Source of the DNA: a virus
Strand: one strand, 5' to 3'
Length of the DNA stretch: 64,000 nt
Virus record (IMG/VR): IMGVR_UViG_3300013132_000036
Span: 1 to 64,000 of that record
How positions within the stretch are numbered: the stretch's first letter is position 1; each line of letters begins with the position of its first letter. The notes below the pieces were generated by a model, which searched no databases, was not told the origin of the DNA, and was given only the letters and a program-made list of their open reading frames with translations. Of this stretch, positions 1 to 64,000 are shown piece by piece. The position numbers were made by a program, and so were the translations under genes.

Positions 1-132
1 CCTGGTTGGTCTCCTGGTTGGTCTCCTGGTTGGTCTCCTGGTTGGTCTCCTGGTTGGTCTCCTGGTTGGTCTCCTGGTTGGTCTCCTGGTTGATCTCCTG
101 GTTGGTCTCCTGGTTGGTCTCCTGGTTGGTCT
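1..132. repeat. 12-bp tandem repeat CCTGGTTGGTCT x11 (encodes GDQP on the minus strand); continues off window
   Basis: Directly visible; one unit variant (TTGATCT). Confidence 0.95.
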
Positions 133-941
133 CCTGGATCTCCTTCTTCTCCTGGATCTCCTTCTTCTCCTGGATCTCCTTCTTCTCCTGGATCTCCTTC
201 TTCTCCTGGATCTCCTTCTTCTCCCGGATCTCCTTCTTCTCCTGGATCTCCCTCTTCTCCTGGATCTCCCTCTTCTCCTGGATCTCCTGGGTCATCTCCT
301 TTTTGTATCACCATTTCTTGGTCCGGATCTGCTAATTCTTTATCCTCATCTTCAACCTTACCTGTAGTCTCTACAGTCTTTTGTACTTTAGGATTATTAA
401 TAAGCCTTTGTAGTTCTCCAGATTCTTCGAGCGCATCATATATGTCTTCTGCTCTCATTCCTTCAAATCTTGGATCATATAGACCTTCTCTGTTACCCAT
501 TTCATCTACAGGGAATTCAAATCCAGCTTCATCTTTAAGTAATGGATTTATTGCATAGTCGCATGCTATGTTCCATCCCATAGGATCTCTGCTTCCTCTC
601 CTATCCATATGATCACCGATGCAATGTAATATCTCGTGACACAAAACTAATCTTAGAGCTGCCTCAGATTGTCTCATAACAAATTCAGGATGGAATATTA
701 TATCCCTCCCATTTGTACACATTGTTTTAGGATCAAGGTCACTAGATCCAAATATATTAACGTGGCTAAGAAGCTCAGCATAAAATCCCTGGTTTATATT
801 TAACCAAAGTATAACTCTTCTGATTTTTTTATTAACCTCATCTGGATCATATGAGGTAGATTCATTTATAAATCTAACGTAATTAGAGAAAGATGTTATT
901 ACTTTTCCCGTTTTATATTTGTTCTCGTTTAACTTTCTCAT
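3..941 (-). CDS. DUF2201-N-type HExxH metallopeptidase (MoxR partner) with acidic repeat linker; runs off the window (missing from ORF track)
   Basis: Own translation from ATG 941 (overlaps the AAA stop, ATGA): MRKLNENKYKTGKVITSFSNYVRFINES...PKTMCTNGRDIIFHPEFV...VLCHEILHC...WNIACDYAINPLL..., then GDPGEE and GDQP repeats; open to position 3. Confidence 0.88.
   Translation of the reverse strand, partial: MRKLNENKYKTGKVITSFSNYVRFINESTSYDPDEVNKKIRRVILWLNINQGFYAELLSHVNIFGSSDLDPKTMCTNGRDIIFHPEFVMRQSEAALRLVLCHEILHCIGDHMDRRGSRDPMGWNIACDYAINPLLKDEAGFEFPVDEMGNREGLYDPRFEGMRAEDIYDALEESGELQRLINNPKVQKTVETTGKVEDEDKELADPDQEMVIQKGDDPGDPGEEGDPGEEGDPGEEGDPGEEGDPGEEGDPGEEGDPGEEGDPGEEGDPGDQPGDQPGDQPGDQPGDQPGDQPGDQPGDQPGDQPGDQPGDQP
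133..285. repeat. 18-bp tandem repeat CCTGGATCTCCTTCTTCT x8 plus a partial unit (encodes GDPGEE, acidic Gly-X-Y)
   Basis: Directly visible; variants are synonymous in the minus-strand frame. Confidence 0.95.
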
Positions 942-2437
942 CCCTGTAGTCCTTTATCTTTAGCTCCCTTAGTGATAAGTAAAGCAGCTTTATGTTTTAT
1001 CTCATCCTCTGGAGTGGATGAAGACCCTCCGAACTTGAACTGTGGATATTTTGATAGTATGTCTTTGTATAGCCAGCTTAGAGGTTCTAATTCGCTATAT
1101 CTATTGAAATATTCCATCACGTTATAAAGCTTCTGTGTGTCGTATGTTCTGACTCTTTTCATTACCATTTCGATAAGTCCATAAAGTACGCTCTTTGTTG
1201 ATTGTGCTTCTGATACAATAGGAGCTGACATTGGGTTATTAATCATACTCTCCATATCTGCATCCGTAACCTTTCTTAGAATCTCTAAGTAAGCAACAAA
1301 TTTACCTGCTGCTTCTGGACCAACTTGATCATAGAAAATATCCATTATGTCCTGTCTAGAAATATCCCTCCATGAATCTACGCCTTTGTAGTTAATCTCA
1401 TCATTAAGTATTAATGCCCCATCTGTCCAAGATCTAGGGGTAGGATAGTTAAGAGATTTTTTATCTGCATCCAGATTGTGGAAATAATCAGGGTTGAATG
1501 TTAGGAAAGTAACTAACTCAGGAAGTATCTTCTCATTTTTATCTGCCCAAGAAGCATATCCCTCTATAGTAGGTACGTAATTTTTAATGGTGAATCGGTC
1601 AGCTAATGCAAAATCGAAATCTGCAACACCTTCTGCTTCTTCCGGTCTGTTACCAGCTGCTACGATTACCCATCTATCCGGTAATTTATAAGGACCTATT
1701 TCTCCTTTCTGTACGAATTGCATGATGGAGTTAAGAACTGCTTTATTAGCTCTGTTCATTTCGTCCATAAATATTATACCTCCTCTTTCATCTTTACCAT
1801 TATCAGTAGGAAGTAGTATAGGTGGATTAGATCTAGTGAATCCTTTACCTGCACTGATTAATTTTCCACCTTCAACCTGAACAGGCTCTACGTCATGTCT
1901 ACTAGGAATACCCAAGAAATCCTCGGGGTTCATGAATTGAAGGTCTAATTTCATTACAGGAACACCCAACTCATCTGCTGCTTGTCCTACTATTTCAGTT
2001 TTACCAATACCAGGAGCTCCGTAAATAAATATAGGTTTAGCTCTACCACCTCTTTCTTTACTCCTATACAATCTTATTACGTCTTGCTTTAATTGATCCG
2101 CAGAGATGTTTCTTACACTCTGATCCTCCCCAGTATATTCCAAAGGGATCCTTGCTTCTTTGAGAGGATTTACCCCCATTTCAAATTCTTGCATCTGTTT
2201 AAAGATAGATCCATTCTCAGGTAAGAATAGCATAACAGTAGGAAGGCCTTTCTTAGGTCCATAAGGAATAGGAGCTACTAATCCATCTACTATGCTCTTT
2301 AAAAATTTACCGGTCCATCCGAAAAATCTTCTAGCATAATCTTTAATAGTTGAAAGGAATCCTTCATTTATTCCTGTTGGGTTGTATGATTCATTAACGA
2401 AATCATTAAAGTTCTTTATTCTCTTAGACATCTTCAT
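938..2437 (-). CDS. MoxR-like AAA+ ATPase (paralog 1) with N-terminal capsid-targeting-like leader
   Basis: Walker A GAPGIGKT, Walker B IIFMDEMNR, sensor AAGNR, ALADRF, PTPRSW; directly upstream of a DUF2201-type peptidase. Confidence 0.9.
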   Translation of the reverse strand: MKMSKRIKNFNDFVNESYNPTGINEGFLSTIKDYARRFFGWTGKFLKSIVDGLVAPIPYGPKKGLPTVMLFLPENGSIFKQMQEFEMGVNPLKEARIPLEYTGEDQSVRNISADQLKQDVIRLYRSKERGGRAKPIFIYGAPGIGKTEIVGQAADELGVPVMKLDLQFMNPEDFLGIPSRHDVEPVQVEGGKLISAGKGFTRSNPPILLPTDNGKDERGGIIFMDEMNRANKAVLNSIMQFVQKGEIGPYKLPDRWVIVAAGNRPEEAEGVADFDFALADRFTIKNYVPTIEGYASWADKNEKILPELVTFLTFNPDYFHNLDADKKSLNYPTPRSWTDGALILNDEINYKGVDSWRDISRQDIMDIFYDQVGPEAAGKFVAYLEILRKVTDADMESMINNPMSAPIVSEAQSTKSVLYGLIEMVMKRVRTYDTQKLYNVMEYFNRYSELEPLSWLYKDILSKYPQFKFGGSSSTPEDEIKHKAALLITKGAKDKGLQG

Positions 2438-2450
2438 TTTTTAGATATGT

Positions 2451-2458
2451 TATATATC
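2451..2458 (-). promoter_or_regulatory. Putative late promoter GATATATA (AAA/peptidase operon 1)
   Basis: Motif recurs shortly upstream of many structural and tagged genes. Confidence 0.7.
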
Positions 2459-2482
2459 CAATATAGAATAAAAAGAAATGTA

Positions 2483-3652
2483 TTAAAAGAGTGCTCTTAC
2501 TAAAAGAAGGTTTGGAGAAAGGGGGGTATATCCCATAGCTTCAATGAATCTATTTATAGGATCAAGAATAACTCTATTAAATTGCTCATCAAAATCTACA
2601 GGTGGAGCAAACTCATAAGGATAAGATCCATTAAGATATCCAAATACGTTGTTCTCCCTCTCGTTGTTAACTTTAACGTAATAGTACTTTATCTTCTCTG
2701 ATGATCTTATTAAGCTATACTTTGCTTTATGTTTTGAATTATTTAAGATGTAGTTATGGTATCCAGCAGCTCTAACGTGCATTGGACATCCCTTAGCAAC
2801 CTCAAACTTACTTGTATCATTTACTATGAACTTCTCGATGTTGTTAACAGAAGTACCGATTGATATCTGGTCAGGGCTCTGTACCTTAAATTCATTTTTA
2901 ATATCTTTTAGGATCTTTACGAATTCCCTTATATCAAAACTCTTACCTTTCTCAAAGATATGTCTGAGAAGAAAAGTGAGTTTTTCCCTAGCGAATGGAG
3001 CAGTTCCCCCTTGTGCTAGTTCGATACCTGTTGATTTAATCTTAGAAAGCTTAGGAAATAAATCCTTATTTGGATCTTGCCAAGCTATGTGAAGTACATA
3101 TTTCTTTTTACCTAAGAATATACCTGCATAAGATAGACTTTCTAGCTCAAAATCTTGATAGTTATCGGTGTTCCATTTCTGAGCATAGATGTCATAACAC
3201 TTTCTGATGTATTCTTTTAATCTATGCTCATTTAGTCTTTTTACAAACTCGAATGGCTCATAATCAAATTCACACGAATCCATCACTGCACCAAGATTTA
3301 TATAATTAGAATCTGTATCTCCATATAAGATAAAATCCAGAGTTATCTTTCTGACATTACGAACTTCCATCTTTTCGTGTAACTCCGTATCTAGGTGCCA
3401 CATGTCATTGAAATACCTGTTAACTATCTTTTCGGCAAATTTCCATATATCCTGCCCTTGTAATGTTACACTCTCTGCTACATCTGGATTGAATAAAGCA
3501 AAGTATTGGTTTCCTGTCGCTCCGTATATACTGTTAAGAGTTAACTTAATACCTTGTTCAGTGTTATAAAAGTCCGAAGATTTTTTTTGAAACTCCTGGA
3601 GTTTCTGATTGAGCTCTTCTAAGCTCATTGACATGTAATCTATCTCTTCCAT
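2483..3652 (-). CDS. Family B DNA polymerase, C-terminal half (gp43B-like: second fingers helix, palm, thumb)
   Basis: Motif B KLTLNSIYG, motif C YGDTDS, KKKY, TGIE; hydrophobic C-terminus RALF (clamp-binding-like); no exonuclease domain or motif A. Confidence 0.92.
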   Translation of the reverse strand: MEEIDYMSMSLEELNQKLQEFQKKSSDFYNTEQGIKLTLNSIYGATGNQYFALFNPDVAESVTLQGQDIWKFAEKIVNRYFNDMWHLDTELHEKMEVRNVRKITLDFILYGDTDSNYINLGAVMDSCEFDYEPFEFVKRLNEHRLKEYIRKCYDIYAQKWNTDNYQDFELESLSYAGIFLGKKKYVLHIAWQDPNKDLFPKLSKIKSTGIELAQGGTAPFAREKLTFLLRHIFEKGKSFDIREFVKILKDIKNEFKVQSPDQISIGTSVNNIEKFIVNDTSKFEVAKGCPMHVRAAGYHNYILNNSKHKAKYSLIRSSEKIKYYYVKVNNERENNVFGYLNGSYPYEFAPPVDFDEQFNRVILDPINRFIEAMGYTPLSPNLLLVRALF

Positions 3653-3653
3653 A

Positions 3654-4421
3654 TTATACCTCTACTAAACCTATTGCTATTATAGAATCCGATTCAGTTG
3701 ACTTAACCAAGATTCTGTTATCGTGGAAATGTATCTCTGAATTTTCTTGATCTATATAAGAAAATTGGTTTTTGTAGATAGTATAAACACTAGGATTTGA
3801 AAATCCGTTAGGCTTTTTGCCTTTTATTAAATTATATTGAAAGGAATTTCCTCGGATAGTCACTCCGTTTTCTTCGATGTCGAAATTTAAAAGTTCTTCA
3901 GAATTAGATTCTATTCCAGTCAATGAAGAAACCTTTTGGAAGTTTTCTTTTGAGATCTCAAAGTTAACCTCCGACCCTTCTGTTGAATGTATTTGTCTCT
4001 GTATATTATCATCTATGTAAGCAAGTAAGCTTATGTCTGCACATTTAACGAATATATTTAATGAAGATGATGAGAACTTTAATCCAGTTGCTATTAGATC
4101 TGAATCATAAGGCTGAGAGTCGACAGTCAAGTTAAGCTCTTCCTCTGGTCCAAAGTATTTAAATACATCAATCAATTTACCTATCTCTAGAATACCAATT
4201 TTTAATCTATTAGGAGGAAAATCTCCTTCTAGTATATCACTGATATCTACACTAACATATTTAATAACTGATTTGTCCGGTGTTCTCACCTTAGCAAATA
4301 AATTTCCTCCTTCTATTTCTAAAGGAACGCTTTTGTCTACCAACTTTAATTTTTTAAGGAAAGACATAAAATTGGCAGGATTAGTAATCCTAAAATTCCA
4401 AGTTGCTTGTTTCTTACTCAT
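3654..4421 (-). CDS. Probable DNA sliding clamp (gp45/PCNA-like)
   Basis: 255 aa, two-domain alpha/beta pattern resembling PCNA/gp45; directly upstream of the polymerase C-half. Confidence 0.6.
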   Translation of the reverse strand: MSKKQATWNFRITNPANFMSFLKKLKLVDKSVPLEIEGGNLFAKVRTPDKSVIKYVSVDISDILEGDFPPNRLKIGILEIGKLIDVFKYFGPEEELNLTVDSQPYDSDLIATGLKFSSSSLNIFVKCADISLLAYIDDNIQRQIHSTEGSEVNFEISKENFQKVSSLTGIESNSEELLNFDIEENGVTIRGNSFQYNLIKGKKPNGFSNPSVYTIYKNQFSYIDQENSEIHFHDNRILVKSTESDSIIAIGLVEV

Positions 4422-5829
4422 TTTCTATATTTAATTCATTTTCTTGTTCTACTTCTTCAATTATTTCTTCTTCTGGATCGAATATTCTTATACCATTGTG
4501 GAATTCCTCTTTAACCTCTCCTAAGAGAGAAGTAGTTCTAGAATTTGTTTTCTTTTTTAATAGAGAATTTTCCTTTTCCACAACTTTTACTCTTTCCTTT
4601 TGACTTTTTATTTCTTGATTCTTATTCTTTATAGCAGATTTTATCGAATTAATTTCCTCTTTAGTCTTAATTATTTCTTCTTTGGTTAGTTTTATTAAAG
4701 ATATTGATTCCAATCTTCTTGATATTTCTCTCTTGTATTCACTAACAAAATTTAAAACCTCATCAACTCCCCTTTTCTTTTCCTGCATAAAAGTAAGAAA
4801 TTTAACTTTAGCTTCTAAGAATTCTAATTCATCGCTAAGATATAATAGATCTCTCTCATATCTTTTTAATATCGTTCTTTCTCTATGTACAATAAAATCT
4901 TCTAAATAATCCTCTATACAATCATATTCTAACACGGATCCGTCTCTAACAAAAACAATATTTTCAGTAACTATCTGTTTAGTCTCTTTTGCTATTATTT
5001 CAGATATCTCCTTAAACTCCTGGTCTGTGCATCTAAACTTTATGTTTATCTTAACCTCATCAGTGGAGAAGTTGTCCATTTTATAATTGATAGCTTTTCT
5101 TTCTAGAATATTATTAAGTCTAATGAAGAATGATTCATATCTTTGCAATGGAGATATAGAATTAATTTTAAATGTTCTAGAAGTAACATCCATCTCTATA
5201 TCGCCCTCAATAAGCCATGCAGATTTAAGAGAATCCATTTTAGTTACCTTTCCTTTAAATCCTCTAAAGTATGGTTTTAATTTCTTAGATTTATTACCGC
5301 TTAAATATGTAACTATCTCCTCCGGCTTTCTTGGTAATATATTAGACTTATATCCAACAGCTATACCAACTACATGGGTGGATAGTCCTATAGGATAGTC
5401 TACGTGAATCCAATCAAATCCACCCTCTTCATTAGGAACATTAAGATCCTTGTATTTTTCTATTATCTCCTTGTATTTGTTAGATATCTTTACCTGTGTA
5501 TATCTGGGAGCGGAAGGAACTGGATTAACTGGACTGCCAAAAAATCCATCCCCCAGTAGTATCTGTTCAGAACAGGAAAAGGGTCTGGCTAATTTAGATA
5601 TTGCCTGAGCCATTGAACTGTCCCCATGGTGATAAAGTCCGGTACTGAAAACCTCACCAATCACACCGACAGTTTTCTTAAATATGCTTGGTGAATTCTG
5701 GAGAATTAATCTTTGAACCGGGGTTAGTGCATCGTAGAAATTTGGAATACCCCTACTCTGAATAACATATAATGCGTACTTACGGTAATCCTGGTTTATC
5801 TGGTCTGAAATTGTTATTCTTTTCTCCAC
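4414..5829 (-). CDS. Type IIA DNA topoisomerase, breakage-reunion subunit (gp52/GyrA-like)
   Basis: YALYVIQSRGIP, DALTPVQR, YHHGDSS, active-site SAPRYT. Confidence 0.93.
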   Translation of the reverse strand: MEKRITISDQINQDYRKYALYVIQSRGIPNFYDALTPVQRLILQNSPSIFKKTVGVIGEVFSTGLYHHGDSSMAQAISKLARPFSCSEQILLGDGFFGSPVNPVPSAPRYTQVKISNKYKEIIEKYKDLNVPNEEGGFDWIHVDYPIGLSTHVVGIAVGYKSNILPRKPEEIVTYLSGNKSKKLKPYFRGFKGKVTKMDSLKSAWLIEGDIEMDVTSRTFKINSISPLQRYESFFIRLNNILERKAINYKMDNFSTDEVKINIKFRCTDQEFKEISEIIAKETKQIVTENIVFVRDGSVLEYDCIEDYLEDFIVHRERTILKRYERDLLYLSDELEFLEAKVKFLTFMQEKKRGVDEVLNFVSEYKREISRRLESISLIKLTKEEIIKTKEEINSIKSAIKNKNQEIKSQKERVKVVEKENSLLKKKTNSRTTSLLGEVKEEFHNGIRIFDPEEEIIEEVEQENELNIENE

Positions 5830-5852
5830 TTAAAATATTTTCACTGATGAAA

Positions 5853-5881
5853 ATTATACTAAGATACAGGATTAAAGTTTC
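5853..5881 (-). promoter_or_regulatory. Putative early/middle promoter GAAACTTT-N15-TATAAT
   Basis: Same 29-bp architecture found at six sites, mostly before replication genes. Confidence 0.7.
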
Positions 5882-7401
5882 TAATCCTCATTAAAACCGA
5901 CGGTTCTTACGTCTTTCCCAGATCCTTTTACTTGGGCTCCTCCAGTAGCATTCTGGGCAACAACTTGCTGTTGAGGATTATAAGGCAAACCAATCAGAGC
6001 AGACTTTAATACTTCATCAGGTATGTCATCTAATTGGATTAATCCATAGATGAATTTTGAGGCATTCATTGATTCTTTTTCAGCTTTAGATATAAATTCT
6101 TGCCATTCGGTATAATCAGAAAATACTTGACATCCCGCTGACCAAGGTCCTATACAAACACCCTCTCCTTTAGTGGAAGATCTGTGTATTTGCATTCCGC
6201 AGCTTTCAGTATATGTTTCTGCTGGTTTATATGTTTCGTATTTAGTAACCCCGATAGGATATCTACCGACTTTAATTTTTTCGGCTTCAACCATCATCTT
6301 ATATTTAGTTTTACCTCCTAATGTACTTTCCTGTAGCACATAAAGAGTATCTCCAGGCAGCTTAATGCCTAGACCTTTAGGATTCATAGGTTTTTTACCA
6401 TAATAAGCTAAACTACCAACTGTTGTTATTTGGTATGGATCGATTTTATCTCCTAAATCCGATGGAGGAACTGGTCCAGTAGGTCCAGATTGCTGTTGTT
6501 GAGTAGTAGATGACTTAGTATTATCTTCGCTATCCATATCAACTTTTCTACCCTTAGGCTTATCATCAACTATTCCTAGTTTTTTTCCTACCCATTTAAC
6601 TGCTTGTTTACCTTTCTCCCAAGCTCCTTTAAGTAATCCTCCGATCCCTAAGATATCCTCATAAAGAACTTCGAAATCATCCTCGCTAATTTGTCCAGAC
6701 TCTAGAAGATCTCTACTTTCAACTAAAAATTCCCTCTCCTTATTCATCTGAGCAAAATCTTCAAACGTCCAAAGTCCAGATTCAGAAATTGTTTCTAATT
6801 CCATTATTCTTTCATCTATAAATTCATATACGGAAAGAGATTCATTTTTCTTCTGATTCATAAAATTAGAAGCCTCTCCAGTAGCTCCTGTAGCTCCCGT
6901 AGCACCAGAGCTCTCCGTTCCGTCTTTTGCGTTACCTGGTATGAAATACAGAGCATCGCAGAATCTATCTTGATTTGGAGTTTCTTTCTTAGTTGCAATT
7001 CTGTTTCTTATTCCTATTATTACCGCTCTCTTCTCGTTTAGTTCGTTTATAACCCTTGTGTAATCACCAGCTTTTTTCTCTTGCAAATAATTAAGAATTA
7101 ATTTGATAGTCATTACTGAAAGAGGAGTCTTCTCTAATTTGTAGGGATCTGATATCCCACATCCTTTGTAGGGTAAAGACTCTTTTACTTCTTTAGTTTG
7201 CTCGATATAGCTATCAACCCCTCCAGATCCTCCGATGTCACCAAAAACCGATTGTACAATACCTTTTGCAATCCTTGATTTTGCTTCTCTTTCTGTTTCG
7301 GGTCTTCCTAGATTTCCAGAATCTGGAGATCCTGTGGCTCCAGTGGATCCAGTTTCTTCCTCATTTAAAAATTGGCTAAATGATAATACTTTTCTTTCCA
7401 T
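5881..7401 (-). CDS. Putative virion-packaged L,D-transpeptidase (YkuD)-like cell-wall enzyme with capsid-targeting-like leader
   Basis: C-terminal IHRS-x11-WSAGCQV (His...S-x-G-C); N-terminus RKVLSFSQFLNEE; GATG low-complexity inserts; GATATATA at 7406-7413. Confidence 0.55.
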   Translation of the reverse strand: MERKVLSFSQFLNEEETGSTGATGSPDSGNLGRPETEREAKSRIAKGIVQSVFGDIGGSGGVDSYIEQTKEVKESLPYKGCGISDPYKLEKTPLSVMTIKLILNYLQEKKAGDYTRVINELNEKRAVIIGIRNRIATKKETPNQDRFCDALYFIPGNAKDGTESSGATGATGATGEASNFMNQKKNESLSVYEFIDERIMELETISESGLWTFEDFAQMNKEREFLVESRDLLESGQISEDDFEVLYEDILGIGGLLKGAWEKGKQAVKWVGKKLGIVDDKPKGRKVDMDSEDNTKSSTTQQQQSGPTGPVPPSDLGDKIDPYQITTVGSLAYYGKKPMNPKGLGIKLPGDTLYVLQESTLGGKTKYKMMVEAEKIKVGRYPIGVTKYETYKPAETYTESCGMQIHRSSTKGEGVCIGPWSAGCQVFSDYTEWQEFISKAEKESMNASKFIYGLIQLDDIPDEVLKSALIGLPYNPQQQVVAQNATGGAQVKGSGKDVRTVGFNED

Positions 7402-7418
7402 AATGTATATATCAAAAC

Positions 7419-7745
7419 TTAGCCTTTAGATTTATTTATAAGTATTGACATTAATACGGATATAAAAGATATAATACCTGATCCTATAAAAGATGCTATA
7501 ATAAAATCAAGGCTAATTCTAAAATCTTTTATATAAAAGTATAGACCCCCGAAATCTAATTCATCGAAAGAAAAATATAGAATCATAGACGTCCAGAAAG
7601 AAGTGCATTGATAGCAGTTTAACATATCTCCAAAAAATGGAGAATTTATAAGAAGCCAATTTCTAAAGGGCTCCATTATTTTGGATGCTACCAATACATG
7701 TGTTAAACCCCAAACTGCAAGTACATAAAAAAAGAAAGTTTCCAT
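7419..7745 (-). CDS. DUF1360-like small membrane protein
   Basis: Hydrophobic helices and a CYQCTSFW motif. Confidence 0.6.
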   Translation of the reverse strand: METFFFYVLAVWGLTHVLVASKIMEPFRNWLLINSPFFGDMLNCYQCTSFWTSMILYFSFDELDFGGLYFYIKDFRISLDFIIASFIGSGIISFISVLMSILINKSKG

Positions 7746-7756
7746 CTTAAAATCTT

Positions 7757-8794
7757 TTATTTAAACATATCATATTCTTTTAACTCCTGCATAAATCTTA
7801 TTTCTTCTTTGTTAAGATCTGAAGGAATTTTTATATTTATTTCAACTAGGAAATCCCCTCTGCCTCCATATCCCATATTTGGTATTCCCCTTTGCGAAAA
7901 TTTAAGAACAGTACCCGGAATTGTACCCGGAGAAATAACAGCTTTTAGTTCCTCTCCGTCTGGCATTTCAACATCAATATTAGTTCCTAGAACTGCATCT
8001 ATAAATGTTATTTGTTTTGCTGATATAAGATCTGTTCCTCTCCTTACAAAATTTTCATCCGGTATTTCGTTTATCTTTACATAAAGGTCTCCCGGTAAAC
8101 CGTTCCCTTTTCCGTCGTTTCCTTTATTTGCCACGACAAATTGCATACCGTCAGAAGAACCAGCAGGAATATTTATATCAATTAGATCCTCCTCCGCTAT
8201 CAATCCTTTTCCTAAGCAACTCATACAATATTCAAGTATGCTTTTTCCACTCCCCCTACAAGCACCACAAACGGTAACAGAATTAATCTGCACAAATCCA
8301 TTAGTTTTGTTTATTGTGATTTGCCCTGTTCCGTTACACGCTCCACAGGTTTGAAAAGATCTACCTCCTTCTGACCCCGTTGCTTCACACGATTTACACT
8401 TTCGTTCTCTCTTTAATTTGATTTTCTTCTCCACTCCACTTAACACATCATTTAGAGTAACTTTTAGAGTTATGCTAATGTGTCCTCCCTTAGGATCTTG
8501 TGGGAATCCTGGATTATAGTGACTCGCAAAAGGGTCTTTTTGATTCCAGTTATTAAAATTTTCAAATCCTCCAAAGAAATGATCTTTAAAATTTCTTTTA
8601 TTATCATATTCTCTTCTTTTAACGGGATCGCCTATATTTTCATAAGCTTCCGTGATTTTCTTGAATCTTTCCTCTGCCCCTTGTTCCTTGTTCCTGTCAG
8701 GGTGGAACTTCTTAGCCATTTGTCGGTAAGCTTTCTTTATAGACTCCTGGTCGGCATTTTCTTGAACGCCTAAAATTTCGTAATAGTCTGTCAC
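7757..8794 (-). CDS. dnaJ: DnaJ co-chaperone (J domain, Zn finger, C-terminal domain)
   Basis: DYYEILGV, HPD motif, four CxxCxGxG-type repeats, GDLYV; GTG start. Confidence 0.95.
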   Translation of the reverse strand: MTDYYEILGVQENADQESIKKAYRQMAKKFHPDRNKEQGAEERFKKITEAYENIGDPVKRREYDNKRNFKDHFFGGFENFNNWNQKDPFASHYNPGFPQDPKGGHISITLKVTLNDVLSGVEKKIKLKRERKCKSCEATGSEGGRSFQTCGACNGTGQITINKTNGFVQINSVTVCGACRGSGKSILEYCMSCLGKGLIAEEDLIDINIPAGSSDGMQFVVANKGNDGKGNGLPGDLYVKINEIPDENFVRRGTDLISAKQITFIDAVLGTNIDVEMPDGEELKAVISPGTIPGTVLKFSQRGIPNMGYGGRGDFLVEINIKIPSDLNKEEIRFMQELKEYDMFK

Positions 8795-8937
8795 TTCTTA
8801 TTTTTTCTTTTAAATATATGACCTAATAGATTATTAATTTCTAGTAATATAATAGTACTGAACAGGGCAAATCCAATAATGAAAATACATATTAATATCG
8901 GAAATATCTTTAATAAATTATTAATCCTCTCCAGCAT
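8791..8937 (-). CDS. 48-aa single-TM protein (not in ORF track)
   Basis: Own translation MLERINNLLKIFPILICIFIIGFALFSTIILLEINNLLGHIFKRKNKK; fills the gap exactly, stop overlaps the dnaJ start (GTGA). Confidence 0.65.
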   Translation of the reverse strand: MLERINNLLKIFPILICIFIIGFALFSTIILLEINNLLGHIFKRKNKK

Positions 8938-9145
8938 CAGTTTCGTATTTATTAGCCAATGAAGATGCAAAGATCTGGTACTTGGATTGGTCTAACAGGT
9001 CTTGCTCAGTCATTTTAGAATCATTTAGTTCTTTATCCAAATCTATAGTAGGATAATTGTCTAGCAATGATCCTTTTATTACACTTAAATAAATTTCTCT
9101 ATCTAAGATAAATTTTACATTTGTTAAATCTATTTCTTCTGACAT
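8921..9145 (-). CDS. Hypothetical acidic protein
   Basis: 74-aa ORF with A-rich leader, first gene of the dnaJ run. Confidence 0.65.
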   Translation of the reverse strand: MSEEIDLTNVKFILDREIYLSVIKGSLLDNYPTIDLDKELNDSKMTEQDLLDQSKYQIFASSLANKYETDAGED

Positions 9146-9166
9146 GATTAATTTCTTTATACTATT

Positions 9167-9964
9167 TTATAGCTCAATATATTTAAAAATTTCTCCGTCA
9201 ATCAAGCATATTTTTATTGGCTTGATATTTTCAGAGATATACAATAGCTTTTTTAATTGATTGGGGTTCGATTTTTTATTCTTACTGTAACTAGACTTCC
9301 CCATTAAAACATCATAGGTAAAAGTAGATTTTACTTCAATATAAAAATTATTAAATTCAAAATCTGGAGTATATGCACCATATTTTGTTTTAATTGAAGA
9401 GGTAGGTTTTTTTGGAAGGTCTAAATTATTTTCGATTAGAATCTCTATATATTTTTTCTCTGCTGTCCCATAACATTTTAATCCACCAACTAAAAATTCT
9501 TTGCATCTTCCCGGTCCATTATGGTAAATGCCATTGTTTTTCTCTATCCTTGAATTAACCTGTTTTTGTTTAATCTCTTTTGCATCTTCCCTTTTTGACC
9601 AATTTTTCTCCGACAGTTTTTTTCTTAACCCCTCTTTAAATATTGGATCCTTCCATCTTTCCTTAGTTGTCTCGGAACATAATTTTTTCCATTCGTTTTT
9701 TTCATCTTCAGATTTTCTTTCATATATCTTCTTATTAGTATCTGATATTTTTTCGTTTATTATAATTTTTTCAGCATCAGATAATTCTGAAAGATATTTC
9801 TTCCTAGAATTTGAAGCTTTAAATCTAACTTCGTCTTTTTCCCAAACTTTTGATACAGCACATTTTTTACACAAGGATCCCTTTCTTTCAGCCCTTTTGA
9901 AAAAATACAAACCTGAATAAGTTATTTCGCTGTTACAAGATGGACAATTTCTGATTTTTTCCAT
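9167..9964 (-). mobile_element. Free-standing putative homing endonuclease (Zn ribbon, basic helical region, PD-(D/E)xK nuclease)
   Basis: CPSC...CKKC, Lys-rich middle, YTPDF...YIEVKS; own GATATATA at 9969-9976; more AT-rich than neighbours. Confidence 0.7.
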
Positions 9965-9999
9965 ATGATATATATCAGAGATTATCTTTCAATTTACCC

Positions 10000-10920
10000 T
10001 CAAATTCTATCGAATTCTTTTAGATATTTAATTAGAGCCAGATCCTTCATTTTTACCTCCAATTCAATTGATAATTCAAGTCCATATGTTTCTATTTTCT
10101 GATGTATCCAGTCAGAATGAGCAACCTCTTTAGAATTTGAATCCTCAAATAATTTTCTAGAATCTGAATAATGGACTAACGGGGTAAAACCTTTCCACGT
10201 AGAAGCACATATTAATAGCGAATCATATTCTGATAATTCAGGAGGAGGATTGCAAATATTATGTAAATAATCAAATGTGATTGGTATATCTATTTTTGAA
10301 TGAACAAGATTCATAAGATCTACTGATGTAAATTGTGATTTTTTATCGTCAATTTCCACAACCAATCTGCTTTTTACGTTGTGTGGTAAATCTAGATATA
10401 TTTTACAGAATCTTTCCGCTGATTCTTCTTTGGAAGGCTTAGTTGTATTGATATGGATGTTAATAGGATAATGGTAAGATTGATCAAGACCCATTAGATC
10501 CATTATTTCTGCATGCTGTCTAAGCTCCTTGATAGACTTTTCAACGACTGATGGATTTTCTGAAGCGATTACACAATAGGGCGATGGATGAAAACTTAAT
10601 CTCTGATCCATAGCTCTAGCAATATCACCCGCTATCTTAAGATTAAGTTCTATAATTTCATAGTCCGGCAAATCTGATATTTCATATTCAGACATCCAGG
10701 GAAACATATCAGAACTCATCCGATACATTTTTATTCCTTTCTGGCCGTTGAAATTTATTATTCTTATTAGATCTTCTGTGTTCTTTACAGCAAGTTCAGA
10801 TACGTAGGGTAGTCCTTTTTCGAGAAAGGTCTTTTTTATCATTCCTCGGTTTGTTGTTACCTTTTCTTTCTCTAATGAAAGACAAAGACAACAATAACCC
10901 ATTCTATTGTCGTGTTTCAT
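10000..10920 (-). CDS. uvsE: UV DNA damage repair endonuclease
   Basis: MGYCC, YRMSSDMFP, RLSFHP, INIH, FDYLH, AHSD, EVKMKD. Confidence 0.92.
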   Translation of the reverse strand: MKHDNRMGYCCLCLSLEKEKVTTNRGMIKKTFLEKGLPYVSELAVKNTEDLIRIINFNGQKGIKMYRMSSDMFPWMSEYEISDLPDYEIIELNLKIAGDIARAMDQRLSFHPSPYCVIASENPSVVEKSIKELRQHAEIMDLMGLDQSYHYPINIHINTTKPSKEESAERFCKIYLDLPHNVKSRLVVEIDDKKSQFTSVDLMNLVHSKIDIPITFDYLHNICNPPPELSEYDSLLICASTWKGFTPLVHYSDSRKLFEDSNSKEVAHSDWIHQKIETYGLELSIELEVKMKDLALIKYLKEFDRI

Positions 10921-10934
10921 ACCATAAAGGTAGA

Positions 10935-11681
10935 TTAAAAATTCTTAAGAGACTGGATGATTTTAAATCTTTCCCTAGCATTTAGGTCGTCGATGTTTTC
11001 TTTTCCTGTTTCTCTTCTAAGAAGTTTCTTAAATTTAGTAGGATTTGAAGAAGCACCTGATTGATCTGCAAATTGTCTAACATCTCTTCTGGAAGGTATT
11101 AAATCAACCACCCATGCTTTTATAGGAATATTATATTGAAGTGCCAAGTTAGCAACTCTATTCCCAGAGAATAAATAATAGCTTGCTTCCTCGGATGTTC
11201 TAGTTTCACCAAAGTTTATGAATTTTATTACAACGGGAGCAGGTAAACTTATACTTCCGCTTTTCTTTAACTCCTCGGTTGTTTTTATAAGTACATCTCC
11301 ATATGCTCTACCGTATGCTCCATTTACTATGTTATCATACTCATAGACCATGAAGTTCTGAATACTGTTAACATCAAAGCTTCCCTCAGAAACTATGGGA
11401 ATATCCTCAAAATACCCCTTTCCGAAAGGTTCGGAAATATATTTATAAAACTTGGTAGCTCTTGGTGATGTTTTACCGATATCCTTGTTTCCTATGGTTA
11501 TGTTGTGCTGATAAAACTCTAATTTTGCTTTATCATCATAATGCTCAATCTCCTTAGCTAAATCTGGTTTTGTCCAGTTTATTTTTAGGTTCTTTTTAGA
11601 ACTAGTCGACGGAGAGCTTTGTGGTGATTCTGCTCCCACATTTTCTTGCTCATTAATAAAATCTTTTAACCTTAAAATCAT
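10935..11681 (-). CDS. Hypothetical protein with capsid-targeting-like leader; degenerate ParB/Srx-like core
   Basis: MILRLKDFINEQ; LPAPVV...YYLFSGNR...IPIKAWVV resembles ParB-N; GATATATA at 11687-11694. Confidence 0.5.
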   Translation of the reverse strand: MILRLKDFINEQENVGAESPQSSPSTSSKKNLKINWTKPDLAKEIEHYDDKAKLEFYQHNITIGNKDIGKTSPRATKFYKYISEPFGKGYFEDIPIVSEGSFDVNSIQNFMVYEYDNIVNGAYGRAYGDVLIKTTEELKKSGSISLPAPVVIKFINFGETRTSEEASYYLFSGNRVANLALQYNIPIKAWVVDLIPSRRDVRQFADQSGASSNPTKFKKLLRRETGKENIDDLNARERFKIIQSLKNF

Positions 11682-11713
11682 CTTTGTATATATCCACTTA
11701 TTGTTAGATAACT

Positions 11714-13501
11714 CTACTTAACATTTGAAAGCCATTTTTTTCTTAACTCTGAAGAATCACCAAACGCCATTTCTAATTTTTCCTTACTATCCCCGCTCTC
11801 TTCTATAGATATAAGTGTTTTATCACTCATTACCCATTCCCAATCTTCTAATGATAAAGATCCTAATCCTTTTAAGTATCTGATATTTCCGCTAGGCTTT
11901 GCTTTTTTAAATTCGTCCATATCCCAGTAGTACTTTCTTTTCTTAGAATCACCAACTGAAACCAGCGGGATTTTTAAAAAACTAAGTCTTTTTGACCTTA
12001 TAATCATAGGAAACCATTTATAAAAAAGGTTTATAAGCAGGGATGTAATGTGTGATCCATCTGGGTCCGGATCAGTAGCGATAACAATTCTTTTATATCC
12101 TACAGTCTCGATGTTTCTGGCGGTTGGATCAAGACCTAGTATTTGCATTAATTCTAATATCTCCTTGTTGTCAGATAGATCTCCTATATTCTTACAATTC
12201 TTTATTTTACCTTTGAGAGCGTAAACTCCATCTTCTTTAGGATTTCTTTTTTGTAATATAGATCCCATTGCAGATAATCCTTCAACTATAAAAAGATTTT
12301 CAGCCAAAGATTTTTGGGCTGGGAAATACTTGTGAGAGTGTTTTAAATTAACTTTCCTTTTTTCTGCTCTTAATTTTTTTACATATCCCTCGTTTTTTCT
12401 CTCTTCGACTTTTTTCAATATTCTCTCGAAAATTTCGGTTTTAAAAAATCCCTGTAGTTTAGATCCAAATTTATTCATGAGAAGATTTTCTATTTCTTCT
12501 CTTGTTGTAACAAATCTAGTTTTATTTTGATCCCCGAATTTAACATACTTAGGAGGAAGATTTAAAACTATCATCGCATCATAAAAATGGTGTCCTAATG
12601 TGTCATCAAGCTTAGCATTTATAAAATCATTAACTATCTTCTGATGTATTCCAGTACACATGGCAGAATTAACAAAACTAATGGATCCGGATCCTTCGTA
12701 TTTTTCCCAGATTGTTATCTGGCCTATATCAGTATTAATCTTAAAAGAATCATCTGGTATAAATCTTGTATTTAAATCTATAAGTTCTGAATCCCATAAA
12801 ACCTTTATGCTCAAATTGCTGAGAACAGGATCTCTTTTTATAAGATCGTATTTAAGAATTAAAATAGAAGTGAGAACCTCTTTATCCCATTTATCCCCAC
12901 CAAAAACTTCTGATAAGGGTTTAAAAGTTACTGTTGTTCCTGATTTAATCTTTATTGTGTTCTTAGTTATTTTAGGTTCGCTCCCCTCGTAATTTTTCCA
13001 CTCTTGAAAATAATGGAATTTGTCATTTATTGTTTGTATAGAAAAATATTTAGACAGCACATTAACAAGGCTTACTCCCATTCCATTAGTACCAACAAGG
13101 GATTCCTCTACATCATCATTCTCAAAGTTAGACCCTGCTCTTAACTGGGAAACTGCTGTTTCTATATTTGTTTTACCACTAACTTTATTGATTTCAGTTC
13201 CCTTATAAAATCCGTTACCCGTGTCCATAATAGAAACACTATTGTCCTTAGAATTAACAGAAATATGAATGTCCTCCATTTTCCCATTCATTCTTTTAGC
13301 TTCGTCTAAAGCATTAGAAAAGACCTCGTCAAATAACTTGTACATTCCAACTGATATCTTCTTAGACTCAATAAAAAGCGTGTTATTTCTTATTATAGGA
13401 ACCTTTTCGTCAGTTGGTTTAACACTGCCTACATAAACGGTAGGCCTCAATAAAATGTGTTCCCTTTCAGAGAGAACCTGTATCTCTTTTTTTGATGACA
13501 T
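11714..13501 (-). CDS. Type IIA DNA topoisomerase, ATPase+TOPRIM subunit (gp39+60/GyrB-like)
   Basis: EHILLRP, EVFSNALDE, GTNGMG, VEGLSA, ALKGK, TDPDPDG, RYLKGLGS. Confidence 0.94.
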   Translation of the reverse strand: MSSKKEIQVLSEREHILLRPTVYVGSVKPTDEKVPIIRNNTLFIESKKISVGMYKLFDEVFSNALDEAKRMNGKMEDIHISVNSKDNSVSIMDTGNGFYKGTEINKVSGKTNIETAVSQLRAGSNFENDDVEESLVGTNGMGVSLVNVLSKYFSIQTINDKFHYFQEWKNYEGSEPKITKNTIKIKSGTTVTFKPLSEVFGGDKWDKEVLTSILILKYDLIKRDPVLSNLSIKVLWDSELIDLNTRFIPDDSFKINTDIGQITIWEKYEGSGSISFVNSAMCTGIHQKIVNDFINAKLDDTLGHHFYDAMIVLNLPPKYVKFGDQNKTRFVTTREEIENLLMNKFGSKLQGFFKTEIFERILKKVEERKNEGYVKKLRAEKRKVNLKHSHKYFPAQKSLAENLFIVEGLSAMGSILQKRNPKEDGVYALKGKIKNCKNIGDLSDNKEILELMQILGLDPTARNIETVGYKRIVIATDPDPDGSHITSLLINLFYKWFPMIIRSKRLSFLKIPLVSVGDSKKRKYYWDMDEFKKAKPSGNIRYLKGLGSLSLEDWEWVMSDKTLISIEESGDSKEKLEMAFGDSSELRKKWLSNVK

Positions 13502-13507
13502 ATAATG

Positions 13508-13536
13508 ATTATAAATAAATAGGAGAGAAAAGTTTC
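13508..13536 (-). promoter_or_regulatory. Putative early/middle promoter GAAACTTT-N15-TATAAT
   Basis: Same spacing as the 5853-5881 element. Confidence 0.7.
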
Positions 13537-13896
13537 TTACATGAGTCTATAGATGAGACCCTCGTTGATGCTATTTTTCTTACATGTTCCTCCCATAAGT
13601 TCAACCACTGTGTCTGCATCCTCGTGTTCGAAGTGATCGCATTCATTAAGTTCACAGGGGTTACAGTTATGATATATTTTTTCAATCTTACCTCTTTTAA
13701 TAAAGATAATATCCAAAGGTATTAAGCACCCTTTCATATGAAAGGATTTGTGCCCTGACTCATTAAACTTAAAAAGCATCCCCTCATTTTCAAGGAGATG
13801 CTCTCTTTCTGAAAGTCCTTTTGGAAAATCTTTACATTCTTCCAATACAAAAGTATGGTTTCCGATTTTTGCTATATAAAAATCATCGAAGTCCAT
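13537..13896 (-). CDS. DUF192 family protein
   Basis: KGLS.R, EGMLF.F, FHMK..LIPLDIIFI, VVELMGG. Confidence 0.85.
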   Translation of the reverse strand: MDFDDFYIAKIGNHTFVLEECKDFPKGLSEREHLLENEGMLFKFNESGHKSFHMKGCLIPLDIIFIKRGKIEKIYHNCNPCELNECDHFEHEDADTVVELMGGTCKKNSINEGLIYRLM

Positions 13897-13914
13897 ATCT
13901 TAATAAAGATTATG

Positions 13915-14397
13915 TTATTTAACGTATGCCTCGTCAATGATATCCGGTGTTAACTCAATAGTGATATTCTTTCTTTTCATAGAATAAGGAACTGCTATAA
14001 TAACGCCTCTAGTCTGATCAACATCTTTAACAACAAATTCAGAATCTACGAATATGTTTCTAGAAGGCTCGTCTGCTGTTTTGCTTCTGTCACCCATATA
14101 AACGTCAGTTTCTGGATCATAGACATCTTCTTGATCTTTACTAGGATCATATCCCATTTCAGTATAAATATCTTTTAGATATTGTGGGGCATTCTTACCT
14201 TGTGTTGGTATTTCAGCTATTACTGTAATTTCAGAAAGAGTTCCATTAGCAACTTGAGTAAGAAAATCCTGAAGTTCGCCAATAAACTTATTTCTTTTTA
14301 TTGTTCTTTCTGGTTGGAAACTAGATCCCCTGTAAAGAGGAATTCCTACGTTATAAACAGACTCATTTAAAAAATCCGCAAATCTTAGAATTCTCAT
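13915..14397 (-). CDS. Hypothetical protein with capsid-targeting-like leader
   Basis: MRILRFADFLNES; GATATATA at 14415-14422. Confidence 0.7.
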   Translation of the reverse strand: MRILRFADFLNESVYNVGIPLYRGSSFQPERTIKRNKFIGELQDFLTQVANGTLSEITVIAEIPTQGKNAPQYLKDIYTEMGYDPSKDQEDVYDPETDVYMGDRSKTADEPSRNIFVDSEFVVKDVDQTRGVIIAVPYSMKRKNITIELTPDIIDEAYVK

Positions 14398-14422
14398 TAT
14401 ATAACTTTTTATGTTATATATC

Positions 14423-15655
14423 CTAAGATTCCTGTAATTCCTCTTTTGGCTCTTCTTCTTTGTTTCTATTTAAAGCTTTTGCGTAAAAATCTAGATTTTT
14501 AAGAATTCTATCTTGCTCCCCTTTAGGTATTTTTTGAAATAATGGAGAATTGATTATAATACTTGTAGTCTTATGAGCTTCCTCTGCATTTCCGTTGTAA
14601 TAAGCAAGTACAGAATACTCGTCAGGCATTCTCCATTTCCAAATTTCATCCTCTACAAAAAGAATATCTGAACATGGTCCCGTTTTCATTCCTATTGCAG
14701 AAAGAGCAAAGGCTAAAGCGTATCTTTTTTTACTTCCTAAAAATTTAATAAGATGATACAAAGATTCAAGTCTATTTGGTCTGTATTCCCAAGCTTTTAA
14801 ATAGGCGTCTATTATTTCTTCGTCCGGTTTCTGCATTGTTTGTTTTTGTCTAGCAATCCAATACCTAGAAATATAAACCTCTTCGTTCCATCCACCCAGA
14901 TCAACTCTTCTTTGGTAGGCTTCAATAGATCTTTCGTGCATCCCAGCATCTCTATAACTTTGTGCCATGTAAAAGACATATCTTCTTTCTAAATCTATTG
15001 GTAGCTCTTCCTTAGGAGTTGTTAAAATAGCCTTTTCAAAAATTAAAGCATCGTTATAATATTTGTCTTTGCCTTTAATATCTCTATTGTGACCAGAAAC
15101 TGAAGCGTGCATTTCTACGCCTTCTAAAAAGTCTTCTTCGAGATCTATTCCTTCTGGACCTGAAAGATATTCATGTAAAACCCCTACATACTTCCAATCC
15201 TGGTTTCCTCTAATTAGCTGTGATCTATAGTATGCTAATGAACCCAATCTTATTTTTATTTTGTAGAAATCTTTAGTTACATTTAAAAAAGGATTAACCT
15301 CCTGATTTTCAACAAAAAGTACGTCGTCTGCATCTATTATCAATCTATAATCTGCCTTGTCTTTAGCATACTGTAGATTTTCTGTTCTGTTATAGCCAAA
15401 ATCAACCCAAGGTCTTTCGTGTAGTTCTCCGGGAATGTTATATTCGGCCATTATCTCCTTAATGAGATCTTGTGTTCCGTCAGTAGATCCTGTGTCTACA
15501 ATAACCCAATAACTAATATAATCCTTAACCGAATCTATACATCTTCTAATTACTTGAGACTCGTTCTTAACTATCATAGTTAAGCAGATAGTTGGCAGGG
15601 TTGGTTGATTTATTTCCTGATTTTCAACAGGGGATTCTTTTTCGACATTATCCAT
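14423..15655 (-). CDS. GT2 glycosyltransferase with C-terminal TPR region
   Basis: ICLTMIVKNE, VDTGSTDGT, IDADD (DxD), GVLHE; helical TPR-like C-terminal half. Confidence 0.9.
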   Translation of the reverse strand: MDNVEKESPVENQEINQPTLPTICLTMIVKNESQVIRRCIDSVKDYISYWVIVDTGSTDGTQDLIKEIMAEYNIPGELHERPWVDFGYNRTENLQYAKDKADYRLIIDADDVLFVENQEVNPFLNVTKDFYKIKIRLGSLAYYRSQLIRGNQDWKYVGVLHEYLSGPEGIDLEEDFLEGVEMHASVSGHNRDIKGKDKYYNDALIFEKAILTTPKEELPIDLERRYVFYMAQSYRDAGMHERSIEAYQRRVDLGGWNEEVYISRYWIARQKQTMQKPDEEIIDAYLKAWEYRPNRLESLYHLIKFLGSKKRYALAFALSAIGMKTGPCSDILFVEDEIWKWRMPDEYSVLAYYNGNAEEAHKTTSIIINSPLFQKIPKGEQDRILKNLDFYAKALNRNKEEEPKEELQES

Positions 15656-15672
15656 TTTATTATTTTTTAGTA

Positions 15673-15701
15673 GTTATAGAATAGTTTATAGATTAAATTT
15701 C
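15673..15701 (-). promoter_or_regulatory. Putative early/middle promoter, variant GAAATTTA-N15-TATAAC
   Basis: Same 29-bp spacing, weaker sequence match. Confidence 0.45.
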
Positions 15702-16352
15702 ATTTAATTTTTTAAATATTAAGGAAGAAACTTCCTCGAGACCTTTGGCAGCCGATATTTCTAAGAAATTACCACCATTTCTCATGGATTCTATCATGGG
15801 TAATGTCTGATCGTTGTACTCTTCCATTCTTTTTTCAAAAGCTTTCTCACTTTTGTCGTCAGATCTTCCTGATGATTTTCCTCTGTTAATAATTCTTTTC
15901 TTTAACAAATCCTCAGGTCCGTTTAAAAAGAAAACATATACAAGCTTTAATTTGTTTACCCTACAGATCTCTTCAAAAATATCTCTTTGTGCAAGGTTTC
16001 TGGGGTATCCATCAAATATAAATCCCCTAGGATCATGATGCTTAGAATAATCTTTAAGATATGCTATTAGTTCTTTTCCTACTAGATCATCTGGAAGTAA
16101 TTCTCCAGTCTTCATCATTTTTTTAATGTCCTTATCATCAGATTGCCTTAATATATCTCCAGTAGAAACGTGCTTCCATCTCATACCTTTAGATATTATT
16201 TTGGCCTGTGTTCCTTTACCACATCCAGGTGGACCGGTTAAAATTATGCAGGGAATCTCTTCTAAATTTTCTTTGCCATCAATATCTCCAAATTCTTTTA
16301 CAAATTCTTTGAAGTTACTTACTTTCTTTGGATTATTTTTTTTGCTTTCCAT
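15693..16352 (-). CDS. adk: Adenylate kinase (short LID) with extra N-terminal leader
   Basis: GPPGCGKGTQ, HVSTGDILR, GELLPD, FDGYPR, GRSDD. Confidence 0.93.
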   Translation of the reverse strand: MESKKNNPKKVSNFKEFVKEFGDIDGKENLEEIPCIILTGPPGCGKGTQAKIISKGMRWKHVSTGDILRQSDDKDIKKMMKTGELLPDDLVGKELIAYLKDYSKHHDPRGFIFDGYPRNLAQRDIFEEICRVNKLKLVYVFFLNGPEDLLKKRIINRGKSSGRSDDKSEKAFEKRMEEYNDQTLPMIESMRNGGNFLEISAAKGLEEVSSLIFKKLNEI

Positions 16353-16360
16353 AATTTTAT

Positions 16361-18727
16361 TTATGATCCGCAGGCTTCACAATCTTCTGGATTATCAATA
16401 CTACAAACTAAATCGCTGTAATTGTCTTCCTCAGTTTTTATGTCCTCGTTTTTACTAGTATCTATCCCTAATCCTTTTATGGCAGTTGTAGCAGCTTTAG
16501 TTCTGATGTAGTAGCTTCCGGTTTTTAATCCTTTAGACCATCCATAAAAATGAGCTGATGAGAGCTTAGCAAAGTTTGCGTCTTGTACAAATAAATTCAT
16601 ACTCTGACTTTGACAGATAAAAGGGGCTCTTCCCGCAGCATGATCTATAATAACTTTTTGACTCATCTCCCAAGCTGTTTTATAGATAGCTTTAAGATCG
16701 TCCGGTATTTCTTTTATATCTCTTACTGATCCGTTATTAATAATGATCTTATCCCTAAGAGATTCGTTCCATAAACCTAACTTAACAAGATCTTTAACTA
16801 GATGTTTATTAACAACTGGAAATTCACCAGATAATGTTTTTCTGATATAGATATTAGAAGTAAACGGTTCAAAACATTCATTATTACCAAGGATCTGACT
16901 CGTAGAAGCAGTAGGCATAGGTGCAAGCAATAAAGAATTTCTAGCTCCGTGTGTTTTCACCCTTTCTCTTAGATCTTCCCAATCCCATCTTGTTCCTGGA
17001 GATTCATTCCATAAATCAAATTGGAATATGCCTTTTGATAATGGAGATCCTTTAAACGTTTGATAAGCTCCCTCTTTTTCTGCAAGATCAACAGAGGCAC
17101 ACATAGCTCCGTAATATATTGCTTCGAATATTTCTCTATCTAATTGTTTAGCCTCTTCAGACTCAAATGGGAGCTTTAAGATAGCAAAAGTGTCAGCTAA
17201 TCCTTGTACACCTATACCAATCGGTCTATGTTTAAGATTAGATGTTTTAGTTTCTTTAGTAGGATAGTAGTTAACATCAATTACCCTATTAAGATTAACA
17301 GTAGCTGTGTAAGCGATGTCCTTTAGAGCATTAAAGTCATACTTAGGTTTCTTACCTGGGATAATGAATTTAGGTAGTGCGATAGAAGCTAGATTACATA
17401 CTGCAGTTTCTTTCGAATCAGAATATTCAATAATCTCAGTACAAAGATTCGAGGATTTAATAGTACCAAGATTCTTCTGGTTAGATTTAATATTTGCTGA
17501 ATCCTTATAAAGAATATAAGGCGTTCCTGTTTCAATCTGTGCCTCTATAATTTTATACCAAAGATCTTGTGCTTTAACAGTCTTTCTCCCTTTTCCTTCA
17601 GATTCATATTTAGTGTAGAGTTTATTAAAGTCTTCACCATAAGCATCATCTAGTCCAGGAGCTTCATCAGGGGAGAAGAGTGTCCAAATCCCGTCTTCTT
17701 TTACTCTCTCCATAAATAAATCAGGTGTCCATAAAGCTAAGAAAAGATCTCTAGCTCTCATTTCTTCCTTACCGTGATTCTTTCTAAGATTTAAAAAGTC
17801 TTCAACATCACAATGCCAAGGCTCCAGATAAATAGCGAAAGAACCTTTTCTTCTTCCCCCTCCCTGATCTACGTATCTTGCAGTTTCGTTGAAAACTTTA
17901 AGCATAGGAATAATACCGTTAGATGTTCCATTAGTTCCTTTAATATAAGCCCCTGTTCCTCTTACATTATGAATGTGTAAACCTATACCTCCTGCATTTT
18001 TAGATATTTGAGCTACGTCAGACAAAGTTTTATAAATACCCTGTATTGAGTCATCATCCATAGAAACTAAAAAACAAGAAGAAAGCTGAGGTCTTCTTGT
18101 ACCAGAATTAAACAGGGTTGGTGTTGCGTGAGTAAAATATCCCTGACTCATTAAGTCATATGTTTTATAGGCTGAAGCTAAATCATTCTTGTGAATACCT
18201 ATAGCAACTCTCATTAACATCTGCTGTGGTCTTTCAGCTGGTTGTCCGTCGATTTTTAACAGATAAGATTTCTCTAAAGTCTTAAAACCAAAATAATCAT
18301 ATTCTAAATCCCTGTCAGTAATGATCTGTGAGTCGATATCTTTAGAGTTATTCATAATAATTTCATAGACATCATCTGCAATCATAGGAGCTTTTAAACC
18401 TGTTCTAGGATCAACATAATTATAAAGCTGATCTATTACGTGTGAAAAGCTTTTAGGTGTTCTTTTATGCAAAGACGTAACACATATCCTAGAAGCTAAA
18501 ATAGAATAGTCGGGATGTGTGGGTGTTAAAGCAGCTGCTGTTTCTGCTGCTAATGTATCTAGTTCAACTGAAGTAATTCCATCATAAAGACCATGGATAA
18601 CTTTCTTTGCTATTTCCATAGGCTCTATATAGTCCATGTTTAATCCATAACACTGCTTCTTAACTCTATTAAGAATCTTATCCAATTTAACTCTTTCTCT
18701 AGAGCCATCCCTTTTTATTACTTCCAT
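16361..18727 (-). CDS. nrdA: Ribonucleoside-diphosphate reductase class Ia alpha subunit with ATP cone
   Basis: VIKRDG ATP cone, [29 protein letters not shown]-terminal CxxC. Confidence 0.97.
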
Positions 18728-18821
18728 TTCTTATTTTTATTTTTTATTTTTTAGTCGACTATTAGTTTCGGATCTTTCAATGTTTTTTCAAGAATCTTCA
18801 AATTATTATATGATAAGGGAT

Positions 18822-19148
18822 TTAGAATCCTGTACCATTAACCTTCCACCATTGGGATCCATCATGGAAATAAAAACTCCCCGATCCAGCTGCATAATTT
18901 CCAGTTGTTCCTGTTGATGATGTTGCACCAGGTACAGAAACTAGCATGGTGCTTCCTGTGGGTCCGGTCGAACCCTGTACTCCATATCCAGTAGCGCCAG
19001 TAGCGCCAGTAGGTCCAGTTATTCCAGTAAATGATCCATCATCAAGTAAATTCCAATAACTGTCAATAAAGTCATGGAAGTCTTGTTGTGTTGGTATGTT
19101 ACCACTGGAAAATATTACTTTAAACTGAGATCTAGATTTTTGAGCCAC
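18822..19148 (-). CDS. Small Gly/Thr-rich collagen-like protein, probably structural
   Basis: PTQQDFHDFIDS head motif, GPTGATGATG repeats, FHDGSQW; AATATATA at 19170-19177. Confidence 0.65.
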   Translation of the reverse strand: MAQKSRSQFKVIFSSGNIPTQQDFHDFIDSYWNLLDDGSFTGITGPTGATGATGYGVQGSTGPTGSTMLVSVPGATSSTGTTGNYAAGSGSFYFHDGSQWWKVNGTGF

Positions 19149-19198
19149 TTTGGATAATTATATTCTCTATATATATTCAATAGCCAACGTTTACTAAA

Positions 19199-20179
19199 CT
19201 AAAACTCAGCATCTATAGTAAATGTTTTACCAGAATCTTTGGACTCTTTAGTACTGTCCATAACACCAGATTTCTGATAAGATCCCACTCTTCCTTCAAA
19301 GAAATTTCCTTTATTTTCTAAGGCTATATTAACCATGAAATCAAAAGGACAACGTGTGTTGTAAATTTTAGAGCATCCTAAGGAAACTAATAAACGATCT
19401 GCAACAAATTCAATATACTCACACATTAAATCTGAATTCATCCCAATTAATCTAACCGGCAAAGATGACGTAACAAACTCTTTTTCGATCTCTACCGCCT
19501 CAGTAATTATCTCTACCACTGTTTCCTCTGGGAGTTTATTTTCAATGTGGCTAGTGTAAAGCAAACAAGCAAAATCACAATGTAAGCCCTCGTCCCTAGA
19601 TATCAATTCATTGGCAAAGCATAGACCTGGCATCAGGCCTCTTTTCTTTAACCAGAAAATTGAACAAAATGATCCCGAAAAGAAAATACCTTCGACAGCT
19701 GCAAAAGCTATTAGGGTTTCAACAAACGAACCGTTTTCTATCCATTTCATAGCCCAGTCAGCTTTTCTTTTAACGGAAGGAACGGTATCTATAGCATTAA
19801 ACAAATGTTCCTTTTCCTCCTCATCATTTATATAGGAGTCGATTAGGAGAGAATAAGTTTCTCCGTGGATATTTTCTATAGCTAATTGAAATCCATAAAA
19901 GCATCTTGCTTCTGGGTATTGTACCTGGTTAAAGAAGTTAGCTGCTAAATTTTCATTAACAATCCCATCAGAGTTATTAAAGAAAGCGATTACATGCTTA
20001 ATAAAATATCTCTCATTGTCGTTTAATTTATCTCTCCAATGAGATATGTCTTGTGCTAAATCTATTTCTTCTGCTGTCCAAAAAGATGCTTCTGCTGTTT
20101 TGTACATTTTCCACAGATCGTGTTGTTGAACTGGGAATAATGAAAATCTTTTCGGATTGGGTGTTAATAATTTTTCCAT
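19199..20179 (-). CDS. nrdB: Ribonucleotide reductase class Ia beta subunit
   Basis: [38 protein letters not shown]. Confidence 0.97.
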
Positions 20180-20199
20180 GAATTGTTTTCTTTTATATA

Positions 20200-20664
20200 T
20201 TAGTATCCCCTCTCTTGTCTGTTGTGATTTTCTGAATTTTTTGACATATAAAGATTAACAATATCTTTACTTGTCATCCCGATAGAAATAGCAAAATTCA
20301 TAAAGAAATGTAATCCGTCGATCCACTCATAGAATAGCTCTAATTTATCTGCTTCACTAAGATCTGATATTCTCATGTCGGAAGTTTTTTTGTTATCCCC
20401 TTTCCAATATTTCCAACCTGCAGATCCGATACCATCATTGATTCCTCCTAGTGCATCAAACATCTCGTTGAGCTCATCACCAAGAGCATGCTTGTTAACC
20501 ATCCAAAAATCTGCTATCTGTTTAATAGACCAATCTTTAAAATCGAACCCATATCTTTCCTGAAGTTCTTTTTGCTTGTTGTAAATTAATCCTAAAGTGT
20601 CTTCCGACCCTGTGTAAAAATCCTCCACAGGAAGATCCGAACATTTGTTATCTGTGTTTGCCAT
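20200..20664 (-). CDS. All-alpha dimeric dUTPase / T4 gp56-like dCTP pyrophosphatase
   Basis: [32 protein letters not shown]. Confidence 0.85.
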
Positions 20665-20667
20665 AAT

Positions 20668-22074
20668 TTATGATTTTGCTTTTATTGCTTTTTTAATTTT
20701 TTCTATTTCTTTCTCACATTCAAAATATTTCTTCTTAGTAGCTTTTCTCTGTGCATAAAGGCCTTTTAATATTTCTCTAAGTATTGGTTCTTGTCCATCC
20801 TTATTGTAGAATACAGCACCGGAAGATGTTTTGATTGCGCCCTCCGGTATTTCTTTTAAGTTCTTGCCTATGTAAGCTTCCGGTGAAATTCCCCACTGCA
20901 TCATAGTATTAGGATACAGGGAAGCAAAGTCAAAACAAGCTATCCATTCATATAATCCTTTTTCGGGCTTCTTTACATAAGCCCCCTCGAATTTCACATG
21001 GGATTCTCCTTTTCTTTCGTTTACTATAACTTTTTTTCTTTCTAAGAATTTTCTTAACATTAATACCTCAGTAGTCCATACTGGCGAAAGGGCACGATTT
21101 ATTTCAACTCTACTAACTTCAGCTATTTTAAAGAAAGTGGAAAGTGTATCCAATCTTTTATCTATATAGTGGACTAAAGCGCAGTCTACTGCATTATAGA
21201 ATATAAAAGTTTCAAAATCAGATTCATATAAATCTTTCAATGTTCCACTGTAAGATATTTTCTTTATTCCTATAGCTTGGTTTGCCACATAATCTAAGGA
21301 ATTAGATTCTCTAATTTTTATAACCCTATCCCATTTCTTATAGATGTCTAGGTAATCCACCATTAAAATGTGCATTGGTATCTGATTCATTCCTAAAAGA
21401 ATACCGCTAGGTGAAGCTATCTTAGGGTCAATCCCTAATCTTTTTGCTCTGTTAATAAGATAAGGCCAATCATATCCGAACCAGTTCCATCCAGTTATCA
21501 AAGGCATCTTAGGAACTAGCTTAGAAAGAAAAGTGTAAAGCATATCAAATTCTGTTTCGAATTTTCTATAATTAAAAGACCATTCTCCTGGCTGGTCTTT
21601 AAAGTGTTCCTTTATCCTCTTTTCTATTTTTAATATTCTATCTTGTGAGATGTCCTCAAGTCCGATAACAAGTATTTTCCCGTGGGAAGAAGCCATCCCT
21701 ATCGAAAGAACCCTATTCTTTGAATTTTCAGTATCTAATGAATCTTCACGATTATCAGTTATTTCTACCTCTATATCGACAAAGTATTTTTTAGGGGTCT
21801 GATAATCCCAAAGAGGCTTTGTTATTTCCGGATCTATAGCTTCCAATATTTCTACCACCCTATACTTGTCAAACTTGCTAGTAGTAACTTTCTTCACAGG
21901 AAAATTGTCCCACGATCTCCATTCCTTATCCTTATTTTTATCATTCTCTGATGTCTTTTGCCAAACGAATTTTAAATGCTTAGGTACCTGTATTTTTAAT
22001 AGATTAACTTCTCCCTCTTCAGTATAATGGGAAACAGATAATCCATTTCCTGTATTCTCAATATCTATGATCAT
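20668..22074 (-). CDS. Family B DNA polymerase, N-terminal half (gp43A-like: 3'-5' exonuclease, motif A, first fingers helix)
   Basis: ExoI VDIEV, ExoII GWNWFGYDWPY, SLDYVA, ExoIII YNAVD, GAYV, motif A FDFASLYP; stops shortly after QRKATKK. Confidence 0.92.
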   Translation of the reverse strand: MIIDIENTGNGLSVSHYTEEGEVNLLKIQVPKHLKFVWQKTSENDKNKDKEWRSWDNFPVKKVTTSKFDKYRVVEILEAIDPEITKPLWDYQTPKKYFVDIEVEITDNREDSLDTENSKNRVLSIGMASSHGKILVIGLEDISQDRILKIEKRIKEHFKDQPGEWSFNYRKFETEFDMLYTFLSKLVPKMPLITGWNWFGYDWPYLINRAKRLGIDPKIASPSGILLGMNQIPMHILMVDYLDIYKKWDRVIKIRESNSLDYVANQAIGIKKISYSGTLKDLYESDFETFIFYNAVDCALVHYIDKRLDTLSTFFKIAEVSRVEINRALSPVWTTEVLMLRKFLERKKVIVNERKGESHVKFEGAYVKKPEKGLYEWIACFDFASLYPNTMMQWGISPEAYIGKNLKEIPEGAIKTSSGAVFYNKDGQEPILREILKGLYAQRKATKKKYFECEKEIEKIKKAIKAKS

Positions 22075-22078
22075 ATCT

Positions 22079-22107
22079 ATTTTATAGTGTTATAGGGAAG
22101 AGGTTTC
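22079..22107 (-). promoter_or_regulatory. Putative early/middle promoter GAAACCTC-N15-TAAAAT
   Basis: 29-bp architecture directly upstream of the polymerase N-half. Confidence 0.6.
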
Positions 22108-22126
22108 AAAAAGGAATATATAATAG

Positions 22127-22432
22127 GTGAAAAAAATTCTATCTTTCAAATTATTTGAAGACGTTTATCTAAAAGACATAAATCCTTTTGATGGAGAAAG
22201 AAAATATACTCCTGGCCTCAGATTTGCCAACAGGGACGAAGCTATTAAATCAATTAAAAAGATCCAAGAAATGCTAGATCGTAAAGAAATAGAATTAAAG
22301 GATGCAATTATAGCTTCTTATATAATGTCAAAAAGAGCGGAGTTACATAAATCCCAAAAATCGGGAATCAAAGAGGGAGGACTTGTCTGGAAAGATTATC
22401 TGGAACAGCTTAAAAAGAAAGAATCAATCTAG
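22127..22432 (+). CDS. Hypothetical protein with capsid-targeting-like leader
   Basis: GTG start, KKILSFKLFED; AATATATA at 22115-22122; fills the gap between flanking genes. Confidence 0.7.
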   Translation: MKKILSFKLFEDVYLKDINPFDGERKYTPGLRFANRDEAIKSIKKIQEMLDRKEIELKDAIIASYIMSKRAELHKSQKSGIKEGGLVWKDYLEQLKKKESI

Positions 22433-23014
22433 TTATTTGTTCGATTTAAAGTAGGAAACAAATTTGTTAACTATATCCATAAAATTGTATTCGTCTGTGG
22501 TGACAGGAGTAATTGCCTTAGATTTCTTACTCCAATCATTTAAGTATTTATAGAAAACTTTAAATGAGGGAGATAACTGATCTTTCTCTTCACTCTTATT
22601 AACTTCCTTAATAGATTTAGTGAATCCCATCATAAATCGGTCCACCGCATTCTTATCAATTTTCTCAAGATCGCAGTAATCAAAGAATGAAACTAATATG
22701 TCCCACATATTATCTGGGGTAATATCAGGAAATCCCTTTTTTACCCTATCTGATCCTAGTGCAGTTGTTATTTTGCACTCACAAACGGATTTTTTATCTG
22801 CTGAATTTTCTTTGCCTGAATAAAAATCTATCCTAGCCTCTTCCTTAATGCCCTTTTTATTGTATATGATAGAGAACGTTCCGTTTTTACTAAAAACTAA
22901 ATATCCATTTTCCTCTTTCTTCTCGAATGATGATTCATTGCTTATTATTGCCCAATTAGTTGTTACCATTTGGAGCTTTTCAAAAAGTTGTTGAAATGTA
23001 AATAAATGATTCAT
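22433..23014 (-). CDS. Hypothetical protein with capsid-targeting-like leader
   Basis: MNHLFTFQQLFEK; AATATATA at 23019-23026. Confidence 0.7.
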   Translation of the reverse strand: MNHLFTFQQLFEKLQMVTTNWAIISNESSFEKKEENGYLVFSKNGTFSIIYNKKGIKEEARIDFYSGKENSADKKSVCECKITTALGSDRVKKGFPDITPDNMWDILVSFFDYCDLEKIDKNAVDRFMMGFTKSIKEVNKSEEKDQLSPSFKVFYKYLNDWSKKSKAITPVTTDEYNFMDIVNKFVSYFKSNK

Positions 23015-23027
23015 GTAGTATATATTA

Positions 23028-23411
23028 CTAAATCGATTCTAAATACATTTTAAGTTTCTTGTCTTTAGGAATAAATGATGTTTCTTTTTTTATAAAGATC
23101 CTCCAGGCTTCTCTTCCGTAATCCCCTATCCCCGGAAACTTAAACGGGTCTCTTACTCCAGATTCCCAGGCATTTGAGAAATTTTTTATCCTTTTCGCTT
23201 TTACGTTTTGAAATCCTGTTGTTTTTATAAAATCAGAAATAGTTAAGTCATCCTCAGCTATTAAAGATTTAGGATTTGGCCATTTTTTAAAGAAGTTTTC
23301 TATCAGAGGCCTTACCTGTTTGTTACTAGTTTGATTAAGTAATATACAACACACTAAAACTTTCCACGGATCATTAGAGTATTCTTCCTGTATTATCTTA
23401 ATTCTTTGCAC
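23028..23411 (-). CDS. MBD4-like HhH-GPD DNA glycosylase, minimal domain
   Basis: DPWKVLVCCILLNQT, FFKKWPNP, PGIGDYGREAWRIF, PKDKKL. Confidence 0.8.
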   Translation of the reverse strand: MQRIKIIQEEYSNDPWKVLVCCILLNQTSNKQVRPLIENFFKKWPNPKSLIAEDDLTISDFIKTTGFQNVKAKRIKNFSNAWESGVRDPFKFPGIGDYGREAWRIFIKKETSFIPKDKKLKMYLESI

Positions 23412-23436
23412 ATAGCTAAATTAAGAAAAATAAATA

Positions 23437-23904
23437 TTACTGATTTGATTTTGATGCTTTTTGAAAAGTTTTAAAGTCCATTAAAGAATTACTTATCGGA
23501 TTTGGGGTTTCTTTAGATATCTTTTTCTTCTTTTTTTTAGCTGCTGGAGTACCTACAGTTAAGCTAGGAAATTGATCTCCGGATCCCGTTCTTCCTGGTC
23601 CAGGAGGTACAACGTTACCCATACCAGGTGTTCCAGCCAAAGATGCCATAGCACCTCCGCTCTCTTCAAGTTCACTAGAGATTTTATCTTTAAATACTCT
23701 ATACATTCCCCTTTCTCCCTCTATAACATATCCTATTACTTCACCTACACTGTTCCTAATAGAATCATCAACCCTACCACTTCTCCCGTCTACAAGAGAA
23801 ACTCTCTTACCAACTAAAGGATCCTGATCATATTTAGAAGCCCTGTGTGAATCGTAGCTTCTAATGTTATCTGTGACTCCGCCACATCCGCAATCTTCGC
23901 TCAT
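23437..23904 (-). CDS. Hypothetical protein (SH3-like beta core, Gly/Pro tail)
   Basis: 155-aa ORF in the late operon; C-terminal LMDFKTF motif. Confidence 0.65.
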   Translation of the reverse strand: MSEDCGCGGVTDNIRSYDSHRASKYDQDPLVGKRVSLVDGRSGRVDDSIRNSVGEVIGYVIEGERGMYRVFKDKISSELEESGGAMASLAGTPGMGNVVPPGPGRTGSGDQFPSLTVGTPAAKKKKKKISKETPNPISNSLMDFKTFQKASKSNQ

Positions 23905-23905
23905 A

Positions 23906-24250
23906 TTATTTTTTTATTTTAGTTATAAATTCTCTATAATCTGAAAGATTTTGCATCTTCCTAGCTTTAGATTTTTTCGGTGTATTCGATTCTGGACTAA
24001 GGTGCGGAATAATAGTAGCTATTCCTTCTTCAATCTCTTCTGGTAATTTTTTATGTTTTGTACTAGCATAATCCTTAAGAGCTTTCTTCTTCATATTATT
24101 AGCTATCTCCACTATAGTTTCCCTATATGCTGAATCTATTTTCCTTGGATTTAATCCCTCTTTTCCGTTCGTGTCCATCCACTTACGTACTCCGTGTGCT
24201 TGCCCCATGAGTCTCTGTTGTGTTCTTGAAACAGATTTCTCGTTTAACAT
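23906..24250 (-). CDS. DUF3008-like small basic protein
   Basis: SRTQQRLMGQA...LKDYASTKHKKLP; starts MLNE, ends LSDYREFITK. Confidence 0.65.
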   Translation of the reverse strand: MLNEKSVSRTQQRLMGQAHGVRKWMDTNGKEGLNPRKIDSAYRETIVEIANNMKKKALKDYASTKHKKLPEEIEEGIATIIPHLSPESNTPKKSKARKMQNLSDYREFITKIKK

Positions 24251-25020
24251 AATTTATTTATTATTATTTCCTTAACTTCCTCCGGTCTATTTTCTATTAA
24301 GCTACCATCAAATCTAATAACTTCATACCCCATATCCTTTAGCTTTTTAGTTTGTATTAAGTCTTTTTCTCTCCTCCCTGGTAAATTGTGCCAATAGTCG
24401 CCATCAGCAAATATTAATGTTTTATTTATTTTAAAATCAGCTATAGATATATTTTTTATAACATGCTGTGAATCGTATTTTATACCAAGATCGATTATTA
24501 TTTTCTCGATGATTCTTTCTATATTAGTGGAAGATTTATTTGAGAATTTTACTATCCCGATACAATGACATTTTCTAGAGCAATATATAGCTGGGGATTT
24601 ATAATTTTCAGATCTTTCGAAAAAAGAATCACAAATAACACATTTATGTTGAATCATATTAACCCTGTTTTTACCTTTTAATTCTGAATGTATTCTTTCT
24701 AAAGAACATTTCTTATTACAATATTTTCTTTTAGAATTTTTTCTAACCTCAAAAGTATTATTACAATTTACACAATTTCTTTCTTCCCTAGGTATCCACA
24801 TATGATGTAATTCATTCTTTCTACCTTTTTTTGATTTTGATTCAATATTACTAGAAGAATCTATAAACTTTTTTAAAAACTCAGGGTCCTCCATCCTTTT
24901 TTTACCATTAAATATTCCGTTGCACGATCTAGAACAAAAAATTTTACGTATAATATCCCTTCTATTCCGTATATTTAATATAGAGCTACAATTCTTACAA
25001 TATTTTATATCGTATTTCAT
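24244..25020 (-). mobile_element. Putative homing endonuclease: three Zn-finger (CxxC...CxxxC) repeats plus Vsr/DUF559-like nuclease; likely start ATG 25020
   Basis: FCSRSC, YCNKKC, YCSRKC; TNIER, IADF, ADGDYWH, GYEVIRF; start coupled to the upstream stop (TAATG). Confidence 0.75.
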
Positions 25021-25193
25021 TAAGTTTTTTGGAATTTTGGTTTTTTCTTTATATATTCGTTCCATGTCCAAATAAATCTTCTATAGTTATTCTTAACTAT
25101 ATTAAAACCAGTATCTCCTTTAGGAATCTTTACTGGGGAAACTGGAGGTTCGTATGAACTAGTTTCTGCTGAACTTCTTTTCGTTTTACCCAT
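25020..25193 (-). CDS. 57-aa hypothetical protein (not in ORF track)
   Basis: Own translation MGKTKRSSAETSSYEPPVSPVKIPKGDTGFNIVKNNYRRFIWTWNEYIKKKPKFQKT; A-rich leader; upstream GATATATA. Confidence 0.65.
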   Translation of the reverse strand: MGKTKRSSAETSSYEPPVSPVKIPKGDTGFNIVKNNYRRFIWTWNEYIKKKPKFQKT

Positions 25194-25213
25194 TTCTTTT
25201 ATTTACAATGGGA

Positions 25214-25252
25214 CAAAAAAATCCCGGTAGTATATTATATATCCTACCGGGA
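25214..25252 (-). terminator. Intrinsic terminator after the Hc1/DUF4494 unit; loop contains GATATATA (25236-25243)
   Basis: Minus strand TCCCGGTAG-GATATATAATATA-CTACCGGGA followed by TTTTTTT. Confidence 0.8.
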
Positions 25253-25270
25253 AATTAATAAAGAATTTTC

Positions 25271-25501
25271 TTATCCTCGAATGTGTATCACAGATTCGAT
25301 TTTAGACTGAGCTACAGAAGTAACTTCAAAATCTAAATGTGCAGTTGCATTATCACCAGCTAGATGCTTGTGTACAGTTGTTTCTGCATCAGTTACACTT
25401 TCAGCTTCAACTAAGATCTCAGACTTAGATGCTTTTGCTTTACCGGTACTTTTAGAAACATCTCCAGTAAAAAAGCTAACTTTACAAATATAATAACTCA
25501 T
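25271..25501 (-). CDS. DUF4494-like protein (Bacteroidota-type)
   Basis: YYICKV...EILVEAESVTDAE...FEVTSVAQSKIESVI. Confidence 0.7.
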   Translation of the reverse strand: MSYYICKVSFFTGDVSKSTGKAKASKSEILVEAESVTDAETTVHKHLAGDNATAHLDFEVTSVAQSKIESVIHIRG

Positions 25502-25506
25502 AAAGA

Positions 25507-25686
25507 TTAAGCTTTAGTGTTTTTAGTTTCTTGTACATTAACTCTTAAATCCTGAGCTAATTTCTTAAGCTCTTGACAAGCTGTTCTTACACGTGTACCA
25601 GCAGACTTGTTTCCTTTTACATAGAAAGCTTCCGTGTCTTTTTCCATGCTTGCTACTAATTCCTTGATTTTTTCGTAATTTTCCAT
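25507..25686 (-). CDS. Histone H1-like (Hc1 family, Bacteroidota-type) 59-aa protein (not in ORF track)
   Basis: Own translation MENYEKIKELVASMEKDTEAFYVKGNKSAGTRVRTACQELKKLAQDLRVNVQETKNTKA, with the KGNKSAGTRxR signature. Confidence 0.85.
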   Translation of the reverse strand: MENYEKIKELVASMEKDTEAFYVKGNKSAGTRVRTACQELKKLAQDLRVNVQETKNTKA

Positions 25687-25702
25687 TGTTAAATATTTTA
25701 TT

Positions 25703-25731
25703 ATTCTACTGCAAATCTATTAAAATGTTTC
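25703..25731 (-). promoter_or_regulatory. Putative early/middle promoter GAAACATT-N15-TAGAAT
   Basis: 29-bp architecture upstream of the Hc1-like gene. Confidence 0.65.
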
Positions 25732-25764
25732 ATTTTTTAAAGGATTTGGTAAAAAAAATATAAT

Positions 25765-26076
25765 TTATTCGTTTACGCTGGAAGCTTTTAGGATTCTTTT
25801 ACCTAGAGTAGTTAGAGAGAAATAGTTTGCTTCTTCCTCTTGGACTTTATATCTGATATATTTTTTTTGTCCTCTAACCCAATTCATGGAAGGCTTCCTT
25901 CCTGAAGCATCTTCTGGTACGCTATCTAAGAATTCCGTAAGCTCTCTTTTGGTTACTTTCTCCTTCTCTCCTATAAAGGAAAGAACTTTTATTGTTGTGG
26001 CAGATGGTTTAGCCCAAGCTATTGGAATCCTAGATTCATTTATAAATTCTTTATATGAAAGAATATTACTAATCAT
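25765..26076 (-). CDS. Winged-helix-like protein with capsid-targeting-like leader
   Basis: NILSYKEFINES; C-terminal YFSLTTLGKRIL wing signature. Confidence 0.6.
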   Translation of the reverse strand: MISNILSYKEFINESRIPIAWAKPSATTIKVLSFIGEKEKVTKRELTEFLDSVPEDASGRKPSMNWVRGQKKYIRYKVQEEEANYFSLTTLGKRILKASSVNE

Positions 26077-26605
26077 GATCCCTTCTAGTATAAATTAAAG
26101 TTTCCTCATCAGGTCCTTCTTGAACGCTCCATTTTTCATAGCTCCATTCTCCCATTAATGTTTCTACTCTGTCTTTATACTCTGAAAAATCAATATTTAG
26201 ATTCATAGTAATCTCATCATAGATTTTAGAGACCTTAGGATTATTTTGTAAATAGTCTTTTATTGCTTCACTCAGGATTCGGTAAAATCTCATGAACTCT
26301 GATCTGGTAAGATTGAAATCGTCATCCTCTCTAGATTTGTAATCAGTATCATTTACTAAATAGTCATCAAGTATTCCAATTTTAATTGGCTCCACTGATA
26401 AAACACAATAACTATTTTCTGCTTCATCTATAGAAGATCCCCTGGAAAGTTTACCTATATTAATAATAAATCCTAGATTTTCCTCCTCGCCCTCTATTTT
26501 AAAGTAGTACTTGGAAACCTTCCCGTCTTTCTTTTTAGCAAAGAAGTCTCTTCCGAAACCATCTTCTTCCATTAAAAAATTCTCAAATAATTTTATATGC
26601 TTCAT
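26069..26605 (-). CDS. Hypothetical protein with capsid-targeting-like leader
   Basis: MKHIKLFENFLMEE. Confidence 0.7.
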   Translation of the reverse strand: MKHIKLFENFLMEEDGFGRDFFAKKKDGKVSKYYFKIEGEEENLGFIINIGKLSRGSSIDEAENSYCVLSVEPIKIGILDDYLVNDTDYKSREDDDFNLTRSEFMRFYRILSEAIKDYLQNNPKVSKIYDEITMNLNIDFSEYKDRVETLMGEWSYEKWSVQEGPDEETLIYTRRDHD

Positions 26606-26607
26606 AA

Positions 26608-26880
26608 TTAACTATCTCCTTTTCTTGGAAAAATTGCGGATGTGTTAGGAATATATCCTTTTTTCTTTCTCTTGAATATTTCACCTCTAACAATGTTTCC
26701 ATAGTATTTATCTATAAGGTTCCATCCTTCCTCTAACTCTTGTAAATCTACATCATCTAATTTAGAAAACTCCTCCTTAACTAGATTTATCCTTTCCATA
26801 GCCTCTTCTAAAAGTTTTTTACTATTAGAAAGGTCATACTTATAGGTATGACCCTCTTTTATTTGGCTATATTTTTTCAT
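26608..26880 (-). CDS. Hypothetical protein
   Basis: MKKYSQIKEG short leader; tightly coupled to the AAA gene. Confidence 0.65.
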   Translation of the reverse strand: MKKYSQIKEGHTYKYDLSNSKKLLEEAMERINLVKEEFSKLDDVDLQELEEGWNLIDKYYGNIVRGEIFKRKKKGYIPNTSAIFPRKGDS

Positions 26881-26881
26881 T

Positions 26882-28486
26882 CTAAAATGTTATTCCTAGT
26901 TTAGCTCCCCATTTGTCTGCTAAAGGACCAAGACAAGAGTACATTGCAGGGTCTGTTTGTAATTCTGGGTGTAAATTAAAGAATGTTGCAAGAGCTGCTG
27001 ATCCTTCCTCTTCAAGATCTGTTCTCTCTAACCATTTAGCATAGTTACAAACTTCAGTAGGGGTCAGTTTAATTTCTTTACTTTTTCTAATAACTGCTCC
27101 AAATAAAGCGTGAGTGTAATCCGGTTTATTTCCTTTGTCTGCAGGGATTGGTGCTTTTGCCGGATCAGTATATGGTAAAATAAGTTCTCTAACCGGAATG
27201 TCCTTAGCAACCTTATAAAAATTTAAGAAAGATACAGCAGCATCATTACCTACGTTTTTAGAAAATTCCTTCTTTATAACATCCTCTGGGATATTAGTAA
27301 TTCCTTTTGCTTCTAAATTTCTAATTACTCTTGATAAAGAGTTAGAGGCATCAACCCAAGCCCTAGGGGTAGGGTATTTAGTTTTCTTAGTGGCAGGATC
27401 TAAATTATGGAAGAAGTCAGGCTGGAATTCTAAGAAATCTAAAAGTTCGGGTAAAACAACATTTTTATATCTGCTTCTTTCCACATAAGATCTAAATCCT
27501 TTTATGGTAGGCACGAAGTTAACTGCTTGAAATCTGTCTCTAAGTGCAGTTCCTAATTCTTTAACAGATTTATCATCCTGCTTTCTGTTACCTGCTGCTA
27601 CAATATACCATCTTTCTGGAATATTATAATTGTTTCCAATTCTTCTTGATTGTGCAAGTTTCATAAATATTTTAATAACCTCCTCTGGCATACGATTTAA
27701 CTCATCAATAAATATTATTCCACCTTTACCATTCCTACCATTATCATAAGGAAGAATATCTATGTTGATATTTGATCTTGTTACTCCCGCACCTGCGTAA
27801 TTTCTCTCTGGATCTGGCTCTTTCATAGTTACTACACTAGGTACACCAGCAAAATCAACAGGTTCAGCATTTTCTCCATCTACATTGACTAAAGAAAGCT
27901 TATGCCCATATAATTCTTTTCCTAATTCGTCACAAACCTGTGCTACTATCTGTGTTTTACCAATCCCAGGAGCTCCGTAAATAAAAATAGGCTTAACATC
28001 TAGAATTCCCCTGTACATGTCATCTAATTCGTCTTCAGTTGCCCCGGCTTTCTTAGCAGCATCCATTTCATCAGCAATTCTGAAGATCTCTCTCATGTTT
28101 GTTTTGATGTCCTCCTTTATTTCCGGTTCGGAGTAATTAGGTACGTCGTCTGAAATAGGATATTCAAGGGGAACTGCATCTTCCCATAAAAAACTTTCAC
28201 CAAGGGTCTCTGGTTTTTCAAGATTACCCATGTTATAGTATTCTGTTCCTTTATAGAAATTATTAACCTGACTTAAAATAGATTCACTCTTAGAATCGTC
28301 AAATAAAGCAACCCTCGGGGTTCCTGTTTTAGGGCCAGAAGATATCAATTTAACTAAACCCGACTTAACCGCATTGTATAGGCCTTTTGCCCATGAAGAT
28401 ATTTTCGATCCTAAATTGGATAAAAATCCCTCACTCATATATGATTCATTTACGAATTCATCGAAATTATAAATTCTTTTAGCCAT
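26882..28486 (-). CDS. MoxR-like AAA+ ATPase (paralog 2) with N-terminal capsid-targeting-like leader
   Basis: GAPGIGKT, IIFIDELNR, AAGNR, ALRDRF, PTPRAW; GATATATA at 28509-28516. Confidence 0.9.
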   Translation of the reverse strand: MAKRIYNFDEFVNESYMSEGFLSNLGSKISSWAKGLYNAVKSGLVKLISSGPKTGTPRVALFDDSKSESILSQVNNFYKGTEYYNMGNLEKPETLGESFLWEDAVPLEYPISDDVPNYSEPEIKEDIKTNMREIFRIADEMDAAKKAGATEDELDDMYRGILDVKPIFIYGAPGIGKTQIVAQVCDELGKELYGHKLSLVNVDGENAEPVDFAGVPSVVTMKEPDPERNYAGAGVTRSNINIDILPYDNGRNGKGGIIFIDELNRMPEEVIKIFMKLAQSRRIGNNYNIPERWYIVAAGNRKQDDKSVKELGTALRDRFQAVNFVPTIKGFRSYVERSRYKNVVLPELLDFLEFQPDFFHNLDPATKKTKYPTPRAWVDASNSLSRVIRNLEAKGITNIPEDVIKKEFSKNVGNDAAVSFLNFYKVAKDIPVRELILPYTDPAKAPIPADKGNKPDYTHALFGAVIRKSKEIKLTPTEVCNYAKWLERTDLEEEGSAALATFFNLHPELQTDPAMYSCLGPLADKWGAKLGITF

Positions 28487-28520
28487 TTTTATTCTATTAT
28501 TTACCTTGTATATATCTTTT

Positions 28521-29528
28521 TTATATTCTTTTTACGTTCTTGTTGGCAAGAACAATGTCTATTCTTTCACCAAAAGGTTGGGAGTTAGGATAAGGCTCAT
28601 CATTGAAGGTTAGGAATACCCAAATACATCGGTCACCATATTCAGAAATGTCATAGTCATTTTCAGAAGGAAAACCTGCCTCACCGTCAGTAAAGTATAT
28701 AAAAACTGTGGGTGTTTCACCTTCCTGATCTATCATGTTTTTTTGAACCCATTTGAATGGGGGCCAAAAATAAGTTCCTCCTCCTCCCGCTATTTTATTA
28801 TAATCCGGAAGATCTCCTGGCTCTAATATATCTGGTTCATAAACTTGTGTGTCACAATACAATATAACTGTTTTATTTGGGTTATACTCTTGAGTTATAT
28901 TCGTAACTTCTCCTAGAAATTGTTCTATCATTTCTCTTGTAATAGATCCAGAGGTATCTATTGCAACAACTACACTCTGAAAATCTTCCTTATATCTCTT
29001 ATAGCCATATTGAGCTTTTCCTGATCCCAGAAATCTTCTAGAGGGTAATGTATATTTGGATTTAGATATAGCTTGATCTATATACTTTGAAAGTTCTTCT
29101 TTCCAATCTATAACAGGTCTTTTAGTTTTTTGAATTGCTCTCTTTAGCTGAGCCGGGATATTTCCTGCATTAGTACCTGCAATTCTAGTTATATCTTCCC
29201 ATTCTTCGGCTAATGTTTCACCATTAAGTCCGCTGTCTCCTCCGAGATCCCCAAGTTCCCCAGGTCTAAGAATTTCCCCTGGATTATACCCATCCTTGAC
29301 TTTAGGTCCTCCTCCTCCTGTTTCGGTCCTTTTAAATTCAGATTCTTCTTCCTTTATTTTACCATCTTTGTCCCTCTCCGGAACTTCCCTATCTGGAACG
29401 TCATCTCCCCACTCATCTATATTTTCTGGCTTAGGTATAGGAAAATCGGGGGGAAAATCTCCGGTTCCGCCTCCGCCGCCTCCTTCTCTAATTTCTTGTA
29501 TTCTTACGCCTGTTATTTTTGCTTTCAT
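28521..29528 (-). CDS. vWA domain protein (DUF2201 C-terminal type)
   Basis: IDWKEEL, PSRR, MIDAS VVAIDTSGS, GGGGT, YFTDG. Confidence 0.88.
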   Translation of the reverse strand: MKAKITGVRIQEIREGGGGGGTGDFPPDFPIPKPENIDEWGDDVPDREVPERDKDGKIKEEESEFKRTETGGGGPKVKDGYNPGEILRPGELGDLGGDSGLNGETLAEEWEDITRIAGTNAGNIPAQLKRAIQKTKRPVIDWKEELSKYIDQAISKSKYTLPSRRFLGSGKAQYGYKRYKEDFQSVVVAIDTSGSITREMIEQFLGEVTNITQEYNPNKTVILYCDTQVYEPDILEPGDLPDYNKIAGGGGTYFWPPFKWVQKNMIDQEGETPTVFIYFTDGEAGFPSENDYDISEYGDRCIWVFLTFNDEPYPNSQPFGERIDIVLANKNVKRI

Positions 29529-29562
29529 ATATTAAATCCTTTTTTTCATAGAACGTATTAAA

Positions 29563-30423
29563 TTAGAAGTCTAATTCTTTTTCTATATCATCTCCTAATA
29601 TATTTTCACCCTTAGCTTTTCTCTGTAGATATTCTTTAACCTTATTTTTCGGTATAGGATCATACTCAAGCTCACCTGATGTCTCGTCTATAGACTTAAC
29701 TATACCATAAGAATCATTATCTTTATCGTATATAATGTCACCAACTACAGGATCCTTTGGCGGTGGTGGAGGTGGTGGAGGTGTGGTCGGAGGATATCCT
29801 TCCTCAGGAACATATCCATTAGAAAGAAGCTTCTCATATATCCATTCTGCACTCCTGTTTACGAATTCATAATCATAAGGAACATGGCCACATCCAGGAT
29901 ATAATGATCCCTCTACCATTTTTCCTATCCCTCCTTTAGAAACAGGTTTAGGCTTATCGGAATTTATCGTGCTTGTATCTACGGGTGTTAACAACTGATT
30001 AAGTGCATAATCTGCTGCAACGTTCCATACACCTGCTTTAGTTTTATCCTTAGGACATCTTAAAAAGTGTACCAATGTATTGTGTAAAACCTCATGTGCA
30101 ATAACCCATATTATCTCCTCATCTGTACGACCTAGAACAAAATCTGGATCATAGTGTATACTAACACCATCAGTTGCCATTGTTTTATATTCAAGATTTC
30201 TGTTTTCTCTGATAATCAATCGAGATAACATCGATGCAAAAAATGGATATGATCCGTTTAGTAAAAATACACACGCCCTCATTTTTTTCAGAGCTGCGGG
30301 ATTGTGTGGTGTTTTGTTTCTTTCGTCTAAATAGATTGCTTCATTTAAACTGTTATACTCTGAATAACCAAATCTAGCATATTCAAAAATTGCAAAATCA
30401 CTGAAGGATAATATTCTTTTCAT
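29563..30423 (-). CDS. DUF2201-N-type HExxH metallopeptidase with capsid-targeting-like leader
   Basis: TMATDG, IAHEVLH, WNVAADYALN, SAEWIYE; poly-Pro linker; GATATATA at 30442-30449. Confidence 0.88.
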   Translation of the reverse strand: MKRILSFSDFAIFEYARFGYSEYNSLNEAIYLDERNKTPHNPAALKKMRACVFLLNGSYPFFASMLSRLIIRENRNLEYKTMATDGVSIHYDPDFVLGRTDEEIIWVIAHEVLHNTLVHFLRCPKDKTKAGVWNVAADYALNQLLTPVDTSTINSDKPKPVSKGGIGKMVEGSLYPGCGHVPYDYEFVNRSAEWIYEKLLSNGYVPEEGYPPTTPPPPPPPPKDPVVGDIIYDKDNDSYGIVKSIDETSGELEYDPIPKNKVKEYLQRKAKGENILGDDIEKELDF

Positions 30424-30440
30424 TCCTTTGTTTAATTACA

Positions 30441-32462
30441 CTATATATCCTCTTCAGAACCGTTTATTTGTTTGGTAAATTCATTGAAAAGAACTGCTAC
30501 TGATTTAGGAACTTTACTTTTAAATTGTTGAAAATCTCCGTCTTTTATGTAAGTCCTAATATCATTATTATTTGACCATTGAGGAGTTTTATATATTTCT
30601 ATATCTCCTCCCTCTAAGTCGTATTTATTTCTTACCCATTCTCTCTGTAGAATCATGTTTTCAAAATCTCTTTCCCCTATACATACTGACGCAGGGTTAG
30701 CATATTTAACAACTGCATTTAGAGCGTCTTCTAAAAGATTGGACGGTATTATCTGATACCCTGCAAAAAGCTTATTATTCTCCGATGTTAGAGATCCTAT
30801 TGATTTTCTTATTAAATCTTCAGAGAATGGATATTTTGATCCAGGCTCACTTCCTGGATGAACCACACAAAGGAAAACAGGTAAATTATTTTCCTTCTTT
30901 AATCTGGTACACATTTTTAAATGCCCATTATTAAAAGGCTGGAATTTCCCGATTACTATATTTACTTTCTGGTTGTTCTCGTTTAATATCTTAATCTTTC
31001 TTTTCTCTTTATGTGTAGTTACTACTTTTTTAAAATCTTTAAATGAAAAAAATTCGGATGCGTCTTCGCTTTTTTTCTCCTCCTCAGTTATAACCGTAGG
31101 CGTTTCTGATTCATTAAGAGAAACAGGATCTTCAGAAGAAGATCCCTCTATTATTTCTTCCAGCTCATCTATTTCATCTTCTTCTTCGCTCATTGTTGGA
31201 TTAAATTTGCTACCTGCTTTTTTAAACCAAACAAAGCTAGGAACTCCTAAAGATTCCTCTACTAAATCTTTTTTCTTAGCGTTTATATAGCCAGCGATTT
31301 CTTCAACTAGCATGTTAAACTGTTGTATTAGACCTTCTGTGAAAAATCCATGTGGTTTTCTTTTAAGCTTCCTGAAGGAATTAAGAATCATCTGGAGAAT
31401 GTCTATATAAACTTCATCATCTTCTATAGACTTTAACACCTCTTCATCGATTATTAAATCCTTGTTTATTTCAAATCCCTCTGATTTTAAATATTCAGGT
31501 TTTTGAAAATCAGCGCCTACGTATTTTTCTCCCTCCTCATATACAAATCTCTTAAATACATTAAAAACAAAACTGATGTATCTTTCTTCCGGATCGTTTC
31601 CTTCAGCTGTGAAATTTTCTACACCAGTCTCTAATATGAAATTCATTACATCTATAAGACATAAAGAATAAACATCGCTAGGGAAGTATGAAGTCTGGGT
31701 AACTTTTCTACTTTTGTTTATCTCATGGAAAACTGGATCAACCATTTTTGCTAAAACTGTTTCCTCCTTACCATCTTCATCTTCGAATCTGAAAACAAGA
31801 GAATCTATTTCCCCCTGTAGATCCTTACCAAGGGTTGTTCTTTCTACGTTTTTGTTTAATATAGAAATTAAATAGTTACTAAAGCTAGCAGTTTTAAATT
31901 TACTTTTAAGATCCATTAAAGGAGTTGAAAGGAAATCCATTATCGCTATCTTCTGATCCCTATTAAGTTTACCTTGGAATATAATAGGGGATCTCTCTAC
32001 TTCTAGCTTATCTGCCCACTCGTCTAGCTCGTTCTTATCCTGTAAATTTTTAATAACGTCGCCGAATTCATCTCTAACAACAACGTGTGTTAAAACAAGA
32101 TGATTTTTTGGTACCCTGTCGTATTCGATCCTAACAGGTTTTTTATTGGGAAAGTAAACCATTCCAAATCTCCACCCTTTAGGAAGCTGATCAGTGATTT
32201 CAAGTGACAATGATTCTATATAAATTATAGGCTTTTCGTAATATTTCATTAATATCCTATCAACCTTAGTTATAGGGTTATCTTGATCTTTTTTATAAAA
32301 AGATATATTATCTCCAGTAAAATCCCTCTCGAAAGAAAAAGAAGGTCCATCTAAATTCTCAGTTACTGTTAAATTTTTATTGAAAAGGCTTTCAATGAAG
32401 GACTTTCCTTTTTTCTCGTATATGTCCGTTAAGTATTTTATTCCAGCCATTAGTTTAAACAA
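30441..32462 (-). CDS. Fusion: RNA-ligase-like nucleotidyltransferase fold (motif I Lys replaced) plus HIGH-family cytidylyltransferase-like domain
   Basis: TVTENLDG (cf. TEKLDG), IIFQG, DSLVFR, LAKMVD; C-terminal IGKFQPFNNGH; acidic linker. Confidence 0.65.
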   Translation of the reverse strand: MFKLMAGIKYLTDIYEKKGKSFIESLFNKNLTVTENLDGPSFSFERDFTGDNISFYKKDQDNPITKVDRILMKYYEKPIIYIESLSLEITDQLPKGWRFGMVYFPNKKPVRIEYDRVPKNHLVLTHVVVRDEFGDVIKNLQDKNELDEWADKLEVERSPIIFQGKLNRDQKIAIMDFLSTPLMDLKSKFKTASFSNYLISILNKNVERTTLGKDLQGEIDSLVFRFEDEDGKEETVLAKMVDPVFHEINKSRKVTQTSYFPSDVYSLCLIDVMNFILETGVENFTAEGNDPEERYISFVFNVFKRFVYEEGEKYVGADFQKPEYLKSEGFEINKDLIIDEEVLKSIEDDEVYIDILQMILNSFRKLKRKPHGFFTEGLIQQFNMLVEEIAGYINAKKKDLVEESLGVPSFVWFKKAGSKFNPTMSEEEDEIDELEEIIEGSSSEDPVSLNESETPTVITEEEKKSEDASEFFSFKDFKKVVTTHKEKRKIKILNENNQKVNIVIGKFQPFNNGHLKMCTRLKKENNLPVFLCVVHPGSEPGSKYPFSEDLIRKSIGSLTSENNKLFAGYQIIPSNLLEDALNAVVKYANPASVCIGERDFENMILQREWVRNKYDLEGGDIEIYKTPQWSNNNDIRTYIKDGDFQQFKSKVPKSVAVLFNEFTKQINGSEEDI

Positions 32463-32893
32463 TTAATAATTTTTCTACCTTTTAAATTACAAATTAAAAG
32501 ATGTCCTATCCTTAAATTTTTCTTAGGTACAAAATCAGAACTTATTATATATTCCTCTAAAAATTTCATGATGCTGACTACTAAAATCCTAGATCTATAG
32601 CTTACTTCCGGATTATTATTTAAGTCATTTAATATGTCTATATAGTCTTCTAAGGAGCTTTTTTTATCCGGCTTAATCAATGCCTTAAAAATATCCTTTT
32701 CAATCGTGTATACAAGCTCTTTTTCTATAGTAATGCTCCAATTTCCTGTGACGTCTTCTGTTAATATTCCCCTTTCTCCTAAAAACGTCATAAATGAAAA
32801 ATCGTCGCCATCTGGAGAGACCGAATGAATCTTACATCCCGTATAGTGCTGTAAAACTGGATAAAGTGCGGTACTTTGTATATGGCTAAGCAT
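32450..32893 (-). CDS. Hypothetical protein
   Basis: 147-aa ORF tiling between neighbours. Confidence 0.65.
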   Translation of the reverse strand: MLSHIQSTALYPVLQHYTGCKIHSVSPDGDDFSFMTFLGERGILTEDVTGNWSITIEKELVYTIEKDIFKALIKPDKKSSLEDYIDILNDLNNNPEVSYRSRILVVSIMKFLEEYIISSDFVPKKNLRIGHLLICNLKGRKIINCLN

Positions 32894-32899
32894 TCTTTA

Positions 32900-33781
32900 T
32901 TATTCGTCTTCGTCTTCTTCGTCCTCGTCGTATTCTTCTTCGTCCTCGTCGTCTTCGATTTCGTCTTCCACTTCATCATCATCTCCTTGAGGAATAGTAG
33001 CAGAATACTCGTCATCTTCATCCTCATCCTCATCTTCATCCTCATCTTCCTCGTAGCTGCCTTCAGTTTCTTCCGGATGACCGTTATGCTCTTCTCCATA
33101 GGTATATCCAGAATTTGGATCTTCGTGTTCTTCCTCCTCTCCCATTTCTTCTTCCTCTTCTATCTCGTTCCAAACAGGTTGCATTTTACAAGTTAGATAT
33201 TTGCAATAAACATCTCCAGTTTTTCTGTCTTCGATTGTTACCATTCTAGGCCCGTTTATCTCGTCTAGTTCTATACTTGCAGCAAACATTTTAGACTCTT
33301 CTAAATTAGCAAAAGGTCCGAAAGTGTAAGCTCCTAGATCAGGAGTAGTTTTTACTTTAAGTGGAGAGGACATCATATCTTTACTGTATCTAATCATTTC
33401 TCCCCCTTTATCAAAATAAAAATCGTCACACATAGTTACGAAATGGTAGTTAGGATCCCCACCATCGCCTACCATCTGCTTAGCCATTTCCATGGTCCTA
33501 GACTCATTCATTTTCTTTTTGGCGAAATCAAATTTAGATCCAGTTGCTTTAGGTTTTATACCCTTCTCTTTTTTATAATCACTCCAAGCTTTAGATAAGC
33601 CATCCATGTACTTTTCTTGAGCTTTTCTATCACCTTGGAATTTTTTATCAAAAGGTCCAGAAACACCATGCTTCTTGTGGTACTTTTTAGAGAACTCAAG
33701 GTACATATTTCTTTCATTGACTACCTGACTTTCTTTTAGTTCTTGCTTCTTTTTTTCTACTGCTGAAGAGAATTTTTTCAT
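32900..33781 (-). CDS. Hypothetical head-associated protein with long D/E-rich tail
   Basis: Several xxE sites (LKES, VNE, MNES); C-terminal ~90 aa almost purely acidic. Confidence 0.6.
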   Translation of the reverse strand: MKKFSSAVEKKKQELKESQVVNERNMYLEFSKKYHKKHGVSGPFDKKFQGDRKAQEKYMDGLSKAWSDYKKEKGIKPKATGSKFDFAKKKMNESRTMEMAKQMVGDGGDPNYHFVTMCDDFYFDKGGEMIRYSKDMMSSPLKVKTTPDLGAYTFGPFANLEESKMFAASIELDEINGPRMVTIEDRKTGDVYCKYLTCKMQPVWNEIEEEEEMGEEEEHEDPNSGYTYGEEHNGHPEETEGSYEEDEDEDEDEDEDDEYSATIPQGDDDEVEDEIEDDEDEEEYDEDEEDEDE

Positions 33782-33784
33782 TTT

Positions 33785-34393
33785 TTATACATTATTTGTT
33801 TGGAATATAGGCTGGGCTGGGTTTGCCTGATGTTGATAATAGAGATTCACTCTATTTCTAGCTATATCATCTAATACAGGAACTTGTCCCATTACTACGT
33901 CACCTCTATTATAAAGATCCCCTATGTGATCTGCTAATTGATCCTCCGTTTTTATACTAGGAAGTTCGTTCTGTGCAAAGTCCTCATTTGTATGTCTCAT
34001 GAATTCTATATCTACTTTCTCATCACTAGGAGATTTTTTAGTGAATTCATATTTAGTAGGACCAAATACTCTTTTTAATACATTAGGTACAACAGATAAA
34101 GCGCCAAAAAGAATTTCAAATCCTGTATCAGGTCCCCCGTGGGTTCTCATTGATCTATTTTGTCTTACTTGTTGCTTTCCTATTTCTGCCGCTCTGTTTA
34201 TTCTATTTTCCATTTTTTGGAAAAAGTCACGAGTTTTCTGTAGAACAGTAGGATTGCTGCCTAATTCATAATGATTTTTAGCTCTATCTTCATAAGTAGA
34301 AGCATTGTTTCCTAAATGCCTCCTAAAGAAAAGATCTTCACTAGACTCATTAATTTGGCAAAAATCCTTGAAGTTTTTAATTTTATACATCAA
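33785..34393 (-). CDS. Hypothetical protein with capsid-targeting-like leader
   Basis: YKIKNFKDFCQINES; GATATATA at 34412-34419. Confidence 0.7.
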   Translation of the reverse strand: MMYKIKNFKDFCQINESSEDLFFRRHLGNNASTYEDRAKNHYELGSNPTVLQKTRDFFQKMENRINRAAEIGKQQVRQNRSMRTHGGPDTGFEILFGALSVVPNVLKRVFGPTKYEFTKKSPSDEKVDIEFMRHTNEDFAQNELPSIKTEDQLADHIGDLYNRGDVVMGQVPVLDDIARNRVNLYYQHQANPAQPIFQTNNV

Positions 34394-34426
34394 AGTGCTT
34401 TATTTCTACTCTATATATCCTATTTC

Positions 34427-35974
34427 CTAAATTTTGACGTTATATATTTTGTAATCGAAATGCTCCCTCTTATAAATCTCTATTCTTTCCTTGGAGTGCT
34501 TAAGCAAATAATTCTCTTTTCCTTCCCAAGCAAAATCATCTACAAAATCTATTATATTAACTTTCTCCTTCCCTTCGAACAATCTCATACCCCTTCCCAA
34601 ACTCTGTTTTATAAGTACCTCAGATTTATAGGACTCGGTTAAGAATATATTGTGGATGTTTTTTACGGAGATCCCAGTAGACATTGTTCCGAAAGAAGCT
34701 ACCATTATTTTATTAACTCCCTCCTCCATTCTTTTGGTGAATATATCTCTCTTGTCAGGCTCTGTATCTCCATCTATATAGTACGCTTCCCTATCGTTGC
34801 TTCTTTCCCTTATTCCATCATATATTTTCTTACCGTATCCTTCTCCAACAGATTGGAAAAGTATTAATGAGTTCTTTGATGTTTTGAGAACAAAATCTAT
34901 TATATAGTTAAGCCTTTTCTCTGAACCGACAACAAGTTTTCTTTCCAGATTAAAGATCTCATTACCTTCCATTTCAGTTTTGTTCTCTTTAAGGGAGGAT
35001 AATTTTTCTTTTATCTCGTCATCCATCCAATCCATTTTTACTATCTTAATAGAGACGGGGGTAGCATATTTGTTATCAAATAAAAACTTGGGTGATATCT
35101 CCATTATTAAAGGTCCGAGAAATTGCTGTATGGTTAGATATTCAGCAGTGTTTTTGTTTGCTAATGTTCCAGACAATCCAAATCTCCATTTAGAATCCTT
35201 ACAAACTGCTACAACTTTTTTTATAGAAGCACTTTGAGCTTGGTGACACTCGTCAACAAAAACAGCTTCGATGTCGTTAAAAAATTCAGGATCCATTTTC
35301 ACCAATGATTGATATGTTCCTATCATTAGTCCGCCTGATATTTTTTTCTTATTCGCACCGTGTATTTGTTGAATCTCGCAATCTTCTAATTTCTCTAATC
35401 CATATTCTTCGAAATCTTCAGCACCTTGTATAACAAGGTTTGTATTGGGAACTATCATAAGGAATTTCTTAACCTTCATTACTTCCTTAAGATATGACAT
35501 AACCATAAAAGCAATAAGAGTTTTTCCTGAGCTTGTAGCAACCTCAGAAACAGAGAGTTTAAATTTTATAATCTTCCATGCTGTTTCTATCTGGTAGTCT
35601 CTTGGCATCTTGTTAGGATCACCACCTACGCCATCTTTAAAAAATTCATTGATCCATTCGGTATAAGATTCAAGAGTGAAAGATTGATCTATTAATCTTT
35701 CTAATCCCTCTATTTTTACTTCGATCTTATATTTTTCACAGATCTGATATACCTCAGACCATAGACCTATAGGTATTCGCCAAACGGGTAATTTTTTATC
35801 AACAAAACAGATTGAACCATCCCAGTGTTTTTTCTTAACGAGCGGATGGAAAAAGTGGTTGTGTATCTTTTTAGTTAAAGAAATATCAATTTGTTTTCTT
35901 TCAAATTCCTCATTATAATCTACTAAGCTTAACCAGTTATTATCTTCACTTACCCTAAATATTAACATTATCAA
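34427..35974 (-). CDS. uvsW: UvsW-like SF2 DNA helicase
   Basis: WDGSI, PRDYQ, ATSSGKT, DECH, GLSGT, STGISVKNIH, QSLGRGMR. Confidence 0.9.
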   Translation of the reverse strand: MIMLIFRVSEDNNWLSLVDYNEEFERKQIDISLTKKIHNHFFHPLVKKKHWDGSICFVDKKLPVWRIPIGLWSEVYQICEKYKIEVKIEGLERLIDQSFTLESYTEWINEFFKDGVGGDPNKMPRDYQIETAWKIIKFKLSVSEVATSSGKTLIAFMVMSYLKEVMKVKKFLMIVPNTNLVIQGAEDFEEYGLEKLEDCEIQQIHGANKKKISGGLMIGTYQSLVKMDPEFFNDIEAVFVDECHQAQSASIKKVVAVCKDSKWRFGLSGTLANKNTAEYLTIQQFLGPLIMEISPKFLFDNKYATPVSIKIVKMDWMDDEIKEKLSSLKENKTEMEGNEIFNLERKLVVGSEKRLNYIIDFVLKTSKNSLILFQSVGEGYGKKIYDGIRERSNDREAYYIDGDTEPDKRDIFTKRMEEGVNKIMVASFGTMSTGISVKNIHNIFLTESYKSEVLIKQSLGRGMRLFEGKEKVNIIDFVDDFAWEGKENYLLKHSKERIEIYKREHFDYKIYNVKI

Positions 35975-36438
35975 TAATTATTTCTAACAGCACCAGATCT
36001 TAAATACTCCTCCAGTGCTATTCTGCTTTTCACCCCGTATAACATGTGATCCACAGTTTTCATAGTTTCATTAAAGAAATAAATCTGGCCATCAACTAGG
36101 TCCATCCTTTCTTTTAATTCAGATAGATCTCCCTCTATTAAAGGGGTCTTTTCATTTGCTCCATATTTAACTTGAACAGATTCCGAATAATATCTAAGTC
36201 TTTCAGCTTTATCTTTTCTATACTTAGCATTAAGCTTTACCATAACCTGTCCTAGCTTTGAATACATTTCCAATAGAACCTGCCTACTAGAATATAGATC
36301 AACTTGAACCTCAGCTAACTCTTTTATATTTTTCATCCGAATAGAGAGAGTCCTTATTTTCTCCGTCCATTCTTCCCTTTCCAACTGGAAATCTCTAGCG
36401 AAATCCTTCTTATCTACATTAGGCTGTTGCTCTGACAT
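35971..36438 (-). CDS. UvsY-like recombination mediator
   Basis: 155-aa helical protein with RYYS...IEGD pattern, adjacent to uvsW as in T4-like phages. Confidence 0.6.
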   Translation of the reverse strand: MSEQQPNVDKKDFARDFQLEREEWTEKIRTLSIRMKNIKELAEVQVDLYSSRQVLLEMYSKLGQVMVKLNAKYRKDKAERLRYYSESVQVKYGANEKTPLIEGDLSELKERMDLVDGQIYFFNETMKTVDHMLYGVKSRIALEEYLRSGAVRNNY

Positions 36439-36623
36439 TTATTATTTTTTTTATTTTTAGATATTTCTTTCACTTCAGAACTTATCTTACTTTTTAGTTT
36501 AGGAATTGAAAAGTTTTCAGAAACATCAAATTCGGGTAGCTCTAAATCCCCTTTAATATCTATAGGAAATTTTATCTTATTATTATTTTTTTTAGGCTTT
36601 TTCATATATCTATAATATCCCAT
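36414..36623 (-). CDS. Small basic hypothetical protein (true start possibly 36605)
   Basis: Fills the gap between primase and the UvsY-like gene. Confidence 0.45.
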   Translation of the reverse strand: MGYYRYMKKPKKNNNKIKFPIDIKGDLELPEFDVSENFSIPKLKSKISSEVKEISKNKKNNKCQSNSLM

Positions 36624-37675
36624 TTATCAGAGGAGAAGAAATTATCCAATCTTTTTATTTTCTTTCCTGTGGATCTAACATAGTTAACTACATCATTCAA
36701 ATCCCATTTATCTCTCTCTGGCAAATCGCACTCTTTTATGAATCTACCCCAAAGAAAAACTTGTTCACCTTTTTCTAGGAATTCTCTAGCTTTTTGTCTA
36801 CCAACATCATCACCGTCCAACATCCATCTCTTATTACCAACATCAAAAGGAAATGGGTTGTTTATAGAACACAATGCTATTGCATTAGGACAGAGCCAAG
36901 CATCTAAAGGCCCCTCGAATGTTGTTATCATGGAGTCCAAATCAACTGTAGAAAATCCAAATACACTAGATATAGGATCAACCTCCTCAGCTTTTAATAT
37001 TGTTTCTGGCTCCGTTATTTTTAGAAGATTCTTGTATATCCCACTAAGCTTGTAGGTGTAATATTTACTTCCTCCATTCTTTTTTGCTACTGGCCTAATT
37101 TGGAGGCCAAGTACTTTGGTCTCGTCTCCAGACAGATTTAATAAATATAAATTCCTTCGAGAAGGATCCCAAAGAAATTTAGAATCCGGTATATGATTTC
37201 TTTGGAGCAACCACTTTTCTCCATAAGTTCCTGGTAGTTCTATTAGATCTAATTTATTCTTTAGATCCTCTCGGTCAACCAATATTTCCTTGTAATTTTC
37301 AGCAAAGAAATAATCTAATGAATTTCTTATTTTCTTCCTTATGGTCGAATCCCTAGATATCTGAGCTATTTCTGATATCTCGTCAGAAGAAAGCATAGAT
37401 TGTATTTCAAAATCTCTAGTTAATTGATTGAGATTTTTAAAAATACCGCATCCTCCATTATAACATTTGTAGGTTAAAGTGTCTAGATATAGATTTCCTC
37501 TTTTCTTCTTAGCGTCTTTGGAATCGCCACAATAGGGGCAACAGAAATTTAATCTATTGCCCCCTTGGTAAATTTTTAATCTATAAGGATCATTACCAAA
37601 GAACTTAAGTAGAGCGGAAGATACTATTCCTTTTACTCTATCTACTGATAGTCCACTTAAAGCCTTCGATTCCAT
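36602..37675 (-). CDS. DNA primase (T4 gp61-like)
   Basis: NFCCPYCGDS...KKRG...YKCYNGGC zinc ribbon; TOPRIM FEGPLDA, LDGD, WDLND. Confidence 0.92.
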   Translation of the reverse strand: MESKALSGLSVDRVKGIVSSALLKFFGNDPYRLKIYQGGNRLNFCCPYCGDSKDAKKKRGNLYLDTLTYKCYNGGCGIFKNLNQLTRDFEIQSMLSSDEISEIAQISRDSTIRKKIRNSLDYFFAENYKEILVDREDLKNKLDLIELPGTYGEKWLLQRNHIPDSKFLWDPSRRNLYLLNLSGDETKVLGLQIRPVAKKNGGSKYYTYKLSGIYKNLLKITEPETILKAEEVDPISSVFGFSTVDLDSMITTFEGPLDAWLCPNAIALCSINNPFPFDVGNKRWMLDGDDVGRQKAREFLEKGEQVFLWGRFIKECDLPERDKWDLNDVVNYVRSTGKKIKRLDNFFSSDKWDIIDI

Positions 37676-37695
37676 AACAATCCATTATTATTTTA

Positions 37696-38667
37696 TTATA
37701 GATCGTTATAAAGATCGTCTAAAGACGGTGCTGACTTTTTAGGTGAGGATTTAGCAGGTTTTGCTGGAGCTTCCTCAACATCATCATCATCATCAGATGT
37801 TGATGTAGTTGATCTTGAATTAGCTTGCTCGTAAAAATCATCCGCAGAAACAGAAGGATCTGAAGATGTTTTAGAATCTGAGCTAGATCCAATAATCTCA
37901 GAAACCATTCTTCCGTCAGGAATAGTGTTTCTAATAATTCTCATGATTTTTTCAGACTCTTCATCAGACCAATCATTGTAATCATACTTATCAAGATCCA
38001 ATGGACCAGTTTTTAAATATTTAGTTACAACATCTCTACCTGATTCTGTTTTTTCGACTGCTTCTCCATTAATCATTATTGGCATTTTGTCTCCAACAAA
38101 CTGACATAGATCATAGTTGTTCCATTCGCCAACTTTTCTTACTTGAATACCGAAATTTTTACCTTCGAATAAATCGTAAGGATTAGATGGATTACCAAAT
38201 TCTGGTTTGATCTGTTGTTCGATAAGATCGTTAACTTTTCTACCAAATTTAAAAATCATGATCTTACCTTCAAGATCTGGACGATTTGAGTCTTTAACTA
38301 CCTGAATCAAAGAATAGAAATCTTCTTTTCTAGAGAAAGATTTAGAAATTTCTTGATCCTTAGCAGAAGGGGAATTCTTAAGCTTCCAGAAAAGATCTTT
38401 AAGAATTGATTTTTTGCCTACTGTAGATGGACAAATAGCTTTATGGTTTGTACCATCTACTGGGTCTTTTAACCAAACGTAGTATTGGTGGATTTTTGAT
38501 TTTTTTGGGTTTGTGATGTTTGGTAAAAATCTAACCAAAGATTTATAAACCCCGTCCTTACCTAATTCAGGATAAGGTTTATAGAGGAATTCGTCCTCCT
38601 CTTTTTTAACTTCTTGTTTAACAAATGCCTCATTGTCCAAATTAAAAATGTCGAAATTTTCTTCCAT
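37696..38667 (-). CDS. Single-stranded DNA-binding protein (T4 gp32-like)
   Basis: VRFLP, CPSTVGK, EGKIMIFKFGRK, PYDLFEGKNF, NYD; acidic tail SLDDLYNDL. Confidence 0.92.
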   Translation of the reverse strand: MEENFDIFNLDNEAFVKQEVKKEEDEFLYKPYPELGKDGVYKSLVRFLPNITNPKKSKIHQYYVWLKDPVDGTNHKAICPSTVGKKSILKDLFWKLKNSPSAKDQEISKSFSRKEDFYSLIQVVKDSNRPDLEGKIMIFKFGRKVNDLIEQQIKPEFGNPSNPYDLFEGKNFGIQVRKVGEWNNYDLCQFVGDKMPIMINGEAVEKTESGRDVVTKYLKTGPLDLDKYDYNDWSDEESEKIMRIIRNTIPDGRMVSEIIGSSSDSKTSSDPSVSADDFYEQANSRSTTSTSDDDDDVEEAPAKPAKSSPKKSAPSLDDLYNDL

Positions 38668-38706
38668 GATACTTAAATTATTTAAATTATTACTTATTAT
38701 TTAATA

Positions 38707-38735
38707 CTTATACCTTCTTACCAGATAAAAGTTTC
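38707..38735 (-). promoter_or_regulatory. Putative early/middle promoter GAAACTTT-N15-TATAAG
   Basis: 29-bp architecture in the 3' end of the upstream gene, ahead of the ssb-primase-uvsY-uvsW run. Confidence 0.65.
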
Positions 38736-39394
38736 TCTAAATTTTCCTCAACGAATAAAGATATCCAAGTCGCATCAACTAAATCTGAACAAGGACCATC
38801 TACTTTATTAGATCCCTTGATCCATGAATCCTTATATTCTTTTAAAACGTCCAAAAATGGTTTAAGTCTTAAATCTCCAATTCTTTTCTCTATTAATGTA
38901 TTATATAGTTCATCTTTCTTTGAGTTTCCCTTTAATGCGTATTTCTTAATAGTAGTTGGGGAAAGAACAAAGAAGTTATTAGGATCTATTATTTTAACTA
39001 TAGCAGACCTTACTAATGCAGTAGTCATTGAAATATCTATTAGTGAATTACCAGACGACCCGAAGGATAATCCTTCCATACCAACTATGGTATTTTCATC
39101 AAGATAAGGATTAAGTAGATCCATCACTAGGTCGGAGAAATAGACAGCATTTAAAATCTTTTCCCTCTCCTTTATGTGATACTCCCCCGTAAATTCTTTC
39201 TTTGATACTATGTTTATTGAAATGTTGTTATTATCATTTAGAACTTTAAAAGGAGATCCTTCTTTTTTTAGCATCTTGTCGATGATGTTGGTTGTTCTGT
39301 GTAAGCTTATCCAATTACAACTATTCTCAGTCAATATTGAAAATCCTGGTGAATTCAATGAAAAATCTATTCCTATTATTCTATCCGATTTCAA
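38708..39394 (-). CDS. RuvC-like (RNase H fold) Holliday junction resolvase
   Basis: IIGIDFSLNSPG, GMEGLSFGS, PTTIKK, KGNSKK, DLVDA. Confidence 0.8.
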   Translation of the reverse strand: MKSDRIIGIDFSLNSPGFSILTENSCNWISLHRTTNIIDKMLKKEGSPFKVLNDNNNISINIVSKKEFTGEYHIKEREKILNAVYFSDLVMDLLNPYLDENTIVGMEGLSFGSSGNSLIDISMTTALVRSAIVKIIDPNNFFVLSPTTIKKYALKGNSKKDELYNTLIEKRIGDLRLKPFLDVLKEYKDSWIKGSNKVDGPCSDLVDATWISLFVEENLEKLLSGKKV

Positions 39395-39932
39395 GATTGA
39401 GATTAATGTAATTGCATTTAAATCCTATACTAAAAGTTGAGAATTGTGGAGTAGTACTTGCATAGTTTAATTGTATCTCCGACAACGAAGTATATATCGG
39501 TTGTTGTAAAAGAACACTAGCCATAACTACACCATCGTTATCTAAAAGCAACAATCTGAAATCTGGAAGATACTCATTAGGATTTTGGAAGTCTAGAAAT
39601 TTTATAATATTCTCATACAAAACCCAATAGTTTATAAATCCCTCACCAAGCTTAAATGTAACGGTGAAATCTCTCTGTATTAAATTTTGAAGAGTTGTTG
39701 CACTTTTATACGATTGTTTAAAACCGCCAGGCCTAACTTGTTCTACTGAATCTATAGTTCTTAGTGTTGGAAAATTAACCTGTTGTATTGTAGAGTTTAT
39801 AAAGCTATCTACTGTATCATAAGGAATAGGCATCCTATTGATATACTTTTCATATTTTTCAACGACTTCTGGTAAAATAAATCCCTTAGGAAATGAAAAT
39901 ATAAAGCCGTTTTGCCTGACATTTAAAATCAT
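39381..39932 (-). CDS. Tail tube terminator/completion protein (T4 gp3/gp19 fold)
   Basis: IQQVNFP, FTVTFKL.E...NYW.LYE, SLSEIQL...FSIGF pattern. Confidence 0.6.
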   Translation of the reverse strand: MILNVRQNGFIFSFPKGFILPEVVEKYEKYINRMPIPYDTVDSFINSTIQQVNFPTLRTIDSVEQVRPGGFKQSYKSATTLQNLIQRDFTVTFKLGEGFINYWVLYENIIKFLDFQNPNEYLPDFRLLLLDNDGVVMASVLLQQPIYTSLSEIQLNYASTTPQFSTFSIGFKCNYINLNLEIG

Positions 39933-42262
39933 TTATTAGGATTATTTTTAACCGAATTAGGATCATCAGTAACTGGGAATCCTAAAGCGTTACAGTATTG
40001 TATGTATATTTTATTAAATGCTCCATTTTCTAGTTTAGGGTGAACTTGAAGAGCTGCTGTTAAGAACTGAGCTGCTTTAAGTCCCTTAAATAAATTAGCA
40101 CCTGGCGCTCCTGGTGTGAAATAATAATTAACCACCTTCTGTACATTTAACCCTTGGGATTCTCTTCCTGATATAGAATCTGCCAAAGCATCTATGTTTA
40201 TATTATTTGACTGAATGCTGCTTTTTAAAGGAGTAGTAGTTTCTCCTTTTCCTGTTTTTACAAAACCGCCAGTGGTGTTTATTAGGGATGCTGGTTTAAC
40301 ACTGAGGATAGAACTACTTCCTAGAGGATAAGGTTTTTTAATGTTGATTTGTTTTGTCAAAGGAACTTTGGAAGCTATTTGATTTCCTTCAGATGTAGTA
40401 GCTCCAGTTGTTCCGGTTGATCCTGTGACTGCTACATCAGTTGTGGTAACAACAGCAGACCCAGTAACACCACCGGTGGCTGCAGTAACTTCTCCTACAG
40501 TAACACTAGTTCTTGCTATAAATTCTGCTTGTGTTTCCCAAGATCCCGAATATAGCTTAGTCTCTGTTCCGTCCGGTGTTTTTGTTATAATATAAAAATC
40601 TCTAGAGGTAAATCCTAAAACTTTTTTAGAATTAGTGTCTACCACTTTAAATGCTATCTGACCAGCGGAAGGATTAGACACAGTGGATTTGTTTTTTATA
40701 TTTTCGACTCTTACACTCTGTCCGCTGCTATCAAGAAAAACAAGATAGTAACTTAAAGACGTTCCTAAATCTATTATCTCGGGAGATGTACCTTCTTTGT
40801 AATTATAAACTGTAAACTTATAGAAGTTGTCAAATGGGTCAACGACTATTTTTCCCTTACCCTGTCCAGATATTTGAGTTGCACCAGGGACTGATGTCTC
40901 AGATATTAAATCTCCGTTTCTATCTATTACAAGTGTTTCTTTTGTTATTGATATGTTGTTATCCTTATAAAAGACAGGAATTCTTTTTTCTATAGGAGCA
41001 GCAGGATTAGGCATAACACCACCCGACACAACGTTTGGTGCTTGAATTATTTTATTATAGACCTTCTGTGAATAAGCTCCAGTAGTAAGAGAGATGACGT
41101 TGTTTTCTTTTCCGTATTTATTTACATCAAAAGAACTAATAGAGGATCTTCTGATTATTTGATTCTGATTCCCCTTGTTAACTAATCTCATAGTGTAATT
41201 AACTAGGAAAGAAGTTGTCAAAGGATTTATAAGAATAGGCCTAAATATGTTAGGTGCATTAAAATCTTGTGTCTGAGTGTTACTAAAGTTATAAGTTGTA
41301 ATGTATGTTAGTCCAACTTGTTCTTTCACCTCTATCTCGTTTATTACATAATAAATGTTGCCAACTTTACCTTCTGCATTTAAGAAATCCTCTAAAAAAT
41401 TTCCATCCCAAGTTGGATAAAATTCCAGATAGTTATAGAATTGATTTTGTTGGATAACAGCAGCTAAGGAAGAAAAATTATCCTTAGGTATTACAGAAAG
41501 AGAGCTTCTTAACTGTGCTATATAATTTTCATATCCATTTTTAAGAACTGACTGTGTTATCTCATATAGAGACACATTTATCGGAGCGTCCTTTAAAAAC
41601 CCGTTTCCGTCCGATGATATCTTAGCTGCTAGAGTGTTTGCTTGTGCCGGTGTGTTTGCTAGTATATCAAACTCATAAACCATGTTAGCATAAGCAGGAA
41701 TCTTTACCTCTATGTAATGATCATAAAGAGCACCACCTAAATAGATAGGATTAGGATTAAGAACCACAGAAGAAGTATCAGATTTAGTGATTAATCTCTG
41801 AAATATAGTTGCTTTCTTTCCAGTTCTCTCTTGGAACTCGCCCTTTATTATAATACCATCTATGTTTTCGAAATTGTATCCTGCTACTATATGGAATTTT
41901 ATAGTGTCATAATAAACACCTATGTTGGAAGGAAATACTACAGGTAAATTGTTTACTGAAGTTAATTTAGGATCAGTGTCTAGATAAGGAACTAAATAAT
42001 CCTGATCTAAAGTTACAAATCGATTTTTGTCGGTTTGAACAACACTAAGATCCCTTACGTTTCCTGTTGTGAATTCTGATGCTGGGTTATTTAATATCTG
42101 GACAGAATTATTGAAATAGCCATTAACAATTTTCTCGTATCCTATAGCAGGATTACCTGTGTTAACATAGTAAATTTCAGGAGTTGGTGCAGTCGTGTAG
42201 TCATACTCCATTAATAAGTAACTACCGAATTTTATAAATCTTTCTGTCGAGGTATAAGCCAT
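39929..42262 (-). CDS. Putative virion structural protein
   Basis: 777 aa, beta-rich, Thr/Gly linker; GATATATA at 42267-42274. Confidence 0.6.
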   Translation of the reverse strand: MAYTSTERFIKFGSYLLMEYDYTTAPTPEIYYVNTGNPAIGYEKIVNGYFNNSVQILNNPASEFTTGNVRDLSVVQTDKNRFVTLDQDYLVPYLDTDPKLTSVNNLPVVFPSNIGVYYDTIKFHIVAGYNFENIDGIIIKGEFQERTGKKATIFQRLITKSDTSSVVLNPNPIYLGGALYDHYIEVKIPAYANMVYEFDILANTPAQANTLAAKISSDGNGFLKDAPINVSLYEITQSVLKNGYENYIAQLRSSLSVIPKDNFSSLAAVIQQNQFYNYLEFYPTWDGNFLEDFLNAEGKVGNIYYVINEIEVKEQVGLTYITTYNFSNTQTQDFNAPNIFRPILINPLTTSFLVNYTMRLVNKGNQNQIIRRSSISSFDVNKYGKENNVISLTTGAYSQKVYNKIIQAPNVVSGGVMPNPAAPIEKRIPVFYKDNNISITKETLVIDRNGDLISETSVPGATQISGQGKGKIVVDPFDNFYKFTVYNYKEGTSPEIIDLGTSLSYYLVFLDSSGQSVRVENIKNKSTVSNPSAGQIAFKVVDTNSKKVLGFTSRDFYIITKTPDGTETKLYSGSWETQAEFIARTSVTVGEVTAATGGVTGSAVVTTTDVAVTGSTGTTGATTSEGNQIASKVPLTKQINIKKPYPLGSSSILSVKPASLINTTGGFVKTGKGETTTPLKSSIQSNNINIDALADSISGRESQGLNVQKVVNYYFTPGAPGANLFKGLKAAQFLTAALQVHPKLENGAFNKIYIQYCNALGFPVTDDPNSVKNNPNK

Positions 42263-42276
42263 GATTTATATATCCC

Positions 42277-43074
42277 TTAAAATTTGATGATAGAATATTG
42301 TATACCCACCCCTATATTAAACATCGCACCAGCAATAGGTTTTCCATTCAAGCCGTATCCTGCTCCTAAACCGACTCCCACATAAGGACCCACAGAGAAT
42401 TTCTTATTAGGGAACATGTTCTTTAAAACAGTAGATTTATAAGGATCAATAATAGCTCCCTCGATATCAGTTATCTTCATTCCTGGATATTTAGGAGTTA
42501 CAAAAATTTCTAAAGATTTATCTTTTTCCCTTAATCCAGTCACAAAAGAAAATCCCATTTCGTCTTCATTTATTCTGGTTGCACCTGGAGTCACTTTATT
42601 AGTAACAGAATCTATTTTAAAAAAGCTATTTCCTGAAAATTTTCTATAGTTATTTGCAGAGAATGTAGTGTCAAATTTCCAATCAAGACTATAACTTCCA
42701 TCAGGATAAACAGTCAGATAATTATTAACATATTGTGTGTCAGTCTCGACAACTGTTTCAACATCGTGTATGACAATAACATCACCCTTAACCTTTTTAA
42801 GCTCATCCGCAAGATTCTTATTTAAATCCTCCAGATTTTTCTTAGAAGCAAGAAGTGTTTTTCTAACATACATGTCTTCTCCTGCTTTGTTCTTTTGGAG
42901 TCTTACAGTGTCTTTTAGTGCATCTAAATTATGATTCTGTATAAACATCTGGGACTTAAGGTCTGCGTTGCTACTACACTGTCTAAATAGCAATAGAAGC
43001 AATATTGAAATAGCTGCAACAAGCACTATATCCTTTCTTTTAAGAATTTTGGTAATTAAAGATTCTTCTTTCAT
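42277..43074 (-). CDS. Putative spanin-like lysis protein
   Basis: N-terminal TM ending LLFRQC, coiled coil, C-terminal Gly/aromatic beta-hairpin ending in Phe. Confidence 0.5.
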   Translation of the reverse strand: MKEESLITKILKRKDIVLVAAISILLLLLFRQCSSNADLKSQMFIQNHNLDALKDTVRLQKNKAGEDMYVRKTLLASKKNLEDLNKNLADELKKVKGDVIVIHDVETVVETDTQYVNNYLTVYPDGSYSLDWKFDTTFSANNYRKFSGNSFFKIDSVTNKVTPGATRINEDEMGFSFVTGLREKDKSLEIFVTPKYPGMKITDIEGAIIDPYKSTVLKNMFPNKKFSVGPYVGVGLGAGYGLNGKPIAGAMFNIGVGIQYSIIKF

Positions 43075-43261
43075 CTTCTCTTGTTTTATTTAATAGATCT
43101 ACCGTCTCAATTGTTTTTCTTTTTAGATCTTCCAATTTTTGATCATTTTCTAATAGATCTTTCTTATCTTTTAAATGCTTCTCTATCTCCATTTCTAATT
43201 TATTCAGATCATTGTGTAAATCAGAATATTTTTGTATGAACATCACTTTAATATTTTCCAT
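43040..43261 (-). CDS. Small coiled-coil hypothetical protein
   Basis: 73 aa with heptad pattern; overlaps the spanin-like start. Confidence 0.6.
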   Translation of the reverse strand: MENIKVMFIQKYSDLHNDLNKLEMEIEKHLKDKKDLLENDQKLEDLKRKTIETVDLLNKTREDERRIFNYQNS

Positions 43262-43263
43262 TT

Positions 43264-45924
43264 TTATGCTACTTCTTGTACTATAAAATTAAGTGTTGCT
43301 GTACCAGCACCAAGTCCAGCAAAAATAAACTGGCATGTAGTAGTACTAACTGCACCATAAGGGAAAACTCCTATATTAGCATTAGTTGGTGTACCAGAAT
43401 AAACACTACCTAATACAACTAATTCACTAGTAGAAAATGCAGTAGTAAAAGTTATCTGTACCCTTGCAGTATTTAATCCGGAAGCAACCATACTGGCGGT
43501 AAATCCACTACCACTTACTATAGTAACCGGATTAGACCCATTCATATTACAAGTAATTACCCCCGATATTATTTTTTTAATAGGTGTTCCACCTGATCCC
43601 ACTGTTAATGCTCCTCCAGTTATTGTATTATTCCCGTTGATTGTAACATCCCCTGTGACGCCAATATCTCCAGTAACCCCAATATCTCCAGTAACCCCAA
43701 TATCTCCAGTAACCCCAATATTACCTTTAGCTTTGATAGCATAATCAGAACCAGCCCCAGAAACACCTATAGCTGATGTATAATCTATTGACTGTCCTAT
43801 CGATATATTTGTACCTAAATTAGAAACGAAGAATCCTGTAGTGTTTGCTGCAGTTACTGGTGATGTTCCAGTTGATGCACCTACCGCAATAGCAACGGAG
43901 TCATTAGCACTAGGACCAGTAGACGGATTAAGCGGAACAATAGAAGTTATCTCTATACCATTCGGGTAATTGTTTACCGAAAGCCCAGAGGCAAATGTTC
44001 CTTTACCAATAGAAGATGTTGTGGAATATAAATTTCTATGTATTTTTAGTAAAGAATTTCCACCCACTGCAGCATTGTTTCCAGTTGCACCAAGATTAAA
44101 TAAAGAACGAGGATCATCAGTACCAATTGTTTGTACCCCAGTAACATATAAGCTGTGATTAGCTCTATTATTAGCTCTGTATGTTGCGCCAGTTAGAGAA
44201 GCTAATTCTGGAGATAGGTTTGAATTAACACCAATAGAAACCCCTCCTGTTGTACTTCCAGAAGCACCATAAATCGATAGCAAAGAACTATTTATAGTTC
44301 CCATGATAATAGTGTTTCCTCCACCAGTACCATTGGCCATAATTTCTAATCTCTTATTAGAATTTTTAGTTTCTATAAGAGTTCTATATGCTGCGCTAGA
44401 ATAATTATAAACCCCACCATTTACAAATGTTGTAATTGAAAAAACCGGACCAGAAGCACCTGCATTAGAAACATTAGATATCTTTTGTGTGTAATTTATT
44501 AAAGGCTGATTAAAACCACCCAAGTTGTATCCAGTTCCAGCAAAAAATTCTTGAACTATGCTAGGCCCTGTTCCAGAACTATCAAAGATGCCGTCACCTA
44601 TTGTTGTTCTAGGAGAATAATTAGCACCTTTAGTTTTTATTTGTAATCCTGGACCATAATTAGGGGAGGTAACGAATAATTGTGGATATCTTCCAGCTAA
44701 CTCTGAAGGTCCCGTTGTTTGTAATCCGCCGGAGCTATCTCCGGTAGGATTATTGTACCCTACCATTGCATGTCCATTAACAAAAAGAACACCTAAATTA
44801 TAATTAGGGGTTCCGGATTCTCCTACAAATAAAGAAGATGTGTGAGGTGATGATCCTGTACCTATACTTGCGTTTCCGTTTACTGCCAATCTTCTATTAT
44901 CAACAGAAGCACCGACGTGTTTAAACTCACCAGTTCCTAATCCTACACCTAATCCGGTAGAATTAGCAAAAACAGGAGCAAAAGATTGATTAGTAGGTGT
45001 GGACGTGTTATTAGAGAGTTCTAAAAATCCCCCATTAGAACTAGCATCTATAAAAGTTCCTTTATTAACTGAAGATGTCTTAAGTAAGATATTATCACTG
45101 GATGAAGTTGCAGTTATTTCACTACTGCTTAGCATGTTTATACCAGACTCGGCAGTTGCTCCATTTGATACTATACCTATTGATCCCTTGGGATTTACAA
45201 AGCTAAGATTATAAAATCCTAATCCTGCTCCAGTAGACCCCGATGGGTTAACTGAAAGGTCCCAAGAAAAATATGGGTTGTACAAACTTCCAGTTGATCC
45301 AGATCCACTCGGGCTTATATCGAAAGTAGATCTAGCAAAGCTTATTAGCTTTGTTCTGTCATCTTTAGTAGCAATCTTTAGCTTTGCATTTTCGAAGTTT
45401 AGATTGTCTATTGCAGTTCCACCAGGGGTATACTCAGTAATTGTAGAATCAGATAACACCAATCCTTTATCTCCTGCAGTCGCACCTGCTAGTAATATGG
45501 CTTGTGCAGTAGCTCCCCCAATTATATCAATAGGTGTTACTTTCTGAAATAAATCTCCCGCGTTTAATCCATATCCGGTATTAACCCATCCAGTAGCAGT
45601 AAAAACATAAATATCCTGATTTGCAGAATCTGGATCTAGCCAGTAATCTCCTAAAGTTGGAAAAGTCCAAGGATTTGATCCGGTAATCCCACCAGAGGCA
45701 GGAGATGTGTCTTGTACAAACCATTTGGTTCCTGAAGGTCCCTGAACTCCTTGAACCCCCTGAGGTCCCTGAGGTCCAATGGGTCCAGTAGGACCTATCA
45801 ATCCTTGAGCTCCTTGTGGTCCTCCGCCTGCACTAAGTATTTGGTCAAAGTTATAATTTAATTTATCAACTATGGTAGACTGATTGTCTCCCTGTAAAAT
45901 ATTTAGTATATTAATCTGTGGCAT
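43264..45924 (-). CDS. Tail fibre-like protein with collagen segment
   Basis: KLNYNFDQI head, GPQ collagen triplets, G/S/T/N-rich beta body; GATATATA at 45943-45950. Confidence 0.75.
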   Translation of the reverse strand: MPQINILNILQGDNQSTIVDKLNYNFDQILSAGGGPQGAQGLIGPTGPIGPQGPQGVQGVQGPSGTKWFVQDTSPASGGITGSNPWTFPTLGDYWLDPDSANQDIYVFTATGWVNTGYGLNAGDLFQKVTPIDIIGGATAQAILLAGATAGDKGLVLSDSTITEYTPGGTAIDNLNFENAKLKIATKDDRTKLISFARSTFDISPSGSGSTGSLYNPYFSWDLSVNPSGSTGAGLGFYNLSFVNPKGSIGIVSNGATAESGINMLSSSEITATSSSDNILLKTSSVNKGTFIDASSNGGFLELSNNTSTPTNQSFAPVFANSTGLGVGLGTGEFKHVGASVDNRRLAVNGNASIGTGSSPHTSSLFVGESGTPNYNLGVLFVNGHAMVGYNNPTGDSSGGLQTTGPSELAGRYPQLFVTSPNYGPGLQIKTKGANYSPRTTIGDGIFDSSGTGPSIVQEFFAGTGYNLGGFNQPLINYTQKISNVSNAGASGPVFSITTFVNGGVYNYSSAAYRTLIETKNSNKRLEIMANGTGGGNTIIMGTINSSLLSIYGASGSTTGGVSIGVNSNLSPELASLTGATYRANNRANHSLYVTGVQTIGTDDPRSLFNLGATGNNAAVGGNSLLKIHRNLYSTTSSIGKGTFASGLSVNNYPNGIEITSIVPLNPSTGPSANDSVAIAVGASTGTSPVTAANTTGFFVSNLGTNISIGQSIDYTSAIGVSGAGSDYAIKAKGNIGVTGDIGVTGDIGVTGDIGVTGDVTINGNNTITGGALTVGSGGTPIKKIISGVITCNMNGSNPVTIVSGSGFTASMVASGLNTARVQITFTTAFSTSELVVLGSVYSGTPTNANIGVFPYGAVSTTTCQFIFAGLGAGTATLNFIVQEVA
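43661..43720. repeat. 18-bp tandem repeat CCAATATCTCCAGTAACC x3 plus partial (GDIGVT) in the fibre gene
   Basis: Directly visible. Confidence 0.9.
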
Positions 45925-45967
45925 CTCTTTTTATAGTTACATTATATATCAAAAATCCGTCCCTCTA

Positions 45968-48900
45968 TTAAATTTTTCCTATATCTATAGAGAAACAGAC
46001 AGAATAATTGAAAGAAGGATCTTTAGGAATTCTAAATTCGTATCTTAGATCATTTACTTTAGTGTATCTTACCTCTTCAGAATTAAAATATCCATTAATC
46101 AATTTCTGATAATCTGCTAAATTACCTATTACTGGTACTAAAGTCTCATTTGATGACACCGGTACTTTTTTAAGATATCCTCTGTTTAGTTTAGATTGAA
46201 ATATAGGAATTATATTTTGATTCATATATTCTTTGAAATCGTCATCAATATCAGAAGTGTTTCCAAAACCAAATTCAGGAATTATGAATTTATTAAAAGA
46301 TTCTTTGCCACCGTTTTCTAAGAAATATCTATTCAGCATTCTATCCATTAAAATAACACCTTTTAATTCAGTGGGGGTATTTTCCCATAGTATTTCATAG
46401 TTAGGGTAGTTATTATAATTTAGATCTAGTACATCTTTTAATGACTGAAAATACACAAGCTGTTTCTGTGAATTTATCAAGTCTGGAGTCTGCATGAATT
46501 TGCTACCGAAGAAAGATTTTTGCTCCTTCATTACTCTAGTACCCGGGAGATTTACATATCCAGTAGGACCAGTGTATTCTCTATAAAATCCAGGATCCCA
46601 AGAACTTTCAAAAATAGAAAGATTTCTTTTATCCACTGGGGTTTCTCCTATAATCGTGTAAACAGGATTATAAGGGGAATTTTGTCCGATTCTAAATATC
46701 CATTGAGGAGAGTACTTATAATAGTTAACATTTTTAGATACTCCAAAATTATCTTTATATGGACCAAAAGAACAATAAGAGTACTCTATAGGATCTATTA
46801 CTTTTATACCCCCTCCCATGTATTTTCCTCCATTTGCTACGTAGTAAACAGTAGAAGGGAAGTCATAAGGCACGTCTATCTCTACATAGGATCCAGTAGT
46901 TCCTGGTGTTCCAAATAGTGTATATCCCTGAGTTATCGAATCATTTGAAATATCGTTGCCAATTTGATTCTCGGAAAAATATATTTGATATCCAGTATTG
47001 CTAGCATCACTAAGATCGAAGTAATAGATTACTCCCTTGATTAAATTTATTTCTCCCTGGGCCACACCGTTTATTTCTAAGCAACTAGTAGATCCAATAT
47101 CGTAAGATGATGATTCTTCTGGTTTTTCAACAACCTTTACTGTGAATGTGTTATAGTTTGGTATTGTCCATGCAGGAACATCGTATTTTACATCTTCGAA
47201 ATTTAAAACCTCTCTGAAGCTAGGAACGTATTCTCCTCCATATCTATAAAGCTCACTTTGTCCGTCGATATCCTCTGTTTCATATCCCACATTAAATACG
47301 CTTAACTCTTGTGGCTTATCTGTTATTTCTACTGGAACAATAACAGTTTCCTGTTCAAAGAACGAAGGCTTGATAAACTCTAAAACGAATTGGTTTTCTA
47401 ACACCTTCGTGGTTTCCGATGTTTCATCCCACTCATAAGTTAAATAGTCTATATAAGGATATCCTGTGTTAACCCATAAGGAAAGATTAGCAAAAGATAT
47501 TTTTTCTAAAATATTTTCCCAATATCCTATTCCGCCTTGTCTTTGGTAGATAGGAATATTTAAAAGCGATGAATAGTTTGCTATAGTTGGTATGTTAACA
47601 GGACCAGGTATACCAATATCACTGAAGTTAAACTGGTATCCTGGTTGTATATTGGTAAAATTTATAACACTCTGTCCAACCCCAGTAGGAAAAGGAAGGG
47701 TGTAGCCACTGTAAGGAGAAGGTCCAGCAATTCCATAGAAAGATCCAGGACTAGTTGTGTTAGGTCCAGAAATTGGATTTGGTTGAACCGAAGGAAGATA
47801 AGTGAAATTTATTTCATCTCTTAAATCCGTTTCATAATCAGGATTAGGAATAATATAAATTTCGCCCTCGTTCCCTACTGTACCGCTATTAACAGTTGAG
47901 AATAGTCCTTGGATGTTGGGAGCAGATGATATATTAAGTGCTGAAGATAGTTTGATATCTCCCACTGTAGGTAATTCTACTAATCCAGAAGGAAGTGAAG
48001 AACTAACAACGGTAGAAAAATAGGAGCTATCTAGTTTGTCTTTCAATGAGTATAATAAGAAATAATCTAAATCTAGATATTGATTTTCTGGACTTATATT
48101 TTCAAAATTCAAAACCCTAGCATCTTCAATTAAAACCTCTATGATAAAAGTTATATTCTTAAATGTTCTATTCTCTACTACTTTTATCTTAACTGGGGTT
48201 TGTATTTCATCTAGTATGTTTTTTACAGGCACTATAACACAAGAGAACTTATAGTCATCATAAAATCTATCATCCTCGATGTATTTAATTGATTCTCCCT
48301 GTGCATAGTCAGTGAATGTCCTTTTAATTCTTACCTTAGCACCCCTAAATAATGTTTCTGAAAATTTACTACCACTATTAAAGTCAAACACCGAATATCT
48401 TTCGGTTAAACCTATTTTGTTTATTGTTGTGCTTCCTGGATAATATTGTGCTAAGTCATCTCCCTCGATTGAAAAATAATCTAAGAAATAATCCCTTAAG
48501 GCTGGATTTGCATCCGACAAGAAGGAAAGATTGATTTCACTAGCTAGATAATTTTTGTCAGAATGTATACTTTCTTCTGGAAAAGAATAAGGCGGTTTTT
48601 GTAACTGGTACCATTCGTGAGTAAAGTATTGCGGATCCTGTGCTCTTCTAAAGAAACTCGGTGAAAAATTTAAAGGACTAAAAGCTATATTAGCATTTAA
48701 TCTATATCCATTTCCTCTAATATCTGTTCCTCCTCTATAAACCCATTTAGTTATATAAGGACTAACTCTACTGTTGGTAGCAAATAATGGATTATAATTA
48801 TCCTTCGTGTAGTCATATTCAGAACTTAGCTTACCAAAATTTAACTGTTTATATTTTGTGTCTAATCCTATGGCATTATCAATAAACTCAAGAGACTGTA

Positions 48901-51595
48901 TACCGTAAAATCCAGGAAAAGAATCTAAGTCCGGATAAAAGGAATAATCAAAATTACTAGTGGTAACTCCAGTCGTAATGTTTCCTCTTGATGACAATGT
49001 CGGAAAAACATTAGACTCTGCTCCAGTAGAACCGGTGGCTAATGTATACTCTTCTTCTCCTGCTATCCCTTCAAAGAAATCCGGTCCAATTATAGTATTA
49101 ATTGGGGATCCTGAAGTTGGATATATTATTGTCGCTCCAGAAGATACGAAGTATGTTTTTCCTGGAACTATTTTAGTTATTCCTGAAGGTTGAACATCTA
49201 AATGTTTATAGTACTCAGATGTTGGAGTATATCCATATTGGCTATACCAGAAATCCATATCTATTTCTCTTAATCCATAGAAAGAAAAAATTCCTAGCGG
49301 AACGTCATACGTATCAAATGCTGAAATAGATCCAGATGTACCAAAAGCTATTGATTCAGTAAAATTAGATATTTCGAGCGTGGCGTGTGTTTCAAAATCC
49401 TTAAGTCCTACTATTTCACCTTTCTCGTCTTTAGCATATTGATCAACAAACCTATACTTTCCTACAACAATAGAAGCTCCCCTGTTTGAGTATTCTGGTA
49501 TATTATTAAATGAATCTGTGGATGTACTTTTTATAGTTTCTATAAACGTTTTGCCTATCTCTATCTTATTTGCATCCTCTATCTTAACCTTAACTCTTGT
49601 ATTAGCATAATTAGATCCGCCTAAGAATGATTGTCTCTGATTTATATCACAAACATCTTTTTCATTTATAAAGACAATGCCTCTTTTGGTATCAGGCATT
49701 CTTTGGGATGTTGTAAAATTCTGAAAAAAGTCTAAATAATATTTAGTGTTCTCCTGTATACCAACTGCATTTGTTCTTATTACAATCTCGTCTCCTGAAT
49801 TAAAGGCCTCAAATGAGTTGTAATTGAAACTATTGAAAATACCGGTTAAAGCCTCTGCAATTTCTTCATTTGTTCCAAAGGGATGATAATAATAAACATT
49901 GTCCTGGGCATAAAAGCTTCCAGGTCCCCACTCATCAATAGTAGAAGAAAGATCCGATGCTCTAATTATGTCATATTTAGCGCCAGGTAATCCATGATAG
50001 CCTAAAGGATTATAAAATATAAATGAATTCTCGTTATAATTATTTAGCTCTCCTGCTATTCTAATAACGCTGTACCCTCTTCCTTTCTGTCCTGTAGTTA
50101 CTGCAGGATATTGCTTTCTAGTATCTACGTCCTTTCCTGATAATAAAGATAGGTCTAGAGATGTATCTTGTATTACTAATTGGTTCTCGTATCCATTTAT
50201 TCCGTAAACTGAATACAGTGGATCTGGTGATGAATTTCCATAATCTTCGTACCTTTTTAGAGAGTGAAAATTATCTTTCTTGTCTTTTATCCAAAAAAGT
50301 TTAGTTTCCTCTAATATGTTTACGTCATCTGAGTTTGGTATAACCCCCGATATGTAGTTAGGATCTAAATATAATCTTACTCCATTGTCATTATATTGGT
50401 AATAAGAATTTTCTTGGTAATAGTATCCTTTATTATTTTTTTCAGGAACTGGGGTGTTTCCAGAGGTTCCTTGACTTTTGTAAAGTGCATCCCCATCTAT
50501 CTTAAAATTAGCTATCTCTGGGGCATTAACATATAACCCAAAATATCTATTTATAGTGTAATTGGAAGAGTCGTTGTCATTAAATAAAAACTCTAGATTT
50601 AAAAGCTTATAGCTTAATACCCCATTGTTTCTGAATCCGTTAGTTATAAAATCTTCGAATCCTATTTGGGTTTCTGGATTTTTATAATAATCTATTAAAT
50701 AATCCCCTTTCTTATCAAATATTCCAACTTGATAATTAACACCATTAAAAGTAGTTAACTGATTTTCTTCAAATCTAACATCTATTAGACTATCAGTATA
50801 CCCAGGAGTATTTTTTATCTTTCTTAGATATTTACCTATTTTAGAATCGGCAGTTAAATCAAAACTTGCTACAACAGTAGACTTTGGTAATATCTTATCG
50901 TAGAAATGATCCTCCGTGTTTTCAACATTTCCCATGTTGTATAATGGGTCCAAAAGTATTACAGATCCTTGTCCCTGTACAACATTAAAACTAAAAGAAG
51001 TAGCAGTGAAAACATTGCCATCTGTGTAAGTTTGTGTTCCTGAAGATATCTGGAAAGGAAGGTATCCAGCACTTTGTGGATCTATTGAGGTGTCCTGTAA
51101 AACTTTATATGTGCTTCCGATAACAAGAGAAGTTACTGGAACTTTGTATGAATAATCTATCGGATCATTTAATTTAAAAATAACAAAATGATCAGGTATA
51201 TCTTCACCTAACCAAAATGGAGCTAGGTAAGAGAAATCTTCATCATATTTGTCGGAGATTAAAGGAGAAACACCAGAGCTATAAAAAAAACTGTAGCTGT
51301 CTGATAAATCCTTTATCTGGTTCTGGACCGGATCTCCTTCACCAAACATACCAAAAACAAACTGTGATGGGGTTTTACCCTCTCTGAAAAATCTATAAAG
51401 ATCCTTATCATAAGAAGTTTCTGGAGATATCCTAAAGCCTTTATAATAGCTGTTAGACATCTCAGAATTAGAATCTATAGAATTAAGCCATATATCACTT
51501 TTGGAATCAACTGTAATTTTTACATTTCCGGATATTCTTGGATTGGCTCTGAGAACTCCAAAAGAAGAATTTTGTTTAATTATTTTCCTTGCCAC
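45968..51595 (-). CDS. Very large putative baseplate/tail structural protein
   Basis: 1875 aa, Y/F/N/S-rich, in the structural operon; internal YYFDLSDASN...YYVA beta-sandwich module. Confidence 0.65.
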   Translation of the reverse strand: MARKIIKQNSSFGVLRANPRISGNVKITVDSKSDIWLNSIDSNSEMSNSYYKGFRISPETSYDKDLYRFFREGKTPSQFVFGMFGEGDPVQNQIKDLSDSYSFFYSSGVSPLISDKYDEDFSYLAPFWLGEDIPDHFVIFKLNDPIDYSYKVPVTSLVIGSTYKVLQDTSIDPQSAGYLPFQISSGTQTYTDGNVFTATSFSFNVVQGQGSVILLDPLYNMGNVENTEDHFYDKILPKSTVVASFDLTADSKIGKYLRKIKNTPGYTDSLIDVRFEENQLTTFNGVNYQVGIFDKKGDYLIDYYKNPETQIGFEDFITNGFRNNGVLSYKLLNLEFLFNDNDSSNYTINRYFGLYVNAPEIANFKIDGDALYKSQGTSGNTPVPEKNNKGYYYQENSYYQYNDNGVRLYLDPNYISGVIPNSDDVNILEETKLFWIKDKKDNFHSLKRYEDYGNSSPDPLYSVYGINGYENQLVIQDTSLDLSLLSGKDVDTRKQYPAVTTGQKGRGYSVIRIAGELNNYNENSFIFYNPLGYHGLPGAKYDIIRASDLSSTIDEWGPGSFYAQDNVYYYHPFGTNEEIAEALTGIFNSFNYNSFEAFNSGDEIVIRTNAVGIQENTKYYLDFFQNFTTSQRMPDTKRGIVFINEKDVCDINQRQSFLGGSNYANTRVKVKIEDANKIEIGKTFIETIKSTSTDSFNNIPEYSNRGASIVVGKYRFVDQYAKDEKGEIVGLKDFETHATLEISNFTESIAFGTSGSISAFDTYDVPLGIFSFYGLREIDMDFWYSQYGYTPTSEYYKHLDVQPSGITKIVPGKTYFVSSGATIIYPTSGSPINTIIGPDFFEGIAGEEEYTLATGSTGAESNVFPTLSSRGNITTGVTTSNFDYSFYPDLDSFPGFYGIQSLEFIDNAIGLDTKYKQLNFGKLSSEYDYTKDNYNPLFATNSRVSPYITKWVYRGGTDIRGNGYRLNANIAFSPLNFSPSFFRRAQDPQYFTHEWYQLQKPPYSFPEESIHSDKNYLASEINLSFLSDANPALRDYFLDYFSIEGDDLAQYYPGSTTINKIGLTERYSVFDFNSGSKFSETLFRGAKVRIKRTFTDYAQGESIKYIEDDRFYDDYKFSCVIVPVKNILDEIQTPVKIKVVENRTFKNITFIIEVLIEDARVLNFENISPENQYLDLDYFLLYSLKDKLDSSYFSTVVSSSLPSGLVELPTVGDIKLSSALNISSAPNIQGLFSTVNSGTVGNEGEIYIIPNPDYETDLRDEINFTYLPSVQPNPISGPNTTSPGSFYGIAGPSPYSGYTLPFPTGVGQSVINFTNIQPGYQFNFSDIGIPGPVNIPTIANYSSLLNIPIYQRQGGIGYWENILEKISFANLSLWVNTGYPYIDYLTYEWDETSETTKVLENQFVLEFIKPSFFEQETVIVPVEITDKPQELSVFNVGYETEDIDGQSELYRYGGEYVPSFREVLNFEDVKYDVPAWTIPNYNTFTVKVVEKPEESSSYDIGSTSCLEINGVAQGEINLIKGVIYYFDLSDASNTGYQIYFSENQIGNDISNDSITQGYTLFGTPGTTGSYVEIDVPYDFPSTVYYVANGGKYMGGGIKVIDPIEYSYCSFGPYKDNFGVSKNVNYYKYSPQWIFRIGQNSPYNPVYTIIGETPVDKRNLSIFESSWDPGFYREYTGPTGYVNLPGTRVMKEQKSFFGSKFMQTPDLINSQKQLVYFQSLKDVLDLNYNNYPNYEILWENTPTELKGVILMDRMLNRYFLENGGKESFNKFIIPEFGFGNTSDIDDDFKEYMNQNIIPIFQSKLNRGYLKKVPVSSNETLVPVIGNLADYQKLINGYFNSEEVRYTKVNDLRYEFRIPKDPSFNYSVCFSIDIGKI

Positions 51596-51598
51596 TTA

Positions 51599-54500
51599 CT
51601 AGATAGTTGTTTTCTTACTTTGAGAATAAGCTGGTGAAACTAACGAAGTCTTAGTATAACTTCCTGACACTAAAACATCGAAAGAAAAAAGATCTTCGTT
51701 TTTTACCTGTATATCTATTCCTATTTTCTTAGTGTAGGTAATATTCTTAAGGTTACCTGCAGATCTCCATCCTCCAACGTATCCTAGTTTATCTTGAGCT
51801 CTCATTTGAAAAACAAGTGGTACTGTTATAGCATTCTCCTGACCAAAATCTAATGTCTTTTTAGCCAATTGAGTAGATCCTTCTATCTGAACCGCTGTGT
51901 GATTAGTAGGAGCTAAAAATAAATAGGATCCACAAGAGAACTTACCACATAGGAATTCGTCAGTTTCTACAAATCCTAGTTTATTAGGATATGAGTTATC
52001 GTCAGTACCAAAAGAAGACCCGGAGTTAGCTGGATAATATTCCAACTGTTGGTACGAAGAAGATTGAGTTCCTGGTACAGAAGCTGATATATTTGTATCA
52101 GTCTCAAATCCTAAAGCGTGTCTAAAAGAGGGATAATTCATAGGTCCTGCAGGTAAAACTGAAGGCCTTATCAATGATTCAAAAATTGTTGAATTTCCGT
52201 CGTTTATATCAGGATGAGAAATATGGATACAGAACTCATTAAGATCCCCATTAATATCTGGTGATCCACCTGTGTATGTACCACTCCATATATTAGCGTT
52301 AGCACCCGCACTTACCACACTTGTTGTAGATGGTTTAAATGGTATTATTATGCCATCATTATTTATAGGTAACTGGCTGCCTCCCACTGTTGAACCATTA
52401 TCTATGTTCCATGCTAATGTTGTGGAAGGAACAAAATATAATCCCTCGTCAAGTCCTACACTCTTATATCTATTATAAACAAACTGTGAGTATGCGTTTC
52501 CACTTTGATATCCAGAAGCTTGAACAAAAGATCCAGGAGAAGATGTATTAACATTAGCATCAACAATACCAGAAAGCTGAATTGGAGTTTCTCCGTACTT
52601 CCTATTATTGTTGTAATCAGCCTGACTAGTAATAGAATTTGGTGCTTTAACTCCTTGACCTCCTGGTATTAATGAAGAAAGTTCTAGTGGTGTTGCTGCT
52701 TCGTTTCTTAATTCTAGATAGTAAACAACGTTTGCTATCTTACCTTTGTTACTAGGATTTGAAAGATCTATAAGTTGATCATAGTATCCAGCAAATAAGT
52801 TTATAGTACTTCCAGGATTCACTTTGTTAGAAGTGTTTCCACTTCTAATATAAACACCTAATGTTCCTTTAGCTCTAGCAATCAATGCTCTTAATGATTG
52901 TAGTTCGTTATCAATTTGTGTTAGCTTCTGGAAAAGATCTAGCGCCTTCCCTGTTGCATCAAAAAATCCAGATGCAATCACTGAAGAATTATGAGCGTAA
53001 AATTTATCACCCGATGTGAATTGAGTAGATAAATGCTGATCTAACCCTTTTGCCTGTAAATCGCTTTGTACTTTAGAAACTGCTGTGTCTGTGTTGTTTT
53101 GTACAATAAAAGATGAGTTGTCAACCTCGACAACAAGATCTGGTGGAAAATCAACTATTGCCGATGTTGACCAATCAGAAGTTAAAGGGTTAGTTGGCCA
53201 TCCAGCTTCAGATACTGACTGTACTTGGATTTCTACTTTTTCCCCTTTTGTTATAGAAATATCTAGCTGGTTTATATTGACTGTATTAGCGTCGCTAACG
53301 TCTTCAATTTGCCATACATATGTTCCAGTATTAGTATCATATACTTTCTTCCTTACGTCGCTTTTAAATTGAATCCAGTTAGTAAACTGACCAGTTTTTG
53401 CTACGCCATTGTTATCAATGTAATCTATCTGATCTACTCCGTTGGGATTACCTGTCAAAGAAAGATATCTGTATCTTACATTAAACTGAACTATATTTTG
53501 CTCTCCAGTTTTAGGATCAATTATAGGTTCAGGTATAGGCCAAAATCCCCTTACTCTATATTTAGGTGCTTCAGTTAATTCCGGTACCGCTATAATTAAA
53601 TTGTTTAATTCTGTTATCGTGGTAGCTACCAATTCAGTTTTAACACTTTTGTCTTTTGTGAGAGCACTAATTTTATCATTTAACTTTTTAAATTCTGCGG
53701 TTGGTGTTTTACCAACAGAAGTTGTCGTTAGTTCGGATAATTGTTTTCTAGTTTGATCTATTGCTCTATCTATAGAATCCACTTCATTCTTAAGTGTATT
53801 CTTAGTTTTAACCTTATCTTTAAAAGCGTCGCTCTCTTTAGAGTTTGTTATTTGTGAATTTACCCTTACAACTTTAAAGTTACCAGGAGAAACTACAGGA
53901 GCTGCTGGGGTTTGTCCGTATATAGCGGGAATAGTATTATCTTTTGCAGATGCTATAAATATTTTTCCAAAATCAGAAACCTGAGAGTTGTAAAAAGCCT
54001 CTAATGTTTTTACTCCGTCAGTAGTTGATATCTGAAGCTCATTAGACCAGAAGCAAATTCCTGGGCTATATTTACTAGACGCAACATTAAAATCGCCATC
54101 AATAGATTTGATAAATACTCCCTGTCTTTCATCGAATCCAACATTTACCCCTACCTGTCTATTAGACAACACATTAGAATATATTGTTAATACTGAATCT
54201 CCCAGCTGTATAGGTTCAAATCCAAATAATCTTTTAACTACCACGGTTTGATTAGTGGAATCAATCGATGTTATTTCATATTTAGTTCCTCCAGCAGTTA
54301 TTAATATATCACCTTTGGTTAATGTTCTAGAGTTTTGTGTATCTGCTAAAACGTCGTTGTATTTTAGAGTATTAAGTTTGTATTTTCTAACTGTATTAGT
54401 AGTTGTTGTTCCATTTACAGTTATCTGTACTTCCTCATCAAATATTCTTAATACTCCAAAAGAACCTGTATATCTTATTGTTCTTAGATCTAAATCATTT

Positions 54501-55099
54501 ATTTGTTCGTCAATAAAATACTGAATGCCTTGGCTCTCTAACGAAGCTATAAAATCAGCATCGCTTAAATCATTTCTACCTTTAATATTATTGTCAAAAT
54601 ATTGCTTCTGTACATCAGATTGTGTGTTAGCAATTATTCTTTTTACATAAACACTTTCTGAATTTTCAGGTATTTGATTTTCAACATCGATTTCTATATA
54701 AAGAAGAGGATTTAGAAAAGATTCAAAAAACCAATTATTTCTAGCTTGGAATGTCGAAGGAACCTGTAGACTAGCAGGAGATGATGGATCTTTTAGTGTT
54801 TTAGCTTGATATATTTTAGCAACTGTTCCGTCCGGATTTCTAACATTCGCTCTGTTATCTTCTAATCCAGATAAGGCTTTTATATTTTGGTCCAGCCTGT
54901 TTATTTCTGTTTTTAAATATCCGAATGATGGTATTTGTATATTTTCAGAAGTGTTATCATCCATCAGGAATTCTATCTCAACAGAATCCTTAGAAGATGT
55001 TGTCACATCATTAAGCTTATTTATAATCTCAAGAGAGTTTTTCTGTAGCCTAAGAAACTGTGCTATTAATGATGAAAATGAATTTTTAGTATTCGACAT
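51599..55099 (-). CDS. Large putative baseplate/tail structural protein with coiled coils
   Basis: 1166 aa; tightly coupled in the structural operon. Confidence 0.65.
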   Translation of the reverse strand: MSNTKNSFSSLIAQFLRLQKNSLEIINKLNDVTTSSKDSVEIEFLMDDNTSENIQIPSFGYLKTEINRLDQNIKALSGLEDNRANVRNPDGTVAKIYQAKTLKDPSSPASLQVPSTFQARNNWFFESFLNPLLYIEIDVENQIPENSESVYVKRIIANTQSDVQKQYFDNNIKGRNDLSDADFIASLESQGIQYFIDEQINDLDLRTIRYTGSFGVLRIFDEEVQITVNGTTTTNTVRKYKLNTLKYNDVLADTQNSRTLTKGDILITAGGTKYEITSIDSTNQTVVVKRLFGFEPIQLGDSVLTIYSNVLSNRQVGVNVGFDERQGVFIKSIDGDFNVASSKYSPGICFWSNELQISTTDGVKTLEAFYNSQVSDFGKIFIASAKDNTIPAIYGQTPAAPVVSPGNFKVVRVNSQITNSKESDAFKDKVKTKNTLKNEVDSIDRAIDQTRKQLSELTTTSVGKTPTAEFKKLNDKISALTKDKSVKTELVATTITELNNLIIAVPELTEAPKYRVRGFWPIPEPIIDPKTGEQNIVQFNVRYRYLSLTGNPNGVDQIDYIDNNGVAKTGQFTNWIQFKSDVRKKVYDTNTGTYVWQIEDVSDANTVNINQLDISITKGEKVEIQVQSVSEAGWPTNPLTSDWSTSAIVDFPPDLVVEVDNSSFIVQNNTDTAVSKVQSDLQAKGLDQHLSTQFTSGDKFYAHNSSVIASGFFDATGKALDLFQKLTQIDNELQSLRALIARAKGTLGVYIRSGNTSNKVNPGSTINLFAGYYDQLIDLSNPSNKGKIANVVYYLELRNEAATPLELSSLIPGGQGVKAPNSITSQADYNNNRKYGETPIQLSGIVDANVNTSSPGSFVQASGYQSGNAYSQFVYNRYKSVGLDEGLYFVPSTTLAWNIDNGSTVGGSQLPINNDGIIIPFKPSTTSVVSAGANANIWSGTYTGGSPDINGDLNEFCIHISHPDINDGNSTIFESLIRPSVLPAGPMNYPSFRHALGFETDTNISASVPGTQSSSYQQLEYYPANSGSSFGTDDNSYPNKLGFVETDEFLCGKFSCGSYLFLAPTNHTAVQIEGSTQLAKKTLDFGQENAITVPLVFQMRAQDKLGYVGGWRSAGNLKNITYTKKIGIDIQVKNEDLFSFDVLVSGSYTKTSLVSPAYSQSKKTTI

Positions 55100-55105
55100 T
55101 TTTTT

Positions 55106-57289
55106 TTATTTTATTTGATCAACTTCAAATATTAAGTTCTTATCATCTATACAAACAATATCAAAAATTGGTTTATAATTAGATCCAGAAAACTGCGTGT
55201 TAAGGAATCCTGCAACTACAGAAGAATATGGTACTCCTGAAGGGGTTGATTTAGGATATTCACCTAATGCGTCAGTTAAAATAACAAGTGAATAATTTCC
55301 TAGATCTATATCATCTCCTATAACAAGTCTTAAAACTTGTCCTTTTTTCCATTTGTTTATGCTGTCATCTATTCTTATAACAATGTCATTATTAGCTGTT
55401 ATTGAAACTCCGTTATTTTTATGCTTCAAATAGTTAGTATAAATCGAAAGAGGAATAGTATTTCCTGCCACCGGATTTATAGTAAACAACGAATTGGTTG
55501 AAATATTATAATCCTGTTGTGTGACATTAACTTTTAATATATTAGGAGTGTTTCTATCTACTGATGTTCCGTCACCGTCTTTTAATAGGTCAAGATTATA
55601 TGACATATTAATAGAAGTCTGATTCTGTAATATGTCGTTGATTGTATCGCTATTGTTTTCTATAAGACTTAGAATATCCTGCGTGTTATCGAAAAGAGCC
55701 TGATTTGCTTGTAAAGAAGCCTCGATTACATCTAATCTTGCTTTTATCTCTGTGCTGTCGTCAGTGTTTATTATCAGATCTTTAAGATCATTGATATCAT
55801 TCTGCATACTAGCTATCTGCAATGTCCTGTCATTAAGATTCTTAGCGGCATCTTGTAAAACAGTAGCTGCGTCCATAAAGATGGAAAGTGAAAAAGATGA
55901 GTAGTCATTAATAGCCTGCTCAACTCCAGTGCTTTCCACATCGGTATCAAACTTTAGGTTTATTTTAAACCCGTAAGAATTACCATTAAGTTTAGTAATT
56001 GCATCTGGCTTAAATTTCTTAAACGAGGGAAGCTTGGCTGCGTTTGTCGAAACAGGCTCAGGATCATTTAAGAAAAGAATTCCATAAAGATTAGTTTCTG
56101 AATCGGTGGGATTATTAGGATCATAAACATCATAATAAACTAAAACTGCATTAAACTCAAAAGAAGTTGTAATAGGGGTTCCGTTCCATTCTTCAATCGT
56201 TGAAATTCCCACGTAATTTTGAATAGCTTTGTATGATGCTGGATCAAAATCTATCTGAACTCCATCAAGATTGTTTCTTTTATATGTTACAGAGTAGCCA
56301 CCAGGACCAGAAACTGCTAAGTATTTTTCAATTTCATAGTTACTACTATCGAAAAAAGTGGGATCAGTAAAATACGAATTAGCCTCATCTCTTGGGGAAT
56401 ACCAATTGTTTGTAAAAGATCCAGTTGCAGATGTTCCACTAACACCAGGTTCTCCTAAAACGTCCTGATCAAATATTGCTAATTTAGGTAATCCATTAGG
56501 ACCGTATAGACCAGAAGCAGAATCACGTCCCTGGATATATTCAGTATCAGTTGGATCAAGAGGTAAGTGTGTCCATGTTCTATCCGGATAATAATTTTCG
56601 TCTGCTATTGTTTTAAATAAAACATAAGGCGTTCCTCCGTCTCCGGTAGGTACATGAATATAAACCTCTGAATATGCGTTTTCTGAATTTTGTACAGAGT
56701 TTACAACGTCTATGTCCCCTATATACTGAACTATTCTTTCGTATCTAGGATTAGGTGTTCCGTTTCCTGTTAATAAAGTGTCCTCCTCTACCCATCTTTT
56801 ATCGGAATATGGATATCCATCTTTTGATGTTGTCAGTGTTTGATTTAGGGAGGCAACTACTTCATTCGTGTTTGCTGTCCTATATCTAACACCCCCTAGT
56901 TCTTTAACCCATTTCCAAAAAACCCTTTCTGAAACGTTTCTTTTTAAATCCTGATTATAATTAGGATCTGAAATAATAGTTGACTCTAGGTTTAAACAAT
57001 AATTTTGAAAAGAGATCTCTGGTGAAGGACTTAAATTATTTGGATTTGTTAATATAAAATCCCCAGCAGCAGCATCTAAAAAAGTCGTATCGATAGCATT
57101 AAACTGTAAGGTGTTCTCTCCATATGTCGGAGTTCCGAATTCTGGGAGTTTTAATAAAGCATATTTAGAGAAAGTAAATTTCTTTAATGAATTATTAAAG
57201 GTTAAAGATAAATCCTCTGCAGAAGAAGAGAAGGTATAAAAGGTGCCTCCTTGAACTGCTATAGGTCTTATATAAGGTGTCTTTGCCAT
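55106..57289 (-). CDS. Putative virion structural protein
   Basis: 727 aa with a coiled-coil segment; in the structural operon. Confidence 0.65.
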   Translation of the reverse strand: MAKTPYIRPIAVQGGTFYTFSSSAEDLSLTFNNSLKKFTFSKYALLKLPEFGTPTYGENTLQFNAIDTTFLDAAAGDFILTNPNNLSPSPEISFQNYCLNLESTIISDPNYNQDLKRNVSERVFWKWVKELGGVRYRTANTNEVVASLNQTLTTSKDGYPYSDKRWVEEDTLLTGNGTPNPRYERIVQYIGDIDVVNSVQNSENAYSEVYIHVPTGDGGTPYVLFKTIADENYYPDRTWTHLPLDPTDTEYIQGRDSASGLYGPNGLPKLAIFDQDVLGEPGVSGTSATGSFTNNWYSPRDEANSYFTDPTFFDSSNYEIEKYLAVSGPGGYSVTYKRNNLDGVQIDFDPASYKAIQNYVGISTIEEWNGTPITTSFEFNAVLVYYDVYDPNNPTDSETNLYGILFLNDPEPVSTNAAKLPSFKKFKPDAITKLNGNSYGFKINLKFDTDVESTGVEQAINDYSSFSLSIFMDAATVLQDAAKNLNDRTLQIASMQNDINDLKDLIINTDDSTEIKARLDVIEASLQANQALFDNTQDILSLIENNSDTINDILQNQTSINMSYNLDLLKDGDGTSVDRNTPNILKVNVTQQDYNISTNSLFTINPVAGNTIPLSIYTNYLKHKNNGVSITANNDIVIRIDDSINKWKKGQVLRLVIGDDIDLGNYSLVILTDALGEYPKSTPSGVPYSSVVAGFLNTQFSGSNYKPIFDIVCIDDKNLIFEVDQIK

Positions 57290-57306
57290 CGATTATTTTT
57301 TCTTTA

Positions 57307-58224
57307 TTAGAATGTAAAGCCTTGTGTAGAATTAACAACCACCCAAGATCCTTTTTGTGTCGCTGCTCCCTGATCTATTCTTGGCTCCCACATAAGTGTA
57401 ATTGATGACTTGTATTGGTTACCAGGTGTTTGTATAATAGGATCTGAATAAGAGCCGTCTCCTGTAGAAAATCCTGTATAATAGTAAGGCGAAGGACCAG
57501 TAACTCCAGTAGATATTATTCCTGCAGTGGTAGCAGCGTCTACTAATGTTACTGTGTAGCCAGCAGGAATATCAGAAGCAGTTGCTCCATTACCTGTTGC
57601 TGCATAAAAGAAAAATCCTGTAGCGTTTGAAGCATCAGCCGTCGCGCCTGAAACAAAGTCTGATTGTATATAGATAACATTTTCAGTTAAATTTAATTGG
57701 TAAGGACTGGAATATGTTCCAGTAACACCTGCACCAGGTGCAGAAGGAAAAGCTGTAGTTGAACCAACGGTAGCTTTTCTATTTGTATTTACAAAATTAC
57801 CGGAAGCTCCTATCGTCATTCTTCCTTCTACATTAAGAACACTTTGGAAAGTTGCTGTTGCCCCAAATGTTGATGCCCCAGAAGCAGAAAAGCTATTGAC
57901 CTGAAGAATGTTTGAAAAAATACCAGTAGCTCCTGCCACTGTGTTTGTAAACACTATAGAACCTCCACTTGCTCCTGTACCATATATTTGAATGGTGGGT
58001 GAACCAGATGCTGGCATCACCAAGCTGTTAGATAGGAGGGATTTAGATTTTATTTGTCCACTCGATGCACTAGAAACGTCTAATGATCCAGTTAACACAT
58101 TAATATTAAATGTGTTTTCTAAATCATTATAAGCATTTTCTAGGAGCAAAAAGTTAGCATTAATAGTTAATCTTGATCCTGATATAGAATCCGTTCCGAG
58201 GATTTCAGTAATTGTTATTGCCAT
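57307..58224 (-). CDS. Putative short fibre/structural protein
   Basis: DSISGSRLTINANF head motif, G/A/T/S-rich; GATATATA at 58244-58251 heads the operon. Confidence 0.65.
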   Translation of the reverse strand: MAITITEILGTDSISGSRLTINANFLLLENAYNDLENTFNINVLTGSLDVSSASSGQIKSKSLLSNSLVMPASGSPTIQIYGTGASGGSIVFTNTVAGATGIFSNILQVNSFSASGASTFGATATFQSVLNVEGRMTIGASGNFVNTNRKATVGSTTAFPSAPGAGVTGTYSSPYQLNLTENVIYIQSDFVSGATADASNATGFFFYAATGNGATASDIPAGYTVTLVDAATTAGIISTGVTGPSPYYYTGFSTGDGSYSDPIIQTPGNQYKSSITLMWEPRIDQGAATQKGSWVVVNSTQGFTF

Positions 58225-58335
58225 TTGATTTTTCTTTTTTTGATATATATCCTGTATTTAATACTTTAAGAAAAGACGGGGTTAATTATTAAACAGAGAA
58301 ACATCAAATATGTTTCTTAAAATAAAAAAAATCTT

Positions 58336-59010
58336 ATGACTACAGGAAGCAACTGGACACAAAAAAGAAAACCTAAAAATCCTATTAAGTTTAAAATTAA
58401 TCTAAACGACGAACAAAAGGATGCTAAAGCTATCATTTTAGAAAATCCCGTTAACGTTCTTAAAGGAGCTGCTGGGTCGGGAAAAACGTTACTAGCAGTA
58501 CAAATAGCTCTGGACATGCTATTTAACAGGGAGATTGAAAAACTAGTTATTACTAGACCAACAGTGGCAAAGGAAGATATAGGTTTTCTTCCTGGGGATT
58601 TAAAAGAAAAAATGGATCCTTGGTTAGCTCCTATCTATGCAAATCTCGAGATGGTCTATGAAAAAACTAAAGTTGAGAAATTACTCAGTGATGGGATTAT
58701 AGAGATTTTACCATTTCCTTTTATGAGAGGTAGAACACTCGTTAATTCTTGTGTGATTGTTGACGAGGCACAAAACGTAACTATGAACCAGATGGAAATG
58801 GTATTAGGAAGGCTTGGGATTGGTTCTAAAATAATCATATGTGGAGACACTTCACAGATTGACTTGAAAAACAAAAAAGAATCTGGACTAGATTTTATGA
58901 ATACTCTTTCTGCAAGAGTAGAAGGAGTTAAAGTCATAACATTGAAGAAAAACCATAGACATCCGATAGTACCGGATATTTTAGATGTTTATAGGGAATA
59001 TACAACATAA
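58336..59010 (+). CDS. phoH: PhoH-like ATPase
   Basis: GAAGSGKT, ITRP, GFLPG, FMRGRT, DEAQN, GDTSQID, RHP. Confidence 0.95.
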   Translation: MTTGSNWTQKRKPKNPIKFKINLNDEQKDAKAIILENPVNVLKGAAGSGKTLLAVQIALDMLFNREIEKLVITRPTVAKEDIGFLPGDLKEKMDPWLAPIYANLEMVYEKTKVEKLLSDGIIEILPFPFMRGRTLVNSCVIVDEAQNVTMNQMEMVLGRLGIGSKIIICGDTSQIDLKNKKESGLDFMNTLSARVEGVKVITLKKNHRHPIVPDILDVYREYTT

Positions 59011-59036
59011 AAATAATATACAAATAAAAAATAAAC

Positions 59037-59555
59037 ATGAATTACAATTGGCTTAAGGACGAAAAATCCCCAAAAATACTAGTAGAAGCGGTGAAAAATC
59101 TAGGGGTAAAAGAAATAGTTGGCTCCGCACACAATCCAGTTATTCTCGGATGGGCAGGAGAACTTGGACTAAAAAGTATTTACACTAACGACGAAATACC
59201 CTGGTGTGGTTTATTTATAGCACATTGTGTACATGTTGCTGGATTCGAAGTGGTTGAAAGACCCTTATGGGCTTTAAATTGGGCCAAGTACGGTAATAAA
59301 GTTGATGAGCCTATGTTGGGTGATATCCTAACTTTCAAAAGAAATGGAGGAGGGCACGTTGGAATATATGTTGGTGAGGACGAAAAATATTACCACGTTT
59401 TAGGGGGTAACCAAAATAATTCGGTAAGTGTTTCCAGAATTGCTAAATCAAGACTCCACCAGGCAAGAAGAACTAAATGGAAAATTGCACAGCCTGGTAA
59501 CGTAAGAAAAGTTCTACTGGAAGCTAAAGGAAATATCACTACAAACGAAAGCTAG
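59037..59555 (+). CDS. TIGR02594-family NlpC/P60-CHAP peptidoglycan hydrolase (candidate endolysin)
   Basis: GVKEI.G..HNP.I, DEIPWCGLF, GGGHVG, VLGGNQ. Confidence 0.88.
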   Translation: MNYNWLKDEKSPKILVEAVKNLGVKEIVGSAHNPVILGWAGELGLKSIYTNDEIPWCGLFIAHCVHVAGFEVVERPLWALNWAKYGNKVDEPMLGDILTFKRNGGGHVGIYVGEDEKYYHVLGGNQNNSVSVSRIAKSRLHQARRTKWKIAQPGNVRKVLLEAKGNITTNES

Positions 59556-59563
59556 CCAGAATT

Positions 59564-62500
59564 TTAAAATAAATCTTGATACTTATTCAGAGGGGGAAAT
59601 CCTAATTCTTTCCTATTATAATAGATGGATCTTAGTAAGTAGTCCTCAGGATTTACAACTTCGGGTTTTAAATCTCCTGCGAAAGCTTCTTTGTGATCTA
59701 TAACCCTTATCATCCCCCTATGCTCTGTTTGATATATGTTACCATTGGCATCTTGTAATTCACAAGATATTGTATAGAATCCAGGATTTAAGAAGGTCCA
59801 TATAAAGTATGGGGTTTTTCTTATCTTCACTATGGTCTCACCTGTTTCTGTATCGGTAAGGGTCCATATGTGATTCTTTTTACCGGGGATTAATGAATCA
59901 ATAGGATTTATAAATATAGTAGTGGCAAGAGGAATTTCAAACTCCTCCTTGTATAATTTTTCCTCTTTCCATGACCAAGAATGAGAACCTAGCCATGATT
60001 GAACTCCACCAATTTTTAATCCACTTTGGAATCTTTGCTTAGGGATTTTTCCTAAGAAAGCATCTAAAGAACCGCCAGGAGGGGAAAGGACAATATATGG
60101 GGAAAATTCAGATTCACCCTCAAAGTATCCAGTTATATAAAGATTCTCTTCTTTGTCCAGTACAAGGTCTGCTCCTGAATCGTTATTGATTCCACCTGCA
60201 GTAACTATGTCTACTAATAAACCGTCCTTATTAAATTTTGTTAAGTAGATGTCTGTACCCCCTCTAGATTCAATTTCTTCTGGAGAAAAATATGCAGGAG
60301 AAGTGTAAGATCCTGTTATATAAACATTTTCCTCAGAGTCACTTTCTATATCATAAGCAGCATCTCCCCCCTGCCCTCCACACATTTTCACCCAAATTAA
60401 TTTTCCAGTAGAAAGAAGTTTAAGTACAAAGATATCTGTTGTTCCTGGGAATGATGATATTTTCTGATTTTCTATCTCTATAGTTCCCTCATAGGATCCA
60501 GTAACTAGTACATGCCCTTTTGGGTCTATACATATAGAGGTGTTTCCAAATGATGTACTAGCATCATAAGCAAAGCTGTCTCCCCATAAACATGTTCCGT
60601 CTCCAGTAGAAAACTTAGCAACAAACATGTCAGGATTTCCAACTCCGTTTAGTGTGATAGGATCAAGATCAATTTGTGTTTCGAAAACTCCTGTTAAGTA
60701 TAAATATTCCTCCTTAAGAACTGATAGTTCATAAGCTTTAGAATATGTCGTAGTAGTAAGTTGTTTAGCCCAAACAAATGATAATGATGGATCTATTTTT
60801 GCAACAAAAGCTGAATCTTGTCCAGTAGAAGTAAGTGTGTATGTACCTAATGTGAGAGTTCCTTCAAATGATCCACAGATGTAAATATTTTCATACTTAT
60901 CTACTTTTATATCTCCCAGGAATTGATCTGGCGTAACATTGACGGTGATTGTATTTAATAAGATCCCATCCGAATCATATTTGTTTATTTCTATAAATCC
61001 GGTGAGATTGTTATCGCAAGCAACATAAATATTATTGTTAGCATCAGTTATAACAGATCTAGCATAAATAGGACCTTGTGGAGAAGTGGAAGATACTGAT
61101 GTAGCCCATTGAATAACGCCTCCTTTATTATATTTAGCAACGTAAACTCCTTGATCTAAACTATTTAAATAAACGTCCTGTGTACCTATATTATTAACCT
61201 CTCCCATAAATATAGTACCAGTAAAATCTCCTATTGCTATAATGTCTCCCTCGTTGTCAACTGTGACTTTTACTCCTCGATCTGGGCTACTGTTTCCTAG
61301 AGTTATAACCCATTCAAAATTTTCGAAAAGATCCCTTGATTTTTTCTGAGCTATTCTTTCTATTTGTGAATTTCTCCAATAAGGTTCTTTGTTTGCTTTT
61401 CCATTTAAAATATCTCGTAACGGAGCGTATAAGAAGACATCGTCGATGTTTAAAGATGGAAACTGATCTTTCAGACGATCGACGTTATAACGCTGCCAAA
61501 TAGGCTTATACCAAGAGTATCTGTCGACATTAGGCATGACAGGTCTTGTGTAATCAGAGTTGAGAGTTATATTATCATTAAAAGGACCAACTATAAAGCT
61601 GAAACCTAATTGTGAAGTTCCTATCCCACTACTGGTGATATATTCTACTGAAGGCAGAGGCTTTGAAGTTTCATGATAAACAAAGTCCCATCCGCTAGTT
61701 CCTACTGATTTAGCTGTTGCATGAATATGAGGTATGATGTAATCAATTTTTCCTATTTCTCCATCATCGGTAACAAATAGAAGATTTTTTGGATATGTTG
61801 TTTCTCCGTTTTTAATAGTTTTCCAAGGAGCTGAAAGAAGAGTTTTACCGTGTGAAACATTACAAGGATTTATGAGTGTAGTTCCGTCATTTCTATATAA
61901 AACTTTAGTAAAGAAATACCCATCAAAGAAGTATAACTCCGTTCCTCCAGGGGAAACCGTTTGATCAATAGTGAACCATATATTAGCATTTCCAGTCTCT
62001 ACTATATTTCCAAACTTACCTGACGATAGCTCAGGATTTGTAGAAGTATTCCATACCGCCCATCTAGTGTGATCCCAATATGCTAAAGCAGATCCAGTAC
62101 CAATCCACTTATGGTCTAATTTGTCAAGTTCTATAGAATAAACGTCATTGTCGGGTAACCCTGAATTGGTGCTTGTGTAATTTTTAAAATCTATACCATT
62201 AAATCTAGATAATCCAGCATCCGTTGCTATCCATAGATACCATTTATTCATTCCATAGTATTCTAATCTAAGATCCCTGATATTATCAGAAGGAATGTCA
62301 GAATTAGATGTAGTGTAAAGAGACCAAGATTTAGCATGGGAATCGTAGAATAAGAGTCCATCAAAAGAAGGCGAAGAGTTACAAGTAAAAGCTGCAAATA
62401 TATCACCGCTTTGGGGATTTATTTCTATTGCATTTATACTAGAAGCTGTTATTGGACTAACAGGATTTCCCCCGTTATCTACAAAATCATTAACAGAATA

Positions 62501-64000
62501 AGCAAAGCTATCGCCTGGATCTTTTTCATTTATTTTAATTAGAGGGGTTAAGCTATTTTCTATTCCTATCCACTTAACATCGTTTCTATCTATTTTTATA
62601 CAATTAGTAAGAATAGAAACCCCAGGCATTACACTATTTGAAGAATCGTACGTTGTATAATTAGCTCCATCAAATTTAATAACGTCCTCACCAGTAACCC
62701 AGATATCACCATCAGCATCCCAAGCTATTCCTGTAGGCTGAAAAAGAACAGGTGAATATGTGGGAACTTTGAAAAATTTAGATGATATATTTTTAGGACC
62801 AGGATTAGTACTAAGATCTGGCGAAATAGGAGTGTTGTTTATATAAAAATTATTAGGCAGTTCAGAAAATCCCCTAACAGTATAATCAAATCTTTTTATA
62901 TTCTCGTCTATAGAATCATTTAACTGTCCCGCAGCTTCACTTAAATCTAAATAGTTATTTGCCGGTGAATCTGTTTCGTTAAATACTATTCCTTGGGAGT
63001 CTTTAGTTACCCTAACTCTATCCCCATATTGTAAAGAATATAAACCAAATCCACCTAACCAATCGTTGTGATAATCATACATATCCCAAGTATGTGCATA
63101 GGATTTTTCAAATTGAAAGTCCTCAAATGTGTCCCAGGAAATTCTTTTAGTCCCCCAATACTTCATCTCTTTCTTTGGTAGGGTAGAAAAATTATATTCT
63201 AGATATTCCTCGGTTTCGTTAACACCCCCAGTAAAAATACCAGATGAGATATTAGAAAGTATAGATCCAGTAGTTTGTACAGTTAATATCTTACCATTCC
63301 ATAAAGCTCCTGTGTTGTTAGGTGCTTGTAGTGTAAATTTCTTATAATTTAAAACGGTTGAATCTATAAGATTTATAACTTTGTACTTGGGGTTTAAAGG
63401 TGAAGAATTTATTGTGCTATAGATTAAACTTGTAGTAGCATTAAGATCTCCCTGGAAATTGCAATCTGCTATTAATAAAGAGTCCGCTGTGATTTTAATA
63501 TTACCAGATCCATAAACATATCCCCCACTTATAGCTGTAATAATTATTTCAGGTATCTCGAACGTGGTAGTGCCTGTTACTGTTATTGGATATTGTCCAT
63601 AAGGTGCTCCAGTAGAATCATATATCCACACAGTATCCCCTGAAGAATATCCGTGAGCGGTGTTTGTCGTTACTATAGCTAATGAATATCCCGATCCATT
63701 GTATGTACTAACAATATTATTAATATCTATTTGTAAAACTCCTATTTGAAATTCAACATTTGCTTTTACCTCCTGTATTTTGCTTAGAACTTCACACTGC
63801 TGGCCTTCATTAAAGTTATTAGAGTACTCTGGATAATTTTCTATTACATCTGAAATATCTAGAATCTTGTTTGTGTTCTCTACCGGAAATATCCACTGGG
63901 AAGGATAACTTTCCCATTTCAAAGGTGCATTATCCCAATTGTATATTTCAGATTCTCTAAATCTAGTAATAGTGTTTAGTTCTATAGATCTTCTGTCCAC
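59564..64000 (-). CDS. Very large virion protein with Reg_prop-type and SBBP-type beta-propellers and a PKD-like C-terminus; 5' end lies beyond the window
   Basis: YTxxNSxLPxNxVxxI...WIGT repeats; DxxxNxYITGxF...DxFxxK repeats; frame open to the window edge. Confidence 0.8.
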   Translation of the reverse strand: MDRRSIELNTITRFRESEIYNWDNAPLKWESYPSQWIFPVENTNKILDISDVIENYPEYSNNFNEGQQCEVLSKIQEVKANVEFQIGVLQIDINNIVSTYNGSGYSLAIVTTNTAHGYSSGDTVWIYDSTGAPYGQYPITVTGTTTFEIPEIIITAISGGYVYGSGNIKITADSLLIADCNFQGDLNATTSLIYSTINSSPLNPKYKVINLIDSTVLNYKKFTLQAPNNTGALWNGKILTVQTTGSILSNISSGIFTGGVNETEEYLEYNFSTLPKKEMKYWGTKRISWDTFEDFQFEKSYAHTWDMYDYHNDWLGGFGLYSLQYGDRVRVTKDSQGIVFNETDSPANNYLDLSEAAGQLNDSIDENIKRFDYTVRGFSELPNNFYINNTPISPDLSTNPGPKNISSKFFKVPTYSPVLFQPTGIAWDADGDIWVTGEDVIKFDGANYTTYDSSNSVMPGVSILTNCIKIDRNDVKWIGIENSLTPLIKINEKDPGDSFAYSVNDFVDNGGNPVSPITASSINAIEINPQSGDIFAAFTCNSSPSFDGLLFYDSHAKSWSLYTTSNSDIPSDNIRDLRLEYYGMNKWYLWIATDAGLSRFNGIDFKNYTSTNSGLPDNDVYSIELDKLDHKWIGTGSALAYWDHTRWAVWNTSTNPELSSGKFGNIVETGNANIWFTIDQTVSPGGTELYFFDGYFFTKVLYRNDGTTLINPCNVSHGKTLLSAPWKTIKNGETTYPKNLLFVTDDGEIGKIDYIIPHIHATAKSVGTSGWDFVYHETSKPLPSVEYITSSGIGTSQLGFSFIVGPFNDNITLNSDYTRPVMPNVDRYSWYKPIWQRYNVDRLKDQFPSLNIDDVFLYAPLRDILNGKANKEPYWRNSQIERIAQKKSRDLFENFEWVITLGNSSPDRGVKVTVDNEGDIIAIGDFTGTIFMGEVNNIGTQDVYLNSLDQGVYVAKYNKGGVIQWATSVSSTSPQGPIYARSVITDANNNIYVACDNNLTGFIEINKYDSDGILLNTITVNVTPDQFLGDIKVDKYENIYICGSFEGTLTLGTYTLTSTGQDSAFVAKIDPSLSFVWAKQLTTTTYSKAYELSVLKEEYLYLTGVFETQIDLDPITLNGVGNPDMFVAKFSTGDGTCLWGDSFAYDASTSFGNTSICIDPKGHVLVTGSYEGTIEIENQKISSFPGTTDIFVLKLLSTGKLIWVKMCGGQGGDAAYDIESDSEENVYITGSYTSPAYFSPEEIESRGGTDIYLTKFNKDGLLVDIVTAGGINNDSGADLVLDKEENLYITGYFEGESEFSPYIVLSPPGGSLDAFLGKIPKQRFQSGLKIGGVQSWLGSHSWSWKEEKLYKEEFEIPLATTIFINPIDSLIPGKKNHIWTLTDTETGETIVKIRKTPYFIWTFLNPGFYTISCELQDANGNIYQTEHRGMIRVIDHKEAFAGDLKPEVVNPEDYLLRSIYYNRKELGFPPLNKYQDLF

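Follow-up and report, generated by a model that had tools for sequence, protein, structure and literature searches.

A T4-like candidate capsid-targeting leader at the N-termini of diverse proteins in an uncultured lake jumbo phage

Why should an adenylate kinase, two MoxR-type ATPases and several proteins without assigned function begin with nearly the same few residues? The question is raised by the window studied here, a 64,000-nt stretch of an 84.5-kb fragment from an uncultured lake-water jumbo phage (CheckV 31%) with kinship to Bacteroidota phages and probably a Bacteroidota lake bacterium as host. A first-pass annotation had proposed that about 15 otherwise unrelated proteins share a leader that loads them into the phage head. 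Comparing the phage's own genome (75 ORFs) with two related genomes, G001 (365 ORFs) and G004 (414 ORFs), we judge it fairly probable, from sequence and by analogy, that the shared peptide is a protease-removed capsid-targeting leader of the T4 type. Given its close likeness to the T4 head-loading tag, it is likely that the virion contains the tagged enzymes.

Leader-bearing genes in the window

All N-termini listed at first pass are present in the sequence at the gene starts given for them. After grading with a position matrix trained on N-terminal instances from the three genomes, the original tally of about 15 was reduced to 11 credible ORFs (seven strong and four moderate) that open with [IV]-[KL]-x-[FY]-x-x-F-[ILV]-N-E, two doubtful ones and two that were rejected. 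The credible ORFs all lie on the minus strand; in the leaders below, an arrow follows the terminal Glu.

The seven strong ORFs have matrix scores of 20.6 to 29.5. Two encode MoxR-type AAA+ ATPases: one of 499 aa at 938..2437 (Pfam AAA_5 38.1 bits, matrix 29.5), with leader MKMSKRIKNFNDFVNE↓S at nt 2390-2437 and an exact GATATATA box at 2451-2458, 21 nt upstream, and one of 534 aa at 26882..28486 (AAA_5 41.3 bits, matrix 25.7), with MAKRIYNFDEFVNE↓S at nt 28445-28486 and the box at 28509-28516. The phage encodes a full DnaJ as well as two MoxR systems. The other five are proteins without assigned function. The largest, 506 aa at 5881..7401 (matrix 26.3), has no family in Pfam and matches phrog_3000 (unknown function); it begins MERKVLSFSQFLNE↓E (nt 7360-7401), with the box at 7406-7413, 12 nt upstream. 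The 248-aa protein at 10935..11681 (matrix 24.8) begins MILRLKDFINE↓Q (nt 11649-11681, box at 11687-11694), and the 160-aa protein at 13915..14397 (matrix 25.5) begins MRILRFADFLNE↓S (nt 14362-14397, box at 14415-14422). The remaining two are neighbors: 103 aa at 25765..26076 (matrix 26.2; MISNILSYKEFINE↓S, nt 26035-26076) and 178 aa at 26069..26605 (matrix 20.6; MKHIKLFENFLME↓E, nt 26567-26605).

Four ORFs were graded moderate. A DUF2201_N putative metallopeptidase of 286 aa at 29563..30423 (PF13203 60.1 bits, matrix 10.3) carries MKRILSFSDFAIFE↓Y and then, at residue 28, SLNE↓A (nt 30340-30423), with the box at 30442-30449. The adenylate kinase, 219 aa at 15693..16352 (Pfam ADK 111 bits, matrix 7.8), has a 37-residue N-terminal extension that bears a weak leader, VSNFKEFVKE↓F (nt 16293-16352). 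In the 202-aa protein without assigned function at 33785..34393 (matrix 7.2, scored without gaps), the leader MYKIKNFKDFCQINE↓S contains a two-residue insertion (nt 34346-34393, box at 34412-34419). The last, 3..941, is incomplete, extending past the contig end, and combines a DUF2201_N putative metallopeptidase (PF13203 89.3 bits) with a collagen-like tail (Collagen 35.2 bits); it was graded moderate despite a matrix score of -0.5 since its core, YVRFINE↓S (coding nt 861-941), matches the strict pattern. Of the 11 candidate cargo proteins in the window, six have no assigned function; the others are the adenylate kinase, the two MoxR AAA+ ATPases and the two putative DUF2201_N metallopeptidases. 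The tagged ATPase at 26882..28486 and the tagged metallopeptidase at 29563..30423 flank a VWA-like DUF2201 protein (28521..29528, minus strand; PF09967 67 bits) with no leader motif in its N-terminus, MKAKITGV...

The doubtful ORFs match the first motif half only: 22127..22432 (plus strand, 101 aa, matrix -1.1), which starts (V)KKILSFKLFED and is preceded by GAATATATA, and 22433..23014 (minus strand, 193 aa, matrix -4.7), which starts MNHLFTFQQLFEK. The ORFs at 26608-26880 and 32900-33781, already flagged as weaker at first pass, were rejected as leader carriers. Describing the tagged proteins as otherwise unrelated was close to correct: once the first 28 residues are trimmed off, the only exceptions at E < 1e-3 are two paralogue pairs, the ORFs starting at 938 and 26882 and those starting at 3 and 29563.

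N-terminal restriction, conservation and the late box

At a matrix score of at least 10, 8 of 75 ORFs in the phage's own genome, 27 of 365 in G001 and 19 of 414 in G004 are tagged, a census that is not an independent enrichment test because the training used N-terminal instances. The untrained pattern [FY]xx[FY][ILV]NE gave five matches at 2,175 N-terminal positions versus none at 24,902 interior positions in the 75 ORFs of the own genome, a set that does not include ORF 3-941 (Fisher p = 3.3e-6); the corresponding counts were nine versus one in G001 (p = 2e-7) and six versus none in G004 (p = 6e-6). Below the 10 best N-termini in the window's genome the next score is 3.2, confirming the earlier observation that replication and tail proteins lack the leader. 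The leader Glu has a median position of residue 13 (n = 54, range 10-29), which falls inside the published range of 10-20 residues for T4 capsid-targeting sequences (CTSs) (PMC5694885).

Orthologues retain the leader. Those in G001 score 19.4 for 10935..11681, 23.9 for 25765..26076 and 27.1 for 26069..26605, and the G001 orthologue of 33785..34393 begins MKNIQDYKRFCLNE↓A; the leader of the G004 adenylate kinase is strong (MGQIKYFEQFLNE↓R, score 26.0). Not every leader-like start in the relatives ends in N-E; MKHIKLFESYHNG is one that does not. The proteins that bear the leader carry it as an extra segment: the ADK domain of the adenylate kinase begins only at residue 38, and in the 13915..14397 family L4, F6, F9 and E12 are invariant across 13 orthologues (40-93% identity), while AlphaFold2 places residues 1-16 of this protein at pLDDT below 50, with the first structural element at residue 19.

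An exact GATATATA box lies 12-30 nt upstream of 7 of the 11 credible tagged genes, bearing out the claim that most of them follow this motif, and the proposed enrichment by promoter class was found in all three genomes. Within 60 nt upstream, the box precedes 6/8 tagged versus 6/67 untagged genes in the own genome (p = 1e-4), 18/27 versus 27/338 in G001 (p = 3e-12) and 10/19 versus 34/395 in G004 (p = 3e-6). It is common to tagged genes and head and tail genes, and is also found upstream of the protease-scaffold gene described below and of a gene with tail-fiber PHROG matches. Judged from sequence, tagged genes and those for head and tail appear to be transcribed together, from promoters of the GATATATA type. 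No box was found upstream of adk at 15693..16352, which is located in a ribonucleotide-reductase operon; this fits a cytoplasmic metabolic role and counts against packaging.

A box no more than 12-30 nt ahead of the start codon leaves room for nothing but a very short 5' untranslated region, and the motif could in principle be a by-product of nucleotide or translational constraint at late-mRNA starts, such as A/T-rich codons or a ribosome-loading signal, with no functional peptide at all. A/T-only codons do exist for K, I, N, F and Y, and a late-expressed ribosomal protein, bS21, has been reported in related phages (PMC9723584). We disfavor this explanation as very improbable: for the conserved F, N and E, synonymous codons are used as in the genome at large (TTT:TTC 31:15, AAT:AAC 21:11, GAA:GAG 24:17), residue order and spacing are fixed beyond mere composition, the motif is missing from the head and tail genes that this box precedes, and the G004 adk has its strong leader without a box. 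The leader is conserved at the protein level.

Likeness to the T4 tag and a protease in relatives

In T4, a leader of 10-20 residues is found on unrelated proteins (PMC3012670; PMC12373910), namely IPI, IPII, IPIII and Alt, and is removed by gp21, a distribution like that seen here. The IPII and IPIII N-terminus is MKTYQEFIAE↓A, whose residues 4 and 7 function in targeting, and 8 and 10 in processing, with gp21 cleaving after L/I-x-E (PMC9026906). These four residues correspond here to F/Y(-6), F(-3), [ILV](-2) and E(0), giving the same register, with aromatics at -6 and -3 and a terminal [ILV]-x-E. The comparison with IPII and IPIII drawn at first pass held better than expected: a matrix built from this clade only ranked them second and third of 50,705 positions in T4 (282 ORFs), and first and second among T4 N-termini. 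The candidate leader here, in a phage with a probable Bacteroidota host, differs in its longer consensus and near-fixed Asn before the Glu, in the far larger number of tagged genes, and in that many of these encode sizeable enzymes (up to 534 aa), whereas the T4 proteins are small and basic.

No gp21-type protease, capsid or scaffold gene was found on this contig, so the link from these genes to the leader runs through relatives at 35-93% identity; the protease anticipated elsewhere is present there. The family PF03420 scores over cut-off in four of five related IMG/VR records and four of five public relatives, placing a gp21-family protease within the lineage, and the GELDHP and ISSRA stretches of G001 and G004 align with GELNHP and VSSRG of T4 gp21. 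In both genomes the protease domain is part of an ORF of 676-677 aa, fused to a scaffold-like region of Y[LIV]AE repeats (14 in G001, spaced exactly 14 residues apart, and 13 in G004), with an [IL]NE↓S site directly after the protease domain. This ORF shows the top [ILV]NE enrichment in each genome (nine sites, 9.7-fold, p = 6e-7 among 365 ORFs in G001; eight sites, 9.9-fold, p = 2e-6 among 414 in G004). The repeats and [ILV]NE sites of this C-terminal region are what one would expect, by analogy, of a core protein broken down by proteolysis, like the T4 scaffold protein gp22 and the core proteins gp67 and gp68, which gp21 degrades at multiple L/I-x-E sites (PMC9026906); those have genes of their own, whereas here protease and repeat region form one ORF. 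In the adjoining capsid protein (PF07068), ...SLNE↓SAGAYNT is conserved near residue 45 and, we infer, may be a cut site, [ILV]-x-E being short and the T4 gp23 alignment poor there. Leaders occur on genes surrounding the protease and capsid genes.

The giant phages phiKZ, 201phi2-1 and SPN3US carry dozens of head proteins, and their diverged gp21-like proteases (gp175, gp245) cut many proteins after Glu at a three-residue motif, with prohead targeting inferred for the propeptides (PMC5694885; PMC9026906). Their motif is A/S/G-x-E, and the propeptides mostly exceed 100 residues without a common leader sequence (PMC5694885); here, in contrast, the leader is short and common, the motif is [ILV]-N-E, and the relatives' protease is fused to the 14-residue-repeat region.

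Under a T4-type mechanism, the two aromatic residues would let a tagged protein dock on the scaffold core as the prohead assembles, the gp21-family protease would cut the [ILV]-N-E end after Glu, and the mature protein would be retained inside the head, possibly for delivery to the host. A protease-type site at the end of the leader would also suit a zymogen-type propeptide or degradation tag, removed or recognized by a protease, that keeps late enzymes inactive or short-lived and plays no role in capsid loading. The metallopeptidase, CHAP and SLT proteins are hydrolases potentially harmful to the producing cell, and in the model the leader is not within the part that folds with confidence. 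We consider this improbable, as 10-15 residues with pLDDT below 50 are unlikely to block such diverse active sites, there is no evident reason for Adk or the small unknown-function proteins to be kept latent, and T4 gp21 is a prohead core component, with maturation occurring there (PMC9026906; PMC5694885).

Tagged cargo in related phages

The relatives' tagged proteins include a Tad3 anti-Thoeris domain, a T4-type RNA ligase, CHAP, SLT and PG_binding_1, a cargo that suits a delivery role. In G004, CHAP (twice), SLT, PG_binding_1 and OmpA scored over cut-off, with Hydrolase_2 just under, so that 6 of the 10 tagged proteins scanned act on the cell wall. A "cell-wall enzyme" and a "wHTH" protein had been named as cargo of the window itself, where we found no family evidence for either. 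The wider proposal of packaged enzymes gains from the T4-tag likeness, the relatives' protease and the common box, and loses by adk without its box and by a cargo nearer 11 ORFs. Moreover, AAA+ proteins, Adk and ATP-grasp proteins are ATP-dependent and hence unusual capsid cargo, which we count against the capsid-targeting reading. The strict pattern was not found in MaF61, PTm1 or pT24 and its four matches in PAU were discounted as junk frames, making these cultured relatives unusable as a check; LR756500 has one plausible match.

The cell-wall-acting proteins of G004 could instead indicate a lysis or envelope role. The peptide might then be a docking signal for another late-infection assembly or hub (for instance the MoxR/VWA machines or the DnaJ that the phage encodes, a site on the membrane, or a pathway by which cell-wall enzymes are exported or act in lysis), with a convergent resemblance to the T4 tag. 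That the phage encodes the chaperone and MoxR systems, that Adk lacks the late box, and that hydrophobics at -9, -6, -3 and -2 are spaced like an amphipathic helix face (as read from the logo) would agree with such docking, which we regard as unlikely though the least improbable of the alternatives. The leader has no hydrophobic core typical of a secretion signal, and AAA+, Adk, RimK-type ATP-grasp, RNA ligase and Tad3-domain proteins, which would be of no use outside the cytoplasm, are tagged too. Docking would also fail to account for the terminal [ILV]-N-E, for its accumulation in the protease-scaffold ORF and for the match to T4 IPII and IPIII, and the MoxR ATPases bear the leader themselves.

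A leader shared by otherwise unrelated proteins

By training a position matrix on N-terminal instances from this record's contig (G000) and from two related IMG/VR records, G001 (248 kb, 85% complete) and G004 (290 kb, 100% complete), we obtained a leader with the consensus [IV]-[KL]-x-[FY]-x-x-F-[ILV]-N-E, followed mostly by S, A, N or Q. With the final Glu numbered 0, the matrix training instances have F or Y at -6 (41 of 46) and at -3 (44 of 46), I, L or V at -2 (39 of 46) and E at 0 (40 of 46); the median residue of the leader Glu is 13 (n = 54). The N-terminal sequences quoted in the first-pass annotation were all found, and eleven G000 ORFs qualify as leader-bearing, or 'tagged', out of the roughly 15 that it had listed. 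Seven ORFs score 20.6-29.5 and three 7.2-10.3, while ORF 3-941 matches the strict core despite a low gapless matrix score. The listed ORFs at 22127 and 22433 carry half the motif, and ORFs 26608-26880 and 32900-33781 were rejected because their N-termini do not fit it when scored by the matrix. The N-E end is missing from some leader-like starts.

Since the matrix was itself trained on N-termini, enrichment was assessed with the untrained pattern [FY]xx[FY][ILV]NE, comparing N-terminal with interior positions by Fisher test. The pattern occurs at 5 of 2,175 N-terminal and 0 of 24,902 interior positions in G000 (p = 3e-6), at 9 of 10,585 and 1 of 65,669 in G001 (p = 2e-7), and at 6 of 12,006 and 0 of 77,654 in G004 (p = 6e-6). 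The description of these proteins as otherwise unrelated largely held after the leader was trimmed, which left only two paralogue pairs among 15 candidates, one of AAA+ ATPases and one of DUF2201_N proteins. Where F, N and E are conserved, the choice among synonymous codons matches genome-wide usage; selection therefore acts on the peptide and not on the DNA, and the idea that the leader is a translational by-product is hardly credible.

Orthologues in G001 retain the leader, including low-scoring cases visible by eye (MNKKVLSFNKFNE/Q and MKNIQDYKRFCLNE/A, the slash marking the supposed cut after Glu). The leader of the adenylate kinase (15693-16352) is weak in G000, and the G004 orthologue begins MGQIKYFEQFLNE/R and scores 26.0. 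In a tagged 160-aa protein (ORF 13915-14397), L4, F6, F9 and E12 are invariant across 13 orthologues of 40-93% identity, and an AlphaFold2 model built on the 13-orthologue alignment gives residues 1-16 a pLDDT below 50, with the first structural element at residue 19. The adenylate kinase matches PF00406 (ADK) over residues 38-191 (111 bits, cut-off 26.8). The leader is thus an add-on placed before complete domains. An extension of this kind might be a propeptide for latency or degradation, which we consider very unlikely.

Tagged genes and their upstream box

The IMG/VR record is linear, 84,523 bp long and 31% complete by CheckV estimate, and the window covers its bases 1-64000, with a G+C content of about 34% and nearly all genes on the minus strand. 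G000 holds genes for replication and nucleotide metabolism, a block of baseplate/tail genes and several large genes without known function. For a 727-aa protein of the large-gene block (55106-57289), the best public relatives, at 25-35% identity, are found in LR756500 (an uncultured 462-kb phage), Flavobacterium phage MaF61, Lak phages, Sphingomonas phage PAU and Tenacibaculum phages PTm1 and pT24, and the sequencing runs containing G000 DNA are lake-water metagenomes; G000 therefore represents part of an uncultured jumbo phage genome, and the host is probably one of the Bacteroidota. None of these runs is recorded as RNA, and the single run labelled RNA-Seq was judged to be probably DNA. A nucleotide search of public phages with a tail gene gave no match. 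The window also encodes a full-length phage DnaJ (7757-8794, minus strand), in which the J domain, the zinc-finger centre and the C-terminal domain each score above the Pfam cut-off.

The candidate cargo in the window comprises two MoxR-type AAA+ ATPases, two DUF2201_N putative metallopeptidases, the adenylate kinase and six proteins without a family. Matches above Pfam cut-offs were obtained for AAA_5 (38.1 bits at 938-2437 and 41.3 bits at 26882-28486), DUF2201_N (89.3 bits at 3-941 and 60.1 bits at 29563-30423) and DUF2201 (67 bits at 28521-29528), the last in an untagged VWA-like protein located between one ATPase/DUF2201_N pair. An AAA_5-type ATPase domain adjoins DUF2201 VWA-like and DUF2201_N metallopeptidase-like domains, the arrangement of a MoxR AAA+ ATPase with a VWA/DUF2201 partner. 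A plus-strand ORF of WLVS repeats (6-335) mirrors the collagen-like/PT repeats in the tail of DUF2201_N gene 3-941 on the minus strand and is probably not a gene. Lying among the tagged genes on the minus strand, without the leader, are a UvdE UV-endonuclease (10000-10920), a family-2 glycosyltransferase (14423-15655) and an HhH-GPD base-excision protein (23028-23411).

PHROGs scans of the tagged family-less proteins and of G001 head-module neighbours yielded almost nothing useful. Among the tagged proteins of the relatives, 10 of 19 were scanned in G004 and 10 of 27 in G001. Seven of the ten from G004 gave matches above cut-offs (CHAP twice, OmpA-like, RimK-type ATP-grasp, GDPD, SLT and PG_binding_1), and a Hydrolase_2 match in a tagged G004 protein fell just below its cut-off. 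The G001 set includes a T4-type RNA ligase, a Tad3 (Thoeris inhibitor) domain and an OmpA match below cut-off. The ligase is a 372-aa protein at 684-1802 of the G001 stretch L037, and the Tad3 (Type I Thoeris inhibitor) domain (75.2 bits) belongs to a 261-aa protein at 151569-152354 of G001 (L037:11569-12354). Cell-wall hydrolases, RNA repair enzymes and anti-defence proteins would suit delivery with the DNA; ATP-dependent machines would be less expected as delivered cargo. Some of the candidate cargo enzymes have, to our knowledge, never been reported as capsid cargo.

The short box GATATATA occurs 15 times in G000, on both strands and nearly always 12-30 nt upstream of a start codon. Of the 11 credible tagged genes, 7 have the box upstream and the adenylate kinase gene lacks it; the box is also found upstream of 39929-42262, 57307-58224 and 43264-45924 (with tail-fiber PHROG matches). 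The proposed association of the leader with a promoter class was borne out in all three genomes, the box being commoner within 60 nt upstream of tagged than of untagged genes in G000 (6/8 versus 6/67, p = 1e-4), G001 (18/27 versus 27/338, p = 3e-12) and G004 (10/19 versus 34/395, p = 3e-6). In G001 and G004 it also stands upstream of a putative protease-scaffold gene and of large structural-region genes, and we read it as a predicted late-type promoter.

The sequence GATATATATC reads as GATATATA on both strands and occurs at 9967-9976 and 58242-58251 of the window; the second copy lies between the divergent genes 57307-58224 (minus) and 58336-59010 (plus) and could serve both. Behind another GATATATA box, a 57-aa ORF (25020-25193, minus strand) shares its C-terminal sequence with the 93-aa orthologue in G001 and therefore looks complete rather than split by an endonuclease; its neighbour (23906-25071, minus strand) is a DUF559/Vsr-like endonuclease gene.

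A probable protease-scaffold gene and a capsid gene in relatives

The gp21-like prohead protease that the first-pass annotation proposed to locate did not appear on G000, a 31%-complete contig on which Peptidase_S77 (the Pfam family of T4 gp21) had no match and capsid, portal and protease genes were not found, but the family is present in relatives. Peptidase_S77 scores above cut-off in four of five related IMG/VR records and in four of five public relatives, the exception being MaF61. In G001 and G004, the protease domain has stretches around the GELxHP (His) and SSR (Ser) motifs that align with T4 gp21, and it forms the N-terminal end of a 676-677-aa ORF (G001 18267-20300, stretches L026/L031; G004 43277-45307, stretches L028/L045). 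Beyond this domain the ORF continues with Y[LIV]AE repeats (14 in G001, at a spacing of exactly 14 residues, and 13 in G004) and ends in a tail rich in [ILV]NE[SAG].

Sites of the form [ILV]NE are rare, at 107 and 110 per whole proteome in G001 and G004, and in both the protease ORF tops the proteome for enrichment (9 sites, 9.7-fold, p = 6e-7 in G001; 8 sites, 9.9-fold, p = 2e-6 in G004). One site lies just C-terminal of the protease domain in both genomes, a position that would fit the C-terminal self-cleavage described for gp21-type enzymes in passages of PMC5694885 and PMC9026906. These features are as would be expected of a scaffold fused to its protease and chopped up when the head matures. 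Adjoining it is a Gp23-family capsid gene with a conserved ...SLNE/SAGAYNT around residue 45, and several genes neighbouring the protease and capsid genes start with the leader. An alignment of this capsid protein with T4 gp23 failed to bring SLNE/S onto the T4 cleavage site; it is unreliable in that region. A complex prediction pairing 250 aa of G001 protease domain (3-row alignment) with the first 45 residues of the 160-aa tagged protein (13 rows) gave no answer, at a score of 0.01, and counts neither for nor against an interaction.

Resemblance to the T4 capsid-targeting sequence

In the T4 RefSeq record, the internal proteins IPII and IPIII begin MKTYQEFIAE/A and IPI begins MKTFKEF.... According to a review (PMC9026906), gp21 cuts after L/I-x-E, and in the T4 capsid-targeting sequence (CTS) residues 4 and 7 are important for targeting and 8 and 10 for processing; these four residues correspond exactly to positions -6, -3, -2 and 0 of the lake-phage leader. 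As a blind check, a matrix trained on the lake-phage clade alone was applied to 282 T4 ORFs (50,705 positions), where IPII and IPIII ranked second and third overall, behind an interior site in UvsW, and first and second among N-termini. It is also reported that diverse T-even internal proteins have only a CTS in common (parts of PMC3012670 and PMC12373910) and that head proteins of giant phages are processed after Glu (part of PMC5694885).

From this likeness in look and organisation to the T4 system, we infer that a tagged protein would be packaged in the head via its leader, which a gp21-type prohead protease would cut off, and would then be injected into the host with the DNA. The leader is probably a T4-type capsid-targeting leader removed by such a protease; it is unlikely that it has another docking or export role. 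Delivery of the tagged proteins into the host is quite possible, without being the outcome we would favour, and only tentatively do we propose that about one gene in ten of the clade is head-loaded by one leader, protease-trimmed and delivered with the DNA. In that case complete MoxR-VWA-metallopeptidase machines would be delivered, together with nucleotide enzymes, RNA-repair enzymes, cell-wall hydrolases and anti-defence proteins such as the Tad3-like Thoeris inhibitor. The phage's whole injected 'effectorome' would then be readable from sequence alone, and the leader could be used to tag foreign proteins for packaging into Bacteroidota phages.

Of all the weapons of a phage, virion proteins that are injected act earliest in the cell, and they are not easily recognised by their sequence. 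T-even internal proteins found via their conserved leader proved to be anti-restriction factors, according to part of PMC12373910, and if uncultured jumbo phages of Bacteroidota share a clear leader across their clade, it would flag dozens of candidates for delivery in each genome. Such a leader also suggests that loading cargo in the T4 manner may be far more ancient and widespread than one would gather from the three internal proteins of T4. In a limited search of open-access literature we found no description of such a leader in Bacteroidota jumbo phages; new here are the longer and distinct consensus in a distant clade of lake phages, the number of genes that carry it, the enzymatic nature of their products and the putative protease-scaffold fusion. 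A strict DNA leader pattern gave no matches in MaF61, PTm1 and pT24, four in junk frames in PAU, and two in LR756500 versus six for a reversed control; none of the cultured relatives searched carries the leader.

The third-ranking T4 N-terminus by the clade matrix is that of gp61.1 (MKTFKEFIKE/D), which could be an unrecognised CTS-bearing protein; gene 61.1 (NC_000866 18966-19130) has a product of 54 aa. In G004, at least eight paralogues (234424-239281 and 273950-276793), all beginning MKNLKTY..(L/M)FES, form a family grouped close to one end of the genome, which recalls the variable loci for internal proteins in T-even phages.

What the first reader, a model, noticed from the sequence alone, without database searches (positions are those of the whole stretch)
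26882..30423. Late-expressed, leader-tagged MoxR AAA+ / vWA / HExxH peptidase module, present in two paralogous copies
Seen: copy 2 is peptidase (29563-30423), vWA (28521-29528) and AAA (26882-28486); copy 1 is AAA (938-2437) followed by a peptidase (<3-941), so gene order differs. Both AAAs share an unusual ~100-aa N-terminal extension (EGFLS...GLV..I..GPK.G.P.V.LF....SI..Q...F...E...PLEY). Both AAAs and both peptidases carry the capsid-targeting-like leader, and both loci have GATATATA. Known: MoxR ATPases act with vWA adaptors to remodel proteins, and DUF2201 normally fuses peptidase and vWA in one chain; in copy 2 they are separate genes. Inference: a virion-borne ATP-dependent unfoldase/protease with two specificities, acting in head maturation or ejection, or injected to destroy host (defence) proteins. 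I do not know of a described equivalent.
Basis: partly seen in the sequence, partly recalled or inferred. Interest (0 to 1): 0.82.

Follow-up and report, generated by a model that had tools for sequence, protein, structure and literature searches.

The report
Head-tagged, split phage MoxR–vWA–peptidase modules
A fragment of a large uncultured T4-related phage carries two old copies of a known ATPase, adaptor and zinc-peptidase gene set, and the ATPase and peptidase start with a leader like the tag phage T4 uses to load proteins into its head, so they may travel in the virus particle, though no experiment shows this.

Summary
The window encodes two paralogous modules of a MoxR-class AAA+ ATPase and a DUF2201-type zinc peptidase. 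Copy 2 also has a separate vWA gene. Copy 1 runs off the contig start, and a 92%-identical relative shows that it too has a separate vWA gene.

The peptidase/vWA split is not an assembly error. It recurs in 27 of 30 related loci whose ATPase has the same leader and N-terminal extension.

Three of the four tagged proteins fit [FY]xxF[ILV]xE, the pattern of T4's MKTYQEFIAE capsid-targeting sequence. Relatives encode a gp21-type head protease and a gp23-type capsid protein with an LNE|S propeptide site. GATATATA precedes AAA1, AAA2 and pep2, the sheath and fibre genes here, and the head-protease gene in a relative.

Late expression and head targeting are therefore supported by sequence but unproven. 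Injection and "two specificities" are speculation.

The module itself is already described: Iyer et al. 2021 for T4-related jumbo phages, PHROGs 1297/1314 in N4-like phages, and virion-borne MoxR/vWA in archaeal virus ATV.

This scan reported the same split, tagged module earlier on other genomes. This window adds the two-paralog state, the joint loss of both tags in one lineage, re-fusion in another, and a deletion remnant.

The parts
29563..30423 (-). pep2: zincin peptidase (286 aa). It has a leader (residues 1-15), a core with HEVLH-x4-H (H110, E111, H114, H119), a poly-Pro linker, and a small C-terminal beta domain.
   Evidence: Pfam DUF2201_N 60.1 bits. phrog_1314 positions 13-151. Invariant residues in A2. 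AF2 mean pLDDT 79.4, with residues 1-30 and 210-221 below 50. Best fold matches are zincins, e.g. 1g12_A Z 8.1, rmsd 3.1, 101 aligned.
28521..29528 (-). vWA2: vWA adaptor (335 aa) with a Gly-rich, acidic N-terminal region and a complete MIDAS (D191, T192, S193, S195; T280, D281). It has no leader and no promoter motif of its own.
   Evidence: Pfam DUF2201 67 bits plus the tail of DUF2201_N. phrog_1314 positions 175-390. Invariant residues in A3.
26882..28486 (-). AAA2: MoxR-class AAA+ ATPase (534 aa). Walker A is GAPGIGKT (171-178), Walker B is IFIDE (258-262), followed by AAGNR and ALRDRF.
   Evidence: AF2 mean pLDDT 76.1. Foldseek hits NorQ (9qhd_B, TMt 0.55) and CbbQ2 (6l1q_A, TMt 0.56) beside RuvB.
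28172..28486 (-). N-terminal extension of AAA2 (residues 1-105). It consists of the leader KRIYNFDEFVNE|S, a small folded unit (about 30-86, with the SGPKxGxP motif), and a low-confidence linker that ends at invariant E102 just before VPLEY.
   Evidence: invariant F8, G51, G55, Q73, E102. pLDDT is below 50 for residues 1-28 and 87-105. Among 1.84 billion representatives, 32 proteins match at E<=0.001, mostly at the N-terminus of proteins of about 500-600 aa; the six short ones I read are cut or degenerate copies of this ATPase.
938..2437 (-). AAA1: paralogous MoxR-class ATPase (499 aa) with the same leader (KRIKNFNDFVNE|S) and N-terminal extension. It overlaps pep1 by 4 nt.
3..941 (-). pep1: paralogous zincin peptidase, 3'-truncated by the contig start inside a GEEGDP/PGDQ repeat. 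The leader VITSFSNYVRFINE|S lies at residues 13-28.
   Evidence: The full-length 353-aa ortholog, followed by a separate vWA1 gene, is seen in G002.
30442..30449 (-). GATATATA 18 nt upstream of the pep2 start (putative late promoter).
28509..28516 (-). GATATATA 22 nt upstream of the AAA2 start.
2451..2458 (-). GATATATA 13 nt upstream of the AAA1 start.
26608..26880 (-). 90-aa ORF directly after AAA2. It is a possible accessory gene; whether it belongs to the module is uncertain.
   Evidence: An 89- or 90-aa ortholog follows the type-2 ATPase in 7 of 16 loci inspected. No Pfam or PHROG match.

Best explanation
These are two anciently diverged copies of the phage 'MoxR AAA+ ATPase plus metallopeptidase-vWA' module. 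In both copies the second protein is stably divided into a zincin peptidase gene and a vWA adaptor gene.

Shown:
- All catalytic motifs are intact.
- The split is conserved across the clade.
- The ATPase and the peptidase, but not the vWA, begin with a conserved leader that fits the T4 capsid-targeting pattern.
- Their genes follow the 8-mer GATATATA, which also precedes head and tail genes.

Inferred:
- The genes are transcribed late.
- The leader docks the ATPase and the peptidase on the scaffold core of the prohead.
- A gp21-type protease trims them after [ILV]-x-E. For the ATPase it may also cut after the invariant E102, in a linker predicted with low confidence.
- The vWA rides along bound to the peptidase.

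Most speculative step: the trimmed proteins stay in the filled head and leave with the DNA, as T4 internal proteins do. In the next cell, where ATP is available, the ATPase ring would work through the vWA MIDAS site to remodel a bound target protein, which the zincin would then cut.
For: Module identity.

The split is real and old:
- 5 of 5 close relatives have it.
- Copy 1 is also split in G002.
- Of 30 distinct loci whose ATPase has the N-extension and strict leader, 27 are split, 1 is fused and 2 are cut by contig ends. Of the other 44 loci, 27 are fused and 7 split.

Leader:
- It is enriched at N-termini: 8 ORFs observed against 0.19 in shuffles.
- It is conserved at the protein level with synonymous codon differences.
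- It persists across ATPase homologs down to 33% identity; F8 is invariant and V12 at least 90% conserved.
- It matches T4 IPII/IPIII MKTYQEFIAE at the positions that PMC9026906 (passages) names for targeting (4, 7) and processing (8, 10).

Head machinery in the lineage:
- G001 has Peptidase_S77 (40.3 bits) and Gp23 (E 5e-38).
- Gp23 is over the cut-off in 19 of 38 records that hold a MoxR homolog, including G005, G007, G008, G012 and G016 of this clade.
- The capsid propeptide reads HSLNE|SAGAYN in G001, G012 and G016, against T4 gp23 FLTE|AEIGG.
- Leader-tagged genes lie directly after the capsid gene.

Promoter:
- GATATATA lies 10 nt before the protease gene in G001 and before the sheath and fibre genes here.
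- In G002, 19 of 58 leader ORFs have it within 45 nt upstream, against 16 of 294 other ORFs (odds ratio 8.5, p 4.6e-8).

Coupling of the tags: in L051 the ATPase lacks the whole N-extension and the peptidase lacks its leader, while neighbouring genes keep theirs.

Peptidase-vWA binding: weak support only. The score is 0.58 and the best of 3 controls is 0.00. The mark was reached by 58 of 80 solved complexes and 2 of 110 mismatched pairs, but scores of 0.60 or under came from only 7 of those 80 and from both mismatches that passed. The runs agree in at least 63% of contacts and the partner pLDDT is at least 67. My own alignments were used, so the counts hold only roughly.
Against: - There are no proteomic, expression or cleavage data for any member. 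No cultured relative covers the N-extension: 0 of 741 phage records cover 80% or more of AAA2.
- The window's own contig (about 31% complete) holds no head protease, so the head machinery is known only from relatives.
- The vWA has no leader.
- pep2's leader departs from the strict motif.
- A loose pattern flags about 58 of 352 ORFs of G002 as leader-like, false positives included. Here the leader set includes a P-loop kinase-like protein. That is a very large cargo set if all are packaged, which allows a different meaning for the leader.
- The lineages L051 (split, untagged) and L063/L064 (re-fused, untagged) keep the module without tags. Its core function therefore does not need head targeting.
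- The same gene pair sits among non-structural genes in N4-like phages and in phage 0305phi8-36 (PMC2147016 passages).
- An AAA+ ring needs ATP and six subunits.
Confidence: 0.4

Rival explanations
1. Virion-assembly chaperone and protease, as proposed by Iyer et al. 2021. The module acts late in the infected cell, or inside the prohead, on structural proteins, in the way ATV p618/p892 acts in tail development. It is then degraded or left behind and has no role in the next cell.
For: - PMC7824862 proposes this role for the fused pair in group 2.2 jumbo phages (passages).
- ATV gives a precedent (PMC4124505, passages).
- The late-type promoter motif is shared with head and tail genes.
- Leader-tagged genes sit in the head gene cluster.
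Against: - A gp21-type protease and a scaffold are already present for head maturation.
- The untagged lineages and the N4-like phages keep the pair without any T4-type head system.
- No target is known.
Confidence: 0.25
2. A cytoplasmic module unrelated to the particle, for example host takeover or remodelling of a host or phage complex. The shared leader would then have another meaning, such as a localisation, turnover or recognition tag, possibly one read by this module itself.
For: - The modules lie among replication genes: polymerase halves, helicase, primase, SSB and topoisomerase.
- The leader is on roughly 15% of ORFs, including enzymes.
- The pair occurs in phages without T4-type heads.
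- The tags can be lost while the module is kept.
Against: - The leader fits the T4 CTS at its functional positions.
- The capsid propeptide of relatives ends in the same L-N-E|S.
- The leader is associated with the promoter motif of head and tail genes.
- T4's own internal-protein genes also lie among non-structural genes such as denV, e and the tRNA genes.
Confidence: 0.2
3. The peptidase/vWA split, or the second copy, is an assembly or sequencing artefact or a decaying pseudogene.
For: The contig is a metagenomic fragment that breaks inside a repeat of pep1.
Against: - The same split, with intact motifs, occurs in independent contigs: 27 of 30 tagged loci and both paralog types.
- Both halves have invariant catalytic and MIDAS residues.
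- Five further contigs each gave one type-1 and one type-2 locus: L030+L062, L033+L057, L035+L061, L044+L060 and L039+L067.
Confidence: 0.01

Closest known systems
MoxR AAA+ ATPase plus metallopeptidase-vWA pair of group 2.2 (T4-related) jumbo phages (Iyer et al. 2021, PMC7824862); PHROGs 1297 and 1314, also in N4-like phages and cyanophage S-TIM5
   Same: The same two families sit next to each other. The host phage lineage has a gp23-type capsid. The paper proposes a link to virion assembly.
   Different: Here the peptidase and vWA are separate genes, and there are two diverged modules per genome with permuted gene order. The ATPase has a roughly 100-residue N-terminal extension. The ATPase and peptidase carry a CTS-like leader and a GATATATA motif. 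The passages I read do not mention any of these features.
T4 internal proteins IPI, IPII and IPIII and their capsid targeting sequence
   Same: An N-terminal [YF]-x-x-F-[ILV]-x-E leader (T4: MKTYQEFIAE|A). The genes are scattered among non-structural genes. A gp21-type protease is present in the lineage.
   Different: The cargo would be large multi-subunit enzymes rather than small basic proteins. The leader is not always at residue 1 (pep1 has it at residues 13-28). Packaging and cleavage are untested.
ATV p618 (MoxR) and p892 (vWA) of Acidianus two-tailed virus
   Same: A MoxR ATPase found in virions that binds a vWA partner and is assigned a chaperone role in virion morphogenesis (PMC4124505, passages).
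   Different: It is an archaeal spindle virus with no peptidase domain and no CTS-type leader. I made no sequence comparison with it here.
Cellular MoxR-vWA pairs NorQ-NorD and CbbQ-CbbO
   Same: The predicted fold of AAA2 matches NorQ and CbbQ2, there is a vWA partner with a MIDAS site, and the general adaptor mechanism applies (PMC7159879, passages).
   Different: Those pairs mature or reactivate specific metalloenzymes and have no peptidase. Sequence identity is only 14-16%.

Membership tests
MoxR-class AAA+ ATPase (Pfam AAA_5 / phrog_1297) | Profile match above the curated cut-off | tested here: met
   AAA_5 scores 41.3 and 38.1 bits against a cut-off of 22. phrog_1297 gives E 1.8e-51 and 3.1e-52. 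The MoxR-specific models are below cut-off: bpMoxR 25.4 against 27 and AAA_3 24.5 against 27 (AAA1).
MoxR-class AAA+ ATPase (Pfam AAA_5 / phrog_1297) | Walker A, Walker B, sensor-1 Asn and the Arg of the DRF motif | tested here: met
   GAPGIGKT, IFIDE, AAGNR and ALRDRF are present. G171, P173-T178, D261, E262, N300, R301 and R318 are invariant in 23 sequences.
MoxR-class AAA+ ATPase (Pfam AAA_5 / phrog_1297) | Fold like solved MoxR proteins | tested here: inconclusive
   NorQ (TMt 0.51-0.55) and CbbQ2 (TMt 0.56, rmsd 7.5) are among the hits, but RuvB, FtsH and MCM score alike.
MoxR-class AAA+ ATPase (Pfam AAA_5 / phrog_1297) | Adjacent vWA partner gene | tested here: met
   vWA2 lies directly upstream. 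vWA1 lies downstream of pep1 in G002.
DUF2201 metallopeptidase-vWA protein (PF13203 + PF09967 / phrog_1314) | Both domains match above cut-off | tested here: met
   pep2 60.1 bits, pep1 89.3 bits and vWA2 67 bits.
DUF2201 metallopeptidase-vWA protein (PF13203 + PF09967 / phrog_1314) | HExxH zinc site and zincin fold | tested here: met
   H110, E111, H114 and H119 are invariant. The best fold matches are zincins: 1g12_A Z 8.1, rmsd 3.1, 101 aligned; 3e11_B Z 7.2; 4qhf_A Z 7.0. A Z near 8 is middling, so the fold call rests on these matches together with the motif.
DUF2201 metallopeptidase-vWA protein (PF13203 + PF09967 / phrog_1314) | MIDAS motif DxSxS...T...D in the vWA domain | tested here: met
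   D191, T192, S193, S195, T280 and D281 are invariant in 25 sequences.
DUF2201 metallopeptidase-vWA protein (PF13203 + PF09967 / phrog_1314) | Peptidase and vWA in one polypeptide | tested here: not met
   They are separate ORFs with a 34-nt spacer. The same holds in 27 of 30 tagged loci. This is a split variant of the family.
T4-type capsid-targeting (CTS) propeptide | N-terminal aromatic-x-x-Phe-aliphatic-x-Glu pattern, as in T4 positions 4, 7, 8 and 10 | tested here: met
   AAA2 has FDEFVNE, AAA1 FNDFVNE and pep1 YVRFINE. pep2 has the variant FSDFAIFE. The T4 sequence was read and the functional positions come from PMC9026906.
T4-type capsid-targeting (CTS) propeptide | The phage has a gp21-type prohead protease and a gp23-type capsid | tested here: inconclusive
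   They are absent from the window's own 84.5-kb fragment. They are present in relative G001, and gp23 is present in five other clade records.
T4-type capsid-targeting (CTS) propeptide | Protein found in heads with the leader removed | not testable with these tools
   There is no cultured member, so virion proteomics is needed.

The most novel reading that the evidence does not exclude
A whole clade of T4-related jumbo phages loads two complete ATP-driven MoxR-vWA-zincin remodelling machines into the capsid through T4-type targeting leaders and injects them with the DNA. An AAA+ protease system would then act on host proteins, for example defence proteins, before any phage gene is expressed. 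The division of the peptidase-vWA protein into two chains would be an adaptation to this route.
Probability: 0.2. Interest if true: 0.8.

Novelty: new variant of a known kind. Interest (0 to 1): 0.5.

Why it matters
If the tags do what the T4 tag does, phage heads can deliver large energy-driven enzyme machines as well as small inhibitors, which would widen what an injected protein can be. It would also give the widespread but uncharacterised phage MoxR/DUF2201 pair a first testable place and time of action. The conserved leader is a candidate packaging tag for engineering cargo into non-coli T4-like phages.

As it stands, the module family is known and its function remains untested. The new content is the architecture: the split, the two paralogs, the N-terminal extension and the tags.

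Tried and rejected
- blastn of the locus against cultured phages gave no match.
- Sequence searches of the PDB gave nothing useful: AAA2 hit only a P-loop stretch at E 0.001, and pep2 and vWA2 had nothing below E 0.5.
- PADLOC and NCBIfam gave only sub-threshold P-loop hits. There is no sign of a known defence system.
- I suspected that the 'EGFLS' stretch after the leader marks homology with head-cluster proteins. BLASTP does not support it: E values were 1.9 to 6.2 against the L007 ORFs. Only the visual likeness of MNEGFF in one G016 ORF remains.
- I asked whether the N-extension is a mobile pro-domain on other enzymes. It is not: hits are essentially this ATPase family or its fragments.
- The sigma-70 promoter scan gave fewer sites than shuffles (23 against 30.2), and terminator-like sites were not clearly enriched.
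- The tree could not settle whether the two paralog types share one split event. Type 1 (9 rows, SH-aLRT 98) and type 2 (24 rows, 99) are each clades, but their relation to the fused forms is unresolved. Starred branches force at least 3 changes of state, and long branches make the deep nodes unsafe.
- The counts are crude. De-duplication was only by the ATPase C-terminus, near-identical loci remain, my Walker-A pattern missed distant ATPases, and L065 is scored 'fused' because of a second, cut DUF2201 gene at its edge although its own module is split.
- Literature searches: 'DUF2201' with 'phage' gave 4 papers, seen as a listing only and none about function. 'capsid targeting sequence' with 'jumbo phage' gave 3 papers, none on this clade. 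Supplements were not consulted. The supplementary tables of Iyer et al. may list the members.
- Recalled, not from any call: the T4 late promoter TATAAATA, that the gp23 cut lies after E65, and that N4 virions lack this gene pair.

Full report
WHAT IS THERE. The window is the first 64 kb of a single linear 84,523-base viral contig (34% G+C). CheckV rates it about 31% complete, which implies a genome of roughly 250-270 kb. All genes of the finding lie on the minus strand at the stated coordinates.

Copy 2 reads pep2 (286 aa), then a 34-nt spacer, vWA2 (335 aa), a 34-nt spacer holding GATATATA, and AAA2 (534 aa). Copy 1 reads AAA1 (499 aa) overlapping pep1 by 4 nt. pep1 runs off the contig, which begins inside its GEEGDP/PGDQ repeat.

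Pfam and PHROGs place the ATPases in AAA_5 / phrog_1297. They place the peptidases in DUF2201_N and vWA2 in the DUF2201 vWA-like family. pep2 and vWA2 cover the two halves of the 394-position phrog_1314 profile. The paralogs are old: the ATPases are 35% identical and the peptidases 33%.

The neighbours are replication genes: both halves of a split family-B polymerase, a helicase, a primase, SSB, topoisomerase subunits and RNR. Tail genes follow from about 39.4 kb.

THE SPLIT AND THE TWO COPIES ARE REAL.
- Five IMG/VR contigs carry orthologs of AAA2 at 73-86% identity. All five have separate peptidase and vWA genes, and one has two tandem vWA genes.
- Relative G002 (206 kb) holds copy 1 at 92% identity. 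There the order is AAA1, then pep1 (353 aa, ending in a small beta domain), then 2 nt later in another frame a separate vWA1 of 312 aa.
Copy 1 has a vWA gene beyond the window, and it is not fused.
- A profile-guided scan gave 80 loci, 74 after crude de-duplication. Of 30 loci whose ATPase has the N-extension and strict leader, 27 are split, 1 is fused and 2 are cut by contig ends. Of the remaining 44 loci, 27 are fused, 7 are split and 10 show one part or none.
- The gene order is either pep-vWA-AAA (type 2) or AAA-pep-vWA (type 1). Five further contigs each gave one locus of each type.
- On a quick peptidase-domain tree each type is a well-supported clade (SH-aLRT 98 and 99). Their relation to each other and to the fused forms is unresolved, so one split event or two cannot be told apart.
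- Three side lineages are informative. G001 has lost copy 1 and keeps a 146-aa remnant that joins the AAA1 N-terminus to the vWA1 C-terminus. L051 keeps a split module, but its ATPase (403 aa) lacks the whole N-extension and its peptidase lacks the leader, while neighbouring genes keep their leaders. L063/L064, nested inside the type-2 clade, are fused again and untagged.

THE PROTEINS LOOK ACTIVE.
- In 23 ATPases the Walker A, Walker B, AAGNR and DRF residues are invariant.
- In 24 peptidases H110, E111, H114, H119 and the WNxAxDYxxN stretch are invariant.
- In 25 vWA proteins the MIDAS residues are invariant.
- The AF2 model of AAA2 has mean pLDDT 76. It gives a confident AAA+ core that Foldseek matches to NorQ and CbbQ2 as well as to RuvB and others.
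- The AF2 model of pep2 has mean pLDDT 79. It gives a zincin core, a poly-Pro linker predicted with low confidence, and a small C-terminal beta domain. The best structural matches are small zincins (Z 8.1 to 7.0), which is middling on its own but fits the motif.
- A complex prediction for pep2 with vWA2 gave weak support only. The score was 0.58 and the best of 3 controls 0.00. The mark was reached by 58 of 80 solved complexes and 2 of 110 mismatched pairs, but scores of 0.60 or under came from only 7 of those 80 and from both mismatches that passed. The runs agree in at least 63% of contacts and the partner pLDDT is at least 67. My own alignments were used, so the counts hold only roughly. 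Because the two chains are halves of what is usually one protein, binding was likely beforehand. No solved DUF2201 structure turned up in the sequence or fold searches with pep2, or in the sequence search with vWA2.

THE N-TERMINAL EXTENSION.
- Both ATPases have about 100-130 residues ahead of the region that other phage homologs cover; phrog_1297 starts matching at residue 165 of AAA2.
- The extension is shared between the paralogs (E 1e-14).
- It is conserved in a large metagenomic family: 646 proteins at E<=1e-10 among 8000 scored, and most of the listed 120 cover 87-100% of the query.
- In 23 aligned members F8, G51, G55, Q73 and E102 are invariant.
- AF2 predicts residues 1-28 and 87-105 with low confidence (pLDDT below 50), with a small folded unit between them. 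So an invariant Glu sits in a linker that is probably flexible, just before the core motif VPLEY. I read this as a possible second protease site; that is inference only.
- A search of 1.84 billion representatives with residues 1-105 found 32 proteins, mostly matched at their N-terminus. The six short ones I read are cut or degenerate copies of this ATPase, so nothing points to a mobile pro-domain.

THE LEADER.
- The strict pattern [FY]xxF[ILV]xE lies in the first ~30 residues of 8 of 74 ORFs of the contig. Composition-preserving shuffles of the same N-termini give 0.19 on average, and there are 2 hits in about 25,300 internal positions.
- In G002 the figures are 15 of 352 ORFs against 0.83 in shuffles.
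- The codons differ at synonymous sites, and the distance of the leader from the start codon varies. It is therefore a peptide feature, not an RNA or DNA element.
- T4 IPII and IPIII begin MKTYQEFIAE. A review of T4 head assembly states that positions 4 and 7 carry targeting and positions 8 and 10 carry processing (PMC9026906, passages). AAA2 has F-D-E-F-V-N-E at the equivalent places.
- The lineage has the matching machinery. G001 encodes a 696-aa Peptidase_S77 protein followed by a Gp23-family capsid protein. Gp23 is over the cut-off in 19 of 38 records with a MoxR homolog, including five records of this clade.
- The capsid propeptide reads HSLNE|SAGAYN in three relatives. This resembles T4 gp23 FLTE|AEIGG, whose cut after E65 I recall rather than read.
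- Genes directly after the capsid gene also start with the leader.
- vWA2 and vWA1 have no leader. In some distant phages where DUF2201 is fused, the fused protein carries one (L069, L076).

THE PROMOTER MOTIF.
- GATATATA occurs 15 times in the window against 6.9 expected.
- Eleven of the 13 minus-strand sites lie 4-22 nt before a start codon, and a twelfth lies 42 nt before one. The genes so preceded include AAA1, AAA2, pep2, the putative sheath gene (start 42262), a collagen-like fibre gene (start 45924) and a further gene of the late gene block (start 58224).
- In G001 it lies 10 nt before the prohead protease gene.
- In G002, 36 of 49 sites lie within 45 nt upstream of a same-strand ORF. 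Leader ORFs are enriched among the genes that carry it (odds ratio 8.5, p 4.6e-8).
- There is no conserved upstream element, as with T4 late promoters (recalled).
- A different pattern, GAAACWTT-N15-TAWAAT, stands before the topoisomerase and SSB genes and not before these modules: 4 sites against 0.8 expected, a weak result.
- G002 encodes two sigma-70-family proteins.

WHAT IT MOST LIKELY IS. The module is a member of a described kind. Iyer et al. 2021 report a MoxR ATPase plus a vWA protein with an N-terminal metallopeptidase in T4-related (group 2.2) jumbo phages. They propose a role in virion assembly with peptidolytic processing of structural proteins (PMC7824862, passages). The same pair is annotated in many N4-like phages and in cyanophage S-TIM5. 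In archaeal virus ATV the MoxR p618 is a major virion protein that binds the vWA protein p892 (PMC4124505, passages).

What is particular to this clade is the architecture: the split, the two paralogs, the N-extension, the tags and the late motif. I commit, at about 0.4, to head loading through the leader, trimming by the gp21-type protease, and delivery with the DNA. The main rivals are an assembly-only role (0.25) and a cytoplasmic role in which the leader means something else (0.2).

Two facts shape these odds. The joint loss of both tags in L051 argues that the two tags serve one purpose. The same lineage also shows that the module works without them.

RELATION TO EARLIER NOTES OF THIS SCAN. 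The same split, tagged module was noted and followed up on other genomes. Those notes led me to the Iyer et al. paper, which I then read myself. Notes on this genome about the leader set, the GATATATA motif and the second promoter class agree with what I measured.

LIMITS. There is no cultured relative, no expression data and no proteomic data. Locus counts include near-duplicates. The tree used the quick method and has long branches.

Noticed in passing
window 3-335: pep1 carries about 9 GEEGDP and 11 PGDQ repeats between the peptidase core and its C-terminus, and the contig begins inside them. Pfam reads them as collagen or PT repeats. The G002 ortholog has a longer run.
   Followed up: partly
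L013 1438-1878 (record G001): A 146-aa ORF joins the leader and N-extension of AAA1 to the last ~60 residues of a vWA1. It is a deletion remnant of copy 1 in a phage that keeps copy 2.
   Followed up: partly
L030 3973-4956 and 4960-5967 (record G002): Two tandem vWA genes lie between pep2 and AAA2. The first is 61% identical to vWA2, and in part of the alignment it resembles type-1 vWA proteins.
   Followed up: no
L051 4096-7104; L063 4608-7275: Lineages inside the type-2 clade have lost the ATPase N-extension and the peptidase leader together. L051 is still split and L063/L064 are fused again.
   Followed up: partly
L024 15717-16577 and L026 1511-2392 (record G002): Two phage-encoded sigma-70-family proteins, one with regions 1.2, 2, 3 and 4 and one with regions 1.2, 2 and 4. 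They are candidates for reading the phage-specific promoter motifs.
   Followed up: no
L001 1296-4084 (record G001): The replicative helicase gene is 513-515 aa in the window and other relatives. Here it is broken into ORFs of 336, 289 and 312 aa, and the last begins with a stretch ending ...HNYIANGILVSNC. This looks like an intein or homing-element insertion.
   Followed up: no
window 15693-16352: A P-loop kinase-like protein (weak PHROG hits to thymidylate and dNMP kinases) carries the leader at residues 14-20 (KVSNFKEFVKE).
   Followed up: no
window 25507-26605: Downstream of AAA2 there is conserved synteny across the clade: a 178-aa and a 103-aa leader-tagged protein, then a 59-aa ORF whose N-terminus (MENYEKIKELV...) is conserved across the relatives.
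   Followed up: no
record G002, about 77.2-81.4 kb: An array of nine paralogous genes of about 115-230 aa, all starting MT[RQ]E.FI..L...GY.Y...GDK[IL]VV, on the strand opposite to most genes.
   Followed up: no
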